Positions 1 through 64,000 of a stretch of DNA of 64,000 bases are shown here, piece by piece. Below the pieces are notes generated by a model. The model was given only the letters and a program-made list of their open reading frames with translations. It was not told the DNA's origin and did no database searches. The stretch's first letter is position 1. The number at the start of each line of letters is the position of its first letter. The translations under genes and the position numbers were made by a program. This DNA is from Microcoleus sp. (GTDB taxonomy: Bacteria; Cyanobacteriota; Cyanobacteriia; Cyanobacteriales; Microcoleaceae): contig JAYFMW010000006.1 of assembly GCA_042408215.1 (NCBI GenBank), positions 864,001 to 928,000 on the forward strand. Reading direction: 5' to 3'.

Positions 1-228
1 GAAACTCGCGCTTGGACGATTATCGCGGGGATGTTAGCACCGCAAGCTGCGGGGGTGATTCACTCTGATTTTGAGCGGGGTTTCATCCGGGCAGAAACTG
101 TGGGTTATGAAGATTTAGTTGCTACGGGCGCGATGAATGCGGCTAAGGAAAAAGGCCTGGTTCGCAGTGAAGGTAAAGAGTATGTTGTACAGGAGGGGGA
201 TGTGCTGTTGTTCCGATTTAATGTTTAG
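1..228 (+). CDS. ychF: Redox-regulated ATPase YchF, C-terminal part (5' truncated by window)
   Basis: Frame open from base 1: ETRAWTI...[20 protein letters not shown]...[19 protein letters not shown], the YchF C-terminal signature. Confidence 0.95.
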
Positions 229-249
229 CTTTTTTAAGGAGATTGGCAC

Positions 250-615
250 ATGGATATCACTTCGCTGGCCATTGCTTGGCTAGTTACTTCGGTGAGCTTT
301 TTTATCATTTCCAAGTTGCCGCTGGGGGTGGAAATTGACAGTTTTGAAAAAGCGATGATTTCGGCTGCGGTTTTTGGATTGGTGAATGCTTTGGTTCGGC
401 CGCTTTTTGTTGGACATTTTGGACCATTTGCGTTGCCAACTTTTAGCTTGTTTGCGATTGTTATCAATGCTGCTATCTTTGGATTAGCGGCTTGGCTAGT
501 GCATGGATTTCGCTTGCGGTGGGGAATTTGGAGTGCTTTACTGGGGGCGATCGCCCTCGGTTTTGTTAACTCTTTGCTCTATCAGGTGTTGGGGACACTC
601 CCTAGGGTAAGGTAG
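250..615 (+). CDS. YvlD-like 4-TM membrane protein ('phage holin family')
   Basis: 121 aa, four hydrophobic segments, GVEIDSF..A.I.A.VFGLVNALVRP motif. Confidence 0.75.
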   Translation: MDITSLAIAWLVTSVSFFIISKLPLGVEIDSFEKAMISAAVFGLVNALVRPLFVGHFGPFALPTFSLFAIVINAAIFGLAAWLVHGFRLRWGIWSALLGAIALGFVNSLLYQVLGTLPRVR

Positions 616-622
616 GTAAAAG

Positions 623-774
623 TTACAGTATTCACTTGTAGGGTGCGTCCCTGGGATATTTTCAAGTTTCAGAAGTAGATGGATGGCGACGCACCTTACA
701 GTATTCACTTGTAGGGTGCGTCCCTGGGATATTTTCAAGTTTCAGAAGTAGATGGATGGCGACGCACCTTACAG
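623..774. repeat. 73-bp tandem duplication of a GTAG-type REP-like doublet
   Basis: Two identical copies of ttacagtattcacttGTAGGGTGCGTC...GACGCACC starting at 623 and 696. Confidence 0.9.
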
Positions 775-800
775 CATTGATATCAATGTCGTGCTAACGG

Positions 801-1253
801 TTAACTATCAGGCTCAAAACCCTCTCTGTTCCTCCTATTTTCAACTGGCCAATCTGCATTTTCACCGCCAATGATTAGCTCTTCCACCGTCACAAATTCT
901 TTGCTGAGTTGCTGGAAAACATTAATCAAAACATCGAGTCCGATCGCATCGCTAGTGCCCAAATCAAACCAGCATCGAGCCCAAACTCCCTCATACTCAA
1001 TCTCTCCCATATTGTGCATCAAAGCCATCATGCTTTGGTCAGCTAGATGAACATCGTAATCCATGTCACTGATATCTAAGCCCTCATCTTGCACTTGCAG
1101 GTTTTCGGCATTAAATCCTCCTAGTTTTCCCAAGAAAAACCAAGAGTCAAACACCTCTTCAATATACTGTTTTTCACCATTGGAAGGCACATTGATGAAC
1201 TTCAGCCAAATCCATAGGTCAAATGGATTAAATTCGCGAAACTGTACTTGCAT
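801..1253 (-). CDS. DUF3531-family cyanobacterial protein
   Basis: MQVQFREFNPFDLWIWL...SWFFLGKLGGFNAENLQ...WARCWFDLGTSD, conserved cyanobacterial/plastid family. Confidence 0.8.
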   Translation of the reverse strand: MQVQFREFNPFDLWIWLKFINVPSNGEKQYIEEVFDSWFFLGKLGGFNAENLQVQDEGLDISDMDYDVHLADQSMMALMHNMGEIEYEGVWARCWFDLGTSDAIGLDVLINVFQQLSKEFVTVEELIIGGENADWPVENRRNREGFEPDS

Positions 1254-1441
1254 CAAGTTTTATCTTTTGTTATTTGACAACCGCCAAGACGGTTAGGACA
1301 TTCTCAATCGCTCAAATGCAGTAACTGCATTTCCACATCAATCTTCTTGCTTCTTCCTGATTTGTACCCTGAGCGAAGTCGAAGGGTCAAAGGGTCGGAG
1401 GGTCGGAGGGTCGGAGGGTCGAAGGGCTTTCTTCCTTTTGT

Positions 1442-2470
1442 TTATAGTGGTGGTAAGGCCGCCGGTCCCCAGATACCATCTGCATCTCGAATTTTATCGC
1501 GCATCGGGTCGCAGTCGCGAGATTTGCTGTCGAGACGGTTGCGGGTTCTGCACTGCTGGAAGAAAATTTCTGCCACTAAGGTTCTGGGTAACTGCTCTGG
1601 TTTTGCTAAGGCTGCATCGAAGTTTTTTCTAGCTTCTTCTAGTAAAGTTTTATTATATTCTTTACCGTCTTTCCCCTTAGCCTGATCGAATAAAATTTGT
1701 GCTTTTAGATAAAGAATTTCTGGATTTTGGGGTGTTTCTGCAAGTGCTTTGTTGGCAAATTCTAGGGCTGGATCGTATTTCTTTAGGTCTCGATAGCCTA
1801 CGGCCATTCCCCGATAGGCTAAGTAGCGGGGAGAGGCTTTTTGTTCTAGTCTTTGAATTGCTTCGCTGGCGTTGGAAAAGGGCAGGTTTGTGGCTAGAAT
1901 TAAATCCATGTAGCCTTTGATTAAGTTGAGTTCTGGGTCGTTGGGAGCTATTTTTTCGGCGGCATCTAGATATTGAAATACGACTCGCAGTTTGTTGAGT
2001 GCTTGGGGTGCGCCTTGGGCTGTTCCTGATTTGGCTATGACATTAGCTCCTTCTAGAAAGTGACCTGCTGCTGTATAAATGTTGCCGCGCAGAGGATTGG
2101 TTTTGCTCAATTGTTCGCCGACTTCGCGGGTTTTTTGCGCGTAGGAATTCATCGAGTTTAAGTCTTGCTCGATGTAGGATAGGGAGGCTGCCATTGCATA
2201 GGCGAGTGGCTCGTTTGGTTCGGAGGATAGTGCTTGTTGAACTTGAGTTTTTGCTGTTTTGTAGTTTCCTTGCTGAAACATTGTTTTGAAGGCGGTTTCG
2301 GTTTTGGGCCCGATCGCCTGTGGGTTACTTCCGCGAAAGGGATCGCCCGCTAATGCTGAGTTGATGCAGATGCTCAGGGCGATCGCCAGTGGGGCGATCG
2401 CCCCCACAGTCTGTTTATTTCTGCTAATTTGCTTGCCAAGGGACGCTAAAATGGTTTGGATCATAGTCAA
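1442..2470 (-). CDS. Sll0314/Alr1548-family secreted TPR protein
   Basis: Signal-peptide-like N-terminus followed by ALAGDPFR, then TPR-like helices. Confidence 0.75.
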   Translation of the reverse strand: MTMIQTILASLGKQISRNKQTVGAIAPLAIALSICINSALAGDPFRGSNPQAIGPKTETAFKTMFQQGNYKTAKTQVQQALSSEPNEPLAYAMAASLSYIEQDLNSMNSYAQKTREVGEQLSKTNPLRGNIYTAAGHFLEGANVIAKSGTAQGAPQALNKLRVVFQYLDAAEKIAPNDPELNLIKGYMDLILATNLPFSNASEAIQRLEQKASPRYLAYRGMAVGYRDLKKYDPALEFANKALAETPQNPEILYLKAQILFDQAKGKDGKEYNKTLLEEARKNFDAALAKPEQLPRTLVAEIFFQQCRTRNRLDSKSRDCDPMRDKIRDADGIWGPAALPPL

Positions 2471-2802
2471 TTCTCTGAAGGCAATAAATTGTGAACTGGG
2501 AATCTGAAAGTTGAAAGTTCAGACTTTCCGGCCCCGACTAAAAAGCGATCGGATGCTCTTGATTTTTTCTGGCTATTGCTCTATAATCTAATAATGGGAG
2601 TATGAGCATTTATCAAAATTTTGCACATATTTCCATTGTTAAACTATACCATCAATCGAGCTAAAAATCAAGGGGGAAAGCTCGAAAAAAAGGCCGATTT
2701 TTGTAAAGATTTATGTAAAAATTATGTAAAATCATTATGGGCGATCGGCAAAAGCCAGAAAAAGCCAGTCTTGAACAGGCAAGATGCCTGTTCCACAATA
2801 AT

Positions 2803-2862
2803 TATGACTAATGACTAATGACTAATGACTAATGACTAATGACTAATGACTAATGACCAATA
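2803..2862. repeat. STRR heptamer array (ATGACTA)n
   Basis: Direct reading of tandem heptamers. Confidence 0.9.
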
Positions 2863-2875
2863 ACAACTACCGTTA

Positions 2876-3547
2876 ATGCTTAATCTAAAAAACCTAGTCT
2901 ATCATCCTACAGCCTGTCCGAATGCGATTCTCAAAAATATTAACTTAGAACTGCCATCGCAGCAAATGGGGCTGATTGTCGGCCGCAGCGGCTCAGGCAA
3001 AAGTACGCTATTAGAAATATTAGCAGGTTTAGCAGAAAAAACTAGCGGGGACATCCGCTGGCGCGAACAAGAATTAACTCCTGAACACTTGCAACAGTTA
3101 GGAGGTTTAGTATTTCAGTTTCCAGAAAGGCATTTTTGCGGAGGCACAATTTTAGAAGAATTGCGATTAGGGCACCCGGAATTAGGACAAGAACAAATCA
3201 ACAAAGCAATGGGTGAAGTGGGACTAGGACATTTGCCGCTGCGGGCTTCCCCCCACGCTTTGAGCGGAGGCCAACAGCGACGGGTGGCGCTGGCGGTGCA
3301 GCTAATTCGCCAGCCGCATTTGCTGCTGTTGGACGAACCGACGGCGGGTTTGGATTGGTCGATGCGGCGACAGTTGGTAAGCTTGTTGAGTAAGTTAAAA
3401 AATCACTGGACTTTGTTGATTGTCACTCACGATGCTAGCGATTTATTGAGCGTTGCAGATCGATTTTGGACTTTAGACCACGGGGATTTGCAGGAAGTCG
3501 ATCGGGCAAAATTAGAAGCTAAGGAAACGAGCTTTGTTAGTCATTAG
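2876..3547 (+). CDS. ABC transporter ATP-binding protein (CbiO/EcfA-like)
   Basis: Walker A GRSGSGKST, VFQFPE Q-loop, LSGGQQRR signature, LLLLDEPTAGLD Walker B. Confidence 0.9.
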   Translation: MLNLKNLVYHPTACPNAILKNINLELPSQQMGLIVGRSGSGKSTLLEILAGLAEKTSGDIRWREQELTPEHLQQLGGLVFQFPERHFCGGTILEELRLGHPELGQEQINKAMGEVGLGHLPLRASPHALSGGQQRRVALAVQLIRQPHLLLLDEPTAGLDWSMRRQLVSLLSKLKNHWTLLIVTHDASDLLSVADRFWTLDHGDLQEVDRAKLEAKETSFVSH

Positions 3548-3644
3548 TCATTAGTTAGTAGTCATTGGTCATTAGTTAGTAGTCATTGGTCATTGGTCAT
3601 TGGTTATTAGTTGAGAGTAGGTCAAGAAAAAGTAGGAAGAGAAA

Positions 3645-4388
3645 ATGAATGAGATTACAAGGCCTGTGCTACCGGAGATGAATGAGTTGTGGCTGGAATC
3701 CCTTAATTGGCTGCCGGATGAATCACAACAGCAACAATTTCAGCGACTGTATGAATTAATTGTTGAGGGAAATCGCTATTTGAATTTAACTCGAATTACT
3801 GAGCCGATAGAGTTTTGGGAAAAACATTTGTGGGATTCTCTGCGGGGAATTGCGAGGCTGCTGCCAGCTAATGACAATTTAGGGGAAAATCGCGAATTTC
3901 CCGCACAGTCGGTGCTCAAAGCGATCGATATCGGGACTGGTGCGGGTTTTCCGGGTTTGCCTGTGGCGATCGCCCTGCCGCATTTATCAGTTACTTTGCT
4001 AGATTCTACCCGCAAGAAAATTGATTTCTTGGACAAAGTTTTGCCATCATTAACTATCAAAAATGCGGCAACTTTGCTGGGGAGATCCGATGAAATTTGG
4101 CGACAACCCCATCACAAAGCAGCTTACGATCTGGCGTTGCTCAGAGCAGTTGGATCAGCCTCTGTTTGTGCTAAATATGCCCTACCTTTCCTGAAAAATG
4201 GCGGTTTAGCTGTACTTTATCGAGGTAATTGGACGGCGGAGGAAGAGGCCCAGTTACAAAGTGCGATCGGGCCTTTGGGCGGCAAAGTTGAGTCAGTCGA
4301 AGCATTCACAACACCCGTGAGTCAGGGCACGCGGCACTGCGTTTACTTGCGAAAAGTTGTACAGCAATTAGAACGTCCTGCTCTTTAG
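3645..4388 (+). CDS. rsmG: 16S rRNA m7G527 methyltransferase RsmG (GidB)
   Basis: NLTRIT, KHLWDSL, DIGTGAGFPG, LLDSTRKK motifs. Confidence 0.95.
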   Translation: MNEITRPVLPEMNELWLESLNWLPDESQQQQFQRLYELIVEGNRYLNLTRITEPIEFWEKHLWDSLRGIARLLPANDNLGENREFPAQSVLKAIDIGTGAGFPGLPVAIALPHLSVTLLDSTRKKIDFLDKVLPSLTIKNAATLLGRSDEIWRQPHHKAAYDLALLRAVGSASVCAKYALPFLKNGGLAVLYRGNWTAEEEAQLQSAIGPLGGKVESVEAFTTPVSQGTRHCVYLRKVVQQLERPAL

Positions 4389-4420
4389 TAGGGACACGGC
4401 ACTCCCTCCGCTTGCGCTCC

Positions 4421-4842
4421 GCCCATTGGTGTCAACTTAACGTCAAACAGACAGTCTTTCTTGTTTGTATCGAACTGGGAGATCCCCCCTAACCCCCCTT
4501 AATAAGGGGAGTAGGGGGTGGGACAAGAAATATTCTCAAAGTCCCCCTTCTTAAGGGGGATTTAGGCAGGGCTGTTTCATTCTCTTGTAGGGGCCGCCGC
4601 CCGTGGCGGCCCCAATCCCTGAAACACCTAGCAAATCGTGGATGGGGAGGGTACGGAGGCGCTACCCCTACAAAACCCTCGTTTTCCTGAGAATGAAACA
4701 GCCCTGCCTTAATAAGGGGAGTAGGGGGTGGGACAAGAAATATTCTCAAAGTCCCCCTTCTTAAGGGGGATTTAGGGGGATCTAGACTTAGGTAAAAGCG
4801 ATATTTATCAGGAGTTTCAGGCTTAAGTTGACACCAATGGGC
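4421..4842. mobile_element. Nested MITE: outer element with perfect 20-bp terminal inverted repeats enclosing an inner MITE with 21-bp inverted repeats
   Basis: gcccattggtgtcaacttaa (4421-4440) / ttaagttgacaccaatgggc (4823-4842); inner aggcagggctgtttcattctc (4564-4584) / gagaatgaaacagccctgcct (4689-4709). Confidence 0.8.
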
Positions 4843-4878
4843 ACTGCCATGTCCTGTATTTCATCTAATTAAAAACCG

Positions 4879-5631
4879 CTAAATCGCCTTTTCGTAACGC
4901 TTGTTAACTTCAGTCCAATTAACAACATTCCACCAAGCTTTTAGATAGTCAGCGCGCAAGTTTTGGTATTTCAGATAATAAGCGTGTTCCCAGACATCAT
5001 TACCCATAATTGGATAATTCCCATCCATTAAAGGAGAGTCTTGATTGGGAGTAGTTGCAATCTGAAGTTTGCCTGCTTTTGTGCGGACTAACCACACCCA
5101 ACCGCTGCCAAAACGCTTTGTACCTGCGTCATTGAATTTTGCTTTAAAAGCATCAGCACTACCGAAACTTTGTTTAATTGCTGTTGCTAAACCACCTGTG
5201 GGTTCACCACCACCTTTGGGACTCATGATTGCCCAAAACATACTATGATTTACGTGTCCGCCACCATTATTGCGAACTGCTGTGCGAATATCTTCCGGGA
5301 CTTTGCTCAAATCCCGCAGCATATCTTCTGCACTCATATTTTTTAGTTGCGGGTATTTGCTAACAGCATCGTTGAGGTTTTTAACGTAGGCGGCGTGGTG
5401 TTTGTCGTGGTGAAATTGCATTGTCCGCGCATCGATGTGCGGTTCTAAGGCCTTGTATTCATAAGGCAGAGGTGGGAGTGTAAAAGGCCCTGGAGTTTGG
5501 GCGATATTGGTTGCTTTTGCAATTTGACTTGCTTGGGATACATTATTTGCTGACGCTCGATCAGCACCTGCGGTAAGAGCTCCGACGCTAGCAGTCAGTA
5601 AATACAAGAAATCTCGACGTTTAAGAGTCAT
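4879..5631 (-). CDS. sodA: Mn-type superoxide dismutase with Tat signal peptide
   Basis: [39 protein letters not shown]-terminal KRRDFL twin-arginine motif. Confidence 0.9.
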
Positions 5632-5848
5632 AAAATGTAACTAGGTGAATTATTAACTGTTTGATCTCAGATTCAAGCAAAATGGGAACGAGTTTAGATC
5701 GAAAAGTGCAATCGCCCAAATGGATGAGACGGATGGGTGATGTTTGTTAGAACACCTCAAGTATACGCTAATGGGGTGCGTGTAAATAAGCCTCACATAC
5801 TCCGGCTAACAAATCCGGTTTCTGTCTCGAAACCGGGTTTTTTTGATA

Positions 5849-7033
5849 TTATTCTTTGGATAAGCGTTGAACAGCTTCACCTCCAAAAAGTCGATCGGCT
5901 CTTTTAAGAATACCTGGAATTATAGCAGCATTGGGGCTGTGGGCGAGACAGCGGCGCAAGTCTAATTCATCGGTGCGATCGGCTTTTTTGCCAGGGAACC
6001 AGTGGCCGCCGTTGCCAAGCAGATTGTAGCGCATTTTGCAATAGTCGATCGTATCGTAAGCCTGCGCTAAATTCCATAGCCATAAAATCACATAAATATT
6101 AATATTTCCAGGAGTGTTTTCTATAGTTGGTAAACCAATATGCCAAGTCTTAAACCAATCTTCTCCTAATTGATTAATTGCTGCTGTTTCCAACCTTGCT
6201 AATATCGGCGGCAAAAGTTCATCGGCTCTATCTAACAATTCTACAGCTTTCAGATGTTCGTTGAAATCTTGAGGTTTTGCTGCACCCAAACTCAAAGTGT
6301 GTACTTGCGGATGGGACAAACAAAACAAATCGTTAAACACCATCGGACTCAGAGGATAGCACAAGTCTATCAATTTTTGGGGCGGATTATAAAGTTTACC
6401 GCCTTTGTCGGAAGGACTGATAATAAAAACGCCCATGTCGTGAAGTTTAGCAGCTTCAATTGCCGGCCAATTAATTTGATTGATGTAGTACCAGTGCAGG
6501 TTAACATAATCGAATTGATTGGTTTCAATTGTTTTGACAATCACATCTGTCTGGCCGTGAGTTGAAAAACCGATAAACCGAACTTTGCCCTCTGCTTGCA
6601 ATTCTTTGGCAACATCCATGCAGCCGCCCGGACGTATAGAATCCTCTAGCAATTCCCATGTATTAATGCCATGTAGGGACAGCAAATCGACGTATTCTAG
6701 TTGCAAATAAGCTAAGGATTTATCAAATTCTTCGCGAAATTCCTGGGGGTTATGTTGAATAGTAACTTTAGTTTGAACTATCAATTTTTCACGGGTAAAT
6801 GTCGGCAATATTAACCCCAATTGCATCTCAGAAGTGCCGTAACCGCGAGCAGTTTCTATGTGATTGATGCCGCATTCTACAGAGTAGCGAATAGTTGCTT
6901 CTAGATTTTGTTGATTGTCAGGTGGAATTTCATTGGCTGGTACGTCTTGCCATTTGTATTGATATCTCATGCCGCCGCAGGAAAAGACAGGCATGGATAA
7001 TTCTGTACGACCAAATCTGCGATATTGCATCAT
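5849..7033 (-). CDS. Aldo/keto reductase family protein
   Basis: MQYRRFGRTELSMPVFSCGGMR, HIETARGYGTSE, FIGFSTHG; start reassigned to ATG at 7033. Confidence 0.9.
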   Translation of the reverse strand: MMQYRRFGRTELSMPVFSCGGMRYQYKWQDVPANEIPPDNQQNLEATIRYSVECGINHIETARGYGTSEMQLGLILPTFTREKLIVQTKVTIQHNPQEFREEFDKSLAYLQLEYVDLLSLHGINTWELLEDSIRPGGCMDVAKELQAEGKVRFIGFSTHGQTDVIVKTIETNQFDYVNLHWYYINQINWPAIEAAKLHDMGVFIISPSDKGGKLYNPPQKLIDLCYPLSPMVFNDLFCLSHPQVHTLSLGAAKPQDFNEHLKAVELLDRADELLPPILARLETAAINQLGEDWFKTWHIGLPTIENTPGNINIYVILWLWNLAQAYDTIDYCKMRYNLLGNGGHWFPGKKADRTDELDLRRCLAHSPNAAIIPGILKRADRLFGGEAVQRLSKE

Positions 7034-7076
7034 GGTTAAAGTTATAGAATAAGGAAGAAGACCCTTCGAATTCGCT

Positions 7077-7172
7077 AGAACAGGCAAGATGCCTGTTCCA
7101 CAAAGAGTTTTTGACTACTTGTGTGCACCATTTTCAAGAACAGGCAAGATGCCTGTTCCACAAAGAGTTTCT
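7077..7172. repeat. 60-bp-spaced duplicate of the ACAGGCAAGATGCCTGTTCCACAA palindromic repeat
   Basis: Copies at 7077 and 7137; same family at 2775 and 43701-44000. Confidence 0.85.
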
Positions 7173-7195
7173 GACCAACCGTGGGCAAGTTTTGA

Positions 7196-7912
7196 CTATT
7201 TAGAAATCTCGCGCACTACAGGTTTTCCATCCTTGATTTCGCCAACCAAAACTAAATCTGTGCAGTTGACAAACAAGCCATTTTCTAACACGCCGGGAAT
7301 GTTATTCAAAGTTTTTTCTAATTCCCCAGGGTTGTCTAGGTTATCAAATTGAACATCAATTACCATGTTACCTTGGTCGGTAATTACTGGGCCTGCTTTT
7401 CTGATTCCCATGCGGAGTTCTGGTTGGCCTCCCAATTTTTCAATGGCGCGGGTGACAGGTGCGATCGCCATCGGTATCACTTCGATTGGTACTCGAAAAG
7501 TAGAACCCAATTTATCTACCATTTTGGAACTGTCAACTACCACAATAAACTGAGTTGCGAGATAATCGACAACTTTTTCGCGAGTGTGGGCTGCGCCACC
7601 ACCTTTAATTAAGTTTAGGTGCGGATCGACTTCATCAGCGCCGTCAATAGCCACATCTATTCTGTCAATTTCATCGAGTGTTGTCAGCGGTACTCCGTAT
7701 TGTTTGGCTAACACTTCGGATTGAAAAGATGTGGGTACTCCTTTGATATCTTTGAGTTGACCTGATTTTATGCGATCGCCCAGGGCCTGAATAGTATAAG
7801 CTGTAGTTGACCCCGTACCGAGTCCGACAATCATACCCGACTGTACGCGATCGGCGGCAGCAAAGCCGACTTGCTGTTTCATCAATTTTACGGGGTCTTG
7901 TTCTGTGGTCAT
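7196..7912 (-). CDS. rpiA: Ribose-5-phosphate isomerase A
   Basis: [33 protein letters not shown] motifs. Confidence 0.97.
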
Positions 7913-7962
7913 GTTAGATACTCCTCAATAATTTTAAGATTATAGCATTTATGGATTTAATG

Positions 7963-8103
7963 AACCACAGAGAGCGCAGAGAACACAGAGAGGAAGAGGA
8001 AGAGAGGAAACTCGCAAATTATTTCAAGTTGGTCTACAATAAGTTTTTCATTGCTTGGGAACTTCTCTCTTTCTTCTCTGTGCCCTCTGCGCCCTCTGTG
8101 GTT
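7963..8103. repeat. Long inverted-repeat element (AACCACAGAG...CTCTGTGGTT family)
   Basis: aaccacagagagcgcagagaacacagag arm pairs with ctctgtgccctctgcgccctctgtggtt; related arms at ~11490, 19615, 33015, 62268. Confidence 0.75.
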
Positions 8104-8147
8104 AAATAAAAAAAATCTAGTTCACAAATCCGCGAATAATTGCCATA

Positions 8148-11100
8148 ATGAATAATATTACTATCAAAACTGTAAGAGTGGCAGAACAAATGATCGCGGA
8201 GTCGTTGGTGGATTTAGAGGCAGCTCAAACTTATTTCCAAAAGGCAAACGGGCTGAAAGATGCAGGCTGGCTTGATCGGGCGATAGAGAATTATCAGAAA
8301 GCTCTAGAATTCAATGGGGAAGATGCCGAAGTTTACAAAAAGTTGGCGGAAGTTTATGCTTTGCAAGGGGAATTTAAAAAGGCGATCGACTCCTGCCATC
8401 TCGCTCTTCAATTTCAACCTAATTTTGCTGCTGCTTACTTGACAATGGGCAATGCCCTGCACAGTCAAGACCAGCTAGAACTGGCAATTAAAGCTTATTT
8501 GGAAGCTTTGAAAATTCAGCCGGAATTTGCCGAAGCTAGCGCTAATTTGGGCAGTATGTATTACAAGTTAGGGCAATTTGCAGAGGCTGAAAAATATTAC
8601 CAAAAAGCTATTGCAATTAATCCCACTTTGTGTTCTGTGCGTTTGATGCTCGGTAGTGTTTTGCAGGATCAAGGCAAGTTGGATGCTGCAATTGCTTGTT
8701 ATCAAAAAGTGCTGGAATTGCAACCGAGAGATGCAAGTACAGCCGAAAAATTATCCAATTTGCTTAAACAAAAAGAGGGGGAAAATCCACTCAGCAAATT
8801 TATTGAATTAGAAACTGAATCAGGGGAACCACAAGCAGTAACTGTCAACAAAGACGAAGGCTATGGTTTGCAGCCTTCTAGCATAAATCTGCCGCCAGCA
8901 GAAACAATTGAAAACTTAAATACTCCCTTCACAAACCCTGCTGAAGTTTCCGAACAAGTTTCGCAGTTGAACGTTCCAACTAACGAACAAGTTGCCAATT
9001 TTCAAGAAGTTGAACATTACAAAAGTCTGGCTGAGAATTATCTAGTTAAAGGCAAGATTCAAGAAGCGATCGCCGCGTGTCATTTAGCAATCAAAACTCG
9101 ACCAGATTACATCCATGCTTACGTTACTTTAGGGAATGCTTTGCAAGCTGGCGGCAAAATAGAAGCTGCCATTCGCTCATATTCTCAAGCCTTAGAATTG
9201 CGGCCAAATTTTGCTGAAGTGCGCGCCAATATCGGCAGTATGTATTTCAAAATGGGGCGTTTACCAGAGGCGATCGCACATTACGAAGAAGCCATTGCTC
9301 TCAATCCAGATTTAGCGGGCGCTCACTGGAATCTCGGCAAAGTATATCACAAAAACGGCAACACCGAAGCGGCGATCGCCTGTTTTCAGAGAACATCCTC
9401 ACTCAACCCCCAGCTAGTCGGTGCAGACTTCCACTTTAACCTAGGCAACCGACTTTTTTCTCAAGGGAAGCGCGACGAAGCTATTGAAAGCTACGAAAAG
9501 GCGATCGCCCTTAAACCAGATTGGGCTGAAGCCTATGCTAACATCGGCAGCGCGCGATCGCAACAAGGAAATCTCGATGCAGCAATCACTTATTATCAGA
9601 AAGCTGTAGATTTAAAGCCAGAATTAGAAGTTTTGCACTCCAACCTTGCCAATTCATTTTTGCAGCAAGGCAAGTACGAATCAGCAATTACCTGTTACCA
9701 AAATGCGCTCAAAATTAAGCCAGAATGGGCAGATGTTCAGGCTAATTTGGGCAACGCTTTGTCTATGTTAGGGAGGCTGGAAGAAGCCCTGGCTAGCTAT
9801 CAGCAAGCCCTGGCCTTAAAACCGAATTGGGCAGAAGTTTACTGTCGGATGGGACACATTCAGAAACAGGATAAACCGTTGGAGGCGATCGCAAATTTTG
9901 AAAAGGCGATCGAATCCAACCCCAAATTCAGCGAAGCCCATCAACAATTGTGCGACTTGCTAAGCCATTCCACCAACCTCGCCGGAGCCCGAAACGTAGC
10001 CGACAAATACTGCGAAAACTGTGGCGATGTAGCCCCAGTCATGTCAGCCACCGCCTACGTCTTTTCCTACCTGCAATCAGGTGTCAGCCAACAGGCAATT
10101 CAGAAACTCGAAGAAATCGAAGAACTCTGCTACGAAAAAGTCGAAACCTTTAGCAATATCGAACTAAAACTGCTCTACGAAATTTTCTTATTTGCAGTTT
10201 CCCACCTGCGAGACAACCTCGAAAAAAATGCCAATTTCTATAGATTAATTGCCAAAGAATACTACAAAAAAGCCGTGCCACAGCGCCCGGTTAACAGAAT
10301 CAAATCCGCCTATACGGGACAAAAGCCTTTAAGAATCGGCTTTCTATCCAAACATTTTCGCCGCCACTCCGTAGGCTGGTGCAGCGAAGCATTAATTCGC
10401 GAATTAACCCGCATCACCCCCCACGTTCACCTCTACGTCACAGGCAAGCTCAACAAAGATGAAGTTACGCAGCGATTTGAACAAATGGCGGGCAAATTTT
10501 ACTGGCCTAAAAAATATCCTAACGGCTTTGCAGACGGCGGCGAAATCCTCGAAGAAGTAGTGCAAGATGATTTGGATGTTTTAATAGATTTAGACTCGAT
10601 GACAGTACCGACAAATGTAGAAGTGCTGAACCACAATCCCGCCGGAATTTGTGTTTCTTGGCTGGGATTCGATGCGCCCTACATCTCGGAAAATCACTAC
10701 TTTCTCTGTGACGAACACACTCACCCTCACGGCGTTGAGAAACATTACCTAGAAAAGTTAGTGAGATTGCCTAGTTGTTCAGTAGCAATTGGCGAGTTGC
10801 AAAGCATTAATGTCGATCGCAATGCGATTAGAAATGCTCTCTTAATTGGCTTAAATCAGATGACTTATCTGTGCGTTGCGCCTGGGAGAAAAACTAATCC
10901 TGAAATGGTACGCGCTCAAGTTAAAATACTCAAAGAAGTTCCTGACAGTTTGCTAATCCGCAAAGGTCAAGGCGATCCAGATGTTATTCACAGCACTTAC
11001 CGCGAAGAATGCGAAATTCAAGGAGTAGATTTTGCTCGAATTAAGTTTGTCGGACAAACCAAAACGGAAGAAGAACACCGGGCGATTTATTATGTAGCTG

Positions 11101-11447
11101 ACGTGCTTTTAGATTCCTATCCTTACAATGGCGGTACTCACAATTTAGAGGCTTTGTGGGCAAATTTACCAGTGGTAACTAGATCGGGCGACCAATATCT
11201 GTCGCGGATGGGTTACGCATTTCTGAAAAGTGCAAATCTTGACGTGGGTGCGGCGTGGAGTTGGGAAGAATACACGCAGTGGGGAGTTAAATTTGGGCGA
11301 GATGCTAATTTCCGAAATGCGGTGAAAGAGCATTTGATAAAATCTAAACAGCCAGAACATCTTGCGCCTTTGTGGAATCCTCAGAAATTGGCAAGGGAAA
11401 TGTATGAAGTGTTTCAAAAACTGTTAGCTAAACAGGTGGGGAATTGA
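8148..11447 (+). CDS. TPR-repeat O-GlcNAc transferase (SPINDLY/GT41-like)
   Basis: Many TPRs, then LRIGFLSKHFRRHSVG and DVLLDSYPYNGGTHNLEALWANLPVVT catalytic motifs. Confidence 0.9.
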   Translation: MNNITIKTVRVAEQMIAESLVDLEAAQTYFQKANGLKDAGWLDRAIENYQKALEFNGEDAEVYKKLAEVYALQGEFKKAIDSCHLALQFQPNFAAAYLTMGNALHSQDQLELAIKAYLEALKIQPEFAEASANLGSMYYKLGQFAEAEKYYQKAIAINPTLCSVRLMLGSVLQDQGKLDAAIACYQKVLELQPRDASTAEKLSNLLKQKEGENPLSKFIELETESGEPQAVTVNKDEGYGLQPSSINLPPAETIENLNTPFTNPAEVSEQVSQLNVPTNEQVANFQEVEHYKSLAENYLVKGKIQEAIAACHLAIKTRPDYIHAYVTLGNALQAGGKIEAAIRSYSQALELRPNFAEVRANIGSMYFKMGRLPEAIAHYEEAIALNPDLAGAHWNLGKVYHKNGNTEAAIACFQRTSSLNPQLVGADFHFNLGNRLFSQGKRDEAIESYEKAIALKPDWAEAYANIGSARSQQGNLDAAITYYQKAVDLKPELEVLHSNLANSFLQQGKYESAITCYQNALKIKPEWADVQANLGNALSMLGRLEEALASYQQALALKPNWAEVYCRMGHIQKQDKPLEAIANFEKAIESNPKFSEAHQQLCDLLSHSTNLAGARNVADKYCENCGDVAPVMSATAYVFSYLQSGVSQQAIQKLEEIEELCYEKVETFSNIELKLLYEIFLFAVSHLRDNLEKNANFYRLIAKEYYKKAVPQRPVNRIKSAYTGQKPLRIGFLSKHFRRHSVGWCSEALIRELTRITPHVHLYVTGKLNKDEVTQRFEQMAGKFYWPKKYPNGFADGGEILEEVVQDDLDVLIDLDSMTVPTNVEVLNHNPAGICVSWLGFDAPYISENHYFLCDEHTHPHGVEKHYLEKLVRLPSCSVAIGELQSINVDRNAIRNALLIGLNQMTYLCVAPGRKTNPEMVRAQVKILKEVPDSLLIRKGQGDPDVIHSTYREECEIQGVDFARIKFVGQTKTEEEHRAIYYVADVLLDSYPYNGGTHNLEALWANLPVVTRSGDQYLSRMGYAFLKSANLDVGAAWSWEEYTQWGVKFGRDANFRNAVKEHLIKSKQPEHLAPLWNPQKLAREMYEVFQKLLAKQVGN

Positions 11448-11568
11448 GAATTAGTCTAGCAATCCCCGCTTTCTTTCTCTCTTCTCTTCCTCTGTGTCCT
11501 CTGCGCCCTCTGTGGTTCAAAAAAAGAGATCTAACGAAGTCCACTCCTAGGGGACTAACAACTAACAA

Positions 11569-14500
11569 CTAATGACTAATCACAACCCGATCGCGCCCGC
11601 CAGACTTAGCTCGATAAAGCGCCTGATCCGCGGCTTCAATCAGGATTTTCGGCGAGTTTTGACATTCCGAAATACTAGCAACTCCCAAGCTGAGAGTCAC
11701 GCAATCGCTGACAACAGACTTGATGTGGGGAATAGCCAAAGCTTTAATGCGACTGCGGATTTGCTCAGCAACTGCTTGTGCAGCCACAATGTCTGTATTT
11801 GGCAAAATTACCCCAAATTCCTCGCCGCCGTACCTAGCAGCTAAATAGAGGCGTTCTGGGGGTACGTTTGTGCAAGTATCCCCGATCGCCCGCGCCACTT
11901 GTTGCAAGCAAGCATCCCCAGCTTGGTGTCCGTAATTGTCGTTGTAAGGCTTAAAACAGTCAATGTCACACATAATCAAAGATAGCGGTTGCGAACTGCT
12001 GCATTGCTCCCACTCCAGCTTCAAAACTTCGTCAAATCGCCGTCTGTTAGCTAGCTGAGTCAGACTGTCAGAATTCGCCAAGCTATCCAACTGCTGGTTC
12101 GCTGCTGCTAACTGCTGGTAAAGTAAAGATTGTTCGATCGCGATCGCCACTTGCGTCCCCAACTGCTTCAACAAATCTACATCAAACTGCTGCCACCTGC
12201 GAGGTTTTGAACAGTGGTGCGCGATCAACAAACCCCACAATTTCGGTACATAACAAGAAGCGTTACCTTCCCTAGTTTCTATCCCCTGCTGGACAATCGG
12301 CACCACCAAATTCGCCTTCACCTGACACTCGATCAAAAAATTAATGTGACACTGATTCAAATTAGAAGCGCGCACATCCTCTACGGCTAGAATTCGGCCC
12401 TTCAAATACTGTCCGATATAAGAATTAGCAAAACAGCAATCATCAAAAACCTTCTCCAAAAGTGGCAGCCATTCCTCCCCAACCGACTCCACCACCACAT
12501 CTCCGTTCCAGTCGGGCCGGAAGCGGAAAATCAACACTCGATCGGTTGCCAAAAACTCCCGCACTTCCGCTACCGTAGTATTCAGGATATCTTTGAGGTC
12601 AAGAGAAGAGCGGATGCGGGCTTGAATCTGTGCAATCAGGCGTTCCCGCTCTACCTGCTGTCGCAGCGCGACTTGAGCTTGCTTGCTTTCTGTAATGTCT
12701 CGACCTTCCGGTAATAGCAATACTATTTTGCCAGTTTCATCCGCGACAGGTTTGAGAGAAAAGTCAACAATTGCCGTCCGATTTGCACCTTTAACTTCCA
12801 CTTCGTAGCGGACAAATTCGCCTTTTGCCGATCGGGCGATCGCCTGTTGTAACTGTTCCCGAATTTCCTGAGAACCCCCCCACCAATGCCCTTCCCAAAA
12901 CGGACGATTGGCCACATCCTGCAGATTAATTCCTGCAAAATCCAGAGAAGTTTGATTAGCTTCTAACAGAGTACCATCCGGTTTCAGCAGGCTGACAAAT
13001 TGGAAGGAAGAATCAAAAATTGCCCGAAAGCGTCTTTGACTATCTCCCAACATTGCCGCCACCTTGGAGCGAGCGGTAATATCACGGAAGCGCCACACCC
13101 TGCCAATAATATTTTGTCCGACTCGAATTGGCTGCGTGTAGCGCTCAAAAGTGCGGCCGTCTTTAAATTCCAGCAGATCGTAGCCTTCTGTCTCGGCATC
13201 GCTGTAAATTTCTTTAACTCGGCGCAGAAAAGCTCTCGGATCTTTGACTTGCTTAGTGAGAAATGTCAGCCTCACCGTTCTATCCATTGAGTTTTTAATT
13301 TCTTCTGAAATGCCCCACATTTGGACTAACTTTTCGTTAAAACTAATCAGTTCTCCGGCTGTAGTAACAGCAAGAATGCCGTCTGCTGTTGCTGACAAGG
13401 TAGCGTGCAAAAGAGAAACCGAGCGGTCTAATTCTGCTTCAATTAACTTGCGTTCCGTGAGGTTTCGCACTGCTTTTACCTGTACTAATCGACCTTCGCC
13501 TACCACGAATTTGCTGCGAACCTCAGCGGGAAAAGCCGTCCCGTCTCGCTTGAGAAAAATAGTTTCGCAGACTGTATTACTGGCGGCAGAAATCATTTCT
13601 GGTGCCTGTTTGTAGGATTTCGGCGACAGCAGTTCCAGCAGGCTCATCCCCGCCATTTCCTCCGGTTCGTAACCGAATAAATCGGCAAATTTTCTGCTGA
13701 CGCTCAAAATTGTGTCGCGGTCGGCGACGGCAACTGCTTCAAAATAAGCTTCGCATTCTAGCAAGCGCGCTGCTACTACGCTGTCACCATTTTCGACTAA
13801 ATTGCTATTTTTAATGAGCTGTTGAATCTGCATATTTGCTGAATCCAAAGCTGTCATTGCCTGTCTGTACATAGCTGTGCGTTTTTCTAATTTTTCTGTG
13901 AGACGATCGCGGACTGTTCGCAGTTCTTTTTCTCCTCGCATCAAATCGGTGATATCTACTGCAAAAACTATGACACCTGTAACTTTACCTGTTCGATCGC
14001 GGCAAGGTATTTTGTCTGTCCGCACCCAGCATTTTTGACCAGATACAGTTGACAGGAGTTCTACTTTTCCGTATTTGGCAATGCCTGAATTGATTACTTC
14101 TAAATCTTCTAAATAATATTGCTCTGCTTCGTCGGGATAGATTTCATAAAAAGATTGACCTTTTAATTTGTCTGCGGGCAAACCTCTAGATGCCGCCGCG
14201 GCTTTGTTAATTCGCAGGAGATGGCTTTCGGTATCTTTATACCAAATCATCGCTGGTATGGAATCAAGAATAATTTGCTGTTCTTGCTGCTGCTGGCGCA
14301 TTTCTGCTTCTATTTGTTCTCTTTTAATTATTTCCTCTTCCATTTTTTTATTGGCTTTTCTCAGTTCAGCCGTGCGTTTTTCTACTTTTTTTTCTAGTTT
14401 TTTGTAGTCTTCACTCAGCAAGTTTTGCTGCTGTTCGCGCCGCATTGATTCTAATTTTATTTTTTCGCTATTTGCCAAACTGGTAGAGCCAAAATCTGCT

Positions 14501-15513
14501 AATATTTCGGTAAACTCCTGTTCTGATTCCGTCCACTGCCTCCCGGAACCAGCACGTTCGGCGCTGACAATTCCTACCATTTTGCCAGCCAGCATAATCG
14601 GTACATTTAATAGGGAAGTAATGCCTCGATCTGCAAAATAAATATCGGCAAGTTCTCGCGTTCTGGGGTCATTTGTTGCCGCCACCGCTGCGATCGCACT
14701 TTCGGACTTCAATGCTTGAAAATAAGCCGGACATTCCGCTGCTGTTACGATTATTGGTACGGAATGGAGTTGAGTATTTTGCTCGTAGAGGTCAAGGCAT
14801 TGAAGCTGGGTGCGGTCTTCGTTGTACAGCCAAATGCTGGCTCGATCGCAGTTTAAAATATTGACAGCAGTTTCTGTTATTTCTCGGATAAATTCTTCGA
14901 TGCTGCATTCTTTACTTTGACTTTTGGCTAATTTTGCGATCGCCAAAGTTTTATTTCGCCAACTTTCGCTCTGGTTTGTCGCCACTGCTACAGTTGTTTC
15001 TGCCGTAATTTCTTCGCAAACTAGCAGTATAATTGGTAGTTGAAAATTCCCACCACATTTACAGCTATTTTCCGGTGGTTCCCCGCCGAGATCCGGCAGA
15101 GTACGCGCTGTTGCTTTTACCCAAATAATTCTGCCATCTTTGCAGGTCAAGTGGCCTTCCCAAGTGGCAACTGTTCGGGCTTCCCCGCTATTTTCTGGCT
15201 GGGCTAATGCTACAAATTCTGCTTGCAACTTTCCTTGATTTTGGCAGTAAAATATGTTAAATATCGAATGAGAAATCAATTCTTGTGAGGTGTAGGCTAG
15301 GCGAGAAGCGCCGAATTGATTGAGGGAAAAAATTCTTCCCAAAGCATCTAAAACAAAGTAAATCCCCGGCAAATTGTCGTAGAGAGTTCGAGCCCAATCC
15401 CCTTTAACTTCTCTGCCGCCCGCAAATCTAGCTGGCACGAATTCGCCGTTGATTTCGGGGCCATAAGAATTGTTTGTTTCTGGGTTGCGGTCGGAGTTGT
15501 TTTTAGTTAACAC
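11569..15513 (-). CDS. Multi-PAS/GAF diguanylate cyclase with cyanobacteriochrome-type GAF
   Basis: PAS repeats, two GAFs (the second has DCCF and CH motifs), DSLTQLANRRRF, DIDCFK, RYGGEEF. Confidence 0.9.
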   Translation of the reverse strand: MLTKNNSDRNPETNNSYGPEINGEFVPARFAGGREVKGDWARTLYDNLPGIYFVLDALGRIFSLNQFGASRLAYTSQELISHSIFNIFYCQNQGKLQAEFVALAQPENSGEARTVATWEGHLTCKDGRIIWVKATARTLPDLGGEPPENSCKCGGNFQLPIILLVCEEITAETTVAVATNQSESWRNKTLAIAKLAKSQSKECSIEEFIREITETAVNILNCDRASIWLYNEDRTQLQCLDLYEQNTQLHSVPIIVTAAECPAYFQALKSESAIAAVAATNDPRTRELADIYFADRGITSLLNVPIMLAGKMVGIVSAERAGSGRQWTESEQEFTEILADFGSTSLANSEKIKLESMRREQQQNLLSEDYKKLEKKVEKRTAELRKANKKMEEEIIKREQIEAEMRQQQQEQQIILDSIPAMIWYKDTESHLLRINKAAAASRGLPADKLKGQSFYEIYPDEAEQYYLEDLEVINSGIAKYGKVELLSTVSGQKCWVRTDKIPCRDRTGKVTGVIVFAVDITDLMRGEKELRTVRDRLTEKLEKRTAMYRQAMTALDSANMQIQQLIKNSNLVENGDSVVAARLLECEAYFEAVAVADRDTILSVSRKFADLFGYEPEEMAGMSLLELLSPKSYKQAPEMISAASNTVCETIFLKRDGTAFPAEVRSKFVVGEGRLVQVKAVRNLTERKLIEAELDRSVSLLHATLSATADGILAVTTAGELISFNEKLVQMWGISEEIKNSMDRTVRLTFLTKQVKDPRAFLRRVKEIYSDAETEGYDLLEFKDGRTFERYTQPIRVGQNIIGRVWRFRDITARSKVAAMLGDSQRRFRAIFDSSFQFVSLLKPDGTLLEANQTSLDFAGINLQDVANRPFWEGHWWGGSQEIREQLQQAIARSAKGEFVRYEVEVKGANRTAIVDFSLKPVADETGKIVLLLPEGRDITESKQAQVALRQQVERERLIAQIQARIRSSLDLKDILNTTVAEVREFLATDRVLIFRFRPDWNGDVVVESVGEEWLPLLEKVFDDCCFANSYIGQYLKGRILAVEDVRASNLNQCHINFLIECQVKANLVVPIVQQGIETREGNASCYVPKLWGLLIAHHCSKPRRWQQFDVDLLKQLGTQVAIAIEQSLLYQQLAAANQQLDSLANSDSLTQLANRRRFDEVLKLEWEQCSSSQPLSLIMCDIDCFKPYNDNYGHQAGDACLQQVARAIGDTCTNVPPERLYLAARYGGEEFGVILPNTDIVAAQAVAEQIRSRIKALAIPHIKSVVSDCVTLSLGVASISECQNSPKILIEAADQALYRAKSGGRDRVVISH

Positions 15514-15849
15514 TTTTAAATTAACTCAATTATATAGCAGATGTTGAAGGAAGAAATAAAAAGTCGATGTGAAAATGCAGTCTGACAGCGCACCTATCGG
15601 GAGTCGCGATCGCGCTTAGGTTTAGCTGCAATTACCCTGTCTGTACTTCCAGTATCCTCCACAATGGAATAAATCGGCAATAAATGGTTTTAAGTATATA
15701 TGATAACACTGAAATATCTAGTTTTGGGACTGACCTACTTGGGATTCGGTTTGGGATATTTACCGGGTTTGCGGATGAACCGGGCGGCGATCGCAATTGT
15801 TGGGTCAGCTTTGGTGAAAGATAGAATTTATGCGTAAGTCCTAATTGAA

Positions 15850-18800
15850 TCATAAATTCACTGCAAAACTAGCTATTTTCCAAGGTTCTATCTTGAAACC
15901 TCCTGTCGGCAACTTTTCGGATAAATTGGCTGGTCGTTCTAACAAATCGACGGGCTGACTAATCGCCAAACCTAAATCGCTATCCAATTCTAGCACGGCC
16001 TCTTTCCCCTCGGATTCGTAACACCGCAAAATCCACAAATTTGGATTGTCCTCCGACTGTTTGAAAGCCATTAAAACTAAATTATCGGCGGACAAATCGA
16101 GCAATTTACCGACAGTTGGTAAAGTCTTGTTGTGATTTTCTTCTAACTTTGGCAACACCTTAACTAGCAGGGGTAAATTCAAGTCATACCCCTGTCGTAC
16201 AGTACCAGCATCTTGCCAATTTCCGCTGTGGGGATAAACTGCATAAGTAAATTCGTGAATGCCGATATCTGCTTGTTCATCAGGCCAAGTCGAACCCCTA
16301 AGCAATGTCAGCCGCAATTGATTTGGTTGAAGGTCGCAACCGTATTTACAATCATTGAGCAAACTCACTCCAAAATCATCATTGCTGATGTCTACCCAGC
16401 GTAAAATCGGCACTTCCCATTTGGCTTTTTCGGTGGCTGTTTGCGGTTTAGTTGTACGCTCGATCGCACCGCCGGGAATTTCGCAAGTAGCAAAATCTGC
16501 CGACTGATTTAATCCAAAGGCTGTTTTTACTAAAACATGAGTTTCTTGCCAATCTACAAGAGTCCTAATTTTCAGCAGTGGCGAACCAATTTCTACTATA
16601 TAATCTTGGCAAAACTCCGATTTACCAATTTGTCGGACTACGCGCAAACTCTGCCGTATTTCTCCCTGTGCTATCCAGGAAATATCTTTCAGTATCGGCG
16701 CTGGTAATTGATGTTTTTCATAATTTGGATCGATGTTCCAAGCATCCCAATATTGACCGCTATCTTGAAATGATTGTAGTTGATTGCCTCCTGCTACATT
16801 CAGAACTTCTCTGTTATTTATTTTATCCCAAATGCTCGACAAATTGCCAGTTTCCCAGTCTATTTTTGCCAGAAAAAACTCATTTTCTAAGACCTTTCTT
16901 TGGGCCTCAAAATGAGTTTCTTGACAAAAGGCCTCATTTCGTGCCATAGTGGTTGTAACTTGCCTTAACTCTGTCTTTTTGTAGTTTATGGGTAACAGGG
17001 ACGAATTTTCGGGGGTTTCAGCAGCTTCGCGACACAGCCAAAACACCCGATAGCCGACAGCGGGGATATTATTTGCCGAAAATAACAGTGTAAATTGTGG
17101 TTCGGGTCGATCGCACACTTGAATTTGCGTAACCAGCCGTTGTCCCAACAAGTCGTAAACCAGCCAATTTTCAGCAGCGGAATCAGGAAGGGGTAGAGAG
17201 ACAACCTGAGAACGCGACCAATTGAGGGTGTTAAAGATTAAAATCGGTTGAGCGTCGGGCTGGGGTGGGGAAGGCAGAGAAATTTGCAGGGCGATCGCAT
17301 CTAAAGATTTTAACATAATTTGGCGACAAGTGCGATCGACCTCGGCAAAAGCTAGATTAGTATCGACGTAAACTTGGGCGATCGCAGAACCGGGCAAAAT
17401 ATCATGAAACTGGTTAAACAAGACTTTTTTCCAGGCTGTTTCTAATTCCGATGAAGGATAAATCGCACCCGCACAAATCCTAGCGAGAGAAGACAACAAC
17501 TCAGCTTGATAAAGCAATTCTTCACAGCGGCGATTCTGGCGCTTTTGATCCGCGCGAGTCGTGTAACAACCCCGGTGAAATTCTAGGTAAAGTTCGTCTT
17601 TCCAAATGGGGAGAGGGGGAAGAATAGTTTTAAAATCAGAAATTTCATTGAAATTCTTGGCTTCAACCGCAGACAAATTTTCGACAACTTCATCAAGTTT
17701 CAAAATCGGCTGATTTTCCCAAGTTACAGCAGCGCCTGCTGACTCAGACTCGGAAATTTCATTGAATTTTGGAGATTCAACCGCAGACAAATTTTCGACA
17801 ACTTCATCCTGTTTCAAAATCGGCTGATTTTCCCAAGTTACAGCAGCGACTGCTGACTCAGAATCAGAAATTTCAGTGAATTTTGGAGATTCAACCGCAG
17901 ACAAATTTTCGACAACTTCATCCTGTTTCAAAATCGGCTGATTTTCCTGATTTACAGCAGCGACTGCTGACTCAGAATCAGAAATTTCAGTGAATTTTGG
18001 AGATTCAACCGCAGACAAATTTTCGACAACTTCATCCTGTTTCAAAATCGGCTGATTTTCCCAAGTTACAGCAGCGACTGCTGACTCAGAATCAGAAATT
18101 TCAGTGAATTTTGGAGATTCAACCGCAGACAAATTTTCGACAACTTCATCCTGTTTCAAAATCGGCTGATTTTCCTGATTTACAGCAGCGACTGCTGACT
18201 CAGAATCAGAAATTTCAGTGAATTTTGGAGATTCAACCGCAGACAAATTTTCGACAACTTCATCCTGTTTCAAAATCGGCTGATTTTCCCAAGTTACAGC
18301 AGCGACTGCTGACTCAGAATCAGAAATTTCAGTGAATTTTGGAGATTCAACCGCAGACAAATTTTCGACAACTTCATCCTGTTTCAAAATCGGCTGATTT
18401 TCCCAAGTTACAGCAGCGACTGCTGACTCAGAATCAGAAATTTCAGTGAATTTTGGAGATTCAACCGCAGACAAATTTTCGACAACTTCATCCTGTTTCA
18501 AAATCGGCTGATTTTTCCAATTTACAGCAGCGCCTGCTGACTCAGAATCAGAAATTTCAGTGAATTTTGGAGATTCAAACGCAGACAAATTTCCGACAAC
18601 TTCATCCTGTTTCAAAATCGGCTGATTTTTCCAATTTACAGCAGCGCCTGCTGACTCAGAATCGGAAATTTCAGTGAATTTTGGAGATTCAACCGCAGAC
18701 AAATTTTCGACAACTTCATCCTGTTTCAAAATCGGCTGATTTTTCCAATTTACAGCAGCGCCTGCTGACTCAGACTCGGAAATTTCCGGCAAAAACTGAC

Positions 18801-20415
18801 TCTCAATCAAAGATAGATAATCAACCGCTTTAGCAAACTGCAAACTTGGGAAAAAAGGCGACATTTCCCAGCGTTTCATCACCTCCAACATATCACGAGT
18901 CGGACCACCACCGTGGTCGCCAACTCCCGGTAACCAAAAAGCAGATTGCAAACCAGTTTTAAATTGCCAATCAAAAGTATAATTTGCCATTTTCACAGAT
19001 TCTATACCTTCGCCGATCGCCGCAGACATCATACTAAATATTTTAGTACCATCTAAACCTTCCCACAAGAAAACACTGTGGGGAAATTCCGTTGTATCAT
19101 TCCAGCGTAACTTTTGCGTCACAAAATAGTCAAGGCCACCGGCACGCAAAATTTGAGGTAATTGCCATCCAAAACCAAAAGTATCCGGTAGCCAAACTAC
19201 CCGCATCAATTCACCAAACTTTTCTTGCGAGTAACGCTGACCATAAAAAACTTGTCGCACCATTGATTCAGCAGAAATCAAGTTTAAATCCGGTTCCACC
19301 CACAACCCGCCGACAACTTCCCAAAGTCCAGCAGCAACCTGCTTTTTAATAGCTGCAAATAAGTCAGGCCGATGTTCTTCAATCCAAGCATAAAGTGCAG
19401 GAGTAGAATGACAGAAAATCAAATCAGGAAACTCTGATTGCAATTTCAATACCGACTCAAAAGTCCGCTCAGCAGCTTCCCAAGTTTCCTCGATTGGCCA
19501 CAGCCATGCCAAGTCTAAATGAGCGTGACCTAACAAATAGATTTCACCTATATATATAGATGTAGATAATTTCTCCCCACCATCTCCAATGACAAAAACC
19601 GGATGATTTTCTCTTCCCTCTGCGCTCTCTGCGCTCTCTGTGGTTCCATCCTTTAAATCCCTCGGAACATCCCGCAGACATCCCAGCAAATTTTGCCGTA
19701 AAACAGCAAGAGAAAGATCGAACTTTTGTCGATCGCACAAAACCGACCAATCAATCAACCCAACCTCCCGGGCGATTTCAGATTTCAGCGTTTCCCTCTT
19801 GACAATAAACCCTTGATGTGCTACTATTTCGGTAGAGGAGTATGGAAATTTTAAATTTGCCAAATTGCGAGTCAGAAAATTTTGCAAAATCTCCAATTCG
19901 TCAGCCACAAAACCAGGGTCGAGACAAGCAGAATCAGCAGATTCATACAAACAAATCGATCGCACCAAAGCACCGGAATCATGACCGGGACTAACTAACC
20001 GTAAAATTACTAAAAATTCATCTCCCGGAATTGCGGAATCTGTCAGCAAAACCCGATCGGAACAATCAAACAAATCTCCCTGTCCAACTAACTCACCGTT
20101 GACAAAAATCTGAGCATCTTCGGCCCACCAAGTCAAACCCAGCAGTAAGCGCAAACCAGTCACAGGATAGCCGCACAAAGTGTTAGGAATTAGAAAGTGC
20201 TGTCCCAAATGTAAAACTTGTTTACCAGAGGGCCAAGCAATATGCCCTTTATCGTTAAGTTCGGCAACTTGCCAGTTACAAATATTTACATAATCCACCG
20301 CCGAGTCGCAATCCGAATATCTCCAGCCAGACTGAACCTCAACTCGACTGAGGTGGCGCAACTTTGCGATAGATTCAGAAATATTATTGCTAGCAGGTGG
20401 CACAGAAACGCTCAT
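15850..20415 (-). CDS. GH38 alpha-mannosidase carrying a 10x38-aa repeat insertion
   Basis: GHAHLDLAWLW, WLPDTFG, GVGDHGGGPT, ELYLEFHRGCYTT, NQFHDILPGS, LRLTLLR. Confidence 0.92.
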   Translation of the reverse strand: MSVSVPPASNNISESIAKLRHLSRVEVQSGWRYSDCDSAVDYVNICNWQVAELNDKGHIAWPSGKQVLHLGQHFLIPNTLCGYPVTGLRLLLGLTWWAEDAQIFVNGELVGQGDLFDCSDRVLLTDSAIPGDEFLVILRLVSPGHDSGALVRSICLYESADSACLDPGFVADELEILQNFLTRNLANLKFPYSSTEIVAHQGFIVKRETLKSEIAREVGLIDWSVLCDRQKFDLSLAVLRQNLLGCLRDVPRDLKDGTTESAESAEGRENHPVFVIGDGGEKLSTSIYIGEIYLLGHAHLDLAWLWPIEETWEAAERTFESVLKLQSEFPDLIFCHSTPALYAWIEEHRPDLFAAIKKQVAAGLWEVVGGLWVEPDLNLISAESMVRQVFYGQRYSQEKFGELMRVVWLPDTFGFGWQLPQILRAGGLDYFVTQKLRWNDTTEFPHSVFLWEGLDGTKIFSMMSAAIGEGIESVKMANYTFDWQFKTGLQSAFWLPGVGDHGGGPTRDMLEVMKRWEMSPFFPSLQFAKAVDYLSLIESQFLPEISESESAGAAVNWKNQPILKQDEVVENLSAVESPKFTEISDSESAGAAVNWKNQPILKQDEVVGNLSAFESPKFTEISDSESAGAAVNWKNQPILKQDEVVENLSAVESPKFTEISDSESAVAAVTWENQPILKQDEVVENLSAVESPKFTEISDSESAVAAVTWENQPILKQDEVVENLSAVESPKFTEISDSESAVAAVNQENQPILKQDEVVENLSAVESPKFTEISDSESAVAAVTWENQPILKQDEVVENLSAVESPKFTEISDSESAVAAVNQENQPILKQDEVVENLSAVESPKFTEISDSESAVAAVTWENQPILKQDEVVENLSAVESPKFNEISESESAGAAVTWENQPILKLDEVVENLSAVEAKNFNEISDFKTILPPLPIWKDELYLEFHRGCYTTRADQKRQNRRCEELLYQAELLSSLARICAGAIYPSSELETAWKKVLFNQFHDILPGSAIAQVYVDTNLAFAEVDRTCRQIMLKSLDAIALQISLPSPPQPDAQPILIFNTLNWSRSQVVSLPLPDSAAENWLVYDLLGQRLVTQIQVCDRPEPQFTLLFSANNIPAVGYRVFWLCREAAETPENSSLLPINYKKTELRQVTTTMARNEAFCQETHFEAQRKVLENEFFLAKIDWETGNLSSIWDKINNREVLNVAGGNQLQSFQDSGQYWDAWNIDPNYEKHQLPAPILKDISWIAQGEIRQSLRVVRQIGKSEFCQDYIVEIGSPLLKIRTLVDWQETHVLVKTAFGLNQSADFATCEIPGGAIERTTKPQTATEKAKWEVPILRWVDISNDDFGVSLLNDCKYGCDLQPNQLRLTLLRGSTWPDEQADIGIHEFTYAVYPHSGNWQDAGTVRQGYDLNLPLLVKVLPKLEENHNKTLPTVGKLLDLSADNLVLMAFKQSEDNPNLWILRCYESEGKEAVLELDSDLGLAISQPVDLLERPANLSEKLPTGGFKIEPWKIASFAVNL
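17635..18786 (-). repeat. 114-bp in-frame tandem repeat, 10 copies
   Basis: Period 114 (e.g. aaccgcagac at 17779 and 17893); encodes EISDSESAxAAVxxxNQPILKQDEVVENLSAVESPKFT. Confidence 0.95.
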
Positions 20416-20537
20416 ATTTAGCTAAAATTTATCCTAGGGTTCCCACAGGGTGTAATTTGTCAAAAGCTAGCCCAAGCGATAGACAGTTATCAGTCCAAGC
20501 GGAGCAATCTCGAATCAACATCCAGTCTTGATTTTAC

Positions 20538-20917
20538 CGAAAAACGAACCAAAGCCCCTAGCTTTAGACATGGGGATGTAGGTGATTAGTGGCTTTAGCC
20601 GCCTTGAGTTTGATATAATCAAGAAGTGATTAAGAACAATTGTCTACGTGTTGAAGTATTCTAGTCTCGGTGAGATTCCGGCACAGTAAGTCACTACTGC
20701 CAATGGTAGCAAGCCTATACAACTGACAAGCAATATCAGAATACGGAGCGTACCTATCTGGCTAGTGATGAACTCTGAAAGCAAAAAACCCAAAAAGTAA
20801 GCCCAATTGCAGCACCGCCAGGTAGTTGTTTTGAGGGTCTAGAGGGATACTTGAATGTCCCACTGTCGCCTTTCGGTTGACAGGAATCCCCTAGCTTCTA
20901 GCTATGGGGAGGTTCAA
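20538..20917 (+). mobile_element. Non-autonomous IS200/IS605-family element with IS608-like ends and no ORF
   Basis: TTAC|cgaaaaacgaacc-AAAG-cccctagctttagacatgggg left end; GAAT-cccctagcttctagctatgggg-aggt-TCAA right end; no protein-length ORF inside. Confidence 0.88.
20611..20619 (+). promoter_or_regulatory. Extended -10 promoter (TGnTATAAT) inside the IS200/IS605-type element
   Basis: tgatataat at 20611-20619, pointing toward the right end; no clear -35. Confidence 0.55.
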
Positions 20918-21042
20918 AGCAAAAGTTAATCGGACTTACGCAGTAAACACGAGAAATCAAGGTTTGAGATTGCTTAACCGGGCTCGCAACGATCTAAAAT
21001 CCTAGGGAGTGCGTAAGTCATGGTTGAGTAAGTCCGGCGCAA

Positions 21043-23331
21043 ATGTCGATCGACCCTCCCGAAAAAATCTCAAATCTTAACTCTCAAATTAAATATATGT
21101 CCTCTGGTAACACTAGTCCATACCAAAGCCGACTATTAAATTTTATATCCAGACAGTCTCGCCAAGTCACCGATCGGTGCGATCGAACTTGGCGAAAAGT
21201 GAGATTGACTACGCTCAACGCAACGCAAATTCTGCTTTACCCAGTTTACCTGATCGTGCAAAGTTCGCGGATGCTGGGCAGACAACTGCGAGAATCAACC
21301 AAAAAAGTAGATTTACCGGAATTGCAAGAATTTGTCGGGGAGGAAAATCCCAATTTGTCGGAAAATTGGTTAGAGATGGAGGTAGAGGGGGAAAGTGCGA
21401 TCGACGAAATTCTGCACATAGCCGAAAATTTGTTGTTACCATCACAAATCTCGACAGTTACCGAAAGCTTTTCGTTTTTAATCAATCCACCAAAACCGAC
21501 TGCAAAAGTTGCTGCTGATATTCAGTTACAGCCGGAAATACAATTGAGCGGAAAAATCACAAAAGCACAAAAAATCACAGGCGAGATGACAGCGCCACAG
21601 AGTCAAGAAAAAAGTGCAAATTTATCACAAAAAATCACAGGCGAGACGCCAGTGTCACAGAGTCAAGAAAAAGATGCAAATTTATCACTGTTCAAAAATG
21701 CTTCAGCCTTAGAAACTCAATTAAGCGATGCCGCCGAAATTGCCAATAAATCGCAAGTTCGAGGAATCGCTACTTTTATACCAGCCCGCACTTTAGTGTT
21801 AGTCGGAACTTCCAATCAAATATTAGATATCTTAACTCCTGAACAACAGCAACTTCTCGAAGGGCGAATAATTTGGGAAGTCGCCAACTCCGGGCCACAA
21901 CGGCGGGAAATTGCCGAAAAAGAGTTAAAATTTAATCTGGGTTTAGAGTCGGCTGCGCGAACATCTCAACTTCCGCCGGTTCGCGGTTTTTGGCAACTGA
22001 TGACTTGGGTACAAAGTAGCCCGGTTGCGGTGAAAAGAAATCAGTTTGGAGAATCAATCTTTGCGGTCAAAAAAGCAATTAATGCTAGTGTTAATGACAA
22101 TTTAATCTTAGCTCAAAAAGCCAGGGATCAAATAGCAGGATTAAAAGTCGATCGACAAGCAATTGCCGCAGCGAATTCGATGGACCAAAATACCTTAGAA
22201 TTAGAAACAAGTTTTAATGGTAAGTTCGATCGAGCTGCGAATATTCTATCCTTTGTCACATTAGTCGATCGCGCCGCAGCCAACCTCGAAGAATTCCGCT
22301 TGCCGCCAGTATCAAAAATCACCGCTGCCTTAACAGAAAATCAGCCGGCAAAAATACTTGATCCAGCCAGCTCCCACAGGAATTTAGGCCCTTCCGCCCG
22401 CGAAATCCTCGAAAAATACGCTCGAAACATAGAAGAAATGATTTGGTCATCAGTAGACCAGCTCCTAGGCAAAGAAACAGCAGCCAGTGATAATACAGAG
22501 AAAGCCGTAGCAATTCAGTATTATTTAGAACAACAAAATAATAAAAATACGGAGAAGGTGGAGAGCGATCGACCTTGGCTGAATTGGCAAGACTTATTTG
22601 GGGAGCCAGCACCAGCACCTGTAGGGGCGGTGTCCCTGGACTCGCCCTCCCCAGCCCAAGGGGCGGTGTCCCCTGGGCCGCCAGCACCAGCACCAATTGT
22701 AGGGGCGGTGCCCCCGTGCCCGCCCTCCCCAGCCCAAGGAGCGGTGCCCCCGTGCCCGCCCTCCCCAGCCCAAGAGCATAGATCGCAACTCAGCACAAAA
22801 GTCAACCATGAGAGCAAAGAAATAGAAACATTGCCCGAAGGTCGATCGGTCAACCTCCGCACCTCTCCTTACCCGGAAGCAATTCAAGCCCTGGTCGCGC
22901 AGCTAAAACGAAGCTTGCTCACAAAAGTGAAAAAAAGTCAACCCCAAAAAGGCTCAGATTTAACAATTACTCAAAAAAAGAGCTCCGTAGTCGCAGCCAC
23001 AGGAACTCAACAGCAAAAACCAACAGCCCCGAACAACGCACAAATCAGCCAGTCTCCAGCAGTCACAACCGTGGAAACCAGCAGATTCGTAGCCACCAGC
23101 ACCACTGCTGTGGCCCGGGAACCTCAAAATAACAGCGGGGACACCAAACAGGAGGGCGACTACTTAGAAACAAAAGCAGTATCAGTGGGATACATTAAGC
23201 ACCCGCTAGAACAAGTGCTCGAATGGCTGGATCAAATCATGCTGCGCCTAGAAACAATCGCGGTGGAAATCTGGGAATCGGCAAAAATCAACTTGCCAAA
23301 AATCAAGAACAGCAAAGATAAAATTGACTAA
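21043..23331 (+). CDS. Hypothetical cyanobacterial protein with repeat-derived low-complexity inserts
   Basis: 762-aa ORF; N-terminal YQSRLLNF and C-terminal GYIKHPLEQVLEWLDQIM blocks look conserved; start may be 21097. Confidence 0.7.
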   Translation: MSIDPPEKISNLNSQIKYMSSGNTSPYQSRLLNFISRQSRQVTDRCDRTWRKVRLTTLNATQILLYPVYLIVQSSRMLGRQLRESTKKVDLPELQEFVGEENPNLSENWLEMEVEGESAIDEILHIAENLLLPSQISTVTESFSFLINPPKPTAKVAADIQLQPEIQLSGKITKAQKITGEMTAPQSQEKSANLSQKITGETPVSQSQEKDANLSLFKNASALETQLSDAAEIANKSQVRGIATFIPARTLVLVGTSNQILDILTPEQQQLLEGRIIWEVANSGPQRREIAEKELKFNLGLESAARTSQLPPVRGFWQLMTWVQSSPVAVKRNQFGESIFAVKKAINASVNDNLILAQKARDQIAGLKVDRQAIAAANSMDQNTLELETSFNGKFDRAANILSFVTLVDRAAANLEEFRLPPVSKITAALTENQPAKILDPASSHRNLGPSAREILEKYARNIEEMIWSSVDQLLGKETAASDNTEKAVAIQYYLEQQNNKNTEKVESDRPWLNWQDLFGEPAPAPVGAVSLDSPSPAQGAVSPGPPAPAPIVGAVPPCPPSPAQGAVPPCPPSPAQEHRSQLSTKVNHESKEIETLPEGRSVNLRTSPYPEAIQALVAQLKRSLLTKVKKSQPQKGSDLTITQKKSSVVAATGTQQQKPTAPNNAQISQSPAVTTVETSRFVATSTTAVAREPQNNSGDTKQEGDYLETKAVSVGYIKHPLEQVLEWLDQIMLRLETIAVEIWESAKINLPKIKNSKDKID

Positions 23332-23412
23332 TCTTTCGCATATGATAAAAAAGTTACTGCAACAGCAGCAGCAAGTCAACTCAGCATTATCGTATTCTTG
23401 GAGACTCCCACA

Positions 23413-23529
23413 GTGCTAACCCTCAAAATCGTAGTTAATGTAGTTGTCCTATTCTTTGCTTCCCTGTTCATATTTGGATTTTTGTCCAATGACCCGGCCC
23501 GGAACCCCAACCGCAGAGACATGGAGTAA
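23413..23529 (+). CDS. psbI: Photosystem II reaction centre protein I (absent from ORF track)
   Basis: GTG start after [42 protein letters not shown]. Confidence 0.97.
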
Positions 23530-23938
23530 ACGGGTAATCTCACCCGCATTGTAGGGGCGCGCCGCAGCCCCTACCGCAGATGACCCACTTCCCAAAAATA
23601 TCTAGAAAAAACTTGACCTCGCCCGCAAGCGAGGTTAGTTTATGTCGAAGGTAAGTTCTGAAAACAGCCATCTTCCGGCCCGCTATCGGCGACCATTGCA
23701 AATTTTGGATGTTGGATTAATATTTAAAGGCTTGCTTTGTAAATGCAAAAATTTAGATGCAAAAATTTTTAAGGATTTGTCTGGCAAAAATTAATTCCCA
23801 CAGAACCAAGGAACCGGCAATCTAAGAATTCAACCAAAATCCACAGACCAGCAAAAAGCATTCACCAGCATTTTTAATTTCTTCAATCTAAAATCTAAAA
23901 TCTAAAATCTAAAATCGGTTGACTCACATTTTGTAATT

Positions 23939-26473
23939 ATGTCCTATCCGGTACCGCCACCCGAACCCTCTGCCATCATCTACATCGCCCAGCCCAAAAA
24001 AGTCGCCCTGGTTGTCGCGCTTAGTAATGGAGATACCCGCAACAACTCCGCAGAAATACCGGAATCAACTCCAGCTATCGTTCAGTCAGAACCAACGCCA
24101 GCCCCGGAACCCACACCCTCAGCCCTACTCCTGGGCCCAACCGTAGAAGCCGGTCAATCTTCAGAAATCATAGACCCCGTAGCAGCAGTGGAAAGTGGCG
24201 CTGCTACAGTGGGATTTCAAAATCGAGGCTTAGTTAGAGAACCCGAAACCGGGGAAGCCCAAAAAGATGCTGCGTTTACTACTTACTATTTGCGGCCGGT
24301 TCCGCGTCCTATTCGTAGTTTGAATGGGGAACGAACCGCAGAGACGCCCTTGGCGCAGAGGGAAGAGGCTCGAAAGATGGAAGAGAACACAGGAGGGGAG
24401 TTACAGGATAATTCTCCCCAACAGCAGGAGATTCCTGTTCCTGATGTTACTCCAGCACCGCCTCCTAGTGGGTCGCAGCAGTTCGAGATTCCGGCTCCCG
24501 GAACGGCCCCAGCACCGAAGCCTGCGCCTAAACCAAGCCCCAAACCAAGCCCCAAACCAGCTCAGCCGGGACAGCGGACTTCGCCGTCCCAGCGGACGGT
24601 ACCTTTTCCAGTGATCCCGGCAGATACTATTGAAGTTAAGGCTGACAGCCAGGAGTTTGATGACAAGCAGCAAATTGTCACGGCAACTGGTAATGTGGTG
24701 GTGCGGTTCCGGCAGACGGTGATTGATGCCGATCGGGCGATCGTCAATTTAGTCACCCGCCAAGTGGTAGCATCCGGTAAAGTCGCCTATACTCGCGGTC
24801 AACAAGTAGTGCGCGGTGAGCGGATGGTGTTCAATCTCGGCTTGAATGCTGGGGAGGTTGAACAAGCCAGGGGTGAAATTTTCCTGCCCGCCGCCAGTAC
24901 CGATTTCACGCCGACACTACCGACAGATATTAGTGCAGGGACGATTCTTGACCAGCCGCTAAGCGACAGGATTACCAGCCAGCAGCCGGTACGGGGGGTA
25001 AAATCTTCTGGTGCAGCATCAGTGACTATCGGTGGTGGTGGTGGCGGTGGCCAATTAACCGCCCCTCAAGTTATCGGCGCTGTCAACCGCGTCCGCTTTG
25101 AAGCAGAACGCCTCGAAATTCGACCCGATGGGGTTCGGGTAGCAACCAATATTCGGATTACTAACGACCCGTTTTCCCCGCCAGAACTGGAATACAGGGC
25201 CAAGACGGCGACGATTACAAAGATTTCGCCTACGGCTGAGGAACTGGTGACAACTAAACCTCGTTTGGTGTTTGACAACCGGCTGAAAATACCTGTGTAT
25301 CCCCGCAGGCAAGTGTTTGATAGCCAGCGTAATAACGGCCCGTGCTTGACTTTTGGGTTCGATGGGGGCGATCGGGGTGGTTTGTTCGCTGAGTGTGCCT
25401 TTGAGGTACTGCAAAATGGGCCGGTACGCCTGAGCTTAACTCCTCAGTTTTATATTCAGCGGGCGATCGAAAAACACGGCGGCAATCCGTTGTTTATGGA
25501 CAACTACGGGCTGAAAGCGAGGTTGGCTGCGACGCTGGGCCAAGGTACCAGACTGGACGGATCGGCGATCTTTCTGAATTTTGACAATTTCCCGAATTTG
25601 GCTGAAAACGACTTTCGGGGGAATTTGCGACTGCGACAGTCGATCGGCACTCATACTCTGGCTGGGGAATATAGCTACCGCGATCGGCTGTTTAACGGTT
25701 CTCTGGGCTATCAAACCGTCCAAAGTAGCCTCGGTGCCGTCCTCTCTTCCCCGGTAGTTCCCCTGGGAAGGTCAGGTATCAATCTCAGCTATCAAGCCGG
25801 TTATCAATTGATCAATGCTGATACCGATAGACTAGATTTGCTAGCACCAGTGCGGGAAAACAACCGCATCGACATCGGCCGCTTGCAAGTCAGCGCCGCC
25901 TTAAGTCGTGGCTTTAACCTGTGGGAGGGTAAAGGACTACCGCGCACTCCGACGCAGGGTTTGAAATACACGCGGAACCCGGTGATTCCTTTCGTGAAAT
26001 TGGCTTTGGGAGTTAGGGGCGTTGGCAGTTATTACAGTAGTGGCGACAGCCAAAATTCGATCGCCAGCAGTGTCGGCGTTGAAGGGCAATTCGGTCATTT
26101 TTCCCGCCCTTTCCTCGACTACACTGGGTTTAACGTGACTTACACCCAGGTAGGGCGGGACGGTATATCGCCGTATTTGTTCGATCGCTTGGTAGATTTG
26201 AGAGTCTTGTCTTTTGGACTTGTGCAGCAAGTTTACGGACCATTTCGAGTCGGATTTCAGAGTGCGATTAATTTAGAAAGCGGGCAAGCAATCAGCACAA
26301 ATTACACTTTGGAATACAGCCGCCGCAGCTACGCACTTATTTTACGTTTTAATCCAGAGCGTCAAGTCGGCAGCCTGACTTTTAGGATTAGTGACTTCAA
26401 CTGGAATGGCACTCCCGAACCTTTTTCAGGAGACGTGCGAACTGTAGAAGGAGGGGTGCGCCGATCGGATTAA
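23939..26473 (+). CDS. DUF3769 / LptD(OstA)-like outer-membrane protein
   Basis: MSYPVPPPEP start, OstA-like IEVKADSQEFD...VTATGNVVVRF, RITNDPFSPPELE, C-terminal beta-rich FRISDFNW. Confidence 0.8.
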   Translation: MSYPVPPPEPSAIIYIAQPKKVALVVALSNGDTRNNSAEIPESTPAIVQSEPTPAPEPTPSALLLGPTVEAGQSSEIIDPVAAVESGAATVGFQNRGLVREPETGEAQKDAAFTTYYLRPVPRPIRSLNGERTAETPLAQREEARKMEENTGGELQDNSPQQQEIPVPDVTPAPPPSGSQQFEIPAPGTAPAPKPAPKPSPKPSPKPAQPGQRTSPSQRTVPFPVIPADTIEVKADSQEFDDKQQIVTATGNVVVRFRQTVIDADRAIVNLVTRQVVASGKVAYTRGQQVVRGERMVFNLGLNAGEVEQARGEIFLPAASTDFTPTLPTDISAGTILDQPLSDRITSQQPVRGVKSSGAASVTIGGGGGGGQLTAPQVIGAVNRVRFEAERLEIRPDGVRVATNIRITNDPFSPPELEYRAKTATITKISPTAEELVTTKPRLVFDNRLKIPVYPRRQVFDSQRNNGPCLTFGFDGGDRGGLFAECAFEVLQNGPVRLSLTPQFYIQRAIEKHGGNPLFMDNYGLKARLAATLGQGTRLDGSAIFLNFDNFPNLAENDFRGNLRLRQSIGTHTLAGEYSYRDRLFNGSLGYQTVQSSLGAVLSSPVVPLGRSGINLSYQAGYQLINADTDRLDLLAPVRENNRIDIGRLQVSAALSRGFNLWEGKGLPRTPTQGLKYTRNPVIPFVKLALGVRGVGSYYSSGDSQNSIASSVGVEGQFGHFSRPFLDYTGFNVTYTQVGRDGISPYLFDRLVDLRVLSFGLVQQVYGPFRVGFQSAINLESGQAISTNYTLEYSRRSYALILRFNPERQVGSLTFRISDFNWNGTPEPFSGDVRTVEGGVRRSD

Positions 26474-26480
26474 TTCAATT

Positions 26481-26891
26481 TGGTAATGGGTAATGGGTAA
26501 TGGGTCATCGGTCATCGGTCATCGGTAATGGGTAATGGGTCATCGGTAATGGGTCATCGGTAATGGGTCATCGGTAATGGGTAATGGGTAATGGGTCATC
26601 GGTAATGGGTCATCGGTAATGGGTAATGGGTAATGGGTAATGGGTAATGGGTCATGGGTAATGGGTCATCGGTCATCGGTCATCGGTCATCGGTCATCGG
26701 TCATCGGTAATGGGTCATCGGTCATCGGTAATGGGTCATCGGTAATGGGTCATCGGTAATGGGTTATTGGCACCAACAAATAACAAATAACCCATAACAA
26801 ATAACAAATAACCCATAACAAATAACAAATAACAAATAACAAATAACCCATAACAAATAACAAATAACCAATAACAAATAACAAATAACCC
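26481..26891. repeat. STRR heptamer arrays (GGTAATG/GGTCATC)n followed by (AACAAAT)n
   Basis: Direct reading. Confidence 0.95.
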
Positions 26892-27563
26892 ATGACAGAA
26901 GTGACAGCAATATCTGCACAAGCAGCGGCTCTGCTGCTTCACTACGGTTTTGACCTAGGTGGCTACAAATCCGAGAAATTGGTGATGGAATGGCTGACCA
27001 AATATCCCCACCAATGGCTGCGTTTAGCAGTGGTTGAAGCGCTATATCAAGGTCGCTACAAAGCTGTTTCTGTGGAACAAATATTGAGTATGTGGCAGCG
27101 GCTGGGTCAACCTCTTTATCATTTTAATGGCGAGTTTGAACGTTTGGTTTGCAACAATTTTCCTCAAGATTTAACGGTTGAAAGTGATGCTAAACAGGTG
27201 CCGGAAAAGATATTTTTGCCGACGGCTGCATCGGATGTCGGTGTCCCAGAACTAGATTTGTTGCCGCCGCCAGAGCCTGAGTGCGATCGGGTGCAACATC
27301 CAGAATTCCCAGAGCTCAAGACTCAGGAAATAGAAGCATCATCCGCAGTCAATCGCACGGGGGAAACTGCGGAAGTTGTGATTTATGAAGAAGATTTGGC
27401 AGTGACTGCGGTGGCAGACCAAGCCGAAGCCGATCGGGAATTTGCCGAAAAATCGGTGGCAAAAATAGCCCCAATTGTCAAACACACCGATTTTCACTCC
27501 AAATTAACAGCCATTGCCCGAGAAGGCAAAAGGAAGAAGGGAGAAAGAAGAAAGAAGTTGTGA
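26892..27563 (+). CDS. Conserved cyanobacterial hypothetical protein
   Basis: [11 protein letters not shown]...[42 protein letters not shown]. Confidence 0.75.
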
Positions 27564-27567
27564 ATTT

Positions 27568-27715
27568 TGGGAATTGGGAATTGGGAATTGGGAATTGGGA
27601 ATTGGGAATTGGGCATTGGGAATTGGGAATTGGGAATTGGGCATTGGGAATTGGGCATTGGGCATTGGGAATTGGGAATTGGGAATTGGGAATTGGGCAT
27701 TGGGCATTGGGCATG
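27568..27715. repeat. STRR heptamer array (GGGAATT/GGGCATT)n
   Basis: Direct reading. Confidence 0.95.
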
Positions 27716-27748
27716 GGTCATCGGTAATTGTTTGTAACTGTTAATAAC

Positions 27749-28176
27749 TCCTTCCTTCTTCCTTCTTCCTTCTTCCTTCTTCCTTCTTCCTTCTATCCGT
27801 TACATCCGTTAAATCCGTTACAGAATCCGTTGCCGAACTTCCTTCTTCCTTCTTCCTTCTTCCTTCTATCCGTTACATCCGTTAAATCCGTTACAGAATC
27901 CGTTGCCGAACTTCCTTCTTCCTTCTTCCTTCTTCCTTCTATCCGTTACATCCGTTAAATCCGTTACAGAATCCGTTGCCGAACTTCCTTCTTCCTTCTA
28001 TCCGTTACATCCGTTAAATCCGTTACAGAATCCGTTGCCGAACTTCCTTCTTCCTTCTATCCGTTACATCCGTTAAATCGGTTACAGAATCCGTTGCCGA
28101 ACTTCCTTCTTCCTTCTATCCGTTACATCCGTTAAATCGGTTACAGAATCCGTTGCCGAACTTCCTTCTTCCTTCT
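27749..28176. repeat. Compound tandem array: six ATCCGTTACATCCGTTAAATCCGTTACAGAATCCGTTGCCGAA cores separated by (CTTCCTT)n
   Basis: gccgaac at 27832, 27905, 27978, 28037, 28096, 28155 (periods 73, 73, 59, 59, 59). Confidence 0.9.
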
Positions 28177-28193
28177 GACTGCGGCTGTAACTG

Positions 28194-28706
28194 TTAATTT
28201 TTCGCAGTTACTCCCATGCGAATTTCCGAACAAAAAGATGCTTGAGACCTACCGTTTGCTTGCTTGACAACGCTGGTACGCAGTCGGAGGTTTGGTATCA
28301 GATACCACAGCCTTTCTTCAGCATGGATGGTTTCGGATTCTGTAATCAATGTCAGCACATCATCTGCGCCCATCACATAGCTGCTGGTGTTTTTATCTTG
28401 GAGGACTTGGCCTTCGCTGGGGTTGTCGGGATTGGGTACGATCGCTAATATTGTAGAACCGACTTGTTTGCTACTGGTGCGATCGGGAACACCATCCCAA
28501 GTCACCCGCAGGCTAGTTAGCCCAGTGGAAGCAGGATTAATCGAGTGCTGTTGGCAAAGTTTGACGACTGCTGGATCAGTCGCTGTCAGTATTTCTATTT
28601 TTAGGTCAGATTTGCCTACCTGCAATTCCCCTGAATGTAGATTGTGTACGGTGCGCTGGGAAAACCATTGGCCTGCACTTAACTCGAAAAACTCGATCGC
28701 GTCCAT
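28194..28706 (-). CDS. CpcS/CpeS-family phycobiliprotein lyase-like protein
   Basis: MDAIEFFELSAGQWFSQRTVH, AEERLWY..PNLRLRTS, ASFCSEIRMG. Confidence 0.88.
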   Translation of the reverse strand: MDAIEFFELSAGQWFSQRTVHNLHSGELQVGKSDLKIEILTATDPAVVKLCQQHSINPASTGLTSLRVTWDGVPDRTSSKQVGSTILAIVPNPDNPSEGQVLQDKNTSSYVMGADDVLTLITESETIHAEERLWYLIPNLRLRTSVVKQANGRSQASFCSEIRMGVTAKN

Positions 28707-29090
28707 GAATTTTGTCTCTGAACTTAATACTTATCTATGTTGTATATTTTAAAGGAAGGGGGCGCGCCTGCAAAGCTTTCCGGGAGTTCTGAGTTAAGCA
28801 GATTCTCAGTTGGGTGGAGGTACGAAATCCCAGCCAGTTAAATTATAAATCAAAAAAGAGCATTTTAAGATTTTAATTTTTAATTTTTAATTGTTGTGTC
28901 TGATGTCACTTGATGAATTTTCCAAACACTTGCTGTCTCAATCATAGCAGCTCAGTGTTGCCACTCCGGGCGATGGTAGCAAATAGCCCTTAAATATGTC
29001 ATGCTAAGATCAGATAAAAGTTGATCGATCGGGTTTTCAGCCAGGTGCAGCTAGCGATCGCATACATTTGAGAAAGAAATCCACAAATTT

Positions 29091-31328
29091 ATGAGCGAGT
29101 TTACACAAGATTTAGATCAGATGCTGCCAGGAGAACAAACACACTGTCTGGGAATCGGGCCAAGTCAGTTAGCAGCAAATTCAGACACAGAAAAATTCTA
29201 CAGCTTGCTAACAGATTATAATTTTATCGAAGCTAAGCTGTCAGAATCGGGAGTACAGCCACTAATAGAAGATTACGATTTAGCAACAAATCCCGATCTT
29301 TTAACCTCAGACGAAAAAGCAGACACCCTCAAATTAATCCAAGAAGCAATTCGGCTTTCCGCTCACATTATAGCCCAAGACAAAACCCAACTAGCAGCCC
29401 AACTAATTGCCCGCTTGATGAGCTTTGAAAATACCGAAATTCAAGCACTGCTAGAACAAGCAAAACGCCAGAAAAAACCCTGGCTGCGACCGCTAACACC
29501 CAGCTTTACCCCTCCTGGAGGGAGATTAATGCGTACTCTGACCGGACATACAGATTGGGTACAAGGTGTAGCAATAACTCCCGATGGCAAGCGGGCAATT
29601 TCTGCTTCTTCCGACCACACTTTAAAAGTTTGGCACTTAGAAACAGGAGCAGAAATTTTCAGCCTCCAAGGTCATATTACCTATGTCAATGCTGTCGCAG
29701 TAACACCAGACGGCACTAAAGCAATTTCCGGTTCTTGGGACAATACGATTAAAATATGGGATCTAGAAACTGGAACAGAACTCTTTACCTTTGTCGGCGA
29801 TACATTTGCCGTAGAAGCTGTAGCAGTAACTCCCGACGGGAAGCGAGTAATTTCCGGTTCCTGGGACGGCAGTATTAAAGTTTGGGATTTGTCAACAGGG
29901 GCAGTAATTTTTAATCTCAAAGGTCATGGGAGTTTTGTGCAGTCAGTAGCAGTAACTCCTGACAGCAAACGATTAATTTCCGGGTCGGGCGACAACAGCA
30001 TCAAAGTCTGGAGTTTAGAAACTGGAACAGAACTTTTTACTCTGACCGGTCATGGAGATTGGGTAAAAGCTGTGGTAGTTACTCCCGACGGCGAAAAAAT
30101 AATTTCCGGCAGTTACGACGGAACTGTTAAAGTCTGGAGTTTGTCAGAGAGAAAGCAACTTTTCACATTAGGAAATCACGACATTTTCGTTCAAGCCGTG
30201 GCAGTTACTCCTGACGGGAAGCGGGTAATTTCTGCTTCCGGCGACAAAACGCTGAAAGTTTGGAGTCTGGAAACAAAAGCAGAACTTTTCACTTTGACCA
30301 ATCATATTGCCCCGGTGAATGCTGTGGCGGTGACTGCGGACGGAAAGCGGATAGTTTCTGGTTCCTCAGACAAAACGCTCAAAGTTTGGCACTTAGAAAC
30401 AGGAAAAGAAAATTTATCATTTGCAGGCCATGATGACTGTGTAAATGCTTTAGCGGTGACTGCGGACGGTACTAAAGTGATTTCCGGTTCAGGGGACAAC
30501 AGCATTAAAGTCTGGAATCTAGAAACACAAGCAGAAATTTTCACGATTACTGGTCATCAAGATTGGGTAAAAGCGATCGCAACAACAGCAGATAGCCAGC
30601 GAGTAATTTCGGGTGCCGGCGACAAAACTGTTAAAGTTTGGAATCTGGAAACAGGAGAGGAAATTTTTACTTTCACTGGTCATGCAGACTGGGTTAATTC
30701 TGTTGCCGTTACTCCAGACGGAAGGATGGCGATTTCTGGTTCTGGAGACAAAACTATTAAAGTTTGGAGTTTGGAAACAGGAGAGGAACTTTTTACTTTT
30801 ACAGGTCACACCGACGGGATAAAAGCTGTTGCAGTTACTCCTGACGGCAAGGGGGTAATTTCTGCTTCCGGCGACAAAACTCTCAAAGTTTGGAGTTTGG
30901 GTCAAGAACAGAATATTTTTGCTGATTTGTGGAATTTAGCAGTAAAAAATCTACTTTTCACTCTCAAAGGTCATGAGAGTTTTGTGAATGCTGTAGCAGT
31001 TACAGAAGATGGAAAATTTGCAATTTCTGGCGGGGGAGAAACAACTTTGAAAGTGTGGAATTTGCCAAGTAGAAAGGAAGCATTTACTCTGGCTGGTCAT
31101 GCCGATACGATAACAGCCGTCGCGACGATGGGAACCAGGGCAATTTCTGTTTCGGACGACAATACTCTCAAAGTTTGGGATTTGTTAAGTCGAGAAGTAA
31201 TTGCTAGTTTCAGAGGAGATAGTGCGTTGAAATCTTGTGCAGTTGCACCCGATGGGGTGACAATTGTGGCAGCGGAAGCTTCGGGACAGGTGCATTTTTT
31301 GAGGTTAGAAGTAGTCAGTAGTCAGTAG
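29091..31328 (+). CDS. WD40-repeat protein with N-terminal APAF-1-like helical domain
   Basis: About 14 GH...VAVTPDG...ISGSxDxTxKVW repeats; N-terminal LLTDYNFIEAKL...LIEDYD. Confidence 0.9.
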   Translation: MSEFTQDLDQMLPGEQTHCLGIGPSQLAANSDTEKFYSLLTDYNFIEAKLSESGVQPLIEDYDLATNPDLLTSDEKADTLKLIQEAIRLSAHIIAQDKTQLAAQLIARLMSFENTEIQALLEQAKRQKKPWLRPLTPSFTPPGGRLMRTLTGHTDWVQGVAITPDGKRAISASSDHTLKVWHLETGAEIFSLQGHITYVNAVAVTPDGTKAISGSWDNTIKIWDLETGTELFTFVGDTFAVEAVAVTPDGKRVISGSWDGSIKVWDLSTGAVIFNLKGHGSFVQSVAVTPDSKRLISGSGDNSIKVWSLETGTELFTLTGHGDWVKAVVVTPDGEKIISGSYDGTVKVWSLSERKQLFTLGNHDIFVQAVAVTPDGKRVISASGDKTLKVWSLETKAELFTLTNHIAPVNAVAVTADGKRIVSGSSDKTLKVWHLETGKENLSFAGHDDCVNALAVTADGTKVISGSGDNSIKVWNLETQAEIFTITGHQDWVKAIATTADSQRVISGAGDKTVKVWNLETGEEIFTFTGHADWVNSVAVTPDGRMAISGSGDKTIKVWSLETGEELFTFTGHTDGIKAVAVTPDGKGVISASGDKTLKVWSLGQEQNIFADLWNLAVKNLLFTLKGHESFVNAVAVTEDGKFAISGGGETTLKVWNLPSRKEAFTLAGHADTITAVATMGTRAISVSDDNTLKVWDLLSREVIASFRGDSALKSCAVAPDGVTIVAAEASGQVHFLRLEVVSSQ

Positions 31329-31367
31329 TCAGTAGTCATTAGTCATTAGTTATTAGTCATTAGTCAG

Positions 31368-31516
31368 TAGTAAGGTGCGTCGCCCGCAACAATCTGCAAG
31401 TTCCATCGAATATCTGACAGCGACGCACCCTACAAATTAGCTATAGTAAGGTGCGTCGCCCGCAACAATCTGCAAGTTCCATCGAATATCTGACAGCGGC
31501 GCACCCTACAAATTAG
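31368..31516. repeat. 76-bp tandem duplication of a REP-like doublet (GTAAGGTGCGTC...GACGCACCCTAC)
   Basis: Copies at 31371 and 31447, preceded by STRR heptamers. Confidence 0.85.
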
Positions 31517-31539
31517 GTGGCGATGTCCACCCTACCAAA

Positions 31540-32949
31540 TTAATTCCTCTGCAACTTCACCCCCCGAATCGAATAATCCAAAAGCTCAACAGGGTGCATC
31601 AAAGTAACCTCTTTTCCCTGCAATTCCAAATGCTTCTTAATTTGCAAAGAACAACCAGGATTCGCCGAAGCAATCAACTCAGCGCCAGTATTCAATAAAT
31701 TCTCAACCTTTTGCTGTCCCAACTCCTCAGCAACCTCCGGCTGCAACATATTATAAACGCCAGCACTCCCGCAGCACAAAGCCGCATCTAAAGGTTCTTT
31801 TAACTTCACACCCGGAATTTGTTGTAGCAGTTGACGCGGCTGCAAACTAATCTTTTGTCCGTGCAGTAAATGACACGCATCCTGATAAACTATCGTCAAA
31901 TCTCCGTCAATCAAAGGATGAAGTTTTGCAGTCAAACCCACACTTGCCAAAAACTCTTGCACGTCTTTAACATGGGCCGCAAAATCCTCAGCTTTTTCCC
32001 GATATTCCGGGTCATCTGCTAAAATATGACCGTATTCTTTCAAAGTATGACCACAACCAGCCGCGTTGATAATCACAGCATCAACTCCCATGTTTGCAAA
32101 ACTGTCAATCATTTGTCTTGCTAAAACTTTGGCTTGTCCAGTTTGTCCTTGGTGTTCGGGTAAAGCGGCACAACATCCCTGGGATTTGGGAATCACAACC
32201 TCGCAGCCATTCGCCGTTAAAACTCTCACGGTTGCTTCGTTAACTGGCGAGAAAAATAGTCGCTGTACGCAGCCTAAAATCATCCCAACTCGATAGCGCT
32301 TCTCTCCTTGGGCTGGAATGACATCCGGCAAATTATCCCGGAAAGACTCGATCGTAATTTCCGGTAAAATTGACTCCATCGCCGCCAATCGGGGAGATAT
32401 TTTTGGCAACAAACCAGTCAAACGAACAAGTTTTTGCACTCCCAATTTTTGATAGAGAAACATCGGAGCGAGCAAAGGTCGCAATCGGTTAGGATAGGGA
32501 AAGAAGTTAAACAGGATAGAGCGAATTAGTTTGTCGGAGAAAGTGCGAGCGTAATTTCTATCTATTTGATGACGAGTTGCGCCAATCAATTTATCGTACT
32601 GCACCCCAGACGGACAAGTTGTCACGCAAGCCAAGCACCCCAAGCAAGTATCAAAATGCTGTGCGGTTGCTTCATTTAAAGGTGCTTCGCCCTCGTTAAT
32701 CGCATCCATTAAATAAATGCGGCCTCTAGGGGAATCCATTTCTTTGCCAAGTACCCGATAACTCGGACAAGTAGACAAACAAAAACCGCAGTGAACGCAA
32801 GTATCAATTAATTTAGGATTCGGCGGATTATTAGCATCAAAACCCTGTAGTTCTGGAGTTTGTAAATGGGGATTTTGTGCTAGAAAATTGCTTGACTTAG
32901 CAGGTTTTAACTCGTCGCTGGAAACTGTAGATTTTTCGGAAGTTTGCAT
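31540..32949 (-). CDS. glcF: Glycolate oxidase iron-sulfur subunit
   Basis: CVHCGFCLSTCP and CLGCLACVTTCP 4Fe-4S motifs; CCG domains (GCCAAL, CCGSAG); start taken as ATG 32949. Confidence 0.9.
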   Translation of the reverse strand: MQTSEKSTVSSDELKPAKSSNFLAQNPHLQTPELQGFDANNPPNPKLIDTCVHCGFCLSTCPSYRVLGKEMDSPRGRIYLMDAINEGEAPLNEATAQHFDTCLGCLACVTTCPSGVQYDKLIGATRHQIDRNYARTFSDKLIRSILFNFFPYPNRLRPLLAPMFLYQKLGVQKLVRLTGLLPKISPRLAAMESILPEITIESFRDNLPDVIPAQGEKRYRVGMILGCVQRLFFSPVNEATVRVLTANGCEVVIPKSQGCCAALPEHQGQTGQAKVLARQMIDSFANMGVDAVIINAAGCGHTLKEYGHILADDPEYREKAEDFAAHVKDVQEFLASVGLTAKLHPLIDGDLTIVYQDACHLLHGQKISLQPRQLLQQIPGVKLKEPLDAALCCGSAGVYNMLQPEVAEELGQQKVENLLNTGAELIASANPGCSLQIKKHLELQGKEVTLMHPVELLDYSIRGVKLQRN

Positions 32950-33124
32950 ATATTTCCTAATTGTTTTGGTTTGCAGTAAAGACTTTAGTCCTTCAAACAC
33001 TTCTCTTCTTTTCTCTTCCTTCGCGGTCTTCGCGCCTTCGCGGTTCGTTAAAAAACAAATCTAGTTCACAAACGATTTAGACTGGGATTTAAGAAAAACT
33101 AAAGTCCTTACTAAAAATTTTCAA

Positions 33125-34504
33125 CTAAATGCCGCCAACAAAACGATGGGGATTCAAAATATTTTGCGGGTCAAACTGTTGTTTGATCCGCTGCATTAAA
33201 GCGATCGCACTTCCAGTATAGCCCCAAACATCCAACTCTTGCTTAAGAGCGATCGGCGCTGCTAAGACAGTCAGAAAACCGCCTTTCGCTTCGCAGCTTC
33301 TGCGTATTTGCCGGATCGTTTCCGCCGTCGCAGTCTCAAACCGTAAAACCCCCAAACCGCTACCTGCATGAATCAGAGCATCTTGTATTAGCAATTCGTC
33401 AATTAGTTTGACAGATGCCGACGGCCTGACTCCTATTTTACAAATAATCGCTGAGTTTTGGGCAGAATTCCAGATAGTTTCTGGTAATGTTTGCCATAAC
33501 TGATTCTCATCATTCTCGCCGCATATATTTGCTTGCAAACCCAACTTTTCGCCAACTTCCAGCAAGCGAGTAGATTGTTCTTTAACACTTGCTGCGATAC
33601 TTTGAAATCTTACTATCAATCCTTTGCCTTTTCCTAAACCTAATTTTGCTACTAAATCAGGTGATAGCAAATCAACGGCTGTGGGAGTCAAAGCAGAAGA
33701 TAATAAGATTTGAGTCGTTCGAGCTAAAGCATCAGTTTCCCCAATCAGCACGACTGTTGCAGAGGCGACCGGGAGGGGATAAACTCGGAAAGTGACTTGA
33801 GAAATGACGCCTAATGTGCCGTAGGAACCTGCAAATAGTTTCATCAAGTCGTAACCGGCGACATTTTTAACTACTCGCCCCCCGGATGAGGCAATTTTGC
33901 CGTCCGATCGCACAAAGCTAATTCCCAATAGTAGATCGCGAACGCCCCGATAGCGGTGTCGCAGGGAACCCGCGTCAGCAGCAGCGACTATGCCGCCCAA
34001 GGTTGCGTGTTCTGGATAGGCTGGGTCGATCGCCAAAAATTGACCTGATGCGGCCAAAATTTGCTGCAAGTCGGCAAACTTCATCCCCGCTTCCGCAGTC
34101 ACCGTTAAATCGCCGACAGCGTGTTCAATCAGTCGGTTGAGGCGTCCCGTGCTCACAGCGACGATCGCCCCTACAGAGCTTAACAAAGGCGGTTCTGAAA
34201 GCTCCCCGATGTGAGGGGGGTTGGGGGTGTCTAATTTAACTAAGCCGCCCCAATTGATTTTGCTGCCGTTGCCGCAAATTAATATACCCCCAGGATTTCG
34301 GGAAGCACAAGCGACGACTGCCGCGAGCTCTTCTTGGGTGTGGGGAAAAACAATGCAGTCTATGTCGGTGTCGGGGGCGATCGCACTTTTGAGCTTTTCT
34401 TGCCAAAAAGCCCCTGCATCTTGCCAGCAAGAGACGCCAGCAGCATCGACAATGCTTTCTAGTTCTTGGATCTGTGCCAAATTTACCGCAGAAATTGATT
34501 TCAT
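33125..34504 (-). CDS. glcE: Glycolate oxidase FAD-binding subunit
   Basis: ATLGGIVAA, GGRVVKNVAGYDLMKL, GSYGTLGVI, KQQFDPQNILNP; adjacent to glcF. Confidence 0.85.
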   Translation of the reverse strand: MKSISAVNLAQIQELESIVDAAGVSCWQDAGAFWQEKLKSAIAPDTDIDCIVFPHTQEELAAVVACASRNPGGILICGNGSKINWGGLVKLDTPNPPHIGELSEPPLLSSVGAIVAVSTGRLNRLIEHAVGDLTVTAEAGMKFADLQQILAASGQFLAIDPAYPEHATLGGIVAAADAGSLRHRYRGVRDLLLGISFVRSDGKIASSGGRVVKNVAGYDLMKLFAGSYGTLGVISQVTFRVYPLPVASATVVLIGETDALARTTQILLSSALTPTAVDLLSPDLVAKLGLGKGKGLIVRFQSIAASVKEQSTRLLEVGEKLGLQANICGENDENQLWQTLPETIWNSAQNSAIICKIGVRPSASVKLIDELLIQDALIHAGSGLGVLRFETATAETIRQIRRSCEAKGGFLTVLAAPIALKQELDVWGYTGSAIALMQRIKQQFDPQNILNPHRFVGGI

Positions 34505-34873
34505 TAATCTCGATCGAGGCAGCCGGTCTGACAGCCGACAGTACAAATGTTCAGAAAAATGTCTAAAACTATATTATCTTAAATTGCCCTTGCCTACTCT
34601 ATTTATTTTAAAAGTATTGAAGATGCGTTTTCCGGATCGCCCTTAATCCAAGTTAACGAAAACTTTATAAAATCGGGTATTTCCCTATAAATTATTGACA
34701 CTTATCCTCCGTGTAAACTGCTAAGTAGGAGCGCCTAATTAAACGCCGTTATGTAAATTATTGTAAATTTATGCCCAATTGGCAACCTAGTCTGTTTGCA
34801 CGGGTTTTTAATTTTAGATAGCCAGATTTATTTGCGTCTACCTACTTAGAGGATCTACAAGTGGCGGTAGTCG

Positions 34874-35545
34874 GTGTCACAAATTTACACATATATGAAA
34901 AACTTTATCGGTCAGGATTCAGGAAGAGCAATCGCATTTATAGATCGTCAAGTTAAAGATGAGCAAAGTTTGATGGCTGGGGTAAAACCGGGTACGGAAG
35001 TAGTCGTTTTGGATGGGCAGAAAAATTCAAATCTCATTGAAATTATACCGCACTAGCCAATCCGCGATCCCTTGAATCTCGGCATTGCCTGGGCCCTAAA
35101 AAATGAACTACAATCAGGTGGATTAAACGGTACTCTTTATGTTGATGCACTGAAAAACGCCCTTTCACTGCATCTACTGAACCGCTCTGTACAAAAACCG
35201 AATATTCGAGATTTTGAAGGCGGTCTTGTTCCGGGAAAATTGCAGATAGTTATTAACTACATAAATGACTACCTAAGCCGAGATTTACACTTAGCTGAAC
35301 TTGCTAAATTAGTGCAAATGAGTCCTGATTATTTTTGTCGTTTGTTCAAACAATCAACAGGAATAACTCCCCATCAGTACATGACCCAGTACCGGATTGA
35401 AAAAGCCAAACAGTTGTTAAAAATACCAGATTTATCAATAACCTATATCTCGCAGCAAGTCGGGTTTCACGACCACAGTCATTTTAGCAAGACTTTCTGC
35501 AAAATCGTCGGTGTGACTCCTAAGAAATATCGCGATCGACTTTAA
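34874..35545 (+). pseudogene. Chimeric AraC-family regulator pseudogene (DUF4347-like N-terminus, in-frame TAG at 35054-35056)
   Basis: ORFs 34874-35056 and 35072-35545 share one frame: IAFIDRQVKDEQSLMAGVKPGTEVVVLD...IEIIPH*PIRDPL...; AraC HTH FCRLFKQSTGITPHQY...VGFHDHSHFSKTF. Confidence 0.75.
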
Positions 35546-38500
35546 CAGGACTGATTATATCATTCTGGCCCGACCCTTCGTTCGTGCCGCGTAAACTCCG
35601 CGCAGAATCTCAAACCCTTGCAACAGGGTCTAGGGTTTGGTGGAGGCGGGTTTACGAGATGATCGATTGAGCGGCAATTATTGTTGGTAAAACCCGCCCC
35701 TACAGAACTAGGGCGTGTTTTCTTGACCCGAAGATCCCCCCTAACCCCCCTTAACAAGGGGGGAACTGGAAGCACTCTCTTTCGTCACCCCTACTCACAC
35801 CCTACTCCCTTCTTAAAAGGGATTTAGGGGGTTCAGAATCTGATGGGAAAGGCAAGAAACCAGCTACAAAAACCGAGTCCGTCGGCAGTGTTACAATTGT
35901 TCATCAAAATCCGAGAAATTTCGCAAGAAACTTGTATTTTTGGCCAGTTTTTCCCAAGATTTTACAATACAGCAGATCTGGTGATTTTGTAGACTTATTG
36001 GTATGACATGAACTAGGAGTGCCTGCTATGAACTCTCAAAATCAACAAGCATCTTACGGTCAAGTTCCCTTAATTTTTATTGCAAATACGGGACAAACAG
36101 ACCCTTCTGTAAAATTCCAGGTGAAAGGTGCCGGTCATAGCATCTTTTTTACTCCAAACGAAATTACTTTCATCGCTTTCCAGACACCCAATGAACCGGG
36201 GAAGGAAGCAACAAAGTCTTCAGTTGTACGCAGCAGCTTAGCCAACAGCAACCCCAACCCGACAATTTATGGGCTGGAAAAATTGCCGGGAGTTGCTAAC
36301 TTTCTGTTAGGCGAAAATTCGAGCCAATGGCAGACTAATGTACCTACTTTTAACGGTGTCGTTTATCAAAACGTCTATCCAGGAATTGACCGCGTTTTCA
36401 AAGGCACAGAAGGACAACTTAAGAGCGAATTTTTGGTAGCACCTTTTGCCGATCCGAGTCAAATTAAGATGAACTATACTGGTGTTAGCGACATCCGGTT
36501 GGGTGACGACGGAGCACTGATCTTAGAGACACCGCTAGGCGAATTAATTGATAACGCACCGATAGTTTATCAAGACATCAACGGACAGCGGGTGAATGTT
36601 CCCGCAGCTTACAATTTATTAGGAAACGGTCAAGTTAATTTTAGTTTTGGAGATTTTGACCGCACTCAACCCCTAGTTATTGACCCGGTTTTAGCTTACT
36701 CGACTTACCTAGGTGGCAGCGGCAATGACACCGCCAACCGCATGACCGTAGATAGCACCGGTGCGGCTTACATTATTGGCACTACTGTTAACAATTTTAC
36801 GACTACTCCTGGTGCATATAAAACTACACCAGCAGGTGGAACTGATTTCTTAGTTACCAAAATTAACCCCGAAGGAACTGCGTTAGTTTACTCTACTTAT
36901 ATCGGCGGTTCTGGTAATGAATACGGTTTTGGTATTGCGGTAGACAATCAAGGCAATGCTTATTTAACAGGACAAGTAGATCCTGGTTTTCCAACTACTA
37001 CCGGTTCTTATCAACCGACAGCAACTACTTACAATGCTGCGGCAACTAAACTCAATGCTGCCGGGAATTCTCTAGTTTATTCTACTTTTTTAGGCGGTAG
37101 CGGGACTGCCCTCGGCACCAGCATTGCTGTAGACAATCAAGGCAATGCTTATGTTACCGGGCCGACAGGCGACAATTTCCCCACCATACCTGTACCTGTA
37201 TACGGAGGCGGAATTGATCCGTTTATTGCTAACCAACCTGTATACGGAGGCGGAATTGATGCGTTTATTGCTAAAGTTAATCCAACGGGCAGTGATTTAG
37301 TTTACTCTACTTATTTCGGCGGTAGCAATCGCGAGGAAGGTCAAGCCATTGCAGTAGACAATAATGGTAAGGCCTACGTGACAGGCATTACTTATTCGAC
37401 TAACTTGCCGGTGACTATTAAGGCCGTTCAAAATACAATTGGAGGCGGTGAATATGATGCTTTTGTCAGTAAATTTGACGCGGATGGTGCACGTAGTTAT
37501 GCCACTTATTTAGGTGGCCGTGGCGGTGAAAAAGGTGGGGATATCGCTGTAGACAGTTCTGGAAATGCTTATGTTGTAGGAACTACCAATTCAATTAATT
37601 TCCCTAGAGTTAATCCAATTGAAGAGCTTCTTGCAGGTGTTGGCAATGATTTTTTTAGCAGCAGTAATGCTTTTGTCAGCAAGCTGAGTCCTAGCGGTAA
37701 TTCTTTGATTTATTCAACTTTTTTGGGCGGCAGCGGAGATGACAATGGCCATCGCATTACTGTAGACAGTGCGAATAATGTTTATGTGACGGGGGATACG
37801 ACTTCGACTAATTTTCCGACTAAGAATGCTATTCAAAGTGTCAGCGGCGGCGGGAAAGATGCTTTTGTCACAAGTATCAATTCGTCGGGTTCTGCCTCAA
37901 TAGATTCTACTTATCTTGGCGGCAGCGGCGACGACGCAGGTAATGGTATTGCGGTGAATAGTTCTGGTGAAGTTTATGTAGCGGGAGGTACTAATTCTAC
38001 TAATTTCCCTACTGCGAATCCTTTGCAAGTGGCGAATGGGGGAGGTGACAATGATGCTTTTATTACTAAAATAATCCCTGGCGGGCCACAGGTGAAGATT
38101 ATTGAGTCGGGGAGCAGCACTAATTTAGCTGAAAGCGGGACGACGGATACTTATACAGTGGTGTTGACTAATCAGCCTACTGCAAATGTGGCGATCGCAT
38201 TTACCGGCACTCAAATTCAACCGATTACTGCCCTTAATTTCACTCCAACTAATTGGTTTTTACCGCAAACGGTGACAGTCAGTGCAGTTGATGATAGCGT
38301 AGCAGAAACTTCGCCGCATAGTGGCCCGATCGCCCAGACAGCTACCAGTACCGATGTTAATTATCAAGACATCACGATTTCGCCTGTTAGTGTCGCCATT
38401 ACTGATAACGACAGCGCAGGGGTTTCTATTACTCCGACTAACACGACTGCAACGGAAGGCGGTGCAAATGGAAGTTATAGTGTTCAGTTAAATACTCAAC

Positions 38501-38741
38501 CGACAGCATCGGTTACGATTAACTTGGCTACAGGTAGTCAAATTCAACCCATTACTGCACTTACTTTTACCGCTACTAATTGGAATGTTCCTCAAAGCGT
38601 TACGGTTGCTGCTGTTGATGATACGGTTGTGGAAGGTGCACACAGCGGTAGCATAGCTCACAATGTGAGTAGCACTGATAGTAAGTATAATGGGATTGTG
38701 GTTCCAGGGGTGACAGTGGCGATCGCAGATAACGACACTGC

Positions 38742-38892
38742 ACCGACACCAGTCACGACAACGCCGACACCAGTCACGACAACGCCGACACCAGTCACGA
38801 CAACGCCGACACCAGTCACGACAACGCCGACACCAGTCACGACAACGCCGACACCAGTCACGACAACGCCGAGACCAGTCACGACAACACCA
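38742..38892 (+). repeat. 21-bp tandem repeat (about 7 copies) encoding a TPVTTTP linker
   Basis: acaccagtcacgacaacgccg repeated. Confidence 0.9.
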
Positions 38893-41800
38893 ATGCCGGC
38901 AGGTAATTCCACCATAGATTTATCAAAAAACTGGTGCGGCGTAGAAGCTGGATTGGATAAACTTGAGAACATCCTCGACAACCAACTACAGACAATTAAA
39001 CTGCCAATCATCGGCCCCCTCAAAGACATTTATCCAAATTTTATTGACAACTTCAAAAGTAAGCTAGTCAATGCTGTAAAAAATGGGGAAAATCAAAGTC
39101 TGAGTCAATTAGAAAGTAGCATACGCAATACTTTAGGGCCAGATTTTGATGTCAAAGTAGATGGAAATTCAACTGCCGATGACAGCACCCTGCTAATTAC
39201 ACTTGGGAAGAAATACCAGTTCCCGGATATCAATCTCTCCAAAGATTTAGGAGTTCCAGCTCTAGGTTTAAACATCGATGGGAAAGCGAAATCAAAATAC
39301 GAATACAACTTGTCGCTAGGAGTTGGGAGCAGTAAAGATTTTGGCTGCTACATAGATACTGACAAAACCAAGTTAACCGCCAACATTGACTTGGGTTTAG
39401 ATGACCAATTCAAGGCTAAAGGCAACTTAGACTTTTTCCAAGTTGACCTTGCAAACGATACCAAAAACCCTACTAAAGTCGATGCCAACCTTGAAGTCAA
39501 GCTCAATGACTTAGATAATCTGGGCGGTACTGATGATGGCAATCGTTTAACTTTGTCTGAGTTGGACGGCAGTTATCAGTTACAAGACTTATTTCAATCT
39601 AGCTTAACCAGTAATGCCAATCTCGGCTTGCACGGCAAAACTAGCATCAACGGCGATGCTGCTTTTCCATCTTTTGACTTCGACTTAGCAGTTAATTGGC
39701 CGATCCTAAATTACGCTAACGGTCAATTAACCAGGCCGCAAAAACCCACAGTTGCGTTTAACAATATGCAACTAGATGTGGGGACATTTGTCAATAATTT
39801 TGCCAAACCAATTGTCGGTAAAATTTCCGATGTCATTCAACCATTTCGACCAGTTATTGAGTTTCTGAATGCCGACACCAAGTTACTGTCTAAAATAGGT
39901 CTAGCTGAGCCATTTTATCAAAATGGGGATGGCAAAGTCAGTGTACTAGAACTGGCAGCAAAAATCTCTGGTCGCGATATCGATACTCGCTTTTTAGATG
40001 CGGTTGCCCAGGTTGATAAAGTTGTTAATTTGGCAAACCAAATAGCAAATTTTCCCCGCTCAAATTGACTTGGGTTCCTACACTCTGGGTAATATAGATG
40101 TTGCCGATGAAAGTGCTAATCTTCAGAATACTTTACCAGTCCCAAAAACTTCTGTTCAGCAAACCGCTAACCAACAAATTAACTCCAAAACAAGCGGCAA
40201 AGTCAAGGAATTCTTAAATGCTTTACAAGATTGATGGCTTTGATTTGCCACTCTTGACCAAACCGGAAACCGCGATTCAATTGCTGATAGGTAAACCGGA
40301 TGTTCCGGTTTTAAGCTATCAGATGCCCAAACTGGGATTTGACTTTAACATTCGCAAAGATTTTCCGATTTGGGGGCCGATCGAGGCTTTACTTGAAGGC
40401 AAGTTTAGTGCTTCAGCTCATCTAGGATTTGGGTACGATACCTACGGATTAAGTGAGTGGAAAAACTCTAATTTTGCTGCGGGTTCTGCTGACCAAGTTT
40501 TGGATGGATTTTATGTGAGCGATCGCGAAAATGCTGACGGTACAGGGCCAGATGTTGACGAACTCAGTCTTGACGCTAGTATTGCCGCGGGTTTGGGGCT
40601 AGATGTGATATTTGCCGAGGGTTATCTCAAAGGTGGAATTCAAGGAAAAGTCGGCATTGATCTGATAGATATTGGAGAATTCCAGCCCAAACAAGGCGGT
40701 GACGGCAAAATTCGAGTATCAGAAATCACTTCCCGCATCAGCAAACCCTCGGAACTGTTTGATGTAACAGGACAAATCAATGCTTTTTTGGGTGCTGAAT
40801 TTAAAGTAGGATTTTGGAAATGGAAAAAAACAGTCTACGATAATAACTTTGCCACATTTGAGTTAGCTAGCTTTAGTTTAGGGCCGAGTTCTAGCACTAG
40901 GGGCAAAGCAATTAACGGTTACATGGCCGGGGCGACTGTCTTCTTCGATGCCAACTTCAATGGAGTAAAAGATGACAGCGAACCGTTCTCAATTACTAAC
41001 GCGGATGGCAGCTTTGACTTAGATGTCTCTCTTGACAATTTCGACAAAAATAATAGCGGCGACCTCGAACCGGAAGAAGGCAAAATTGTCATTACCGATG
41101 GCATAAATACCTCTACTTATTTGTCGCAGCAAACGCCTCTCTTTGCCACACCAGATGCTACTGTCGTCACTCCGTTAACTACCCTATTGACCGAGTTAGT
41201 CGAGGCAGGTACTGACCAAAATCAGGCGCAAATTCAAGTTAAATCTGCACTGGGATTGCCGTCAACAATTGATTTGACTGGCTACGATCCGCTACAGGCA
41301 ATTACTCAAAACGATCCGAACGGTTTGGCGGTTTATGCAGCGCACATTCAGGTACAAAACGTTGTTGTTCAGACGACAATTTTAATCGGCGGGATTTCAG
41401 CTAACTCTCAAACCGATATTGCCGATCGCATTATTTCCACCCTTGCCAATCAAATTCAATCCGGCCCTGTCGATTTAACCAATCCCGCACAATTGCCAAC
41501 CATCATTCAGTCTGCTGCGACTCAACTGCAAGCACAAAAAGCGTCCGATATTGCACCGGAAGCTGCTCGAATTATTGCAGAGGGGAATCAGCGGGTACGG
41601 GCGATCGCATCTAGCAACATCCCCCTTTCAGATGCAGCTACTAAACTAGCCAAAATTCAACAAGTCGCACAAGGAGAAGTAGCCCAAGATTTACAGTAAG
41701 TTGCAGCCGGAAATAAGACAATTCAAGAGGCGATCGCCGAAAATACAGGCACATCCTTAGACGCACAAATTCAATCAGCAACTGTCAATAACCCCACAAT

Positions 41801-42270
41801 TCGCAACAGTATAAATAGTGACTTCACTGCTGCCGAACCTTTCCCCGATAGTGGCATAGAATTAGTCAACAATTCCCCCAATCAAAAAATCGGTACGGAT
41901 GGCGACGATACTCTAGGCGGCGACAGCAGCGATGAGGTTTTAAGTGGCAAAAAGGGAAATGATTTGATCTTTGGTTTTAACGGCAATGACTGGATTAATG
42001 CCAATCAAGGCAATGACTTAATAAATGGCGGTTTTGACGACGATACCCTTTACGGCGGCAAGGGAATTGATACCATTACAGGTAGCGATGGTGGCGATAT
42101 TATCTTTGGCAACCGAGGCGACGATTTACTAGATGGCAGCACTGGCAATGATACTTTGCGCGGAGGCAAGGGAAATGATACTATTATTGGCGGTGAGGGT
42201 GACGACTTCCTATTCGGTGAAGATGGAGATGACAGTTTGATAGGAGGGAATGGGAGCGAGCGCTTTTTAT

Positions 42271-42565
42271 AAGAAATACCCTGAAAACCCTGCGACTTTA
42301 GTCCAGGGATGAAAGGGCGTTGCAGGATTTATCCTGCCTGCCCCATCTTGACAAACTGATTTTGGTTTGATAAAGTTGTTGAAACTTAGTTGGTGAAAAA
42401 CCCGACAGTTGCAAGCCGTTAGGCAAAAAAGTAGCCATAGACTCAGCCACTCGCTGTGTGGGTAGTGGGTATCTGACTTACCCTTTAAGAATTAAACTTT
42501 GGGCGGATTCATCCCCCAATGTTTGTCCTTAAGAATCCCCGCGTCTTCAGACCGGGGAGTGTCAA
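42271..42565 (+). mobile_element. Non-autonomous IS200/IS605-family element (295 bp, no ORF), clean insertion without target duplication
   Basis: TTTAT|aagaaataccctg-AAAA-ccctgcgactttagtccaggg left end; GAAT-ccccgcgtcttcagaccgggg-agtg-TCAA right end; removal restores ERFLLSTNSGIDT in frame. Confidence 0.92.
42348..42376 (+). promoter_or_regulatory. Sigma70-type promoter inside the element
   Basis: TTGACA (42348-42353), 17-bp spacer, TAAAGT (42371-42376) preceded by TGn. Confidence 0.65.
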
Positions 42566-42871
42566 TATCTACCAATTCTGGCATTGATACTATCTGGGAT
42601 TTTGAAGATGGAAAAGATTTGCTAACACTCGCAAACAATCTCACTTTCTCCCAAATGTCAATTACTCAAGAAAACAGTTCAACTTTAATTCGCTTGTCAG
42701 CAACAAGTGAAATTTTAGCCTCTCTCAATGGGGTGTCTGCCAGCCTGATTAATGTCGCCGATTTCAATTTAGCTTAGAGCAGTATTCTTGCGTCCCCCTT
42801 TGTAGGGGCGGTGCCCCCTGGCCCGCCCTAGGGCCGATCGGGAAGACTGTCAACTCAGACAGTAGAATAAA

Positions 42872-44149
42872 TCAAAGTTCTAAGGGAGCAACAGCGTTTA
42901 ATAAATCTTCTAGTATAAACCTGAGCAAAGATTGAGTTGCTAATACTAAACCTAATCGGGCTTGAGCGAGTTTTGGTGTTTCTATTTTCACTTCGCCCCA
43001 AATCCGGCACTGGCTGTAAAATGTCTGAAAAGCTGTGCTCAAATTATTAGCTAATTTGAAATAATTGACGGGTTTTTCGTCGTTGTAATGTTCAATAATA
43101 GGAGCTAAACTGTCTAGAACTGCTAACAGTTGTGAGATTAAATTGCTTTCTGCTGGATGTACTAATCGTAGTCGCCCATCTGCGTCGAGCCAGGGGATGG
43201 GGTTTGGATCTGAAAGCGACCAAATTTGGGGTGTTGGAGCCCGATCGAATTCGACGATCGCAATTATCCGATCGCGGTGGGCCATTCGCAGCAGAGAACA
43301 GCAGCGGGCGTGGCTGTATTGAATGGGAAACAGTCGATCGACCGGCACAACAGGAGATAATATTTGAGACTCTGGAAGTGGTAGCGCAGTTTGAGCTAAA
43401 CGCTGCAACCAGACGGCTAAAGCTACATCAGTCAACTCAAACTCAATGATCCCCGACGGCGCGACTGCAATGGTGAAATCTCCGTTGCACAGCGGTTCCA
43501 GGGTTTCGGCTAACTGTGTGGCGATGGCCTGGGGTGTCTGCTGCCACACTCTTTGATACTCTTGGATATCATACTCTGCCAATTTGAGGGCGATCGCAGA
43601 TACATACAGCACTCGCGTGCTATTTTTAGCCCGATTTAACGGAATTTCATGGCGACAGGTGTCTTTAGTCAGTTTTAACCCAGATGTTGCACCAATGTTA
43701 GTAACAGGCAAGATGCCTGTTCCACAAGAAATCAAGTTTTTTGTGGGGTGGGCTTCTAGCCCGCCACTGCCAGGCTGATAGACAATGCCGATCGCCTCGG
43801 AGTCAGTAACAGGCAAGATGCCTGTTCCACAAGAAATCAAGTTTTTTGTGGGGTGGGCTTCTAGCCCGCCACTGCCAGGCTGATAGACAATGCCGATCGC
43901 CTCGGAGTCAGTAACAGGCAAGATGCCTGTTCCACAAGAAATCAAGTTTTTTGTGGGGTGGGCTTCTAGCCCGCCACGCAAGATGCCTGTTCCAGAAGAA
44001 ATCAAGTTTTTTGTGGGGTGGGCTTCTAGCCCGCCACTGCCAGGCTGATAGACAATGCCGATCGCCTCTTCGATCGCATACCGCAGCCTCCTGTTCAACC
44101 AACTTTTGAGTGTGAGTTCCCGAAACTTCCAGTTATTGACTGTATTCAT
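42872..44149 (-). CDS. DALR anticodon-binding-domain protein (ArgRS-like, no catalytic core) with translated repeat insertion
   Basis: YVSAIALKL, FPIQYSHARCCSLLR, FQTFYSQCRIWGEV, LAQARLGLV, APLEL; start may be 44149 or 44215. Confidence 0.8.
   Translation of the reverse strand: MNTVNNWKFRELTLKSWLNRRLRYAIEEAIGIVYQPGSGGLEAHPTKNLISSGTGILRGGLEAHPTKNLISCGTGILPVTDSEAIGIVYQPGSGGLEAHPTKNLISCGTGILPVTDSEAIGIVYQPGSGGLEAHPTKNLISCGTGILPVTNIGATSGLKLTKDTCRHEIPLNRAKNSTRVLYVSAIALKLAEYDIQEYQRVWQQTPQAIATQLAETLEPLCNGDFTIAVAPSGIIEFELTDVALAVWLQRLAQTALPLPESQILSPVVPVDRLFPIQYSHARCCSLLRMAHRDRIIAIVEFDRAPTPQIWSLSDPNPIPWLDADGRLRLVHPAESNLISQLLAVLDSLAPIIEHYNDEKPVNYFKLANNLSTAFQTFYSQCRIWGEVKIETPKLAQARLGLVLATQSLLRFILEDLLNAVAPLEL
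43700..44068. repeat. 105-bp tandem repeats built from ACAGGCAAGATGCCTGT and GTGGGGTGGGCTTCTAGCCCGCC palindromes, read in frame
   Basis: gtaacaggcaag at 43701, 43806, 43911, plus a 60-bp sub-duplication near 43978. Confidence 0.9.
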
Positions 44150-44522
44150 AACTCTGATACTGTTACCGCTTGCACTGTCTTTGTACGTCAAACTGCTGAT
44201 CCTCTTTGATCTCATATTTTGATATCATCTCTGGCGTTCGGCATCAACAACCAGGGCTGTATCGAAATCATCGGCTATCTGGTCGCTGAGCTTAGTCGAA
44301 GCGTTTGCCAAATTGGCAAGAATTTTTGCTGGATTCAACTATTTAGATGTATTTTTTGCTACATTAAATTTTTAGGTAAAACTGACAAGAACAAGCAAAG
44401 CTGGTGCAAGCTCGATCGGGGGTTGGTAATTCTCACTTTGTATCGAGATGTTGGCGGTCGCTGCTCTTGGCTCTTTGATATCATCTATCTCTCACTGATT
44501 AAATATATCCCCAAGCCTCACC

Positions 44523-45287
44523 ATGCAATCAACTTCAACACCTTCAGAGACCATCGATCGACCGTTTATCACCTGGCAGCGAATTATAGACTGGGCCCAG
44601 GAACACTACCGCTGCCGGACTTTTAGCAAAGACGAGCGGATTCCAGCCAGACCGGGACTGCTGTATTTAGTGCAGAAGGGTTCCGTGCGGCTGGTGGGCA
44701 GTGCTCAAGTCAGCGCCACTGCCAAACCAGGGTCGAAATCCACTCTCACAACTACAGAAGAAGCTTTTTTGGGCTTCGTTGGGGCCGGCCAGCCCTTTGA
44801 ACTGGTGGCCCAGTCGCCGTTTACCCTCCAAGCTTACGCCCACGCTGACCAAACTCACGTAGTGTGGATGTACTGGCACGATTTGGATAATTGGCCTCAC
44901 TTCCGCAGAGAAATTTTGGATGCGTTTCGCTACCAGCATCAGCGGAAACTCCTCTGGCTAAGCACTTTGGGACAGCGCCGGACGATCGACCGCTTGCTGG
45001 GATTTCTCACTTTGTTGATTGAAGAGTTCGGGGAACCCTATGTAAGTGAGGCCCAACCGAATGTGGTTCGCGGCTATCGGTTACCTTGGACTCTGACTCA
45101 CTCTCAAATTGGCAGTGCGATCGGCTCGACGCGGGTGACGGTGACGCGGCTGATGGGTAAGTTGCGCTCGAAAGGCTTGATTAATACTGAGGACGATAAT
45201 TTAATCTGTTTGCCGGCTAACTCCGATCGACCTTCGCCAGCCAGCAAACAGCAGAAGGCAAAAGAAGCGATCGAAGAATCTGCATAA
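44523..45287 (+). CDS. Crp/Fnr-family transcriptional regulator
   Basis: cNMP-like N-terminal domain; HTH LTHSQIGSAIGSTRVTVTRLMGKLR. Confidence 0.9.
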   Translation: MQSTSTPSETIDRPFITWQRIIDWAQEHYRCRTFSKDERIPARPGLLYLVQKGSVRLVGSAQVSATAKPGSKSTLTTTEEAFLGFVGAGQPFELVAQSPFTLQAYAHADQTHVVWMYWHDLDNWPHFRREILDAFRYQHQRKLLWLSTLGQRRTIDRLLGFLTLLIEEFGEPYVSEAQPNVVRGYRLPWTLTHSQIGSAIGSTRVTVTRLMGKLRSKGLINTEDDNLICLPANSDRPSPASKQQKAKEAIEESA

Positions 45288-45464
45288 AAGCCAGCGGGCG
45301 ATCGCCAATCAACAGCCGTCTTTTGTTAGTTTTTTGTCGATCGCAGCGTCTGTCCCTCGACACTGTACCATGAGTTATGTAAACTTTTGCCGTGTTTTCA
45401 GGGTGCGATCGACAATGACGATCGTCAAGGTGCATCCAGACGTTTTAACTTGCTGAGCTCCTTG

Positions 45465-45580
45465 TGACTAATGACTGCTGACTACTGACTAATGACTACT
45501 GACTGCTGACTAATAACTAATGACTAATGACTGCTGACTAATGACTAATGACTACTGACTAATGACTACTGACTAATGAC
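45465..45580. repeat. STRR heptamer array (TGACTAA/TGACTAC/TGACTGC)n
   Basis: Direct reading. Confidence 0.9.
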
Positions 45581-45589
45581 TTCTTCTAT

Positions 45590-46258
45590 ATGACCAAGGC
45601 TCAGCAAAAATCGACCATCCCCAACAATCCGAAACGGGTAGTATTCTGCGACTTTGACGGGACGATCACCGTTGAGGAAACTTTTGTGGGAATGCTCAAG
45701 CATTTCGCGCCGGAATTATCATCGCAACTGATGCCTGAAATGTATGCTAGAAGGCTGAGTTTGCGATCGGGAGTGCGGCAGTTACTGGAGTCGATTCCCT
45801 CGGAATGTTATGGGGAAATTGTCGAATTTTCCAGGGGGAAACTGATGCGATCGGGATTGGTGGAATTGCTGGATTTTTTGGATGCTAAAGGGGTGGATTT
45901 TGTGATAGTTTCCGGCGGTCTGCGGGTCATGGTAGAAACAGTAATGGGCGATTTGGTCGATCGGGCCAGCGCTATTTATGCTGTGGAACTGGACGCGACG
46001 GGCCCTCGCTTGCAAGTAAATGCAGAGTTTGAAGGGGATACGGAATTGGTGTCTAAGGTACGAGTGATGGGGCTGTACGAGGCCGAGTCACAGGTGGCGA
46101 TCGGAGATTCGCTGACCGATTTTAACATGGCATTGCAGGCTTCGCAGGTGTTTGCGCGCGATCGGCTAGCCGAATATCTAGACGAACAGCAAAAACCTTA
46201 TATTAAATGGGATAATTTTTTTGACGTGCTGGAAAACTTGTCCCAAACATGGAACTAA
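45590..46258 (+). CDS. mtnX: HAD-IB phosphatase, MtnX-like (methionine salvage)
   Basis: FCDFDGTIT, IVSGG, IGDSLTD, VFARDRL; directly upstream of mtnB. Confidence 0.8.
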   Translation: MTKAQQKSTIPNNPKRVVFCDFDGTITVEETFVGMLKHFAPELSSQLMPEMYARRLSLRSGVRQLLESIPSECYGEIVEFSRGKLMRSGLVELLDFLDAKGVDFVIVSGGLRVMVETVMGDLVDRASAIYAVELDATGPRLQVNAEFEGDTELVSKVRVMGLYEAESQVAIGDSLTDFNMALQASQVFARDRLAEYLDEQQKPYIKWDNFFDVLENLSQTWN

Positions 46259-46434
46259 AACTCAATGTAAAATGTACAGTCCAGGACGCAACTGGCATAC
46301 TGAAATCAAATTGTAGGGTGCGTCAGGCGAATTTCTAGGGCGATTATTGAGGATTTAGGGATCTGACGCACCTTACTAAGTGTAACATTTGGCTTTAGTC
46401 CTAATATAGATAAAAAGCAGAGAATTGAAGAACA

Positions 46435-47061
46435 ATGAGTGTTGATTTGAGAGCAGATTTAATTGCCGCAGCTAAACATTTTTACGATCGAGGTTGGATG
46501 GTGGGCACAGCCGGCAATCTTTCGGCCCGCCTAGACGATGGCACTTTTTGGATTACTGCTAGCGGCCGCCAAAAAGGGCAGTTAACCGATCGAGATTTTA
46601 TCAGAATGAACTTAGACGGCGCTATTGTCGAACAGCCTGTTTCCGAGAGTCGCCCTTCAGCAGAAACCAGCATTCATTTAGCTGTTTACAATAGTTTTCC
46701 AGAGGCGCAAGCTTGCTATCACGTACACTCTATCGAAGCAAATTTAGTCTCTCGCTTAACACCAGGAGATGCAGTACCTTTACCCGGTATTGAAATGCTA
46801 AAAGGTTTGGGGGTGTGGGAAGAAAACCCCCAGGTGTCGATGCCCATATTTGCAAATTATTTGTCAGTGCCGAAAATAGCTGATGAGATTTCCCAGGCCT
46901 TGGCCGTTTCGCGGCCAGCAGTACCCGCTTTGCTAATTCGCGATCACGGCGTTACAGTCTGGGCCAACTCCCCCGAAGCCGCCTACAATTACATAGAAAT
47001 TGTCGAATACATTTTTCGCTACATGGTGACAGCTAGCCAAGTGATTCTATTTGAGATTTGA
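46435..47061 (+). CDS. mtnB: Methylthioribulose-1-phosphate dehydratase
   Basis: GWMVGTAGNLSAR, ITASG, RPSAETSIH, HVHS, EMLKGL, LLIRDHG. Confidence 0.92.
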   Translation: MSVDLRADLIAAAKHFYDRGWMVGTAGNLSARLDDGTFWITASGRQKGQLTDRDFIRMNLDGAIVEQPVSESRPSAETSIHLAVYNSFPEAQACYHVHSIEANLVSRLTPGDAVPLPGIEMLKGLGVWEENPQVSMPIFANYLSVPKIADEISQALAVSRPAVPALLIRDHGVTVWANSPEAAYNYIEIVEYIFRYMVTASQVILFEI

Positions 47062-47091
47062 GATTTTAGACTTTAGGAAGAGGCAACAGTT

Positions 47092-48126
47092 ATGGCTAAA
47101 TATACCAGAATTCTCTCCATAGATGGAGGCGGTATTAGAGGAATTATCCCCGCGCAAGTTGCAGTTAGCATTGAAGAAAAGCTGCAACAGAAAAGTGGCA
47201 ACCCCGATGCAAGAATAGCTGACTATTTTGATTTAATCGCCGGCACAAGTGCTGGAGGGATTTTAACTTGCATTTATTTATATCCCGATGCGGAAAATCC
47301 CCACAGACCCCGGTGGTGTGCCAAAGACGCTGTTAAATTTGCGATCGATAGTGGCCGCGATGTTTTTAATAGTTCCTTTTGGCAAAAAGTCAAGTCCCTA
47401 GACGGTTTGATCGATGAAAAATATCCGAGCGATCGCTTAGATTTATTTTTGGGGGAAACTTTTAGAGATTGCAAACTCAGCGAACTGCTGAAACCTTGTT
47501 TGATTTCCAGTTACGATATCGAAAGGAGAAAAGCTCACTTTTTCAATCAAATAGATGCTAAAACAAATCCAGAAGAAGAATATTTTATCAGAGATGTAGC
47601 CAGAGCCACATCGGCAGCTCCCTCCTACTTTGAAGTTCCCAAAATCCGCTCTTTGACGAAGGAATCCTATGCTTTAATTGATGGGGTAGTATTCGCCAAC
47701 AATCCCGCACTTTGTGCTTATGCAGAAGTGAGAAGTAAATTCAGGATTCCCGACGAACGCCCCGACAAAGGCCCGACTGCAAAAGACATGGTAATCTTAT
47801 CGCTGGGGACGGGTTCAGCTCAACAAAAATATCCCTACGAAGAAGTGAAAAACTGGGGTCAATTAGAGTGGGTTCAGCCTTTGATGAATATCCTGATGAC
47901 CGGAGTTTCAGAAACGGTCAATTATCAACTAATGCAAATTTTTGATGCGATTGAAAAGCCCAATCAATATTTGAGAATTCATCCAAATTTGACCAATGAA
48001 AAACCCCTACCAATCGATGAAGCTTCCGAAGAAAATATATCGGAACTGGTGAGAATTGGCCTGGAGCAAGCAGACAAGTATAATCAGGAGTTGGATCGGT
48101 TTATTGACTTGTTGCTGGCCGAATAA
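47092..48126 (+). CDS. Patatin-like phospholipase
   Basis: ILSIDGGGIRG, AGTSAGG, RATSAAPSYF, IDGVVFANNP, ILSLGTG. Confidence 0.9.
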   Translation: MAKYTRILSIDGGGIRGIIPAQVAVSIEEKLQQKSGNPDARIADYFDLIAGTSAGGILTCIYLYPDAENPHRPRWCAKDAVKFAIDSGRDVFNSSFWQKVKSLDGLIDEKYPSDRLDLFLGETFRDCKLSELLKPCLISSYDIERRKAHFFNQIDAKTNPEEEYFIRDVARATSAAPSYFEVPKIRSLTKESYALIDGVVFANNPALCAYAEVRSKFRIPDERPDKGPTAKDMVILSLGTGSAQQKYPYEEVKNWGQLEWVQPLMNILMTGVSETVNYQLMQIFDAIEKPNQYLRIHPNLTNEKPLPIDEASEENISELVRIGLEQADKYNQELDRFIDLLLAE

Positions 48127-48142
48127 TTAGTTAGGAATACCC

Positions 48143-48175
48143 AGATCCCCGACTTCTTTAAGAAGTCGGGGATCT
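48143..48175. terminator. 15-bp perfect hairpin downstream of patatin gene (terminator-like or repeat)
   Basis: agatccccgacttct-tta-agaagtcggggatct; no clear U-tract. Confidence 0.45.
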
Positions 48176-48220
48176 AACATTAGTTAGTATGCAGCAATCT
48201 CAAATATCAAATCTAAATCG

Positions 48221-49033
48221 TTGGTTAAAAAATACCAAGAAAAGGGCGATCGGCATTTAGATGAAACCTTTAACAACAGGTGGTTTCAGCGGTTTTCTGT
48301 CACCCTGTTTCTGGGAGGCCAAGTGCTATTGCGAATCCTGAGTGGCAAAATTGACCGCCGCAAAATCATGGAGCATTTAGTAACAGTAGGGTTAGATTCT
48401 TTGCGCGCTGTACTACTAATAGCCTTCTTTGCGGGCATGATTTTTACTATTCAATCCGCCAGAGAATTGATTCGGTTTGGGGCGGTAGGTGCGGTGGGAG
48501 GTGCTTTTGCTTTGGCATTTTGCCGGGAATTAGCACCTGTTTTAACAGCGGGCGTAGTGGCGGGACAAGTGGGTTCGGCTTTTGCAGCGGAAATAGGCGA
48601 AATGCAGGTGACGGAACAAATAGACGCCCTGTATATGTTGAGAACAAATCCGGTTGATTATTTAGTAGTGCCGCGGGTGATAGCTTGCTGTGTAATGCTG
48701 CCGATTTTAACGATTTTTTCGGTGGCGGTGGGGATTGTTGGTGGGCTGTTTGTAGCGGCTATTTTTTATGGTTTGGAACCGTCGGTATTTTTGGAATCGG
48801 TGCGGACTTTTTTGGGGCCTTGGGATTTAGTAACTGTGGTGATTAAGAGTTTTATTTTTGGGTTGATAATTGCGATTGTTGGTTGCGGTTGGGGATTGAC
48901 TACGACGGGGGGAGGAAAGGGAGTAGGACAAGCTGCGACGGCGGCGGTGGTGACTTCTTGGGTGTTCATTTTTGTGGCGGATTTCTTTTTGTCGCTGTTA
49001 ATGTTTCATGAGTTGGCGATTACTAGAAGTTGA
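48221..49033 (+). CDS. mlaE: MlaE/TGD1-family lipid ABC transporter permease
   Basis: RELAPVLTA, GSAFAAEIGEMQVTEQIDAL, YLVVPRV, GVGQAATAAVV. Confidence 0.88.
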   Translation: MVKKYQEKGDRHLDETFNNRWFQRFSVTLFLGGQVLLRILSGKIDRRKIMEHLVTVGLDSLRAVLLIAFFAGMIFTIQSARELIRFGAVGAVGGAFALAFCRELAPVLTAGVVAGQVGSAFAAEIGEMQVTEQIDALYMLRTNPVDYLVVPRVIACCVMLPILTIFSVAVGIVGGLFVAAIFYGLEPSVFLESVRTFLGPWDLVTVVIKSFIFGLIIAIVGCGWGLTTTGGGKGVGQAATAAVVTSWVFIFVADFFLSLLMFHELAITRS

Positions 49034-49052
49034 TGACATTGGCGATTGAAAT

Positions 49053-49528
49053 CAACAGGATTTTTTTAACCGCAGATGAACGCAAATAAACGCAGATAAA
49101 ATCCCATCGGCGTTCATCCGTGTTCATCGGCTGATATCTGCGGTTACCAACTCTCAACTAATTTGATTTAATCACAACAGGATTTTTTTTAACCGCAGAT
49201 GAACGCAAATAAACGCAGATAAAATCCCATCGGCGTTCATCCGTGTTCATCGGCTGATATCTGCGGTTACCAACTCTCAACTAATTTGATTTAATCACAA
49301 CAGGATTTTTTTTAACCGCAGATGAACGCAAATAAACGCAGATAAAATTGCATCGGCGTTCATCCGTGTTCATCGGCTGATATCTGCGGTTACCAACTCT
49401 CAACTAATTTGATTTAATCACAACAGGATTTTTTTCAACCGCAGATGAACGCAAATAAACGCAGATAAAATTGCATCGGCGTTCATCCGTGTTCATCCGC
49501 TAATATCTGCGGTTACAAACTCTCAACT
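49053..49528. repeat. About 123-bp tandem array (4 copies) of the AACCGCAGAT...ATCTGCGGTT inverted-repeat element
   Basis: caacagga at 49053, 49175, 49298, 49421; last copy overlaps the stop codon of the convergent ORF. Confidence 0.92.
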
Positions 49529-50998
49529 TGAGATTTTAGATTGGAGAAAGGAGGGCGATACACTCGAATTGCCTGAATTGGCACTTTCCCGTTAGCTTCA
49601 GGAAGGATTTCAAGAATATGTTTGGAGTTGCTTAAATTCTGAGCCAATGTGGTATAATACTCGCGGGTTGAATCTGCTATTTGTGGCGGCATATATGAGT
49701 CCACAAACATCGGTTTTACCTGCCATTTAATCTCAAATCCTTTCGGTGTTGGCTGTTTAGAATATTCATAGGAATTTTGCAGCCACCAGTTGCTCGGTTC
49801 AATGACAACGCGGCCAGAATTTGATACAAATAATTGGTCGTTTGTTCCGCTACCATCGTCACCTGTTTGTGAACCTAAAATGTCAAATTTAAACTTGCTC
49901 CCGTCGCTGTTAATTTCTGTAATTACTGCTTTCCAATCTTCGACGATTAGCGGTTTCTGACTGGATACTTGGATAATTGCCGGCCAATCGACGCCCATAG
50001 CATTACTGGGGCGGGTAATGGCATAAAGTTCAGGAAATTCTGAGGGTTTTTTGCCGTCTATGGTAATGCTAGCAGCCGTTGCTTTGTCCTGGAAGGTTTT
50101 ATCTGCGATCGCATCTATTCTATTTCCTTCAAATTCTAACCGCAATTTGCCATCTTTCCACTTGACATCGCTACCAACTGTATAAGTTTTCACTAAATCT
50201 CGATCGGGTTTTTTAGGGAAATTTGGATTGTATCGCAGGTGTGGTTTGATGAGGGCTGCTAGCAGAAAGTTTCCCCAATCGTTGAGGTGAATGTCGTCGC
50301 TCAATAGCTGTTTTGGCTGCAAGCGATTTTCTTGCAAATACCGTCTCCAAGGTTCCCGAATTTCTGCGAGTTCGCATCCGTATTTATCGGCAAGTTGAGG
50401 CAACCATTGAGTAGAATGAGTGTTGTGCCATTCGTATGCTTTGAGGGCATCAGGATCGTCGCTGCTGTTGCCTTTAGGCTGCCAGGTAATGTGGTCTGAA
50501 TGCAAGCAGTATTTCGCTAGCAGTGCGGCGGCGGATATTGGCAATTATTGCTTCGTAATCTTCATCTCCTCCGTAGACGTGGAAAATTAGCAAGTCGGGA
50601 TAAAAAGGATATAAATCGTGTTCGCTGGGACGGATTAATAGTGGGGCGGCAAATCCTCCGATCGCCCGATTCTCAATGGTCAAATCTGCATATGGAAAGC
50701 GCTTTATGATATCGTTCGCTACATCTTGCGACCATTGTTGTTTAGTGATAGATTGACCGTAAAATAGGATTCGCACTGGTTTGCGATCCGTGGGAGTGCT
50801 GGTAGCAAGCAACCCCATTGTCCTTTGAATTTGACCTCCAAAATTAGCATTGTTCTGAAGGGGAGCAGGTAAGGGAAATGGCGTATCAGCAGCTATTTGT
50901 TTGAGGGCTGGAATTAACAGGAAACTCAAACACAAACCAAGCACCCACAAGTAGGTATACTTGTTTGATTTTTGGCTATTTTTTGGGTGTTTTGCCAT
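49513..50998 (-). pseudogene. SGNH/GDSL-hydrolase-like secreted protein split by a +1 frameshift near 50506 (or sequencing error)
   Basis: ILFYGQSIT, ENRAIGG and DDIHLN motifs fall in two overlapping frames; deleting one base gives ASEILLHSDHITW. Confidence 0.75.
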
Positions 50999-51207
50999 TG
51001 TTTTTATCCTGGTCAAAATTTCAGATCTTACTGCTTGCTTCCACAAAGGTCGATCGAACTTCTATCTGAATAGTCCTGGATGCATAAACTCTATCCTCCG
51101 GGTGCTTATGGGCGCACCTTACCGCTGTTAAATCTTAAATCTCAAATCTCAAATTGATTGATCGTGACAAACAATGATATAATGATTGCAGCTCGATCGC
51201 ACATTAA

Positions 51208-51552
51208 ATGGATTACAAAACAGCCCGTAGTTTTCTGATCGATCAGGGAACCGCCCTCGAAACCAAGAAAAACCCAGACGCCTTCCTGATGCGTCTCAAA
51301 CAAGGTCAACCTCCCGTACCCGGACAGGTGACATCGATTTTATTAGCTTTAAAAATATTGTTTGAAAGCTTGCAAGAATCTCCAATGCTCGATCGGCAAT
51401 TAATCTCGGCACTGCATTTACTGTCGGTAGAAAGTTTGCAGGAATTTGAAGCCGGATTTCGCAAAGGAGTTTCTTGGCCGCCGCTGCTGAAAGAAGACTT
51501 AAATCGCATTGCGATCGCAGTTAAGAATATCTTTTCCGGTGTCTGGAAATAA
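51208..51552 (+). CDS. Conserved cyanobacterial hypothetical protein
   Basis: MDYKTARSFLIDQG...RLKQGQPPVPGQVTSILLALK...WPPLL. Confidence 0.75.
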   Translation: MDYKTARSFLIDQGTALETKKNPDAFLMRLKQGQPPVPGQVTSILLALKILFESLQESPMLDRQLISALHLLSVESLQEFEAGFRKGVSWPPLLKEDLNRIAIAVKNIFSGVWK

Positions 51553-51769
51553 TTAGCTTAGTGCGAGGGCGAGGCGGTTTAAACCGCTAATATACAAACC
51601 AAGTCCCAGCAGAGGGGGACTAAGAAATCAGGGAGATATTTAAGCCGGATTTAGTATGAGGAGCAATCAGCGAGATTTTTTTTCGATTCACCCCGCTTCG
51701 GGAGAGACTTGTCTCCTTTATTTACTCGGTATACTCGCGATATTTAACAAGAAAAATTGTCAAACTCTA

Positions 51770-51967
51770 CTACTCGCGAAAGCTTTCCAGCGACGCCAAA
51801 ATATCTGGTAATTCCCCCAACGTCGCCGCTACCAAAGCTTCATCTTTATAAACTCGCGATCGAACCCGGTGGCTCGGATTTGCCGCCGAGGTTTTAGAAC
51901 CTCGGAATCCCCGATTTCCGGTTTTGACTAGATCTAAATTTCTGGCTTCTGGTGTCAAGCAAAACAT
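51770..51967 (-). CDS. Small hypothetical protein
   Basis: 65 aa; GAGGA ribosome-binding site upstream of the ATG on the minus strand; no recognised domain. Confidence 0.45.
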   Translation of the reverse strand: MFCLTPEARNLDLVKTGNRGFRGSKTSAANPSHRVRSRVYKDEALVAATLGELPDILASLESFRE

Positions 51968-52120
51968 AGTAGTATCCTCAATTAATCCTAGGGTTGCCCG
52001 GAAAATTTCTCAGCGATTGCTCGATATCTCTATTATTGCCCATAATGGTAATAGAGATGAAACCATGAAATAATTATTCACGATCGACTGGGATCAATTT
52101 AAACTACATAACAACTCTTA

Positions 52121-53335
52121 TTAATTTGTTACAGGGAGCGTCCGTTTAATCCGATCGCCCGCGACGACACAGACACCAGCCACCAAAAAGGCGATCGCCC
52201 CCACAATCGCCGTTGTCACAGCAGGAATCGCCTTGGGTGCCACAAACACCAAAGAGTACAAACTCATCCCCAGGGAAAAACCACCAAAATACAACCCTAC
52301 GCCGAATCCTCCTCGGCGCGGAGGTACCAGAGACAAAACAAAAGGAACCGCACCAGTAGTAATCAAACTATTAGTAAAAATCACAGCCAAAACAGTCACC
52401 GCCACCATCACCAAGCCCTGACTAAAAACCATCACCAACAGCAAAACCGCCGTTGCTACCAATCCACCCAACAGCGTCCGCTGGTTTCCCAAACGCACCG
52501 CAATTACCCCAGCAAGCAAAGAAGCAACAGCTAAAGCCAAGGTAAATCCGGCCATTAACAACTTAACATTAACATCCGCGATTTGAGTTTGGAAAACATG
52601 GGGTAAAATCCGTTCTCCCATCGCCCGACTTCCCCAAGCAACAGCCATTCCCGTCACCGCAATTAACCCCAGCGGCATGATAGAAACTCCCTCAGAAATT
52701 GCAGTAGCCGGCGGCAATTCCGACACCGCAGCATCAGGATTAACCGATCGCAAAAAAGCCACCGCACCCAACAATACAAACGAACCAATAGCGAAGGCAA
52801 AAGCTGGGCCCAAACTCAGAATAAAATCGCCCGCAACAGGCCTTGCCGCCCCAACCAATCCCCCCACAAGCACTAATAAACTCATGGCTTGGGGCAACTG
52901 CGTTTGACTCGCATATTGGCCCAACAGCGACACTGCGGGCGATCGAAACATCGCCATTGCGATCGCCCAAGCCACTATTACCACAGGCAAAATCCAGTAC
53001 AGAGGCGAGACTGGATTGCCGAAAATAAAAATAGCAGGAATTGTAATAAATAGCACCGACGACAAGATAACACCCACAACAATCAGCGGAAAACGAGTTC
53101 CCATCCAGTGACGCTGCTTGTCAGAAAGCCAGCCCGCCGCAGGTTCGATCGCAATTGCCAAAATATCCTCCAGAATTGTGATTCCCCTGTCGAATCCGGG
53201 CAAACCAAATCCCTCTAAAAGTTTCGGCAAATATAGTCGGTAAAGCATCCAACTCAGAGTAATTGCTCCCTGCAAAGCCGCCACGCCCCCCACTTGTCGC
53301 CACAGAATTAAAGACTGAGGTTGAGAATTTTTCAT
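52121..53335 (-). CDS. MFS transporter
   Basis: About 12 hydrophobic segments; GWLSDKQRHWMGTRFP loop motif. Confidence 0.85.
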   Translation of the reverse strand: MKNSQPQSLILWRQVGGVAALQGAITLSWMLYRLYLPKLLEGFGLPGFDRGITILEDILAIAIEPAAGWLSDKQRHWMGTRFPLIVVGVILSSVLFITIPAIFIFGNPVSPLYWILPVVIVAWAIAMAMFRSPAVSLLGQYASQTQLPQAMSLLVLVGGLVGAARPVAGDFILSLGPAFAFAIGSFVLLGAVAFLRSVNPDAAVSELPPATAISEGVSIMPLGLIAVTGMAVAWGSRAMGERILPHVFQTQIADVNVKLLMAGFTLALAVASLLAGVIAVRLGNQRTLLGGLVATAVLLLVMVFSQGLVMVAVTVLAVIFTNSLITTGAVPFVLSLVPPRRGGFGVGLYFGGFSLGMSLYSLVFVAPKAIPAVTTAIVGAIAFLVAGVCVVAGDRIKRTLPVTN

Positions 53336-53566
53336 GTTTTTGACGGTATTGTATGCGATATTTTATGCGATATTTTATGCGATCGGCTGGGGGCGGGTCG
53401 ATCTATACTATTAGTTACCTAAAATATATCTGGTGAAACCCGCGCCTTGTATTTTGAAAGAGGTAAATGGCGATTTATCGTGGCGCGGGGGCGGGTTTAT
53501 GAGATAATTGGTCTTAGGCACTGATGGTTGGTAAAACCCGCCCCTACAAGTTATCATTCTTTAGCT

Positions 53567-53974
53567 ATGTTTTTTGTACCACATCCCCTTGTAGCACCAA
53601 CAGTTATAGCTCAAATTAGACCGACTGTCGAAAGTTTACCCGATGGAGACTACCGGTACCGAGACTCCTTTGCGATCGATCGACCTTTTAGAGAAATCCA
53701 ATTTCGCAAACAAGACAGATACATCACCGGCAGCGATTCCGACAAAGCCACGGGTAAAAGCTACTGTTTTCGGGGAATTGCCCTACACAATAACATTATT
53801 AACATCACTGTAGCCACTGAAATTTATCTCAAAACCTCGCCCACACAGCAAACCGAGTGGAAATTGGAGCCGGGAAGCCCAATTAATTTCGACAAACTTT
53901 ATCCGCTGCAAGCTGGGCCCGGATTACAATTGTACAAATGTTTGACAGCATTTTTGCCAAAATTGAAAGATTAG
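53567..53974 (+). CDS. Hypothetical protein
   Basis: Start reassigned to ATG 53567 because the upstream part is a palindromic repeat; SLPDGDYRY...SYCFRG. Confidence 0.6.
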   Translation: MFFVPHPLVAPTVIAQIRPTVESLPDGDYRYRDSFAIDRPFREIQFRKQDRYITGSDSDKATGKSYCFRGIALHNNIINITVATEIYLKTSPTQQTEWKLEPGSPINFDKLYPLQAGPGLQLYKCLTAFLPKLKD

Positions 53975-54340
53975 TCATTAGTTATTAGTCATTAGTCATT
54001 AGTCATTAGTCATTAGTCATTAGTCATTGGTCATTGGTCATTGGTCATTAGTCATTAGTCATTGGTCATTAGTCATTAGTCATTGGTCATTAGTCATTAG
54101 TCATTAGTCATTAGTCATTGGTCATTAGTCATTAGTCATTAGTCATTGGTCATTGGTCATTAGTCATGCGTAATTCGTCATTAGTCATTGGTCATTAGTC
54201 ATTGGTCATTAGTCATTAGTCATTGGTCATTAGTCATTAGTCATTGGTCATTGGTCATTAGTCATTGGTCATTAGTCATTAGTCATTGGTCATTGGTCAT
54301 TAGTCATTGGTCATTGGTCATTAGTCATTAGTCATTGGTG
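53972..54340. repeat. Long STRR heptamer array (TAGTCAT/TGGTCAT)n
   Basis: Direct reading. Confidence 0.95.
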
Positions 54341-56279
54341 ATTGGTGAGAGATTATTAGTTATTGGTAGCAGCTAACCAATAACTAATAACCAATAACAA
54401 ATAACCAATAACAACATCCTAATAACCAGCATTTTTCAACTCTTCTTTGAGCATTTGTCGGTAGACTTTCGGCAAACTAGAACTCATAGAATTGTTCTCA
54501 ATGCCATAGCCCAAACTCGTCCAGGTTCCCGACAGCATCCGCAATACCTGACTTAATTTTTCCGATCGCAGCATCTCAGAAATATCAGCTTTCCAAAACT
54601 TGCGATCGCTCAACCAAGCATAAACCACAGCATCCTGATATTCTGGCTCAAAACTGTAATCTTGCCACATCATAAAATTAGCAGGTTTCGGGTGATAGCG
54701 CTTAGCCTTATCCTTCCAAGTCGAACTCAAAAATTGATACCTACCCGCCGCCGTAGTACAGTTACCCCGATTCGGGCCATTCACAATCGTCACGCACCAG
54801 TCAGGATGGTGACTCAAATCTAATATGTATTTGCCACCATAAACAACATGATAAGGTCGAGAAACATTCGACTCGCTAGCAGAAATAGTTCGCATCAGCG
54901 CCCGAATGTAAGGATCGCCCGCTTTCATAGCTAGTGGCGGCAATTTGCGAACCTCACTTGCTTGGGGAGATAACGGCGGCAAACCCCGCCAACTGACAGC
55001 CAAAAAAACAGCGCCGCCAATCACAGCGCCGATTAATATTAGAAATCCCAGGATTTGAATTTCCGATCGCCTCAGCAAACCCCCCGGTTGACGGCGGAAT
55101 TGTTGAGCTTGCAGCCAACTCATTTCCATTTCAGCAATTTCGGCCAATTTTGTAGCAGCCCGCATCCGGCGCACCCGGAAATCGTGTTGATATAGTGGCG
55201 CAGCCAACAGCGTCAAACTCGACAAAGCCCCAGCCAATCTAAGCAGCCAGAAATCGAATTCACCAGCTAATGCAACTTTTGCATTGGTCATTGGTCATTA
55301 GTCATTGGTCATTGGTCATTAGTCATTAGTCATTGGTGATTGGTGAGAGATTATTAGTTATTGGTAGCAGCTAACCAATAACTAATAACCAATAACAAAT
55401 AACCAATAACAACATCCTAATAACCAGCATTTTTCAACTCTTCTTTGAGCATTTGTCGGTAGACTTTCGGCAAACTAGAACTCATAGAATTGTTCTCAAT
55501 GCCATAGCCCAAACTCGTCCAGGTTCCCGACAGCATCCGCAATACCTGACTTAATTTTTCCGATCGCAGCATCTCAGAAATATCAGCTTTCCAAAACTTG
55601 CGATCGCTCAACCAAGCATAAACCACAGCATCCTGATATTCTGGCTCAAAACTGTAATCTTGCCACATCATAAAATTAGCAGGTTTCGGGTGATAGCGCT
55701 TAGCCTTATCCTTCCAAGTCGAACTCAAAAATTGATACCTACCCGCCGCCGTAGTACAGTTACCCCGATTCGGGCCATTCACAATCGTCACGCACCAGTC
55801 AGGATGGTGACTCAAATCTAATATGTATTTGCCACCATAAACAACATGATAAGGTCGAGAAACATTCGACTCGCTAGCAGAAATAGTTCGCATCAGCGCC
55901 CGAATGTAAGGATCGCCCGCTTTCATAGCTAGTGGCGGCAATTTGCGAACCTCACTTGCTTGGGGAGATAACGGCGGCAAACCCCGCCAACTGACAGCCA
56001 AAAAAACAGCGCCGCCAATCACAGCGCCGATTAATATTAGAAATCCCAGGATTTGAATTTCCGATCGCCTCAGCAAACCCCCCGGTTGACGGCGGAATTG
56101 TTGAGCTTGCAGCCAACTCATTTCCATTTCAGCAATTTCGGCCAATTTTGTAGCAGCCCGCATCCGGCGCACCCGGAAATCGTGTTGATATAGTGGCGCA
56201 GCCAACAGCGTCAAACTCGACAAAGCCCCAGCCAATCTAAGCAGCCAGAAATCGAATTCACCAGCTAATGCAACTTTTG
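54284..56279. repeat. 998-bp tandem duplication
   Basis: 54284-55281 matches 55282-56279; no differences noticed by eye. Confidence 0.9.
54419..55291 (-). CDS. 5'-truncated duplicate of the lambda-R-like muramidase gene
   Basis: Same translation as the C-terminal part of 55417-56703; the ATG is supplied by STRR sequence. Confidence 0.55.
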   Translation of the reverse strand: MTNAKVALAGEFDFWLLRLAGALSSLTLLAAPLYQHDFRVRRMRAATKLAEIAEMEMSWLQAQQFRRQPGGLLRRSEIQILGFLILIGAVIGGAVFLAVSWRGLPPLSPQASEVRKLPPLAMKAGDPYIRALMRTISASESNVSRPYHVVYGGKYILDLSHHPDWCVTIVNGPNRGNCTTAAGRYQFLSSTWKDKAKRYHPKPANFMMWQDYSFEPEYQDAVVYAWLSDRKFWKADISEMLRSEKLSQVLRMLSGTWTSLGYGIENNSMSSSLPKVYRQMLKEELKNAGY

Positions 56280-56703
56280 TCAGAGTAGATATTCCTGCTA
56301 GCAATTCCCCCGGATTAAGCGATCGCGCCTGCCAATAAAAAATCGCAACTTGCACCAGCAGCGACAGATTAAATGCCAGAAAGATTACTACTAGAGCATT
56401 CAAACCTTCCCGGAAGTGCGATCGAATACCAGTATGTCGGCGCTGGAACTTACCTGCTATGTGAAAGCGGCCAGGTAGCAGAGTTAGTATGGGATTTAAG
56501 ATGGTGACGGCTAAAAAGTGAACAACAAAGAACAAAGGTAACTGAATTAGCCAAGCAGTTAGCAATAGAGTCAAAAAGCTCAGATCGTCATTGACTAAAG
56601 GAATGCCCCTGTTCACTACAAAACTAAAACTCTGAGCGAGGACAAATGCCCTTAACCAGGAAATCGGATAGGGGAACCAAGCTGGCCACTTGAGAGTTTT
56701 CAT
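55417..56703 (-). CDS. Membrane-anchored lambda-R-type lytic transglycosylase/muramidase (GH24/GH104-like)
   Basis: N-terminal TM segments; RALMRTISASES, YGG...HP, TAAGRYQFL..TW, FEPEYQD, LSGTWTSL. Confidence 0.85.
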   Translation of the reverse strand: MKTLKWPAWFPYPISWLRAFVLAQSFSFVVNRGIPLVNDDLSFLTLLLTAWLIQLPLFFVVHFLAVTILNPILTLLPGRFHIAGKFQRRHTGIRSHFREGLNALVVIFLAFNLSLLVQVAIFYWQARSLNPGELLAGISTLTKVALAGEFDFWLLRLAGALSSLTLLAAPLYQHDFRVRRMRAATKLAEIAEMEMSWLQAQQFRRQPGGLLRRSEIQILGFLILIGAVIGGAVFLAVSWRGLPPLSPQASEVRKLPPLAMKAGDPYIRALMRTISASESNVSRPYHVVYGGKYILDLSHHPDWCVTIVNGPNRGNCTTAAGRYQFLSSTWKDKAKRYHPKPANFMMWQDYSFEPEYQDAVVYAWLSDRKFWKADISEMLRSEKLSQVLRMLSGTWTSLGYGIENNSMSSSLPKVYRQMLKEELKNAGY

Positions 56704-56904
56704 GGAAAATCAATCGATTTGAGATTTGAGATTTGAGATGGGAGGCGGGCTTGCAACAGGCTGGACGGCCTGTTCCACAATACATTAGTTCGCGATCGCA
56801 TGGGGGCCGAGAAACCGGGTTTTTTTACGAAAAGACGGGTTGTAGCCCCCAGATTCAGTAAAAAACCCGGTTTCTTTAATCAAAGTGCGTCCAGGACTAT
56901 TCCA

Positions 56905-57564
56905 TCAAACCACACCCGCAAACAATTCCAGAAAACTCTTTTCCGTCGCCTCCGACTTCGCCACAATCTCCACAAGCTTATTGCGAGAAGCCGGCTCAAA
57001 TAGAGCCTCCACACACACTTGAGCTACCTTAGTGCGGGGAATACTACCATCTGATAGTTTGTCCGCTGACTCCATGACGATCGCATTAGAATTATCTTCA
57101 TTTTTGAGACCGCCTGGACGGACAATAGTGTAAGTTAGCCCACTTTTTTGCAAATATTCCTCAGCTTGCTTCTTCCAAACCAAAATCAACCAGAACAAAT
57201 TCAGCGGGTGGAAAAAGTTAGACACGCACAGAGAAGTCACCAGCACAAAATGCTCAATTCCCTTAGCCTTAGCTGCATCCACCAAATTTTTAGTTCCCTC
57301 AAAATCCACCCGATAAGGCGCTGTCGGGTCAAAACCAGGGGCTGCACCCGTCGCGCAGAGCAATACCGTACTATCACCGATGGCATCACTGAGAGATGTA
57401 GCATTTAATACATCTCCCGTGACTAACTCAGCTTCCGGGGGTAAAATTTGCCTAGCTGTCTCTAAATTACGGACTAGAGCACGTACGGGAATCCCGCGCT
57501 TTACCAATTCAGTGACAATTCGGCGTCCAGTCTGGCCTGTGGCTCCTGCTACAAATGCTTTCAT
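56905..57564 (-). CDS. NAD(P)H-binding atypical SDR (Tic62-like)
   Basis: MKAFVAGATGQTG, VRALVR, VDFEGTKNL, YTIVRPGGL. Confidence 0.9.
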   Translation of the reverse strand: MKAFVAGATGQTGRRIVTELVKRGIPVRALVRNLETARQILPPEAELVTGDVLNATSLSDAIGDSTVLLCATGAAPGFDPTAPYRVDFEGTKNLVDAAKAKGIEHFVLVTSLCVSNFFHPLNLFWLILVWKKQAEEYLQKSGLTYTIVRPGGLKNEDNSNAIVMESADKLSDGSIPRTKVAQVCVEALFEPASRNKLVEIVAKSEATEKSFLELFAGVV

Positions 57565-57919
57565 CAGAAAATTGGGTTTGAAACCCCGTCCTTTTAGGAC
57601 GGCTTTGCTTGATTTGATAAATTAGTTGCCTACCTCTTTCGAGGCGGAGGGGTATGGTTGCCCCTCCTTTGGAGATATGGTTGTCTCCAGTCCCTTTCGG
57701 GTAAAGTTCGCTTCGCCAATGTTATAAGAGCTTGTTAGGCTGAAAGCACTGTTCCAGTGACCTTAGAACTGTTTAACTAGCAGCGACAGAGCAAGGGACT
57801 AGCGTCGCATCCCAGGGTGTCGTGACTCAAATAACGTAGTCAGCTAAGACTTAGGCTGGTCAGAATGGCTTGTTCGATTACTCTTGCAAGCCCCGTCCCT
57901 TAAGGGCGGGGTTCCTGAC
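57565..57919. mobile_element. Non-autonomous IS200/IS605-family (IscB/HEARO-type) element, 355 bp, no ORF
   Basis: TCAT|cagaaaattgggttt-GAAA-ccccgtccttttaggacgg at one end; CAAG-ccccgtcccttaagggcgggg-ttcc-TGAC at the other; abuts the ATGA start of the SDR gene. Confidence 0.9.
57692..57919 (-). ncRNA. HEARO / IscB-type omegaRNA scaffold
   Basis: Minus strand: GTCAGGAACCCCG..GGGGCTTG..CAAGCC..CTGACCAGCCTAAG..CTACGTTAT..ACACCCTGGGATG..CTAGTCCC..GCTCTGT..GTTAAACAG..CAGTGC..ATAACATTGGCGAAGC..TTACCCGAAAGGG, in HEARO motif order. Confidence 0.85.
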
Positions 57920-58049
57920 AAATCGAGTTATCCTGAACTAGGGTATGTTTTGTTGCTACCAGCAAGTTTCCATTCTCAATTGTAGGGAGTTTCCTCCCTT
58001 GCCACATCCCCAACCCGAGTAATAGGCGTGTATTAAAGGAGAGCGAACC

Positions 58050-58763
58050 ATGAAGCAGGATTCCGCCGAATATCCAACCGTTGAGGCTTCCGATCAACTT
58101 TGGTATCCAGATTCGAGTTTCCAGCCAACGGAAAGTGAAGGTGCAGATGTAGCCGAGTCAGTTGAGCAGACTTGGTTTCGCACCCATTTTGAAGACAGCA
58201 TGGAGATGTATGCGGATGCTGAGACGGTGGCCAAGCATTTTAACAATCACAAGAGTTGGTTTAGTAAGTGCGCTTTGCCGATGAAGGCAGAATCGATCGG
58301 AGAAAATGGCTACGATTTATTAATCGGCCGTTTTGGTGCTTTCGGCTACCGCGTTGAAGTCAGAATTGGTTTAGAACTACTACCTCCTGATGCCGAAGGG
58401 TGCTATTTGATTAGAACAATTCCGGTTCCGAATTATACGCCACCCGGATATGAAGTTAATTTTTGCTCCGCGATGAATTTGGTGGAAATACCTGCTGACG
58501 AGTTTGCCACAAATTGGCCGACTTCCGAGCGTTCTAAGTTGCCACCTGTGATTACCAGTGCTGCGTGGAAGCTGGATTTAGCAGTAGGAGTTCACTTTCC
58601 GAAGTTTATTCTATCCATGTCTGAATCTTTAATTCAAAAAACCGGCGAGGGAGTTTTGGAAAAAATTATCAAACAAGTTAACCGCCGCTTGACTTATAAA
58701 ACTCAGCTGGTTTTTCACGAAAGTTTGGGAATTCCTTTTCCTCAAAAACCCAAAAAACATTAA
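58050..58763 (+). CDS. DUF1997-family protein
   Basis: MEMYADAETVA..F..H..WF..CALPMK, IGRFGAFGY.VE..IGLELLP; AAGGAG ribosome-binding site. Confidence 0.8.
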   Translation: MKQDSAEYPTVEASDQLWYPDSSFQPTESEGADVAESVEQTWFRTHFEDSMEMYADAETVAKHFNNHKSWFSKCALPMKAESIGENGYDLLIGRFGAFGYRVEVRIGLELLPPDAEGCYLIRTIPVPNYTPPGYEVNFCSAMNLVEIPADEFATNWPTSERSKLPPVITSAAWKLDLAVGVHFPKFILSMSESLIQKTGEGVLEKIIKQVNRRLTYKTQLVFHESLGIPFPQKPKKH

Positions 58764-58904
58764 TTTCGCTCCCTCTTAAATCTCTCAAACTAAGAGGGGT
58801 GATAGTTTTGATTTTTGAGTTTTGGTCAGGAGAATAATTTTGAGTTTTGAGTTTTGAGTAGATGAGAATTTTCCCTCATCCTTCTGACTTCTGACTTCTG
58901 ACTT

Positions 58905-59549
58905 TTAAGCTGCTGTCAAAATTTGCTCTCTCAACTTCCCAATCAACTCATTCACCCCCCCCGTATTCAAACGGTAACTCAAAGGATGGCCAATCAAATA
59001 AGCCGAACTTTCAAACAAAACGTCAATCTCCACCAAACCATTTTCCTGCAAAGTTTTGCCCGTCGCCACCAAATCCACGATCGCCTCCGACATTCCCGTG
59101 ATCGGCCCCAATTCCACAGAACCGTAAAGCGGCACAATTTCCACCGGCAAATTCAAATTGTGAAAATATTCCCTTGCACAGTGGACGAATTTAGAAGCAA
59201 CTCTACCATGAGGCGGCAAGTCCACAGTTCTGCGGTAAGAACTAGATTCTTTCACCGCCACCGACAGCCGACATTCACCAAATTTTAAATCTATTAAATT
59301 TGCAACCTTCGGCTGTTTTTCCCGCAAAACATCATAACCAGCAATCCCCAAATCCGCTTGACCGTATTCCACATAAACCGGCACATCATGGGTTCTGACT
59401 AGCAAAGCTTTTGCAGTTCCGGTAGGGTCGTAAATTTGAAGTTGGCGGTTAGATGAATCTAGAAAAGCACTGAAGTCTAATCCAACAGATTTGAACAGTC
59501 TAATGCTATCTGCTAACAGTCCACCTTTGGGAAGTGCTACGGTAATCAT
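58905..59549 (-). CDS. hisG: ATP phosphoribosyltransferase, short form
   Basis: [54 protein letters not shown]. Confidence 0.97.
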
Positions 59550-59604
59550 AAAAATACTCGGTAAGTGGGAAACTCTGAGTCTTCAGACTTGAGAGGGAAA
59601 CGAC
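59550..59604 (+). mobile_element. Solo IS200/IS605-type left-end remnant abutting the hisG start codon
   Basis: TCAT|aaaaatactcggtaagtgg-GAAA-ctctgagtcttcagacttgagag hairpin; same gtcttcagac apex as the 42271 element; no right end found. Confidence 0.5.
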
Positions 59605-59658
59605 TTTTTCCTAGACTACAATAGCACAAATTGTTCCAATCTAAAATCTAAAATCAGA

Positions 59659-60345
59659 ATGCGGATTCTTTTAGTTGATGATGAAGTTGAGTTGACTGAC
59701 CCCTTGAGTCGAGTTTTAACCCGCGAGGGTTATACGGTTGATGTGGCTTTTGACGGCGCAAGTGGCAGCAATTTAGCAAGGCTGGGCAATTATGATTTGC
59801 TAATTTTGGATTGGATGTTGCCGAAACAAACAGGATTGGCAATTTGTCAACAATTGCGATCGCAAGGACGGAATACACCAGTGCTATTTCTCACCGCTAA
59901 AGATACTCTAGACGATCGCGTACAAGGACTGGATGCCGGTGCTGACGACTATCTGGTCAAACCTTTTGAATTGCGAGAACTGCTGGCCAGAGTCCGCGCC
60001 TTGCTGCGGCGACCTCCTACTTTTGATGCCGATGTGACTGTCGGGCGGCTGCAAGTTGCAGATTTAGAACTCGATTACGACAATCAATTAGCTTATCGGG
60101 GCGATCGCACAATTGATTTATCAGAAAAAGAATGTCAGTTGTTAGAATATTTCATGCGTCATCCCGGTCAATTGCTGACACACGAACAAATTCACCAATA
60201 TTTGTGGAGCGAAGCCGAAAAACCGAGTAGCAATGTATTAGCAGCTCAGATTCGCCTGCTGCGCCGCAAAATAGAAGCTCCCGGCGAATCGGTGCTAATT
60301 CACACTGTTTACGGCAGAGGATATCGCTTTGGAGAAGGAAGTTAA
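59659..60345 (+). CDS. OmpR-family response regulator (RppA-like)
   Basis: MRILLVDDE, LILDWMLP, FLTAKD, GADDYLVKPF, TVYGRGYRF. Confidence 0.92.
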   Translation: MRILLVDDEVELTDPLSRVLTREGYTVDVAFDGASGSNLARLGNYDLLILDWMLPKQTGLAICQQLRSQGRNTPVLFLTAKDTLDDRVQGLDAGADDYLVKPFELRELLARVRALLRRPPTFDADVTVGRLQVADLELDYDNQLAYRGDRTIDLSEKECQLLEYFMRHPGQLLTHEQIHQYLWSEAEKPSSNVLAAQIRLLRRKIEAPGESVLIHTVYGRGYRFGEGS

Positions 60346-60364
60346 ATAGGACTTATACCAATTT

Positions 60365-61265
60365 AATGGGTCGTTGCACATATTCCGATCCCCCTAAATC
60401 CCCCTTCTTAAGGGGAGTAGGGGTTGACTTTGATTGGACTCTTGTCCCCCCCTTAAGAAGGGGGGTTAGGGGGGATCGAATTCTATGCAGCTTCATAAAA
60501 AATTGGTATTACATAAAAAACCCGGTTTCTAGGAAAACTTGTGCAATGGGTCGTTGCACATATTCCGATCCCCCTAAATCCCCCTTCTTAAGGGGAGTAG
60601 GGGTTGACTTTGATTGGACTCTTGTCCCCCCCTTAAGAAGGGGGGTTAGGGGGGATCGAATTCTATGCAGCTTCATAAAAAATTGGTATTACATAAAAAA
60701 CCCGGTTTCTAGGAAAACTTGTGCAATGGGTCGTTGCACATATTCCGATCCCCCTAAATCCCCCTTCTTAAGGGGAGTAGGGGTTGACTTTGATTGGACT
60801 CTTGTCCCCCCCTTAAGAAGGGGGGTTAGGGGGGATCGAATTCTATGCAGCTTCATAAAAAATTGGTATTACATAAAAAACCCGGTTTCTAGGAAAACTT
60901 GTGCAATGGGTCGTTGCACATATTCCGATCCCCCTAAATCCCCCTTCTTAAGGGGAGTAGGGGTTGACTTTGATTGGACTCTTGTCCCCCCCTTAAGAAG
61001 GGGGGTTAGGGGGGATCGAATTCTATGCAGCTTCATAAAAAATTGGTATTACATAAAAAACCCGGTTTCTAGGAAAACTTGTGCAATGGGTCGTTGCACA
61101 TATTCCGATCCCCCTAAATCCCCCTTAAGATGGGGAGTAGGGGTTGACTTTGATTGGACTCTTGTCCCCCCCTTAAGAAGGGGGGTTAGGGGGGATCGAA
61201 TTCTATGCAGCTTCATAAAAAATTGGTATTACATAAAAAACCCGGTTTCTAGGAAAACTTGTGCA
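60365..61265. repeat. 180-bp tandem array, 5 copies, derived from a MITE plus flanking repeat
   Basis: atgggtcgttgcac at 60366, 60546, 60726, 60906, 61086; copies 1-4 identical, copy 5 differs at ccccttaagatgggg. Confidence 0.95.
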
Positions 61266-61378
61266 TCGAAGCGAGAGATATTGACACAGAAACCTGGTTT
61301 TTGGCCTCGCATAGGGTTAATCTGAGATCTTGTATGATGATCGAGAACAGGCTTTTCGGCCTGTTCCACAAAATTAAG

Positions 61379-62209
61379 TCATGGACAAATTAAAGTAATT
61401 ACTGTCACTTCCGGCGGACAAAATAGCCGGCCGGGCGGGTAAGTTCCCAAACCGCGATTCACGTACAGCAAATTACTGCCAACTTGATGCAAACCGCTGG
61501 CCCATTCCCAGTGAATAACTACTCGATCGCAAGCTGAGATCAAAGGAATCCACTTTCGCACTGGTTGAGGAATAGCATAGCCAATTTTTCTTACCCAAGC
61601 ATACAGAGGCCCGATACCGGGAATAACTATTTGACCACCGTGAGTGTGTCCCGACAATTGCAAATCAATCCGGTATTTTTGCAGATTTTCAGCAGTATCG
61701 GGATTGTGAGACAATACAATTCGAGGAATTTCTAGATCGACCGATGCCATGACAGCTTCAGGTTTGAAATCGCCCGACCAAAAATCCGCTAATCCGACTA
61801 AAGCTAATTCTGACCCCAAAGGATAGATTGCTTCGTTGTACAAAACTCGAATGCCGACACTATTTAAAGCATTAGCAACTTCGATTTTTGCCCCCGGGAA
61901 ATAGTGGTCGTGGTTGCCCAAAACAGCGTAAATTCCCAGCCGAGTTTGTAAGTGTTTTAATCGTTTTACTAAGCCGTAAATCGGCGCAGTTTCCCAAGTA
62001 ATAAAATCCCCGGTTAATAAAATTAAGTCTGCTTCAGCTTCATTAGCCGCAGCGATCGCCTCTTCTAGCAACCATTCCGACAGCCGCATCCCGTCATAGT
62101 GAAAGTCTGTCAGTTGTACGAGTTTAGTACCCGATAGATTTGCTGGAAGATTGGCGATCGGTATTGTTAAATGTTCTACCCGCAGTTTGCCAGTTAATAA
62201 CCTGTGCAT
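61379..62209 (-). CDS. Metallophosphoesterase (YkuE/YaeI-like)
   Basis: LTDFH, LTGDF, LGNHD, LSHNPD, LSGHTHGGQ, YVNRGLG. Confidence 0.92.
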   Translation of the reverse strand: MHRLLTGKLRVEHLTIPIANLPANLSGTKLVQLTDFHYDGMRLSEWLLEEAIAAANEAEADLILLTGDFITWETAPIYGLVKRLKHLQTRLGIYAVLGNHDHYFPGAKIEVANALNSVGIRVLYNEAIYPLGSELALVGLADFWSGDFKPEAVMASVDLEIPRIVLSHNPDTAENLQKYRIDLQLSGHTHGGQIVIPGIGPLYAWVRKIGYAIPQPVRKWIPLISACDRVVIHWEWASGLHQVGSNLLYVNRGLGTYPPGRLFCPPEVTVITLICP

Positions 62210-62410
62210 AAATCTAAGGTTTTTGACAGAGTGCAATTTCTAGTTTAACAAATAATCGGAATGATTAAACCGCGAAGACACAAAGAGCGCGAAGGAAGAA
62301 GATGCTCCATTCTTCCTTCGCGTCCGCGTGCCTCGCGGTTCATTTAATCTTACTGCATATTCTTTTTTTTAGCCGTTGCCGATCAACTCTTCAATTCTCT
62401 AATCTCAAAT

Positions 62411-63370
62411 CTATTGACAGATTCCCATTAATGTGCATTCCCAAACCAATCGTGGCTGTACATAATTTAGCAAATATTGTCGAGCTTTTTCTAAGGGCTC
62501 TAAGGGCGATCGACTAATTTTCCCTGCTAAAAATTGCTGCCAGTAACAGTGCTGTAAATAATCGATTAACCATAACTGAGATTCAGTATCCAAAGTTTTA
62601 TCAATTTCCTTAGCCAATTCCAAAGCCGATCGCAGATTTTGAGGAAACTGCTTCACCTTTTGCAGCAAATCATCCGGCATAGATTGCAGTTGCTGCCAAA
62701 TAGCAATTGCCTCTCCAGGACTGCCCTGAGCCATTCCCATTACCTCGGAATGCGACAAAATTTCTCCGAATCCCCCTTGCTGCAATACCAGTGCCATAGC
62801 TGCGGGATTCAGTCGATTAAACTGGATTTTTTGACACCGCGAAATCAAAGTTGGCAGCAAAGATTCCACAGTCGGAGCAATTAAAATTAGCGCGGCTTTT
62901 CCCGGTTCTTCCAAAGTTTTTAATAGGCCATTAGCTGCCCCCTCACCCATTGTTTCTGCCTGTGACAAAACGACAATAGAACGGGCAGCTTCTAGGGGTG
63001 GTCTACTTAGAAAATCACCGATTTCTCGCACCTGTTCTAATCGAATTTGTGGTGGTGCTTTGCGCTTTAAACCAGTTGATTCAGCTTCCTTTATTGAAAG
63101 TCGCTTGCCTTGGTTCATGTAAGTTGGTTCTACCCAAAGCAAATCTGGATGATTTCGCTGCTGCACGCGATTTTGTACGGAGGCTATTAATCGTGGTTCG
63201 GCCAGATGGGCTGAGAATAATAGCTCTATAAAATACTTAGCAGCTAAACTCTTTCCGATGCCGTTAGAGCCGACAAATAAATAGCCGGGAGCAATGCGGT
63301 TTTGAGAGACTGCTTGAGTCAGCAATTCTACTGCTTGGTTTTGTCCAATTAATGATGCAAAATAATCCAT
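62411..63370 (-). CDS. holB: DNA polymerase III subunit delta-prime
   Basis: IGQ..AVELL, NHPDLLWVEPT, QIRLEQVR, AANGLLKTLEEP, LLPTLISRCQ; follows tmk. Confidence 0.92.
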   Translation of the reverse strand: MDYFASLIGQNQAVELLTQAVSQNRIAPGYLFVGSNGIGKSLAAKYFIELLFSAHLAEPRLIASVQNRVQQRNHPDLLWVEPTYMNQGKRLSIKEAESTGLKRKAPPQIRLEQVREIGDFLSRPPLEAARSIVVLSQAETMGEGAANGLLKTLEEPGKAALILIAPTVESLLPTLISRCQKIQFNRLNPAAMALVLQQGGFGEILSHSEVMGMAQGSPGEAIAIWQQLQSMPDDLLQKVKQFPQNLRSALELAKEIDKTLDTESQLWLIDYLQHCYWQQFLAGKISRSPLEPLEKARQYLLNYVQPRLVWECTLMGICQ

Positions 63371-63372
63371 AA

Positions 63373-63999
63373 TCAAGATGCAAAACTCTTTAAATATCCC
63401 CAAGCTGCTAAAGAGCGACTTAAAATAGCTTGAATTTCCTGGGCGACCTCATCTTCAGTGCGATCGGCATTGATGCGGATAATTCGATCGGGATTTTGTC
63501 GAGCCAACTCCGCAAAACCTTGCTGCACCCTGCGGTGAAACTCCACATCAGCTTGCTCGATGCGATCGCGCTCTCCCCTAGCCCTTACCCTCGCCAAACC
63601 CACCTCCACATTAATATCCAGCCAGAAAGTTAAATCACTTTGCAAGCCACCGGTAGCAATGGCGTTCAGTTGCTGAATTAAATCCAAGTCAAGACCGCGG
63701 CCGTAGCCCTGATAAGCAATAGTAGAATCAGTAAAGCGATCGCACAAAACCATCGTCCCCAAGGCCAACTGCGGTTTGAGAAAAGTTTCGACGTGCTGAG
63801 TGCGATCGGCAGCATACATCAGTAATTCCGCTCGATCTGATACTAATTCCCCCTCACCCTGATCCAGCAATAACCGTCTTAGTCCCTTTCCTAGCTCAGT
63901 ACCCCCAGGCTCACGAGTAGCAACCAAACTGGTGCTTAGAAAGCAGCTTGCTTGCAGCCAATGTATCAACCGCTGCATTTGCGTAGTTTTTCCCGCACC
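63373..63999 (-). CDS. tmk: Thymidylate kinase (5' truncated by window)
   Basis: GAGKTTQ P-loop at window edge, TREPGGT, AELLMYAADR, CDRFTDSTIAYQGYGRG. Confidence 0.95.
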   Translation of the reverse strand, partial: GAGKTTQMQRLIHWLQASCFLSTSLVATREPGGTELGKGLRRLLLDQGEGELVSDRAELLMYAADRTQHVETFLKPQLALGTMVLCDRFTDSTIAYQGYGRGLDLDLIQQLNAIATGGLQSDLTFWLDINVEVGLARVRARGERDRIEQADVEFHRRVQQGFAELARQNPDRIIRINADRTEDEVAQEIQAILSRSLAAWGYLKSFAS

Positions 64000-64000
64000 T

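What the first reader, a model, noticed from the sequence alone, without database searches (positions are those of the whole stretch)
20538..59604. Four protein-less IS200/IS605-type units with different target motifs: a possible trans-acting, RNA-only OMEGA guide network
Seen: three 295-380 bp elements (20538-20917, 42271-42565, 57565-57919) and one solo end (59550-59604) have subterminal hairpins and no transposase or nuclease ORF. Established: in IS608 the tetranucleotide 5' of each hairpin specifies the cleavage site (AAAG->TTAC, GAAT->TCAA). Seen: every end here fits that pairing rule (AAAG->TTAC, AAAA->TTAT, GAAT->TCAA twice, GAAA->TCAT twice, CAAG->TGAC). Inference: these are streamlined cassettes that keep only ends, a promoter and an omegaRNA. 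They would borrow TnpA and TnpB/IscB in trans, and each insertion would create a new guide from its flank. This is my best candidate for the hidden system.
Basis: partly seen in the sequence, partly recalled or inferred. Interest (0 to 1): 0.85.

Follow-up and report, generated by a model that had tools for sequence, protein, structure and literature searches.

The report
Protein-less guide-RNA mini-transposons in a cyanobacterium
Four small gene-less mobile elements of a known transposon family carry only their ends and a guide-RNA scaffold; this is a known kind of element, and only one of the four has an extra RNA domain that is not yet catalogued.

Summary
All four units are real IS200/IS605-type elements without ORFs, and their boundaries are sharp.
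- E1 (20538-20917) has 3 copies, all after TTAC.
- E2 (42271-42565) has 30 copies, all after TTAT. It is a deletion derivative of a TnpB element with 31 full-length relatives.
- E3 (57565-57919) holds a full HEARO/IscB omega-RNA on the minus strand (164.6 bits). It is one of 45 ORF-less HEAROs among 70 in the genome. An empty site in related strains joins 57564 to 57920.
- E4 (59550-59604) is a solo end of the same IscB family.

The genome holds TnpA, IscB and at least 150 TnpB matches. It is already in print (Meers 2023). No guide matches a second genomic site, so there is no targeting network.

E3 and E4 abut host start codons (TCAT = ATGA). In this genome 25 of 41 such elements do so. This scan reported that pattern before, in this genome and in others.

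The one possibly new piece is E1. Its roughly 300-nt RNA has its own conserved -10 box and a covarying 170-nt 5' domain. That domain was not found in the tnpB loci examined and is not in Rfam. It occurs in four cyanobacterial families.

The parts
20534..20537 (+). TTAC target of E1, which would also be the TAM of a TnpB-type guide
   Evidence: 3 of 3 copies follow TTAC
20538..20917 (+). E1: ORF-less IS608-like element, 380 bp
   Evidence: 3 full copies at 97.6-100% identity with unrelated flanks; longest open frame 64 aa
20551..20575 (+). E1 left-end guide tetranucleotide AAAG plus imperfect hairpin
   Evidence: read; 77% like the left end of a TnpA element at G000:C20 ~692.1 kb, which has CAAG and target TGAC
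20589..20619 (+). Terminator-like hairpin (20589-20602) followed by -10 box TATAAT (20614-20619)
   Evidence: terminator-like hit; -10-like hexamer at a fixed distance in 42 of 51 family members against 7.3% of random windows
20619..20802 (+). E1 5' RNA domain (~170-185 nt), structured, not catalogued
   Evidence: model R1 170.3 bits; helices 1-4 covary; no Rfam hit; no hit in 7 TnpB/TnpA loci
20794..20917 (+). E1 TnpB-type guide-RNA scaffold-like tail with right-end hairpin (GAAT 20884-20887, hairpin 20888-20909, TCAA 20914-20917)
   Evidence: nhmmer positions 168-296 match the 3' ends of tnpB elements (E 4e-10 to 1e-5); helices 5-7 covary
20918..20937 (+). Flank in the guide position of E1
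   Evidence: geometry only; no second genomic site with one mismatch or fewer
42267..42270 (+). TTAT target of E2
   Evidence: 30 of 30 copies
42271..42565 (+). E2: miniature derivative of a TnpB-only IS, 295 bp, inserted in an RTX calcium-binding repeat gene
   Evidence: flanking ORF pieces 41700-42269 and 42568-42774
42348..42376 (+). Promoter-like TTGACA-17-TAAAGT in E2
   Evidence: 10 of 12 matches; -10 intact in only 9 of 16 E2a copies, so weak
42427..42565 (+). E2 guide-RNA scaffold region, matching the last 139 nt of TnpB parents, with the right-end hairpin
   Evidence: 86-94% identical to the 3' ends of 31 elements of 1.44-1.62 kb; parent ORF is TnpB by Pfam; TnpB C-terminal remnant
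42566..42585 (+). Flank in the guide position of E2
   Evidence: geometry; no second site
57561..57564 (+). TCAT target of E3; on the minus strand it reads ATGA, the start codon of the NAD(P)-binding gene 56905-57564
57565..57919 (+). E3: ORF-less IscB-type (ISC) element, 355 bp; the transposon top strand is +
   Evidence: empty-site joint 57564|57920 in X1 and X3; one of 45 ORF-less HEARO loci
57565..57607 (+). E3 left end (GAAA plus hairpin CCCCGTCC...GGACGG)
   Evidence: 134 copies of this end type in the genome, 14 with HEARO, 65 followed by an ORF of 300 aa or more in the same direction
57608..57700 (-). Three small hairpins 3' of the Rfam HEARO model, two with loop CAACCAUA
   Evidence: shared by short-form mini-elements; Meers 2023 notes that RF02033 lacks downstream structure
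57701..57919 (-). HEARO / IscB omega-RNA scaffold, full length, beginning at the right end (CAAG ... TGAC)
   Evidence: RF02033 164.6 bits, gathering score 83, model 1-211
57920..57935 (-). Flank in the guide position of E3 (5' of the scaffold); a -10-like TACAAT lies at 57984-57979 on the minus strand
   Evidence: geometry; TACAAT read by eye; no formal promoter hit
59546..59549 (+). TCAT target of E4; on the minus strand ATGA, the start codon of hisG 58905-59549
59550..59604 (+). E4: solo left end (GAAA plus hairpin CTCTGAGTC...) of the IscB family whose full-length members are 1.6 kb
   Evidence: 32 places in the genome; the same end in 25 aligned mini-elements and 4 elements of 1593-1699 bp, which include the 2 intact IscB parents; the X5 contig diverges after 59604

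Best explanation
The four units are non-autonomous miniature IS200/IS605 elements (PATE-like). Each keeps the two subterminal hairpin ends that a Y1 transposase (TnpA) needs. Three of them also keep the scaffold of the family's guide RNA.
- E3 is an IscB-type (ISC) element that has lost iscB but retains the whole HEARO omega-RNA.
- E2 is an internal-deletion derivative of a TnpB-only IS that keeps the tnpB 3' end and right end, which encode the TnpB guide scaffold.
- E1 belongs to an old, consistently ORF-less lineage. In it, a promoter and a structured 170-nt 5' domain sit in front of a TnpB-type scaffold.
- E4 is a dead solo end.

Shown: identity, copy number, exact boundaries, target motifs, RNA conservation and covariation, and the presence of TnpA, IscB and TnpB genes elsewhere in the genome.

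Inferred: TnpA supplied in trans moves the elements. After excision, IscB or TnpB supplied in trans, loaded with the element's RNA, cuts the emptied site (guide = adjacent flank, TAM = target motif). Copying from a sister chromosome then restores the element (the homing model of Meers 2023). For the IscB type the guide must be transcribed from outside the element. That would explain why most copies, including E3 and E4, sit exactly between a host promoter and the ATG of an ATGA start.
For: Identity of E3. HEARO scores 164.6 bits at 57701-57919 on the minus strand. The genome has 70 HEARO matches. 25 are followed by an IscB RRXRR domain and 45 are not.

ORF-less HEAROs keep model scores like the IscB-linked ones (median 126.9 against 133.1 bits). 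40 of 44 are nearest to two intact IscB loci, and E3 is 84% identical to the one at C8. That locus encodes RRXRR plus HNH.

E2. There are 30 copies, all after TTAT. The ends are shared with 31 elements of 1.44-1.62 kb, and 25 of those have an ORF of 400 aa or more. The one tested is TnpB by Pfam.

E1. There are 3 recent copies. About 23 family members in the genome are all ORF-less. Structure counts: 95.3% of cells paired against 33-49% when partners are slid; 18 pairs with double changes against 5-9; 0 of 500 shuffles reach the observed score. A conserved -10 is present in 42 of 51 members. The tail is homologous to tnpB 3' ends.

Mobility. The E3 site is empty in related strains.

TnpA. 20 Y1_Tnp matches. 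TnpA genes lie next to E1-type and E3-type hairpins and are confirmed by Pfam.

Start-codon docking. In 25 of 41 elements the ATG is the first ATG of an ORF of 100 codons or more. The figure is 4.8% for all ATGA sites and 13.2% for ATGA sites outside long ORFs, P about 1e-12.

Published model. Meers 2023 passages and the Kapitonov 2016 N|ATGA target.
Against: There is no transcript evidence. The only RNA-library data were assembled contigs of relatives, which show neither strand nor ends.

Trans use of nucleases is inference. ORF-less HEAROs are on average about 80% identical to the nearest IscB-linked HEARO, and cross-usability is unknown.

For E1's own subfamily, no TnpB-bearing element in this genome shares the 3' tail at E 1e-8 or better. 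Only subfamily B has such a counterpart.

No TnpA-bearing element with E2's exact hairpin stems was found.

The E2a -10 is mutated in 7 of 16 copies.

Covariation among copies could have arisen in ORF-bearing ancestors.

Retention of the scaffold could partly reflect TnpA's need for the right end. This covers the first HEARO hairpin only.
Confidence: 0.7

Rival explanations
1. The units are inert deletion relics. They are leftovers of TnpB/IscB elements that still hitch-hike on TnpA, and their RNAs are not used by any nuclease.
For: E4 is a 55-nt stub. E2 carries a decayed TnpB C-terminal remnant, and its promoter-like -10 is intact in only 9 of 16 copies. No transcripts are shown. E1 has no close TnpB-linked scaffold in the genome.
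Against: ORF-less HEAROs keep full-length, high-scoring structure despite about 20% divergence. The E1 family shows strong covariation and a conserved promoter across four cyanobacterial families, always ORF-less. ORF-less HEARO copies outnumber their two intact parents about 20 to 1.
Confidence: 0.18
2. The units are host-domesticated RNA modules. The HEARO elements at start codons, and the E1 RNA, serve the host as 5'-leader or regulatory RNAs rather than serving the transposon.
For: 25 of 41 HEARO elements sit exactly on start codons, sense to the gene. E3 lies between the likely promoter region and the ATG of an NAD(P)-binding gene, and E4 lies in front of hisG. E1 has its own promoter and an unexplained 5' domain.
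Against: The E3 insertion is polymorphic: the site is empty in relatives. Copies sit at unrelated genes. The ATGA target motif (Kapitonov 2016), together with the need for outside transcription (Meers 2023), explains the position without a host function.
Confidence: 0.08
3. A true trans-targeting guide network exists. The flank-derived guides direct nucleases, or dead nucleases, to other loci in the genome for regulation or defence.
For: Many guides and many nucleases coexist in one genome.
Against: For the three window guides, the only perfect match is the element's own flank. The next-best sites have 2-3 mismatches, and none carries the TAM.
Confidence: 0.03

Closest known systems
PATEs: protein-less IS200/IS605 derivatives carrying omega-RNAs, as noted for Geobacillus stearothermophilus by Meers et al. 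2023 (PMC10055086; passages read)
   Same: There is no ORF. Both subterminal hairpin ends are kept, and an omega-RNA scaffold is retained. TnpA and nuclease must come from other elements. The ends are shared with TnpB/IscB-bearing elements in the same genome.
   Different: Here the host is a cyanobacterium and the numbers are much larger: 45 ORF-less HEAROs, 30 E2 copies and about 23 E1-type elements. The E1 type has an added 5' RNA domain and its own promoter, which are not described in the passages I read.
ISC transposons with the N|ATGA target, e.g. ISC1-1_MA of Microcystis aeruginosa (Kapitonov, Makarova, Koonin 2016, PMC4810608; passages read)
   Same: The target is ATGA (TCAT on the top strand) and the 5' GTCA terminus is in the iscB sense. 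One terminus is shared with abundant TnpB-only IS605B elements that are encoded in the opposite orientation. There is no target duplication.
   Different: E3 and E4 lack iscB. The paper does not contain the phrase 'start codon' (0 occurrences), so the start-codon docking is not described there.
HEARO RNA, Rfam RF02033 (the IscB omega-RNA)
   Same: E3 matches the full model 1-211 at 164.6 bits.
   Different: No HNH/IscB ORF follows. Three extra hairpins follow the model's end.
IS608 (Helicobacter pylori) and ISDra2-type TnpB elements with a 3' guide RNA (recalled)
   Same: E1 uses the same TTAC/AAAG and TCAA/GAAT pairs as IS608. E1 and E2 place a scaffold at the right end with the flank as guide.
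   Different: There is no tnpA or tnpB. The E1 RNA is about 300 nt, and its 5' domain was not found in the tnpB genes examined.

Membership tests
IS200/IS605 non-autonomous element (PATE-like) | Imperfect subterminal hairpins at both ends and no terminal inverted repeats | tested here: met
   Read; the end hairpins are conserved in all copies
IS200/IS605 non-autonomous element (PATE-like) | Insertion 3' of a fixed tetranucleotide, without target-site duplication | tested here: met
   TTAC in 3 of 3 copies; TTAT in 30 of 30; TCAT in 41 of 45 HEARO elements with a located end; exact empty site 57564|57920
IS200/IS605 non-autonomous element (PATE-like) | The tetranucleotide 5' of each hairpin matches the cleavage site (IS608 rule, recalled) | tested here: met
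   7 of 7 ends fit. Related left ends with CAAG sit after TGAC. The rule itself was not checked in a paper.
IS200/IS605 non-autonomous element (PATE-like) | No transposase or accessory ORF, and ends shared with protein-coding elements of the genome | tested here: met
   Longest frames are 64, 73, 52 and 18 aa. E2 shares ends with 31 TnpB elements. E4 shares its end with four 1.6-kb IscB elements. E3's end type precedes 65 ORFs of 300 aa or more. For E1 only the left end is shared, at 77%, with a TnpA element.
IS200/IS605 non-autonomous element (PATE-like) | Mobilised by TnpA in trans | not testable with these tools
   TnpA genes are present (20 matches), some beside matching hairpins. Excision was not assayed.
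HEARO / IscB omega-RNA (RF02033) | Covariance-model score above the gathering threshold over the full model | tested here: met
   E3 only: 164.6 against 83 bits, model 1-211. E1, E2 and E4 give no match.
HEARO / IscB omega-RNA (RF02033) | An IscB (RRXRR + HNH) ORF lies immediately downstream | tested here: not met
   No RRXRR within 500 nt and no IscB similarity in E3. It is an ORF-less copy.
HEARO / IscB omega-RNA (RF02033) | Bound and used as a guide by IscB | not testable with these tools
   18 intact IscB-linked loci exist. Binding was not assayed.
TnpB omega-RNA (right-end guide RNA) | The scaffold is encoded by the 3' end of tnpB plus the right end, with the guide being the 3' flank | tested here: met
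   E2 positions 157-295 are 86-94% identical to the last 139 nt of TnpB parents. E1 positions 168-296 are distantly homologous to tnpB 3' ends (E 4e-10 to 1e-5). For E1 the match is inconclusive at subfamily level.
TnpB omega-RNA (right-end guide RNA) | Conserved secondary structure with covariation | tested here: met
   E1 family: helices 5-7 all have double changes. E2 was not formally tested.
TnpB omega-RNA (right-end guide RNA) | Match to a curated RNA family | tested here: not met
   No Rfam 15 match for E1, E2 or 10 E1-type loci. Rfam gave no TnpB IS605 omega-RNA model hit.
IStron (group I intron fused to an IS200/IS605 element) | Group I intron core at the left end | tested here: not met
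   No group I intron match at E up to 10 in E1 or up to 5 in 10 family members

The most novel reading that the evidence does not exclude
E1-type elements are not decay products. They are an independent, self-expressed RNA-only transposon lineage. A conserved promoter drives a structured 170-nt 5' domain that is fused to a TnpB-type guide scaffold. The domain was not found in the tnpB genes examined and is not in Rfam. It would give the guide RNA its own expression, processing or nuclease recruitment, or some new activity. This would let an element with no protein gene persist across at least four cyanobacterial families, even where no closely matching tnpB is present.
Probability: 0.3. Interest if true: 0.7.

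Novelty: new member of a known kind. Interest (0 to 1): 0.42.

Why it matters
The window gives clean natural examples of how far the RNA-guided transposon system (the ancestor of Cas9 and Cas12) can be stripped down. What remains is the ends plus a guide scaffold, in dozens of copies, depending on a handful of nuclease genes elsewhere in the genome.

It also gives natural confirmation that changing one base of the end's guide tetranucleotide changes the insertion site.

The practical value lies mainly in the E1-type RNA. If its 5' domain helps to express or load a TnpB guide without the tnpB messenger, that would be of use for compact genome editors. It would also bear on how guide RNAs became independent genes (tracrRNA-like).

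Tried and rejected
1. Expression. One run search and one laying of four RNA-library runs gave only assembled contigs of related strains. They show no strand, no ends and no proof of transcription. High depth over 57507-57910 reflects the multicopy family. They are used only for the empty-site joint.
2. Rfam at E up to 10 on E1 and E2, and up to 5 on 10 E1-type loci, returned only chance-level matches (snoRNA and the like) or nothing.
3. The sigma-70 scan found no promoter in the E1 or E3 regions and one in E2. The E1 -10 was established only by comparison.
4. I looked for E1's 5' domain in tnpB genes. nhmmer over the genome and model R1 with filters off on 7 TnpB/TnpA loci found none. tblastn of four TnpB proteins against family members found only the last 14-21 residues.
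5. I looked for a TnpB-bearing twin of E1's own 3' tail and found none at E 1e-8 or better.
6. I looked for a TnpA element with E2's exact hairpin stems and found none among 15 TnpA loci.
7. Guide off-targets: none. The 'network' reading is therefore rejected.
8. Papers. A search for 'IscB' + 'start codon' + 'ATGA' + 'transposon' returned 0 papers. A search for 'TnpB', 'PATEs', 'guide RNA', 'cyanobacteria' (3 of 4 terms) returned 40 papers, and none of the 15 listed looked, by title and abstract start, like a description of the E1-type RNA. Weinberg 2009 (PMC4140389) is not held. Altae-Tran 2021 was not found, so what I say of both is recalled.
9. The IStron and TldR-like readings were considered and dropped (see membership test).

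Full report
**Setting.** The window is G000:C6:864001-928000 of a 7.36-Mb, 30-contig cyanobacterial genome. The genome is crowded with IS200/IS605-type parts:
- 70 matches to the HEARO RNA family, 64 of them above Rfam's gathering score
- 31 matches to the IscB RRXRR domain
- 150 listed matches to the TnpB zinc-ribbon domain, out of 290 candidates of which only 150 were scored
- 20 matches to the Y1 transposase domain

None of these protein matches lies inside the window, so within the window the four units really are protein-less.

- E1 (20538-20917) has three copies in the genome at 97.6-100% identity. All three follow TTAC, end in TCAA and have unrelated flanks.
- E2 (42271-42565) has 30 full-length copies in two subfamilies: 16 at 90% or more, and 14 near 75% with a different middle. 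All 30 follow TTAT and end in GTCAA.
- E3 (57565-57919) has boundaries proven by an empty site. A 1170-nt contig in run X1 and a contig in X3 join 57564 directly to 57920, with 17 other differences over the 1170 nt.
- E4 (59550-59604) is 55 nt long. It matches 31 other places in the genome, most of them the far end of HEARO elements.

The IS608 pairing rule is recalled, not checked in a paper. The genome supports it naturally. A TnpA-bearing element has a left end 77% like E1's but carries CAAG in place of AAAG, and it sits after TGAC. Two IS605-like tnpA/tnpB elements have E3's hairpin with CAAG, and they also sit after TGAC. The longest open frames inside the units are 64, 73, 52 and 18 aa.

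**E3 and E4: the IscB type.**
- Rfam places a full-length HEARO RNA, the IscB omega-RNA, on the minus strand at 57701-57919. It scores 164.6 bits against a threshold of 83.
- The RNA starts at the element's TGAC end. The transposon's chemically defined top strand is therefore the opposite strand. This agrees with Kapitonov et al. 2016 (iscB and tnpB in opposite orientation; passages read) and with Meers et al. 2023 (the HEARO is bounded by the right end).
- Of the 70 HEARO matches, 25 are followed within 500 nt by an RRXRR domain and 45 are not.
- The ORF-less copies are complete elements of 335-580 bp. They have one of two left-end types: the E3 type (hairpin CCCCGTCC) and the E4 type (hairpin CTCAGAGTC).
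- Four elements of 1593-1699 bp carry the E4-type end. Two of them have intact IscB, and one was checked by Pfam as RRXRR + HNH.
- The E3-type end occurs 134 times in the genome: 14 times with a HEARO and 65 times in front of a same-direction ORF of 300 aa or more. This fits Kapitonov's finding that ISC and TnpB-only IS605B elements share a terminus.
- 40 of 44 ORF-less HEAROs are closest to the HEAROs of just two intact IscB loci. E3 is 84% identical to the one at C8:38348.
- The ORF-less copies keep model scores like the IscB-linked ones (median 126.9 against 133.1 bits).
- After the end of the Rfam model, the mini-elements carry further small hairpins. In E3 these lie at 57608-57700, and two have the loop CAACCAUA.
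- E4 keeps only the conserved 55-nt end block. A contig of run X5 diverges from the window exactly after 59604.

**Start codons.**
- TCAT on the top strand reads ATGA on the HEARO strand. E3 abuts the ATG of an NAD(P)-binding-domain gene (56905-57564, minus strand). E4 abuts the ATG of hisG (58905-59549, minus strand).
- A left end was located in 45 HEARO elements, and 41 of them have TCAT. In 26 of these 41 the ATG opens a frame of 100 codons or more. In 25 it is also the first ATG after an in-frame stop when the two flanks are read together.
- The background is 15.4% and 4.8% for a tenth of all ATGA sites, sampled at random.
- Among ATGA sites that lie outside ORFs of 150 aa or more, or that are themselves such starts, 13.2% are starts. 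The binomial P for 25 of 41 is about 1e-12.
- Meers 2023 already argued that IscB guides must be transcribed from outside the element, and reported co-oriented upstream genes. The phrase 'start codon' does not occur in that text or in Kapitonov 2016. A four-term search found no paper.
- The pattern is not new to this scan. Earlier notes report it in this genome (e1-7816776, e1-7686973, e1-7816810) and in others. I re-derived it independently here.
- A -10-like TACAAT lies 60 nt upstream of the E3 guide on the minus strand. I read it by eye, and the formal scan found nothing.

**E2: the TnpB type.**
- Its first 70 and last 139 nt also bound 31 elements of 1.44-1.62 kb. 25 of these carry one ORF of 400 aa or more. 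The one tested is TnpB (OrfB_IS605 + TNB).
- E2 keeps the part of tnpB that overlaps the guide scaffold. tblastn still sees the last 76 residues of TnpB (45% identity, E 7e-15).
- The near-consensus promoter TTGACA-17-TAAAGT is not conserved. The -10 is intact in 9 of 16 E2a copies and absent from E2b.
- In the window, E2 interrupts an RTX calcium-binding-repeat gene. The pieces 41700-42269 and 42568-42774 lie in frames that fit each other across the element.

**E1: the least ordinary unit.**
- An nhmmer profile finds about 23 near-full relatives of its 295-nt core in the genome. They fall into at least eight subfamilies with different end hairpins, and none contains an ORF.
- Core positions 168-296 match the 3' ends of tnpB elements. 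The match starts at the conserved AAAGTA that encodes the TnpB C-terminal '..RKV..'.
- The first 170 nt are found only in ORF-less elements. There is no nhmmer hit in any tnpB. Covariance model R1 gives no hit on 7 TnpB/TnpA loci with filters off. Rfam gives no match.
- On 22 sequences from 12 genomes, the consensus structure has 30 pairs, and 95.3% of cells are paired against 33-49% when partners are slid. 18 pairs carry double changes against 5-9 in the slid controls. 0 of 500 shuffles reach the observed covariation.
- The family occurs in 21 of 24 sampled genomes of the same genus, plus two other families. Model R1 finds the 5' domain in 13 of 151 sampled genomes of the phylum, including G000. 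The 12 others lie in three families of the same order (at most 17 candidates were scored per genome). With G027, that makes four families.
- All 15 foreign loci inspected are ORF-less and have the same layout: left end, small hairpin, -10 box, 5' domain, A-rich linker, scaffold, right end.
- A TAnA[ACG]T hexamer lies 24 to 43 nt before the CTACG anchor in 42 of 51 members (40 of them at 27 to 36 nt), against 7.3% of random windows. Three members lacked the anchor by my pattern and six have variant hexamers.
- Against a simple trans-TnpB reading: no TnpB-bearing element in this genome shares the 3' tail of E1's own subfamily at E 1e-8 or better. Only subfamily B has such a twin (87% over 125 nt).

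**Mechanism.** Shown: what the elements are, that they have moved recently, and that TnpA, IscB and TnpB are encoded elsewhere, some next to matching hairpins. Inferred: mobilisation by TnpA in trans, and retention by nuclease-plus-RNA cutting of the emptied site, as in the model of Meers 2023. The three window guides match nothing else in the genome with one mismatch or fewer, and the near matches lack the TAM. The guides are therefore aimed at their own empty sites, not at a network of other targets. Transcription was not shown, because the RNA-library data were contigs of related strains.

**Comparison and verdict.**
- The units pass the tests for protein-less IS200/IS605 derivatives (PATEs).
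- E3 is a member of HEARO, except that it lacks the adjacent ORF.
- E2 and the tail of E1 work like TnpB right-end guide RNAs. No curated family exists to test this against.

The concept that such elements borrow nucleases in trans is in print. The finding is therefore real, well observed and largely ordinary. The open item is the E1-type RNA with its extra domain.

Noticed in passing
window 40218-42272: The ORFs 40218-41699 and 41700-42272 are in the same frame and are separated by a single stop codon at 41697-41699. The RTX-repeat gene hit by E2 may therefore already carry an in-frame stop, or these may be two adjacent genes.
   Followed up: no
window 42872-44224 (minus strand): This ORF contains three tandem copies of a ~35-residue segment (…GGLEAHPTKNLIS[CS]GTGIL…), seen in the translation. 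It may be a short DNA repeat read in frame.
   Followed up: no
G000:C5:344670-345547 (L009): Two E1-type elements sit in tandem. The first has an E3-type left-end hairpin (CCCCGTCC) combined with an E1-type RNA core, so end types and RNA cores are shuffled between families.
   Followed up: partly
G000:C1:90673-91208 and G000:C26:114344-114883: An E2b copy and an ORF-less HEARO element lie tail to tail, so the same ~20 nt sits in the guide position of both (flanks).
   Followed up: partly
window 57608-57700 and sister elements: Downstream of the Rfam HEARO model, the short-form mini-elements have two hairpins with the same loop, CAACCAUA. Long-form copies instead carry ~140 nt of other conserved structure.
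   Followed up: no
window 20928-21020: Just past the E1 guide position, a 12-nt inverted repeat (GGACTTACGCAG … GTGCGTAAGTC) brackets ~70 nt upstream of the ORF at 21043 (read).
   Followed up: no
window 59604/59605: A contig of run X5 matches 59347-59604 and then continues for 77 nt that are unlike the window. Related strains may carry a longer element where the window has only the solo end.
   Followed up: no
G000:C30:129992-131607: A full-length E2-type element has a split tnpB, and a weak Y1_Tnp match (22 bits, below the cut-off) lies just inside its left end. This may be a trace of a former tnpA.
   Followed up: no

Follow-up and report, generated by a model that had tools for sequence, protein, structure and literature searches.

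The HEARO RNA was reportedly described by Weinberg and colleagues in 2009, its elements are said to insert before RTGA, and a characterised IscB reportedly has an ATGA TAM. IscB is a nuclease ancestral to Cas9. The primary source on standalone omegaRNAs working with IscB is said to be Altae-Tran and colleagues (2021). HEARO is equated with omegaRNA in passages of PMC13565253 and PMC9755519, and a section of PMC9581776 states that standalone omegaRNAs function with IscB and gives NTGA and NTG as IsrB TAMs. The effect of HEARO on neighbouring genes is raised as a question in a passage of PMC8400943.

ISC1-1_MA and IS605B-1_MA of Microcystis have N|ATGA as their target (Kapitonov et al. 2016, PMC4810608), and the term 'start codon' has no occurrence in that paper. 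PATE-like elements without an ORF, whose omegaRNAs are acted on in trans, are treated in a part of Meers et al. (PMC10055086) together with peel-paste/cut-copy retention at donor joints and the DNA-guide rule of IS200/605 ends. IStrons combine a group I intron with IS605 or IS607, as a passage of PMC4227781 puts it.

The element before the SDR gene and its empty alleles

The window analysed here is a 64,000-nucleotide stretch of a Microcoleus sp. genome. At the gathering score, its sole Rfam match is a HEARO RNA (RF02033) at 57919-57701 on the minus strand, which covers the complete model (1-211/211) with a score of 164.6 bits (E 4.5e-35; gathering cut-off 83) and ranks second by score among the 70 HEARO matches of the genome. 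This full-model match upholds the initial annotation, in which a stand-alone HEARO/omegaRNA element had been proposed from the sequence; the GTCAG/CTGAC, GGCTTG/CAAGCC and GTTAT/ATAAC pairings listed there are all present in the covariance-model alignment. It was also correct that no iscB follows the scaffold (57701..57919, minus strand). The next ORF is a PF13460 gene at 57564-56905, 136 nt separate the end of the HEARO model from its ATG, and no iscB or isrB ORF lies between the element ends. This host gene (56905..57564, minus strand) is intact and encodes an NAD(P)H-binding atypical SDR of 219 aa. Its orthologues are 88-99% identical and share its start in all 29 congeneric loci.

The 29 loci, besides the locus itself, were obtained by searching 60 relatives with the region 57100-58300. 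In the two closest congeneric genomes (98-99% identical flanks), the flanks directly abut (query 1-381 and 737-1201) with no gap or duplication, so the element spans the 355 bp at 57565-57919 on the minus strand, exactly the coordinates first proposed. The empty junctions and the covariance-model match define it as a whole ORF-less IS200/IS605 element, PATE-like and omegaRNA-carrying, inserted without target duplication. The empty junction reads ...TT|ATGAAAGCA, or ...AT|ATG in two cases, and occurs in 25 of the 29 congeneric loci, with another element at the identical junction in the other four. Among the four runs compared, contigs of X2 (DNA) and X14 (an RNA library) skip exactly 57565-57919, X1 contigs carry both filled junctions and X16 shows no joint; no skip joint occurs among the contigs of X1, the filled allele, although contigs drop rare forms. 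The exact empty junctions in relatives and the skips in X2 and X14 show that the insertion is real, precise and recent, and it is polymorphic, being missing from near-identical strains.

These data bear out two further proposals of the initial annotation, namely an empty site N|ATGA, seen as the junction in the 25 loci and in run X2, and a guide in the 5' flank, since this flank followed by ATGA is that same junction. The predicted guide is the host leader adjoining the element (57920..57935, minus strand), its length of 16 being an assumption taken from known IscB. This leader is conserved, the X2 empty allele retains it unchanged, and the filled genome nowhere contains the guide followed by ATGA, a result that holds when just 10 guide bases are required. 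From the empty alleles, the code of the ends and the N|ATGA target given in PMC4810608, the ATGA at 57561..57564 (minus strand) is the TnpA target tetranucleotide (TCAT on the top strand), the predicted IscB TAM and the start of the SDR gene.

The plus strand is the transposon top strand, which reads TCAT | left end ... right end TGAC with like hairpins at both ends. The left end, of family A and recognised by its guide/target code (57565..57606, plus strand), has the DNA guide GAAA at 57580-57583 and a hairpin at 57586-57602. The right end (57887..57919, plus strand) overlaps the 5' stem of the omegaRNA and comprises the DNA guide CAAG (57887-57890), a hairpin (57891-57911) and the terminal TGAC (57916-57919). 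Genome-wide, 111 of the 118 ends caught by a search pattern that admitted eight tetramers only fall into five guide-target pairs at the foot of the left-end hairpin (AAAG-TTAC 47, AAAA-TTAT 25, CAAG-TGAC 20, GAAA-TCAT 16, GAAG-TCAC 3; other 7). CAAG goes with TGAC in all 20 left ends that bear it and GAAA with TCAT in all 16; the ends of the element therefore fit the IS200/605 DNA-guide rule, with GAAA/TCAT on the left and CAAG/TGAC on the right. Twenty matches to PF01797 (Y1 TnpA) were found in the genome. Two tnpA genes end in a family-A hairpin and have HUH, a full-length PF01797 match and no stops; judged by sequence, a Y1 TnpA with matching ends exists in trans.

In the place of the iscB ORF, and outside the Rfam model, the element carries a 3' module (57633..57701, minus strand) made up of a GNRA hairpin, two tandem hairpins with CAACCAUA loops and another GNRA hairpin. 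This module is present in 22 ORF-less copies, and all 21 genome matches of its HMM lie behind an ORF-less HEARO. Over 15 sequences, 94% of cells are paired and two-sided change is seen in 5 of 19 pairs, a level reached by 2 of 500 shuffles (slid controls 0-4). Because related sequences inflate such scores, this covariation is suggestive of an RNA structure. In 19 other ORF-less copies this slot is filled by a different 3' module, a three-way junction of about 100 nt in which 14 of 33 pairs covary. It was observed behind HEARO and divergent omegaRNA scaffolds alike (L013:1716-1856 and 18 other ORF-less copies; L038, L120, L151). Judged by eye, it is not a hammerhead, as the core CUGANGA is absent. 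No Rfam match was found for either module, nor for a further ORF-less family of 405 bp described below.

The element at 57565-57919 is thus of the ORF-less, omegaRNA-bearing IS200/605 kind and is neither an ISC transposon nor an IStron. Taken singly, the 355-bp element is of a known kind and ordinary for its family; what is out of the ordinary is the concentration of such elements on start codons, together with their dedicated 3' modules.

Three other features of the window were noted. On the minus strand, 54419-55291 and 55417-56703 form a tandem duplication in which the C-terminal ~285 residues of the second ORF repeat the first ORF exactly; no Pfam match was found for the longer ORF (55417-56703), and the duplication (54419-56703) may be recent or an assembly artefact. 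At 60365-61265, a 180-bp unit occurs five times with 99% identity and yields a spurious repetitive ORF of 319 aa, and a heptamer array of 52 copies occupies 53970-54336.

Start-codon docking across the family

Our hexamer gene model, with 5735 genes, calls a start at 13.3% of the non-disruptive ATGA sites (2100 of 15808). A strict count applied this model to element-free alleles: of the 39 ORF-less copies that end at ATGA, 24 sit on starts (p 3e-12 against this background), as do 7 of the 15 iscB copies ending at ATGA. A curated count places 32 of 42 ORF-less copies on starts; it adds three composite ends and five model-missed starts to the strict count, excludes three copies without a recognisable end, and is more generous than its 13.3% background. 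Pfam families were found in 26 of 28 scanned ORFs behind start-docked copies. The genes concerned include rpsP (ribosomal S16), rplS (L19), petL, petM, Psb27 and the FTR variable chain, as well as signal peptidase, DAHP synthase and a GTP_EFTU protein with an EF-G-like start.

The same pattern was observed beyond this genome, where starts were scored with the gene model of the present genome and without an empty-allele check. Among the 21 ORF-less HEARO copies of congeners, 17 open a coding ORF, and outside loci with a family-A left end do so in 41 of 59 cases (34 of 50 distinct sites) against a background of 15.6%. By cargo, the outside loci at starts amount to 9/11 for HEARO, 6/9 for tnpB and 9/13 for iscB/isrB-like elements, and 5 of 6 tnpB elements of this genome are at starts. 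The bias is therefore not specific to RNAs with a 5' guide. Start-codon docking is the rule for the ATGA-targeting IS200/605 elements here, tnpB cargo included, and far exceeds what a four-base target accounts for. A statement of such docking was not found in the literature consulted, and the papers of Weinberg (2009) and Altae-Tran (2021) may already note it.

Several related arrangements were observed. The divergent neighbour of the SDR gene, a DUF1997 gene (window 58050), has its ATGA start occupied in three outside loci (L119, L140, L159) by truncated elements that combine a family-A left end with a non-HEARO (IsrB-like) RNA 5' end. Four ORF-less HEAROs have two left ends in series (L001, L005, G000:C30:230698, C4:3521), and for three of the four the end coincides with the start codon of a gene of 355-750 aa. 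In one locus (L212, genome G005), an omegaRNA element lies before an ATG whose site is empty in this genome; the N-terminus behind it presumably belongs to a PsbD-like protein, which it resembles. Two kb from the SDR locus, a family-B left end without an element body constitutes the entire leader of hisG (59550-59600, minus strand; hisG at 58905-59549). Of the 18 loci in which the hisG start was found, four have this end in place of the native leader, apparently through deletion at a short microhomology. Since the leader was outright replaced by a left end, such ends can serve as leaders.

The bias towards starts may arise at insertion or afterwards. The former is a possible account to which we give real but lesser credence: TnpA would prefer ATGA in a translation-start context, either through an extended sequence preference or because single-stranded DNA is exposed where transcription pauses near start codons, and guide expression and homing would be incidental. 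The cargo-independence of docking speaks for it, as does the repeated use of single sites. The SDR start bears four different elements across five genomes, three of them in four relatives (two relatives have one tnpB type there, a third has a different tnpB type, and the fourth has a divergent ORF-less omegaRNA), and the DUF1997 start was struck in three outside loci. Invaded non-start sites also score as start-like (LLR 0.82 versus -1.45 for intergenic sites, p 0.01). Moreover, polymorphic insertions are already enriched at starts. For the two closest genomes, 44 HEARO loci (48 minus four weak or cut ones) divide into 14 shared, 21 unresolved and nine that are empty here; these nine young omegaRNA insertions include five at called starts and six that open a coding ORF. 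The RNA of tnpB elements runs the opposite way and needs no host promoter, yet these elements are at starts, which counts against retention and, along with the enrichment of young insertions, points to targeting.

Against a bias at insertion stands an ORF-less, antisense-type family of 405 bp with a tnpB-type right end and the identical ATGA target, none of whose seven members is at a start (p 2e-4 versus 32/42). This family (L171, at G000:C17:90302-90706, and six further copies) is young, five members being 98-100% identical. Accessibility of single-stranded TCAT fails as a cause, with 0.58 at starts and 0.59 in intergenic sites, and TnpA would need the template strand rather than the strand displaced in R-loops. 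Age was also considered as a cause and set aside. The fraction at starts was 3/12 for young and 37/51 for old insertions (p 0.005) in a test that left out element #1 and included one element ending in GTGA; it fell to 3/7 for the young ones (p 0.19) without the 405-bp family, so that the trend is significant only with this family, in which age is confounded with cargo. On balance, we put retention somewhat ahead of targeting as the cause of the start bias.

The host leader, the guide RNA and its candidate partners

The SDR promoter presumably lies in the native intergenic stretch that separates this gene from the divergent DUF1997 gene (57920..58049). No sigma-70 consensus was found there; the search for internal or upstream sigma-70 promoters at the locus gave none against 0.7 expected, a count that is uninformative. 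The initial annotation had also placed a ribosome-binding site upstream of the junction, and this part of it does not hold. The putative site AGGA is present in just 3 of 25 empty alleles (AGCA in 22 of 25) and pairs weakly, at -4.1 kcal/mol, with the anti-SD core. Nor is a conserved site supported more widely, as SD-like pairing of -4.4 kcal/mol or lower occurs in 7 of 32 empty leaders versus 60 of 250 background starts. The element parts the SDR gene from its native leader, and this native leader has no demonstrable SD. What now directly precedes the ATG is the family-A left end, which on the minus strand is a U-rich stretch without an SD. Averaged over 32 sites, predicted AUG accessibility is 0.50 in filled and 0.51 in empty alleles; at the SDR locus it falls from 0.61 (empty) to 0.44 (filled), and a weak terminator-like stem (57586-57574, minus strand) lies 10 nt ahead of the ATG. 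Six RNA runs contain part of the stretch, with the read depth over the element coming from its multi-copy relatives.

One way for the starts of essential genes to tolerate such an element would be its removal from the mRNA, by IStron-like splicing or precise processing, with restoration of the native leader. Copies at rpsP, rplS, petL and petM are indeed tolerated, and the X14 RNA-library contig skips exactly 355 nt. However, this contig has the variants at 56930 and 56931 of the X2 empty DNA allele and not those of the filled X1, so X14 represents an empty-allele strain and its skipped form is a haplotype, not a spliced product. No group I or II intron or ribozyme model matched at the gathering score (introns also at E<=1), and HEARO is an established guide scaffold according to a passage of PMC13565253. 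We regard self-removal as very improbable.

The guide RNA would need an IscB supplied in trans, as the initial annotation had supposed, and candidate partners exist. Of the 70 HEARO matches (64 above the cut-off), 25 precede an iscB sequence and 45 are ORF-less. ORFs longer than 380 aa, taken as full-length iscB, accompany 16 of the 25, and 15 of these 16 have the RuvC-I DPG motif; 15 iscB elements end at ATGA. The closest iscB-linked scaffold is 85% identical to that of the element and belongs to an element encoding a guided_IscB of 423 aa (NCBIfam, 468 bits) with RuvC and HNH motifs and with solved IscB structures among its relatives. This element ends at ATGA, but its left-end family differs from family A, and the genome yielded no intact iscB element that has a left end of family A. 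On the scaffold tree, iscB-linked and ORF-less copies are mixed, and a single origin of the ORF-less copies is not supported, as the labels need 6-9 changes. The types of scaffold, of 3' module and of left end occur in shuffled combinations along this tree, and an ORF-less copy (L015) and one with a broken iscB (L016) have an identical scaffold, which suggests that copies of these elements may recombine with one another.

The lack of an intact family-A iscB and the distance of the closest scaffold are what would be seen if the element were an inert passenger, transcribed if at all as a junk leader, not loaded by an IscB since its cognate is lost, and lowering or silencing a dispensable SDR gene until excision or decay. 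The lower predicted AUG accessibility and the terminator-like stem at this locus agree with such a state, as does a recent insertion missing from near-identical strains. On the other hand, the scaffold has the second best score of the genome, the ends and the 3' module are intact and covarying, scaffolds mix between iscB-linked and ORF-less copies, and essential genes tolerate sister copies. We therefore hold an inert passenger to be improbable.

The best explanation, on which we would lay even weight for and against, is a non-autonomous element whose guide RNA is made from a host promoter, which homes through a trans IscB and whose copies at starts are mainly retained. Loss of iscB would have left the element with the omegaRNA and the two TnpA ends, and a Y1 TnpA encoded elsewhere would then have inserted it as single-stranded DNA 3' of the antisense-strand TCAT, exactly before the SDR ATG. 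The ends, the DNA guides and the empty allele support this insertion step; which TnpA acted we infer. The guide of an IscB omegaRNA is supplied by the 5' flank; the RNA must therefore begin within the host leader, and the SDR promoter most likely makes a single joint transcript, predicted to comprise guide, scaffold, 3' module, U-rich left end and SDR mRNA. The ribosome would initiate from the left-end sequence without an SD. Cyanobacteria are polyploid, and a trans IscB with an ATGA TAM would load the RNA and cut chromosome copies left empty by TnpA excision, with recombination restoring the element. This cutting and recombination step would follow the analogy of Meers et al.

Copies at starts would accumulate chiefly by retention, because the gene stays whole and the guide-bearing transcript comes free, helped somewhat by a start-like sequence preference of the transposase. 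Retention is also favoured by the non-start omegaRNA insertions, of which 7 of 15 lie no more than 150 nt ahead of a same-strand gene against 18% expected, and by the absence of the 405-bp family from starts. Sister copies at rpsP, rplS, EF-G, petL and petM imply that, in some places at least, transcription reads through the element and the gene is translated; the known essentiality of ribosomal-protein and b6f genes argues that this is so there. The divergence from the closest iscB scaffold, the missing family-A iscB, the lower AUG accessibility at the locus and the weak terminator-like stem weigh against this best explanation too.

More tentatively, and with some doubt, the ATGA-targeting cyanobacterial IS200/605 elements may be start-codon specialists whose ORF-less omegaRNA cassettes form the leaders of dozens of host mRNAs, including those of ribosomal-protein and cytochrome b6f genes. 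These cassettes would borrow host promoters for their guides and keep the gene translated through their 3' modules (the twin CAACCAUA hairpins or the three-way-junction module) and the U-rich left end. Host leaders would thereby be rewritten, as with the left-end remnant at hisG, and genes could fall under the control of IscB binding or omegaRNA processing. If true, parking at a start codon would spare the ORF and provide the element with an upstream promoter, which a 5'-guide omegaRNA is unable to bring along, and such promoter borrowing would explain how transcripts of IscB guides arise in the first place. Mobile elements would also gain a route to replace bacterial 5' leaders. Natural pairs of filled and empty alleles occur in near-identical strains, and standalone omegaRNAs have 3' RNA modules that are as yet unmodelled.

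Comparison with described elements

With the HEARO/IscB omegaRNA, the element has in common a full-length match to the covariance model, the 5' GTCA end, the position of the guide and an end before ATGA. It differs from HEARO, as represented by the 211-position RF02033 model, in having no ORF and in its 3' module of 70 nt, which has four hairpins and twin CAACCAUA loops. The ISC transposons of Kapitonov et al. are alike in the 5'-GTCA end, duplication-free insertion 5' of ATGA, the cyanobacterial host and a left end common to antisense tnpB elements; those elements encode IscB/IsrB or TnpB, whereas no ORF lies between the ends here.

Like IStrons (in the passage of PMC4227781), the element joins IS200/605 ends to a structured RNA and is placed where host genes could suffer. 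Unlike them, it matches no intron model and is inserted before an ORF and not inside one, and no spliced form of it was seen. The likeness to PATEs extends to the absence of proteins, both TnpA ends, an omegaRNA in need of trans proteins and the donor-joint target. The PATEs in the relevant part of PMC10055086 differ from the elements of this genome, where about 45 copies occur with three quarters on host starts, so that their RNA would be an mRNA leader.
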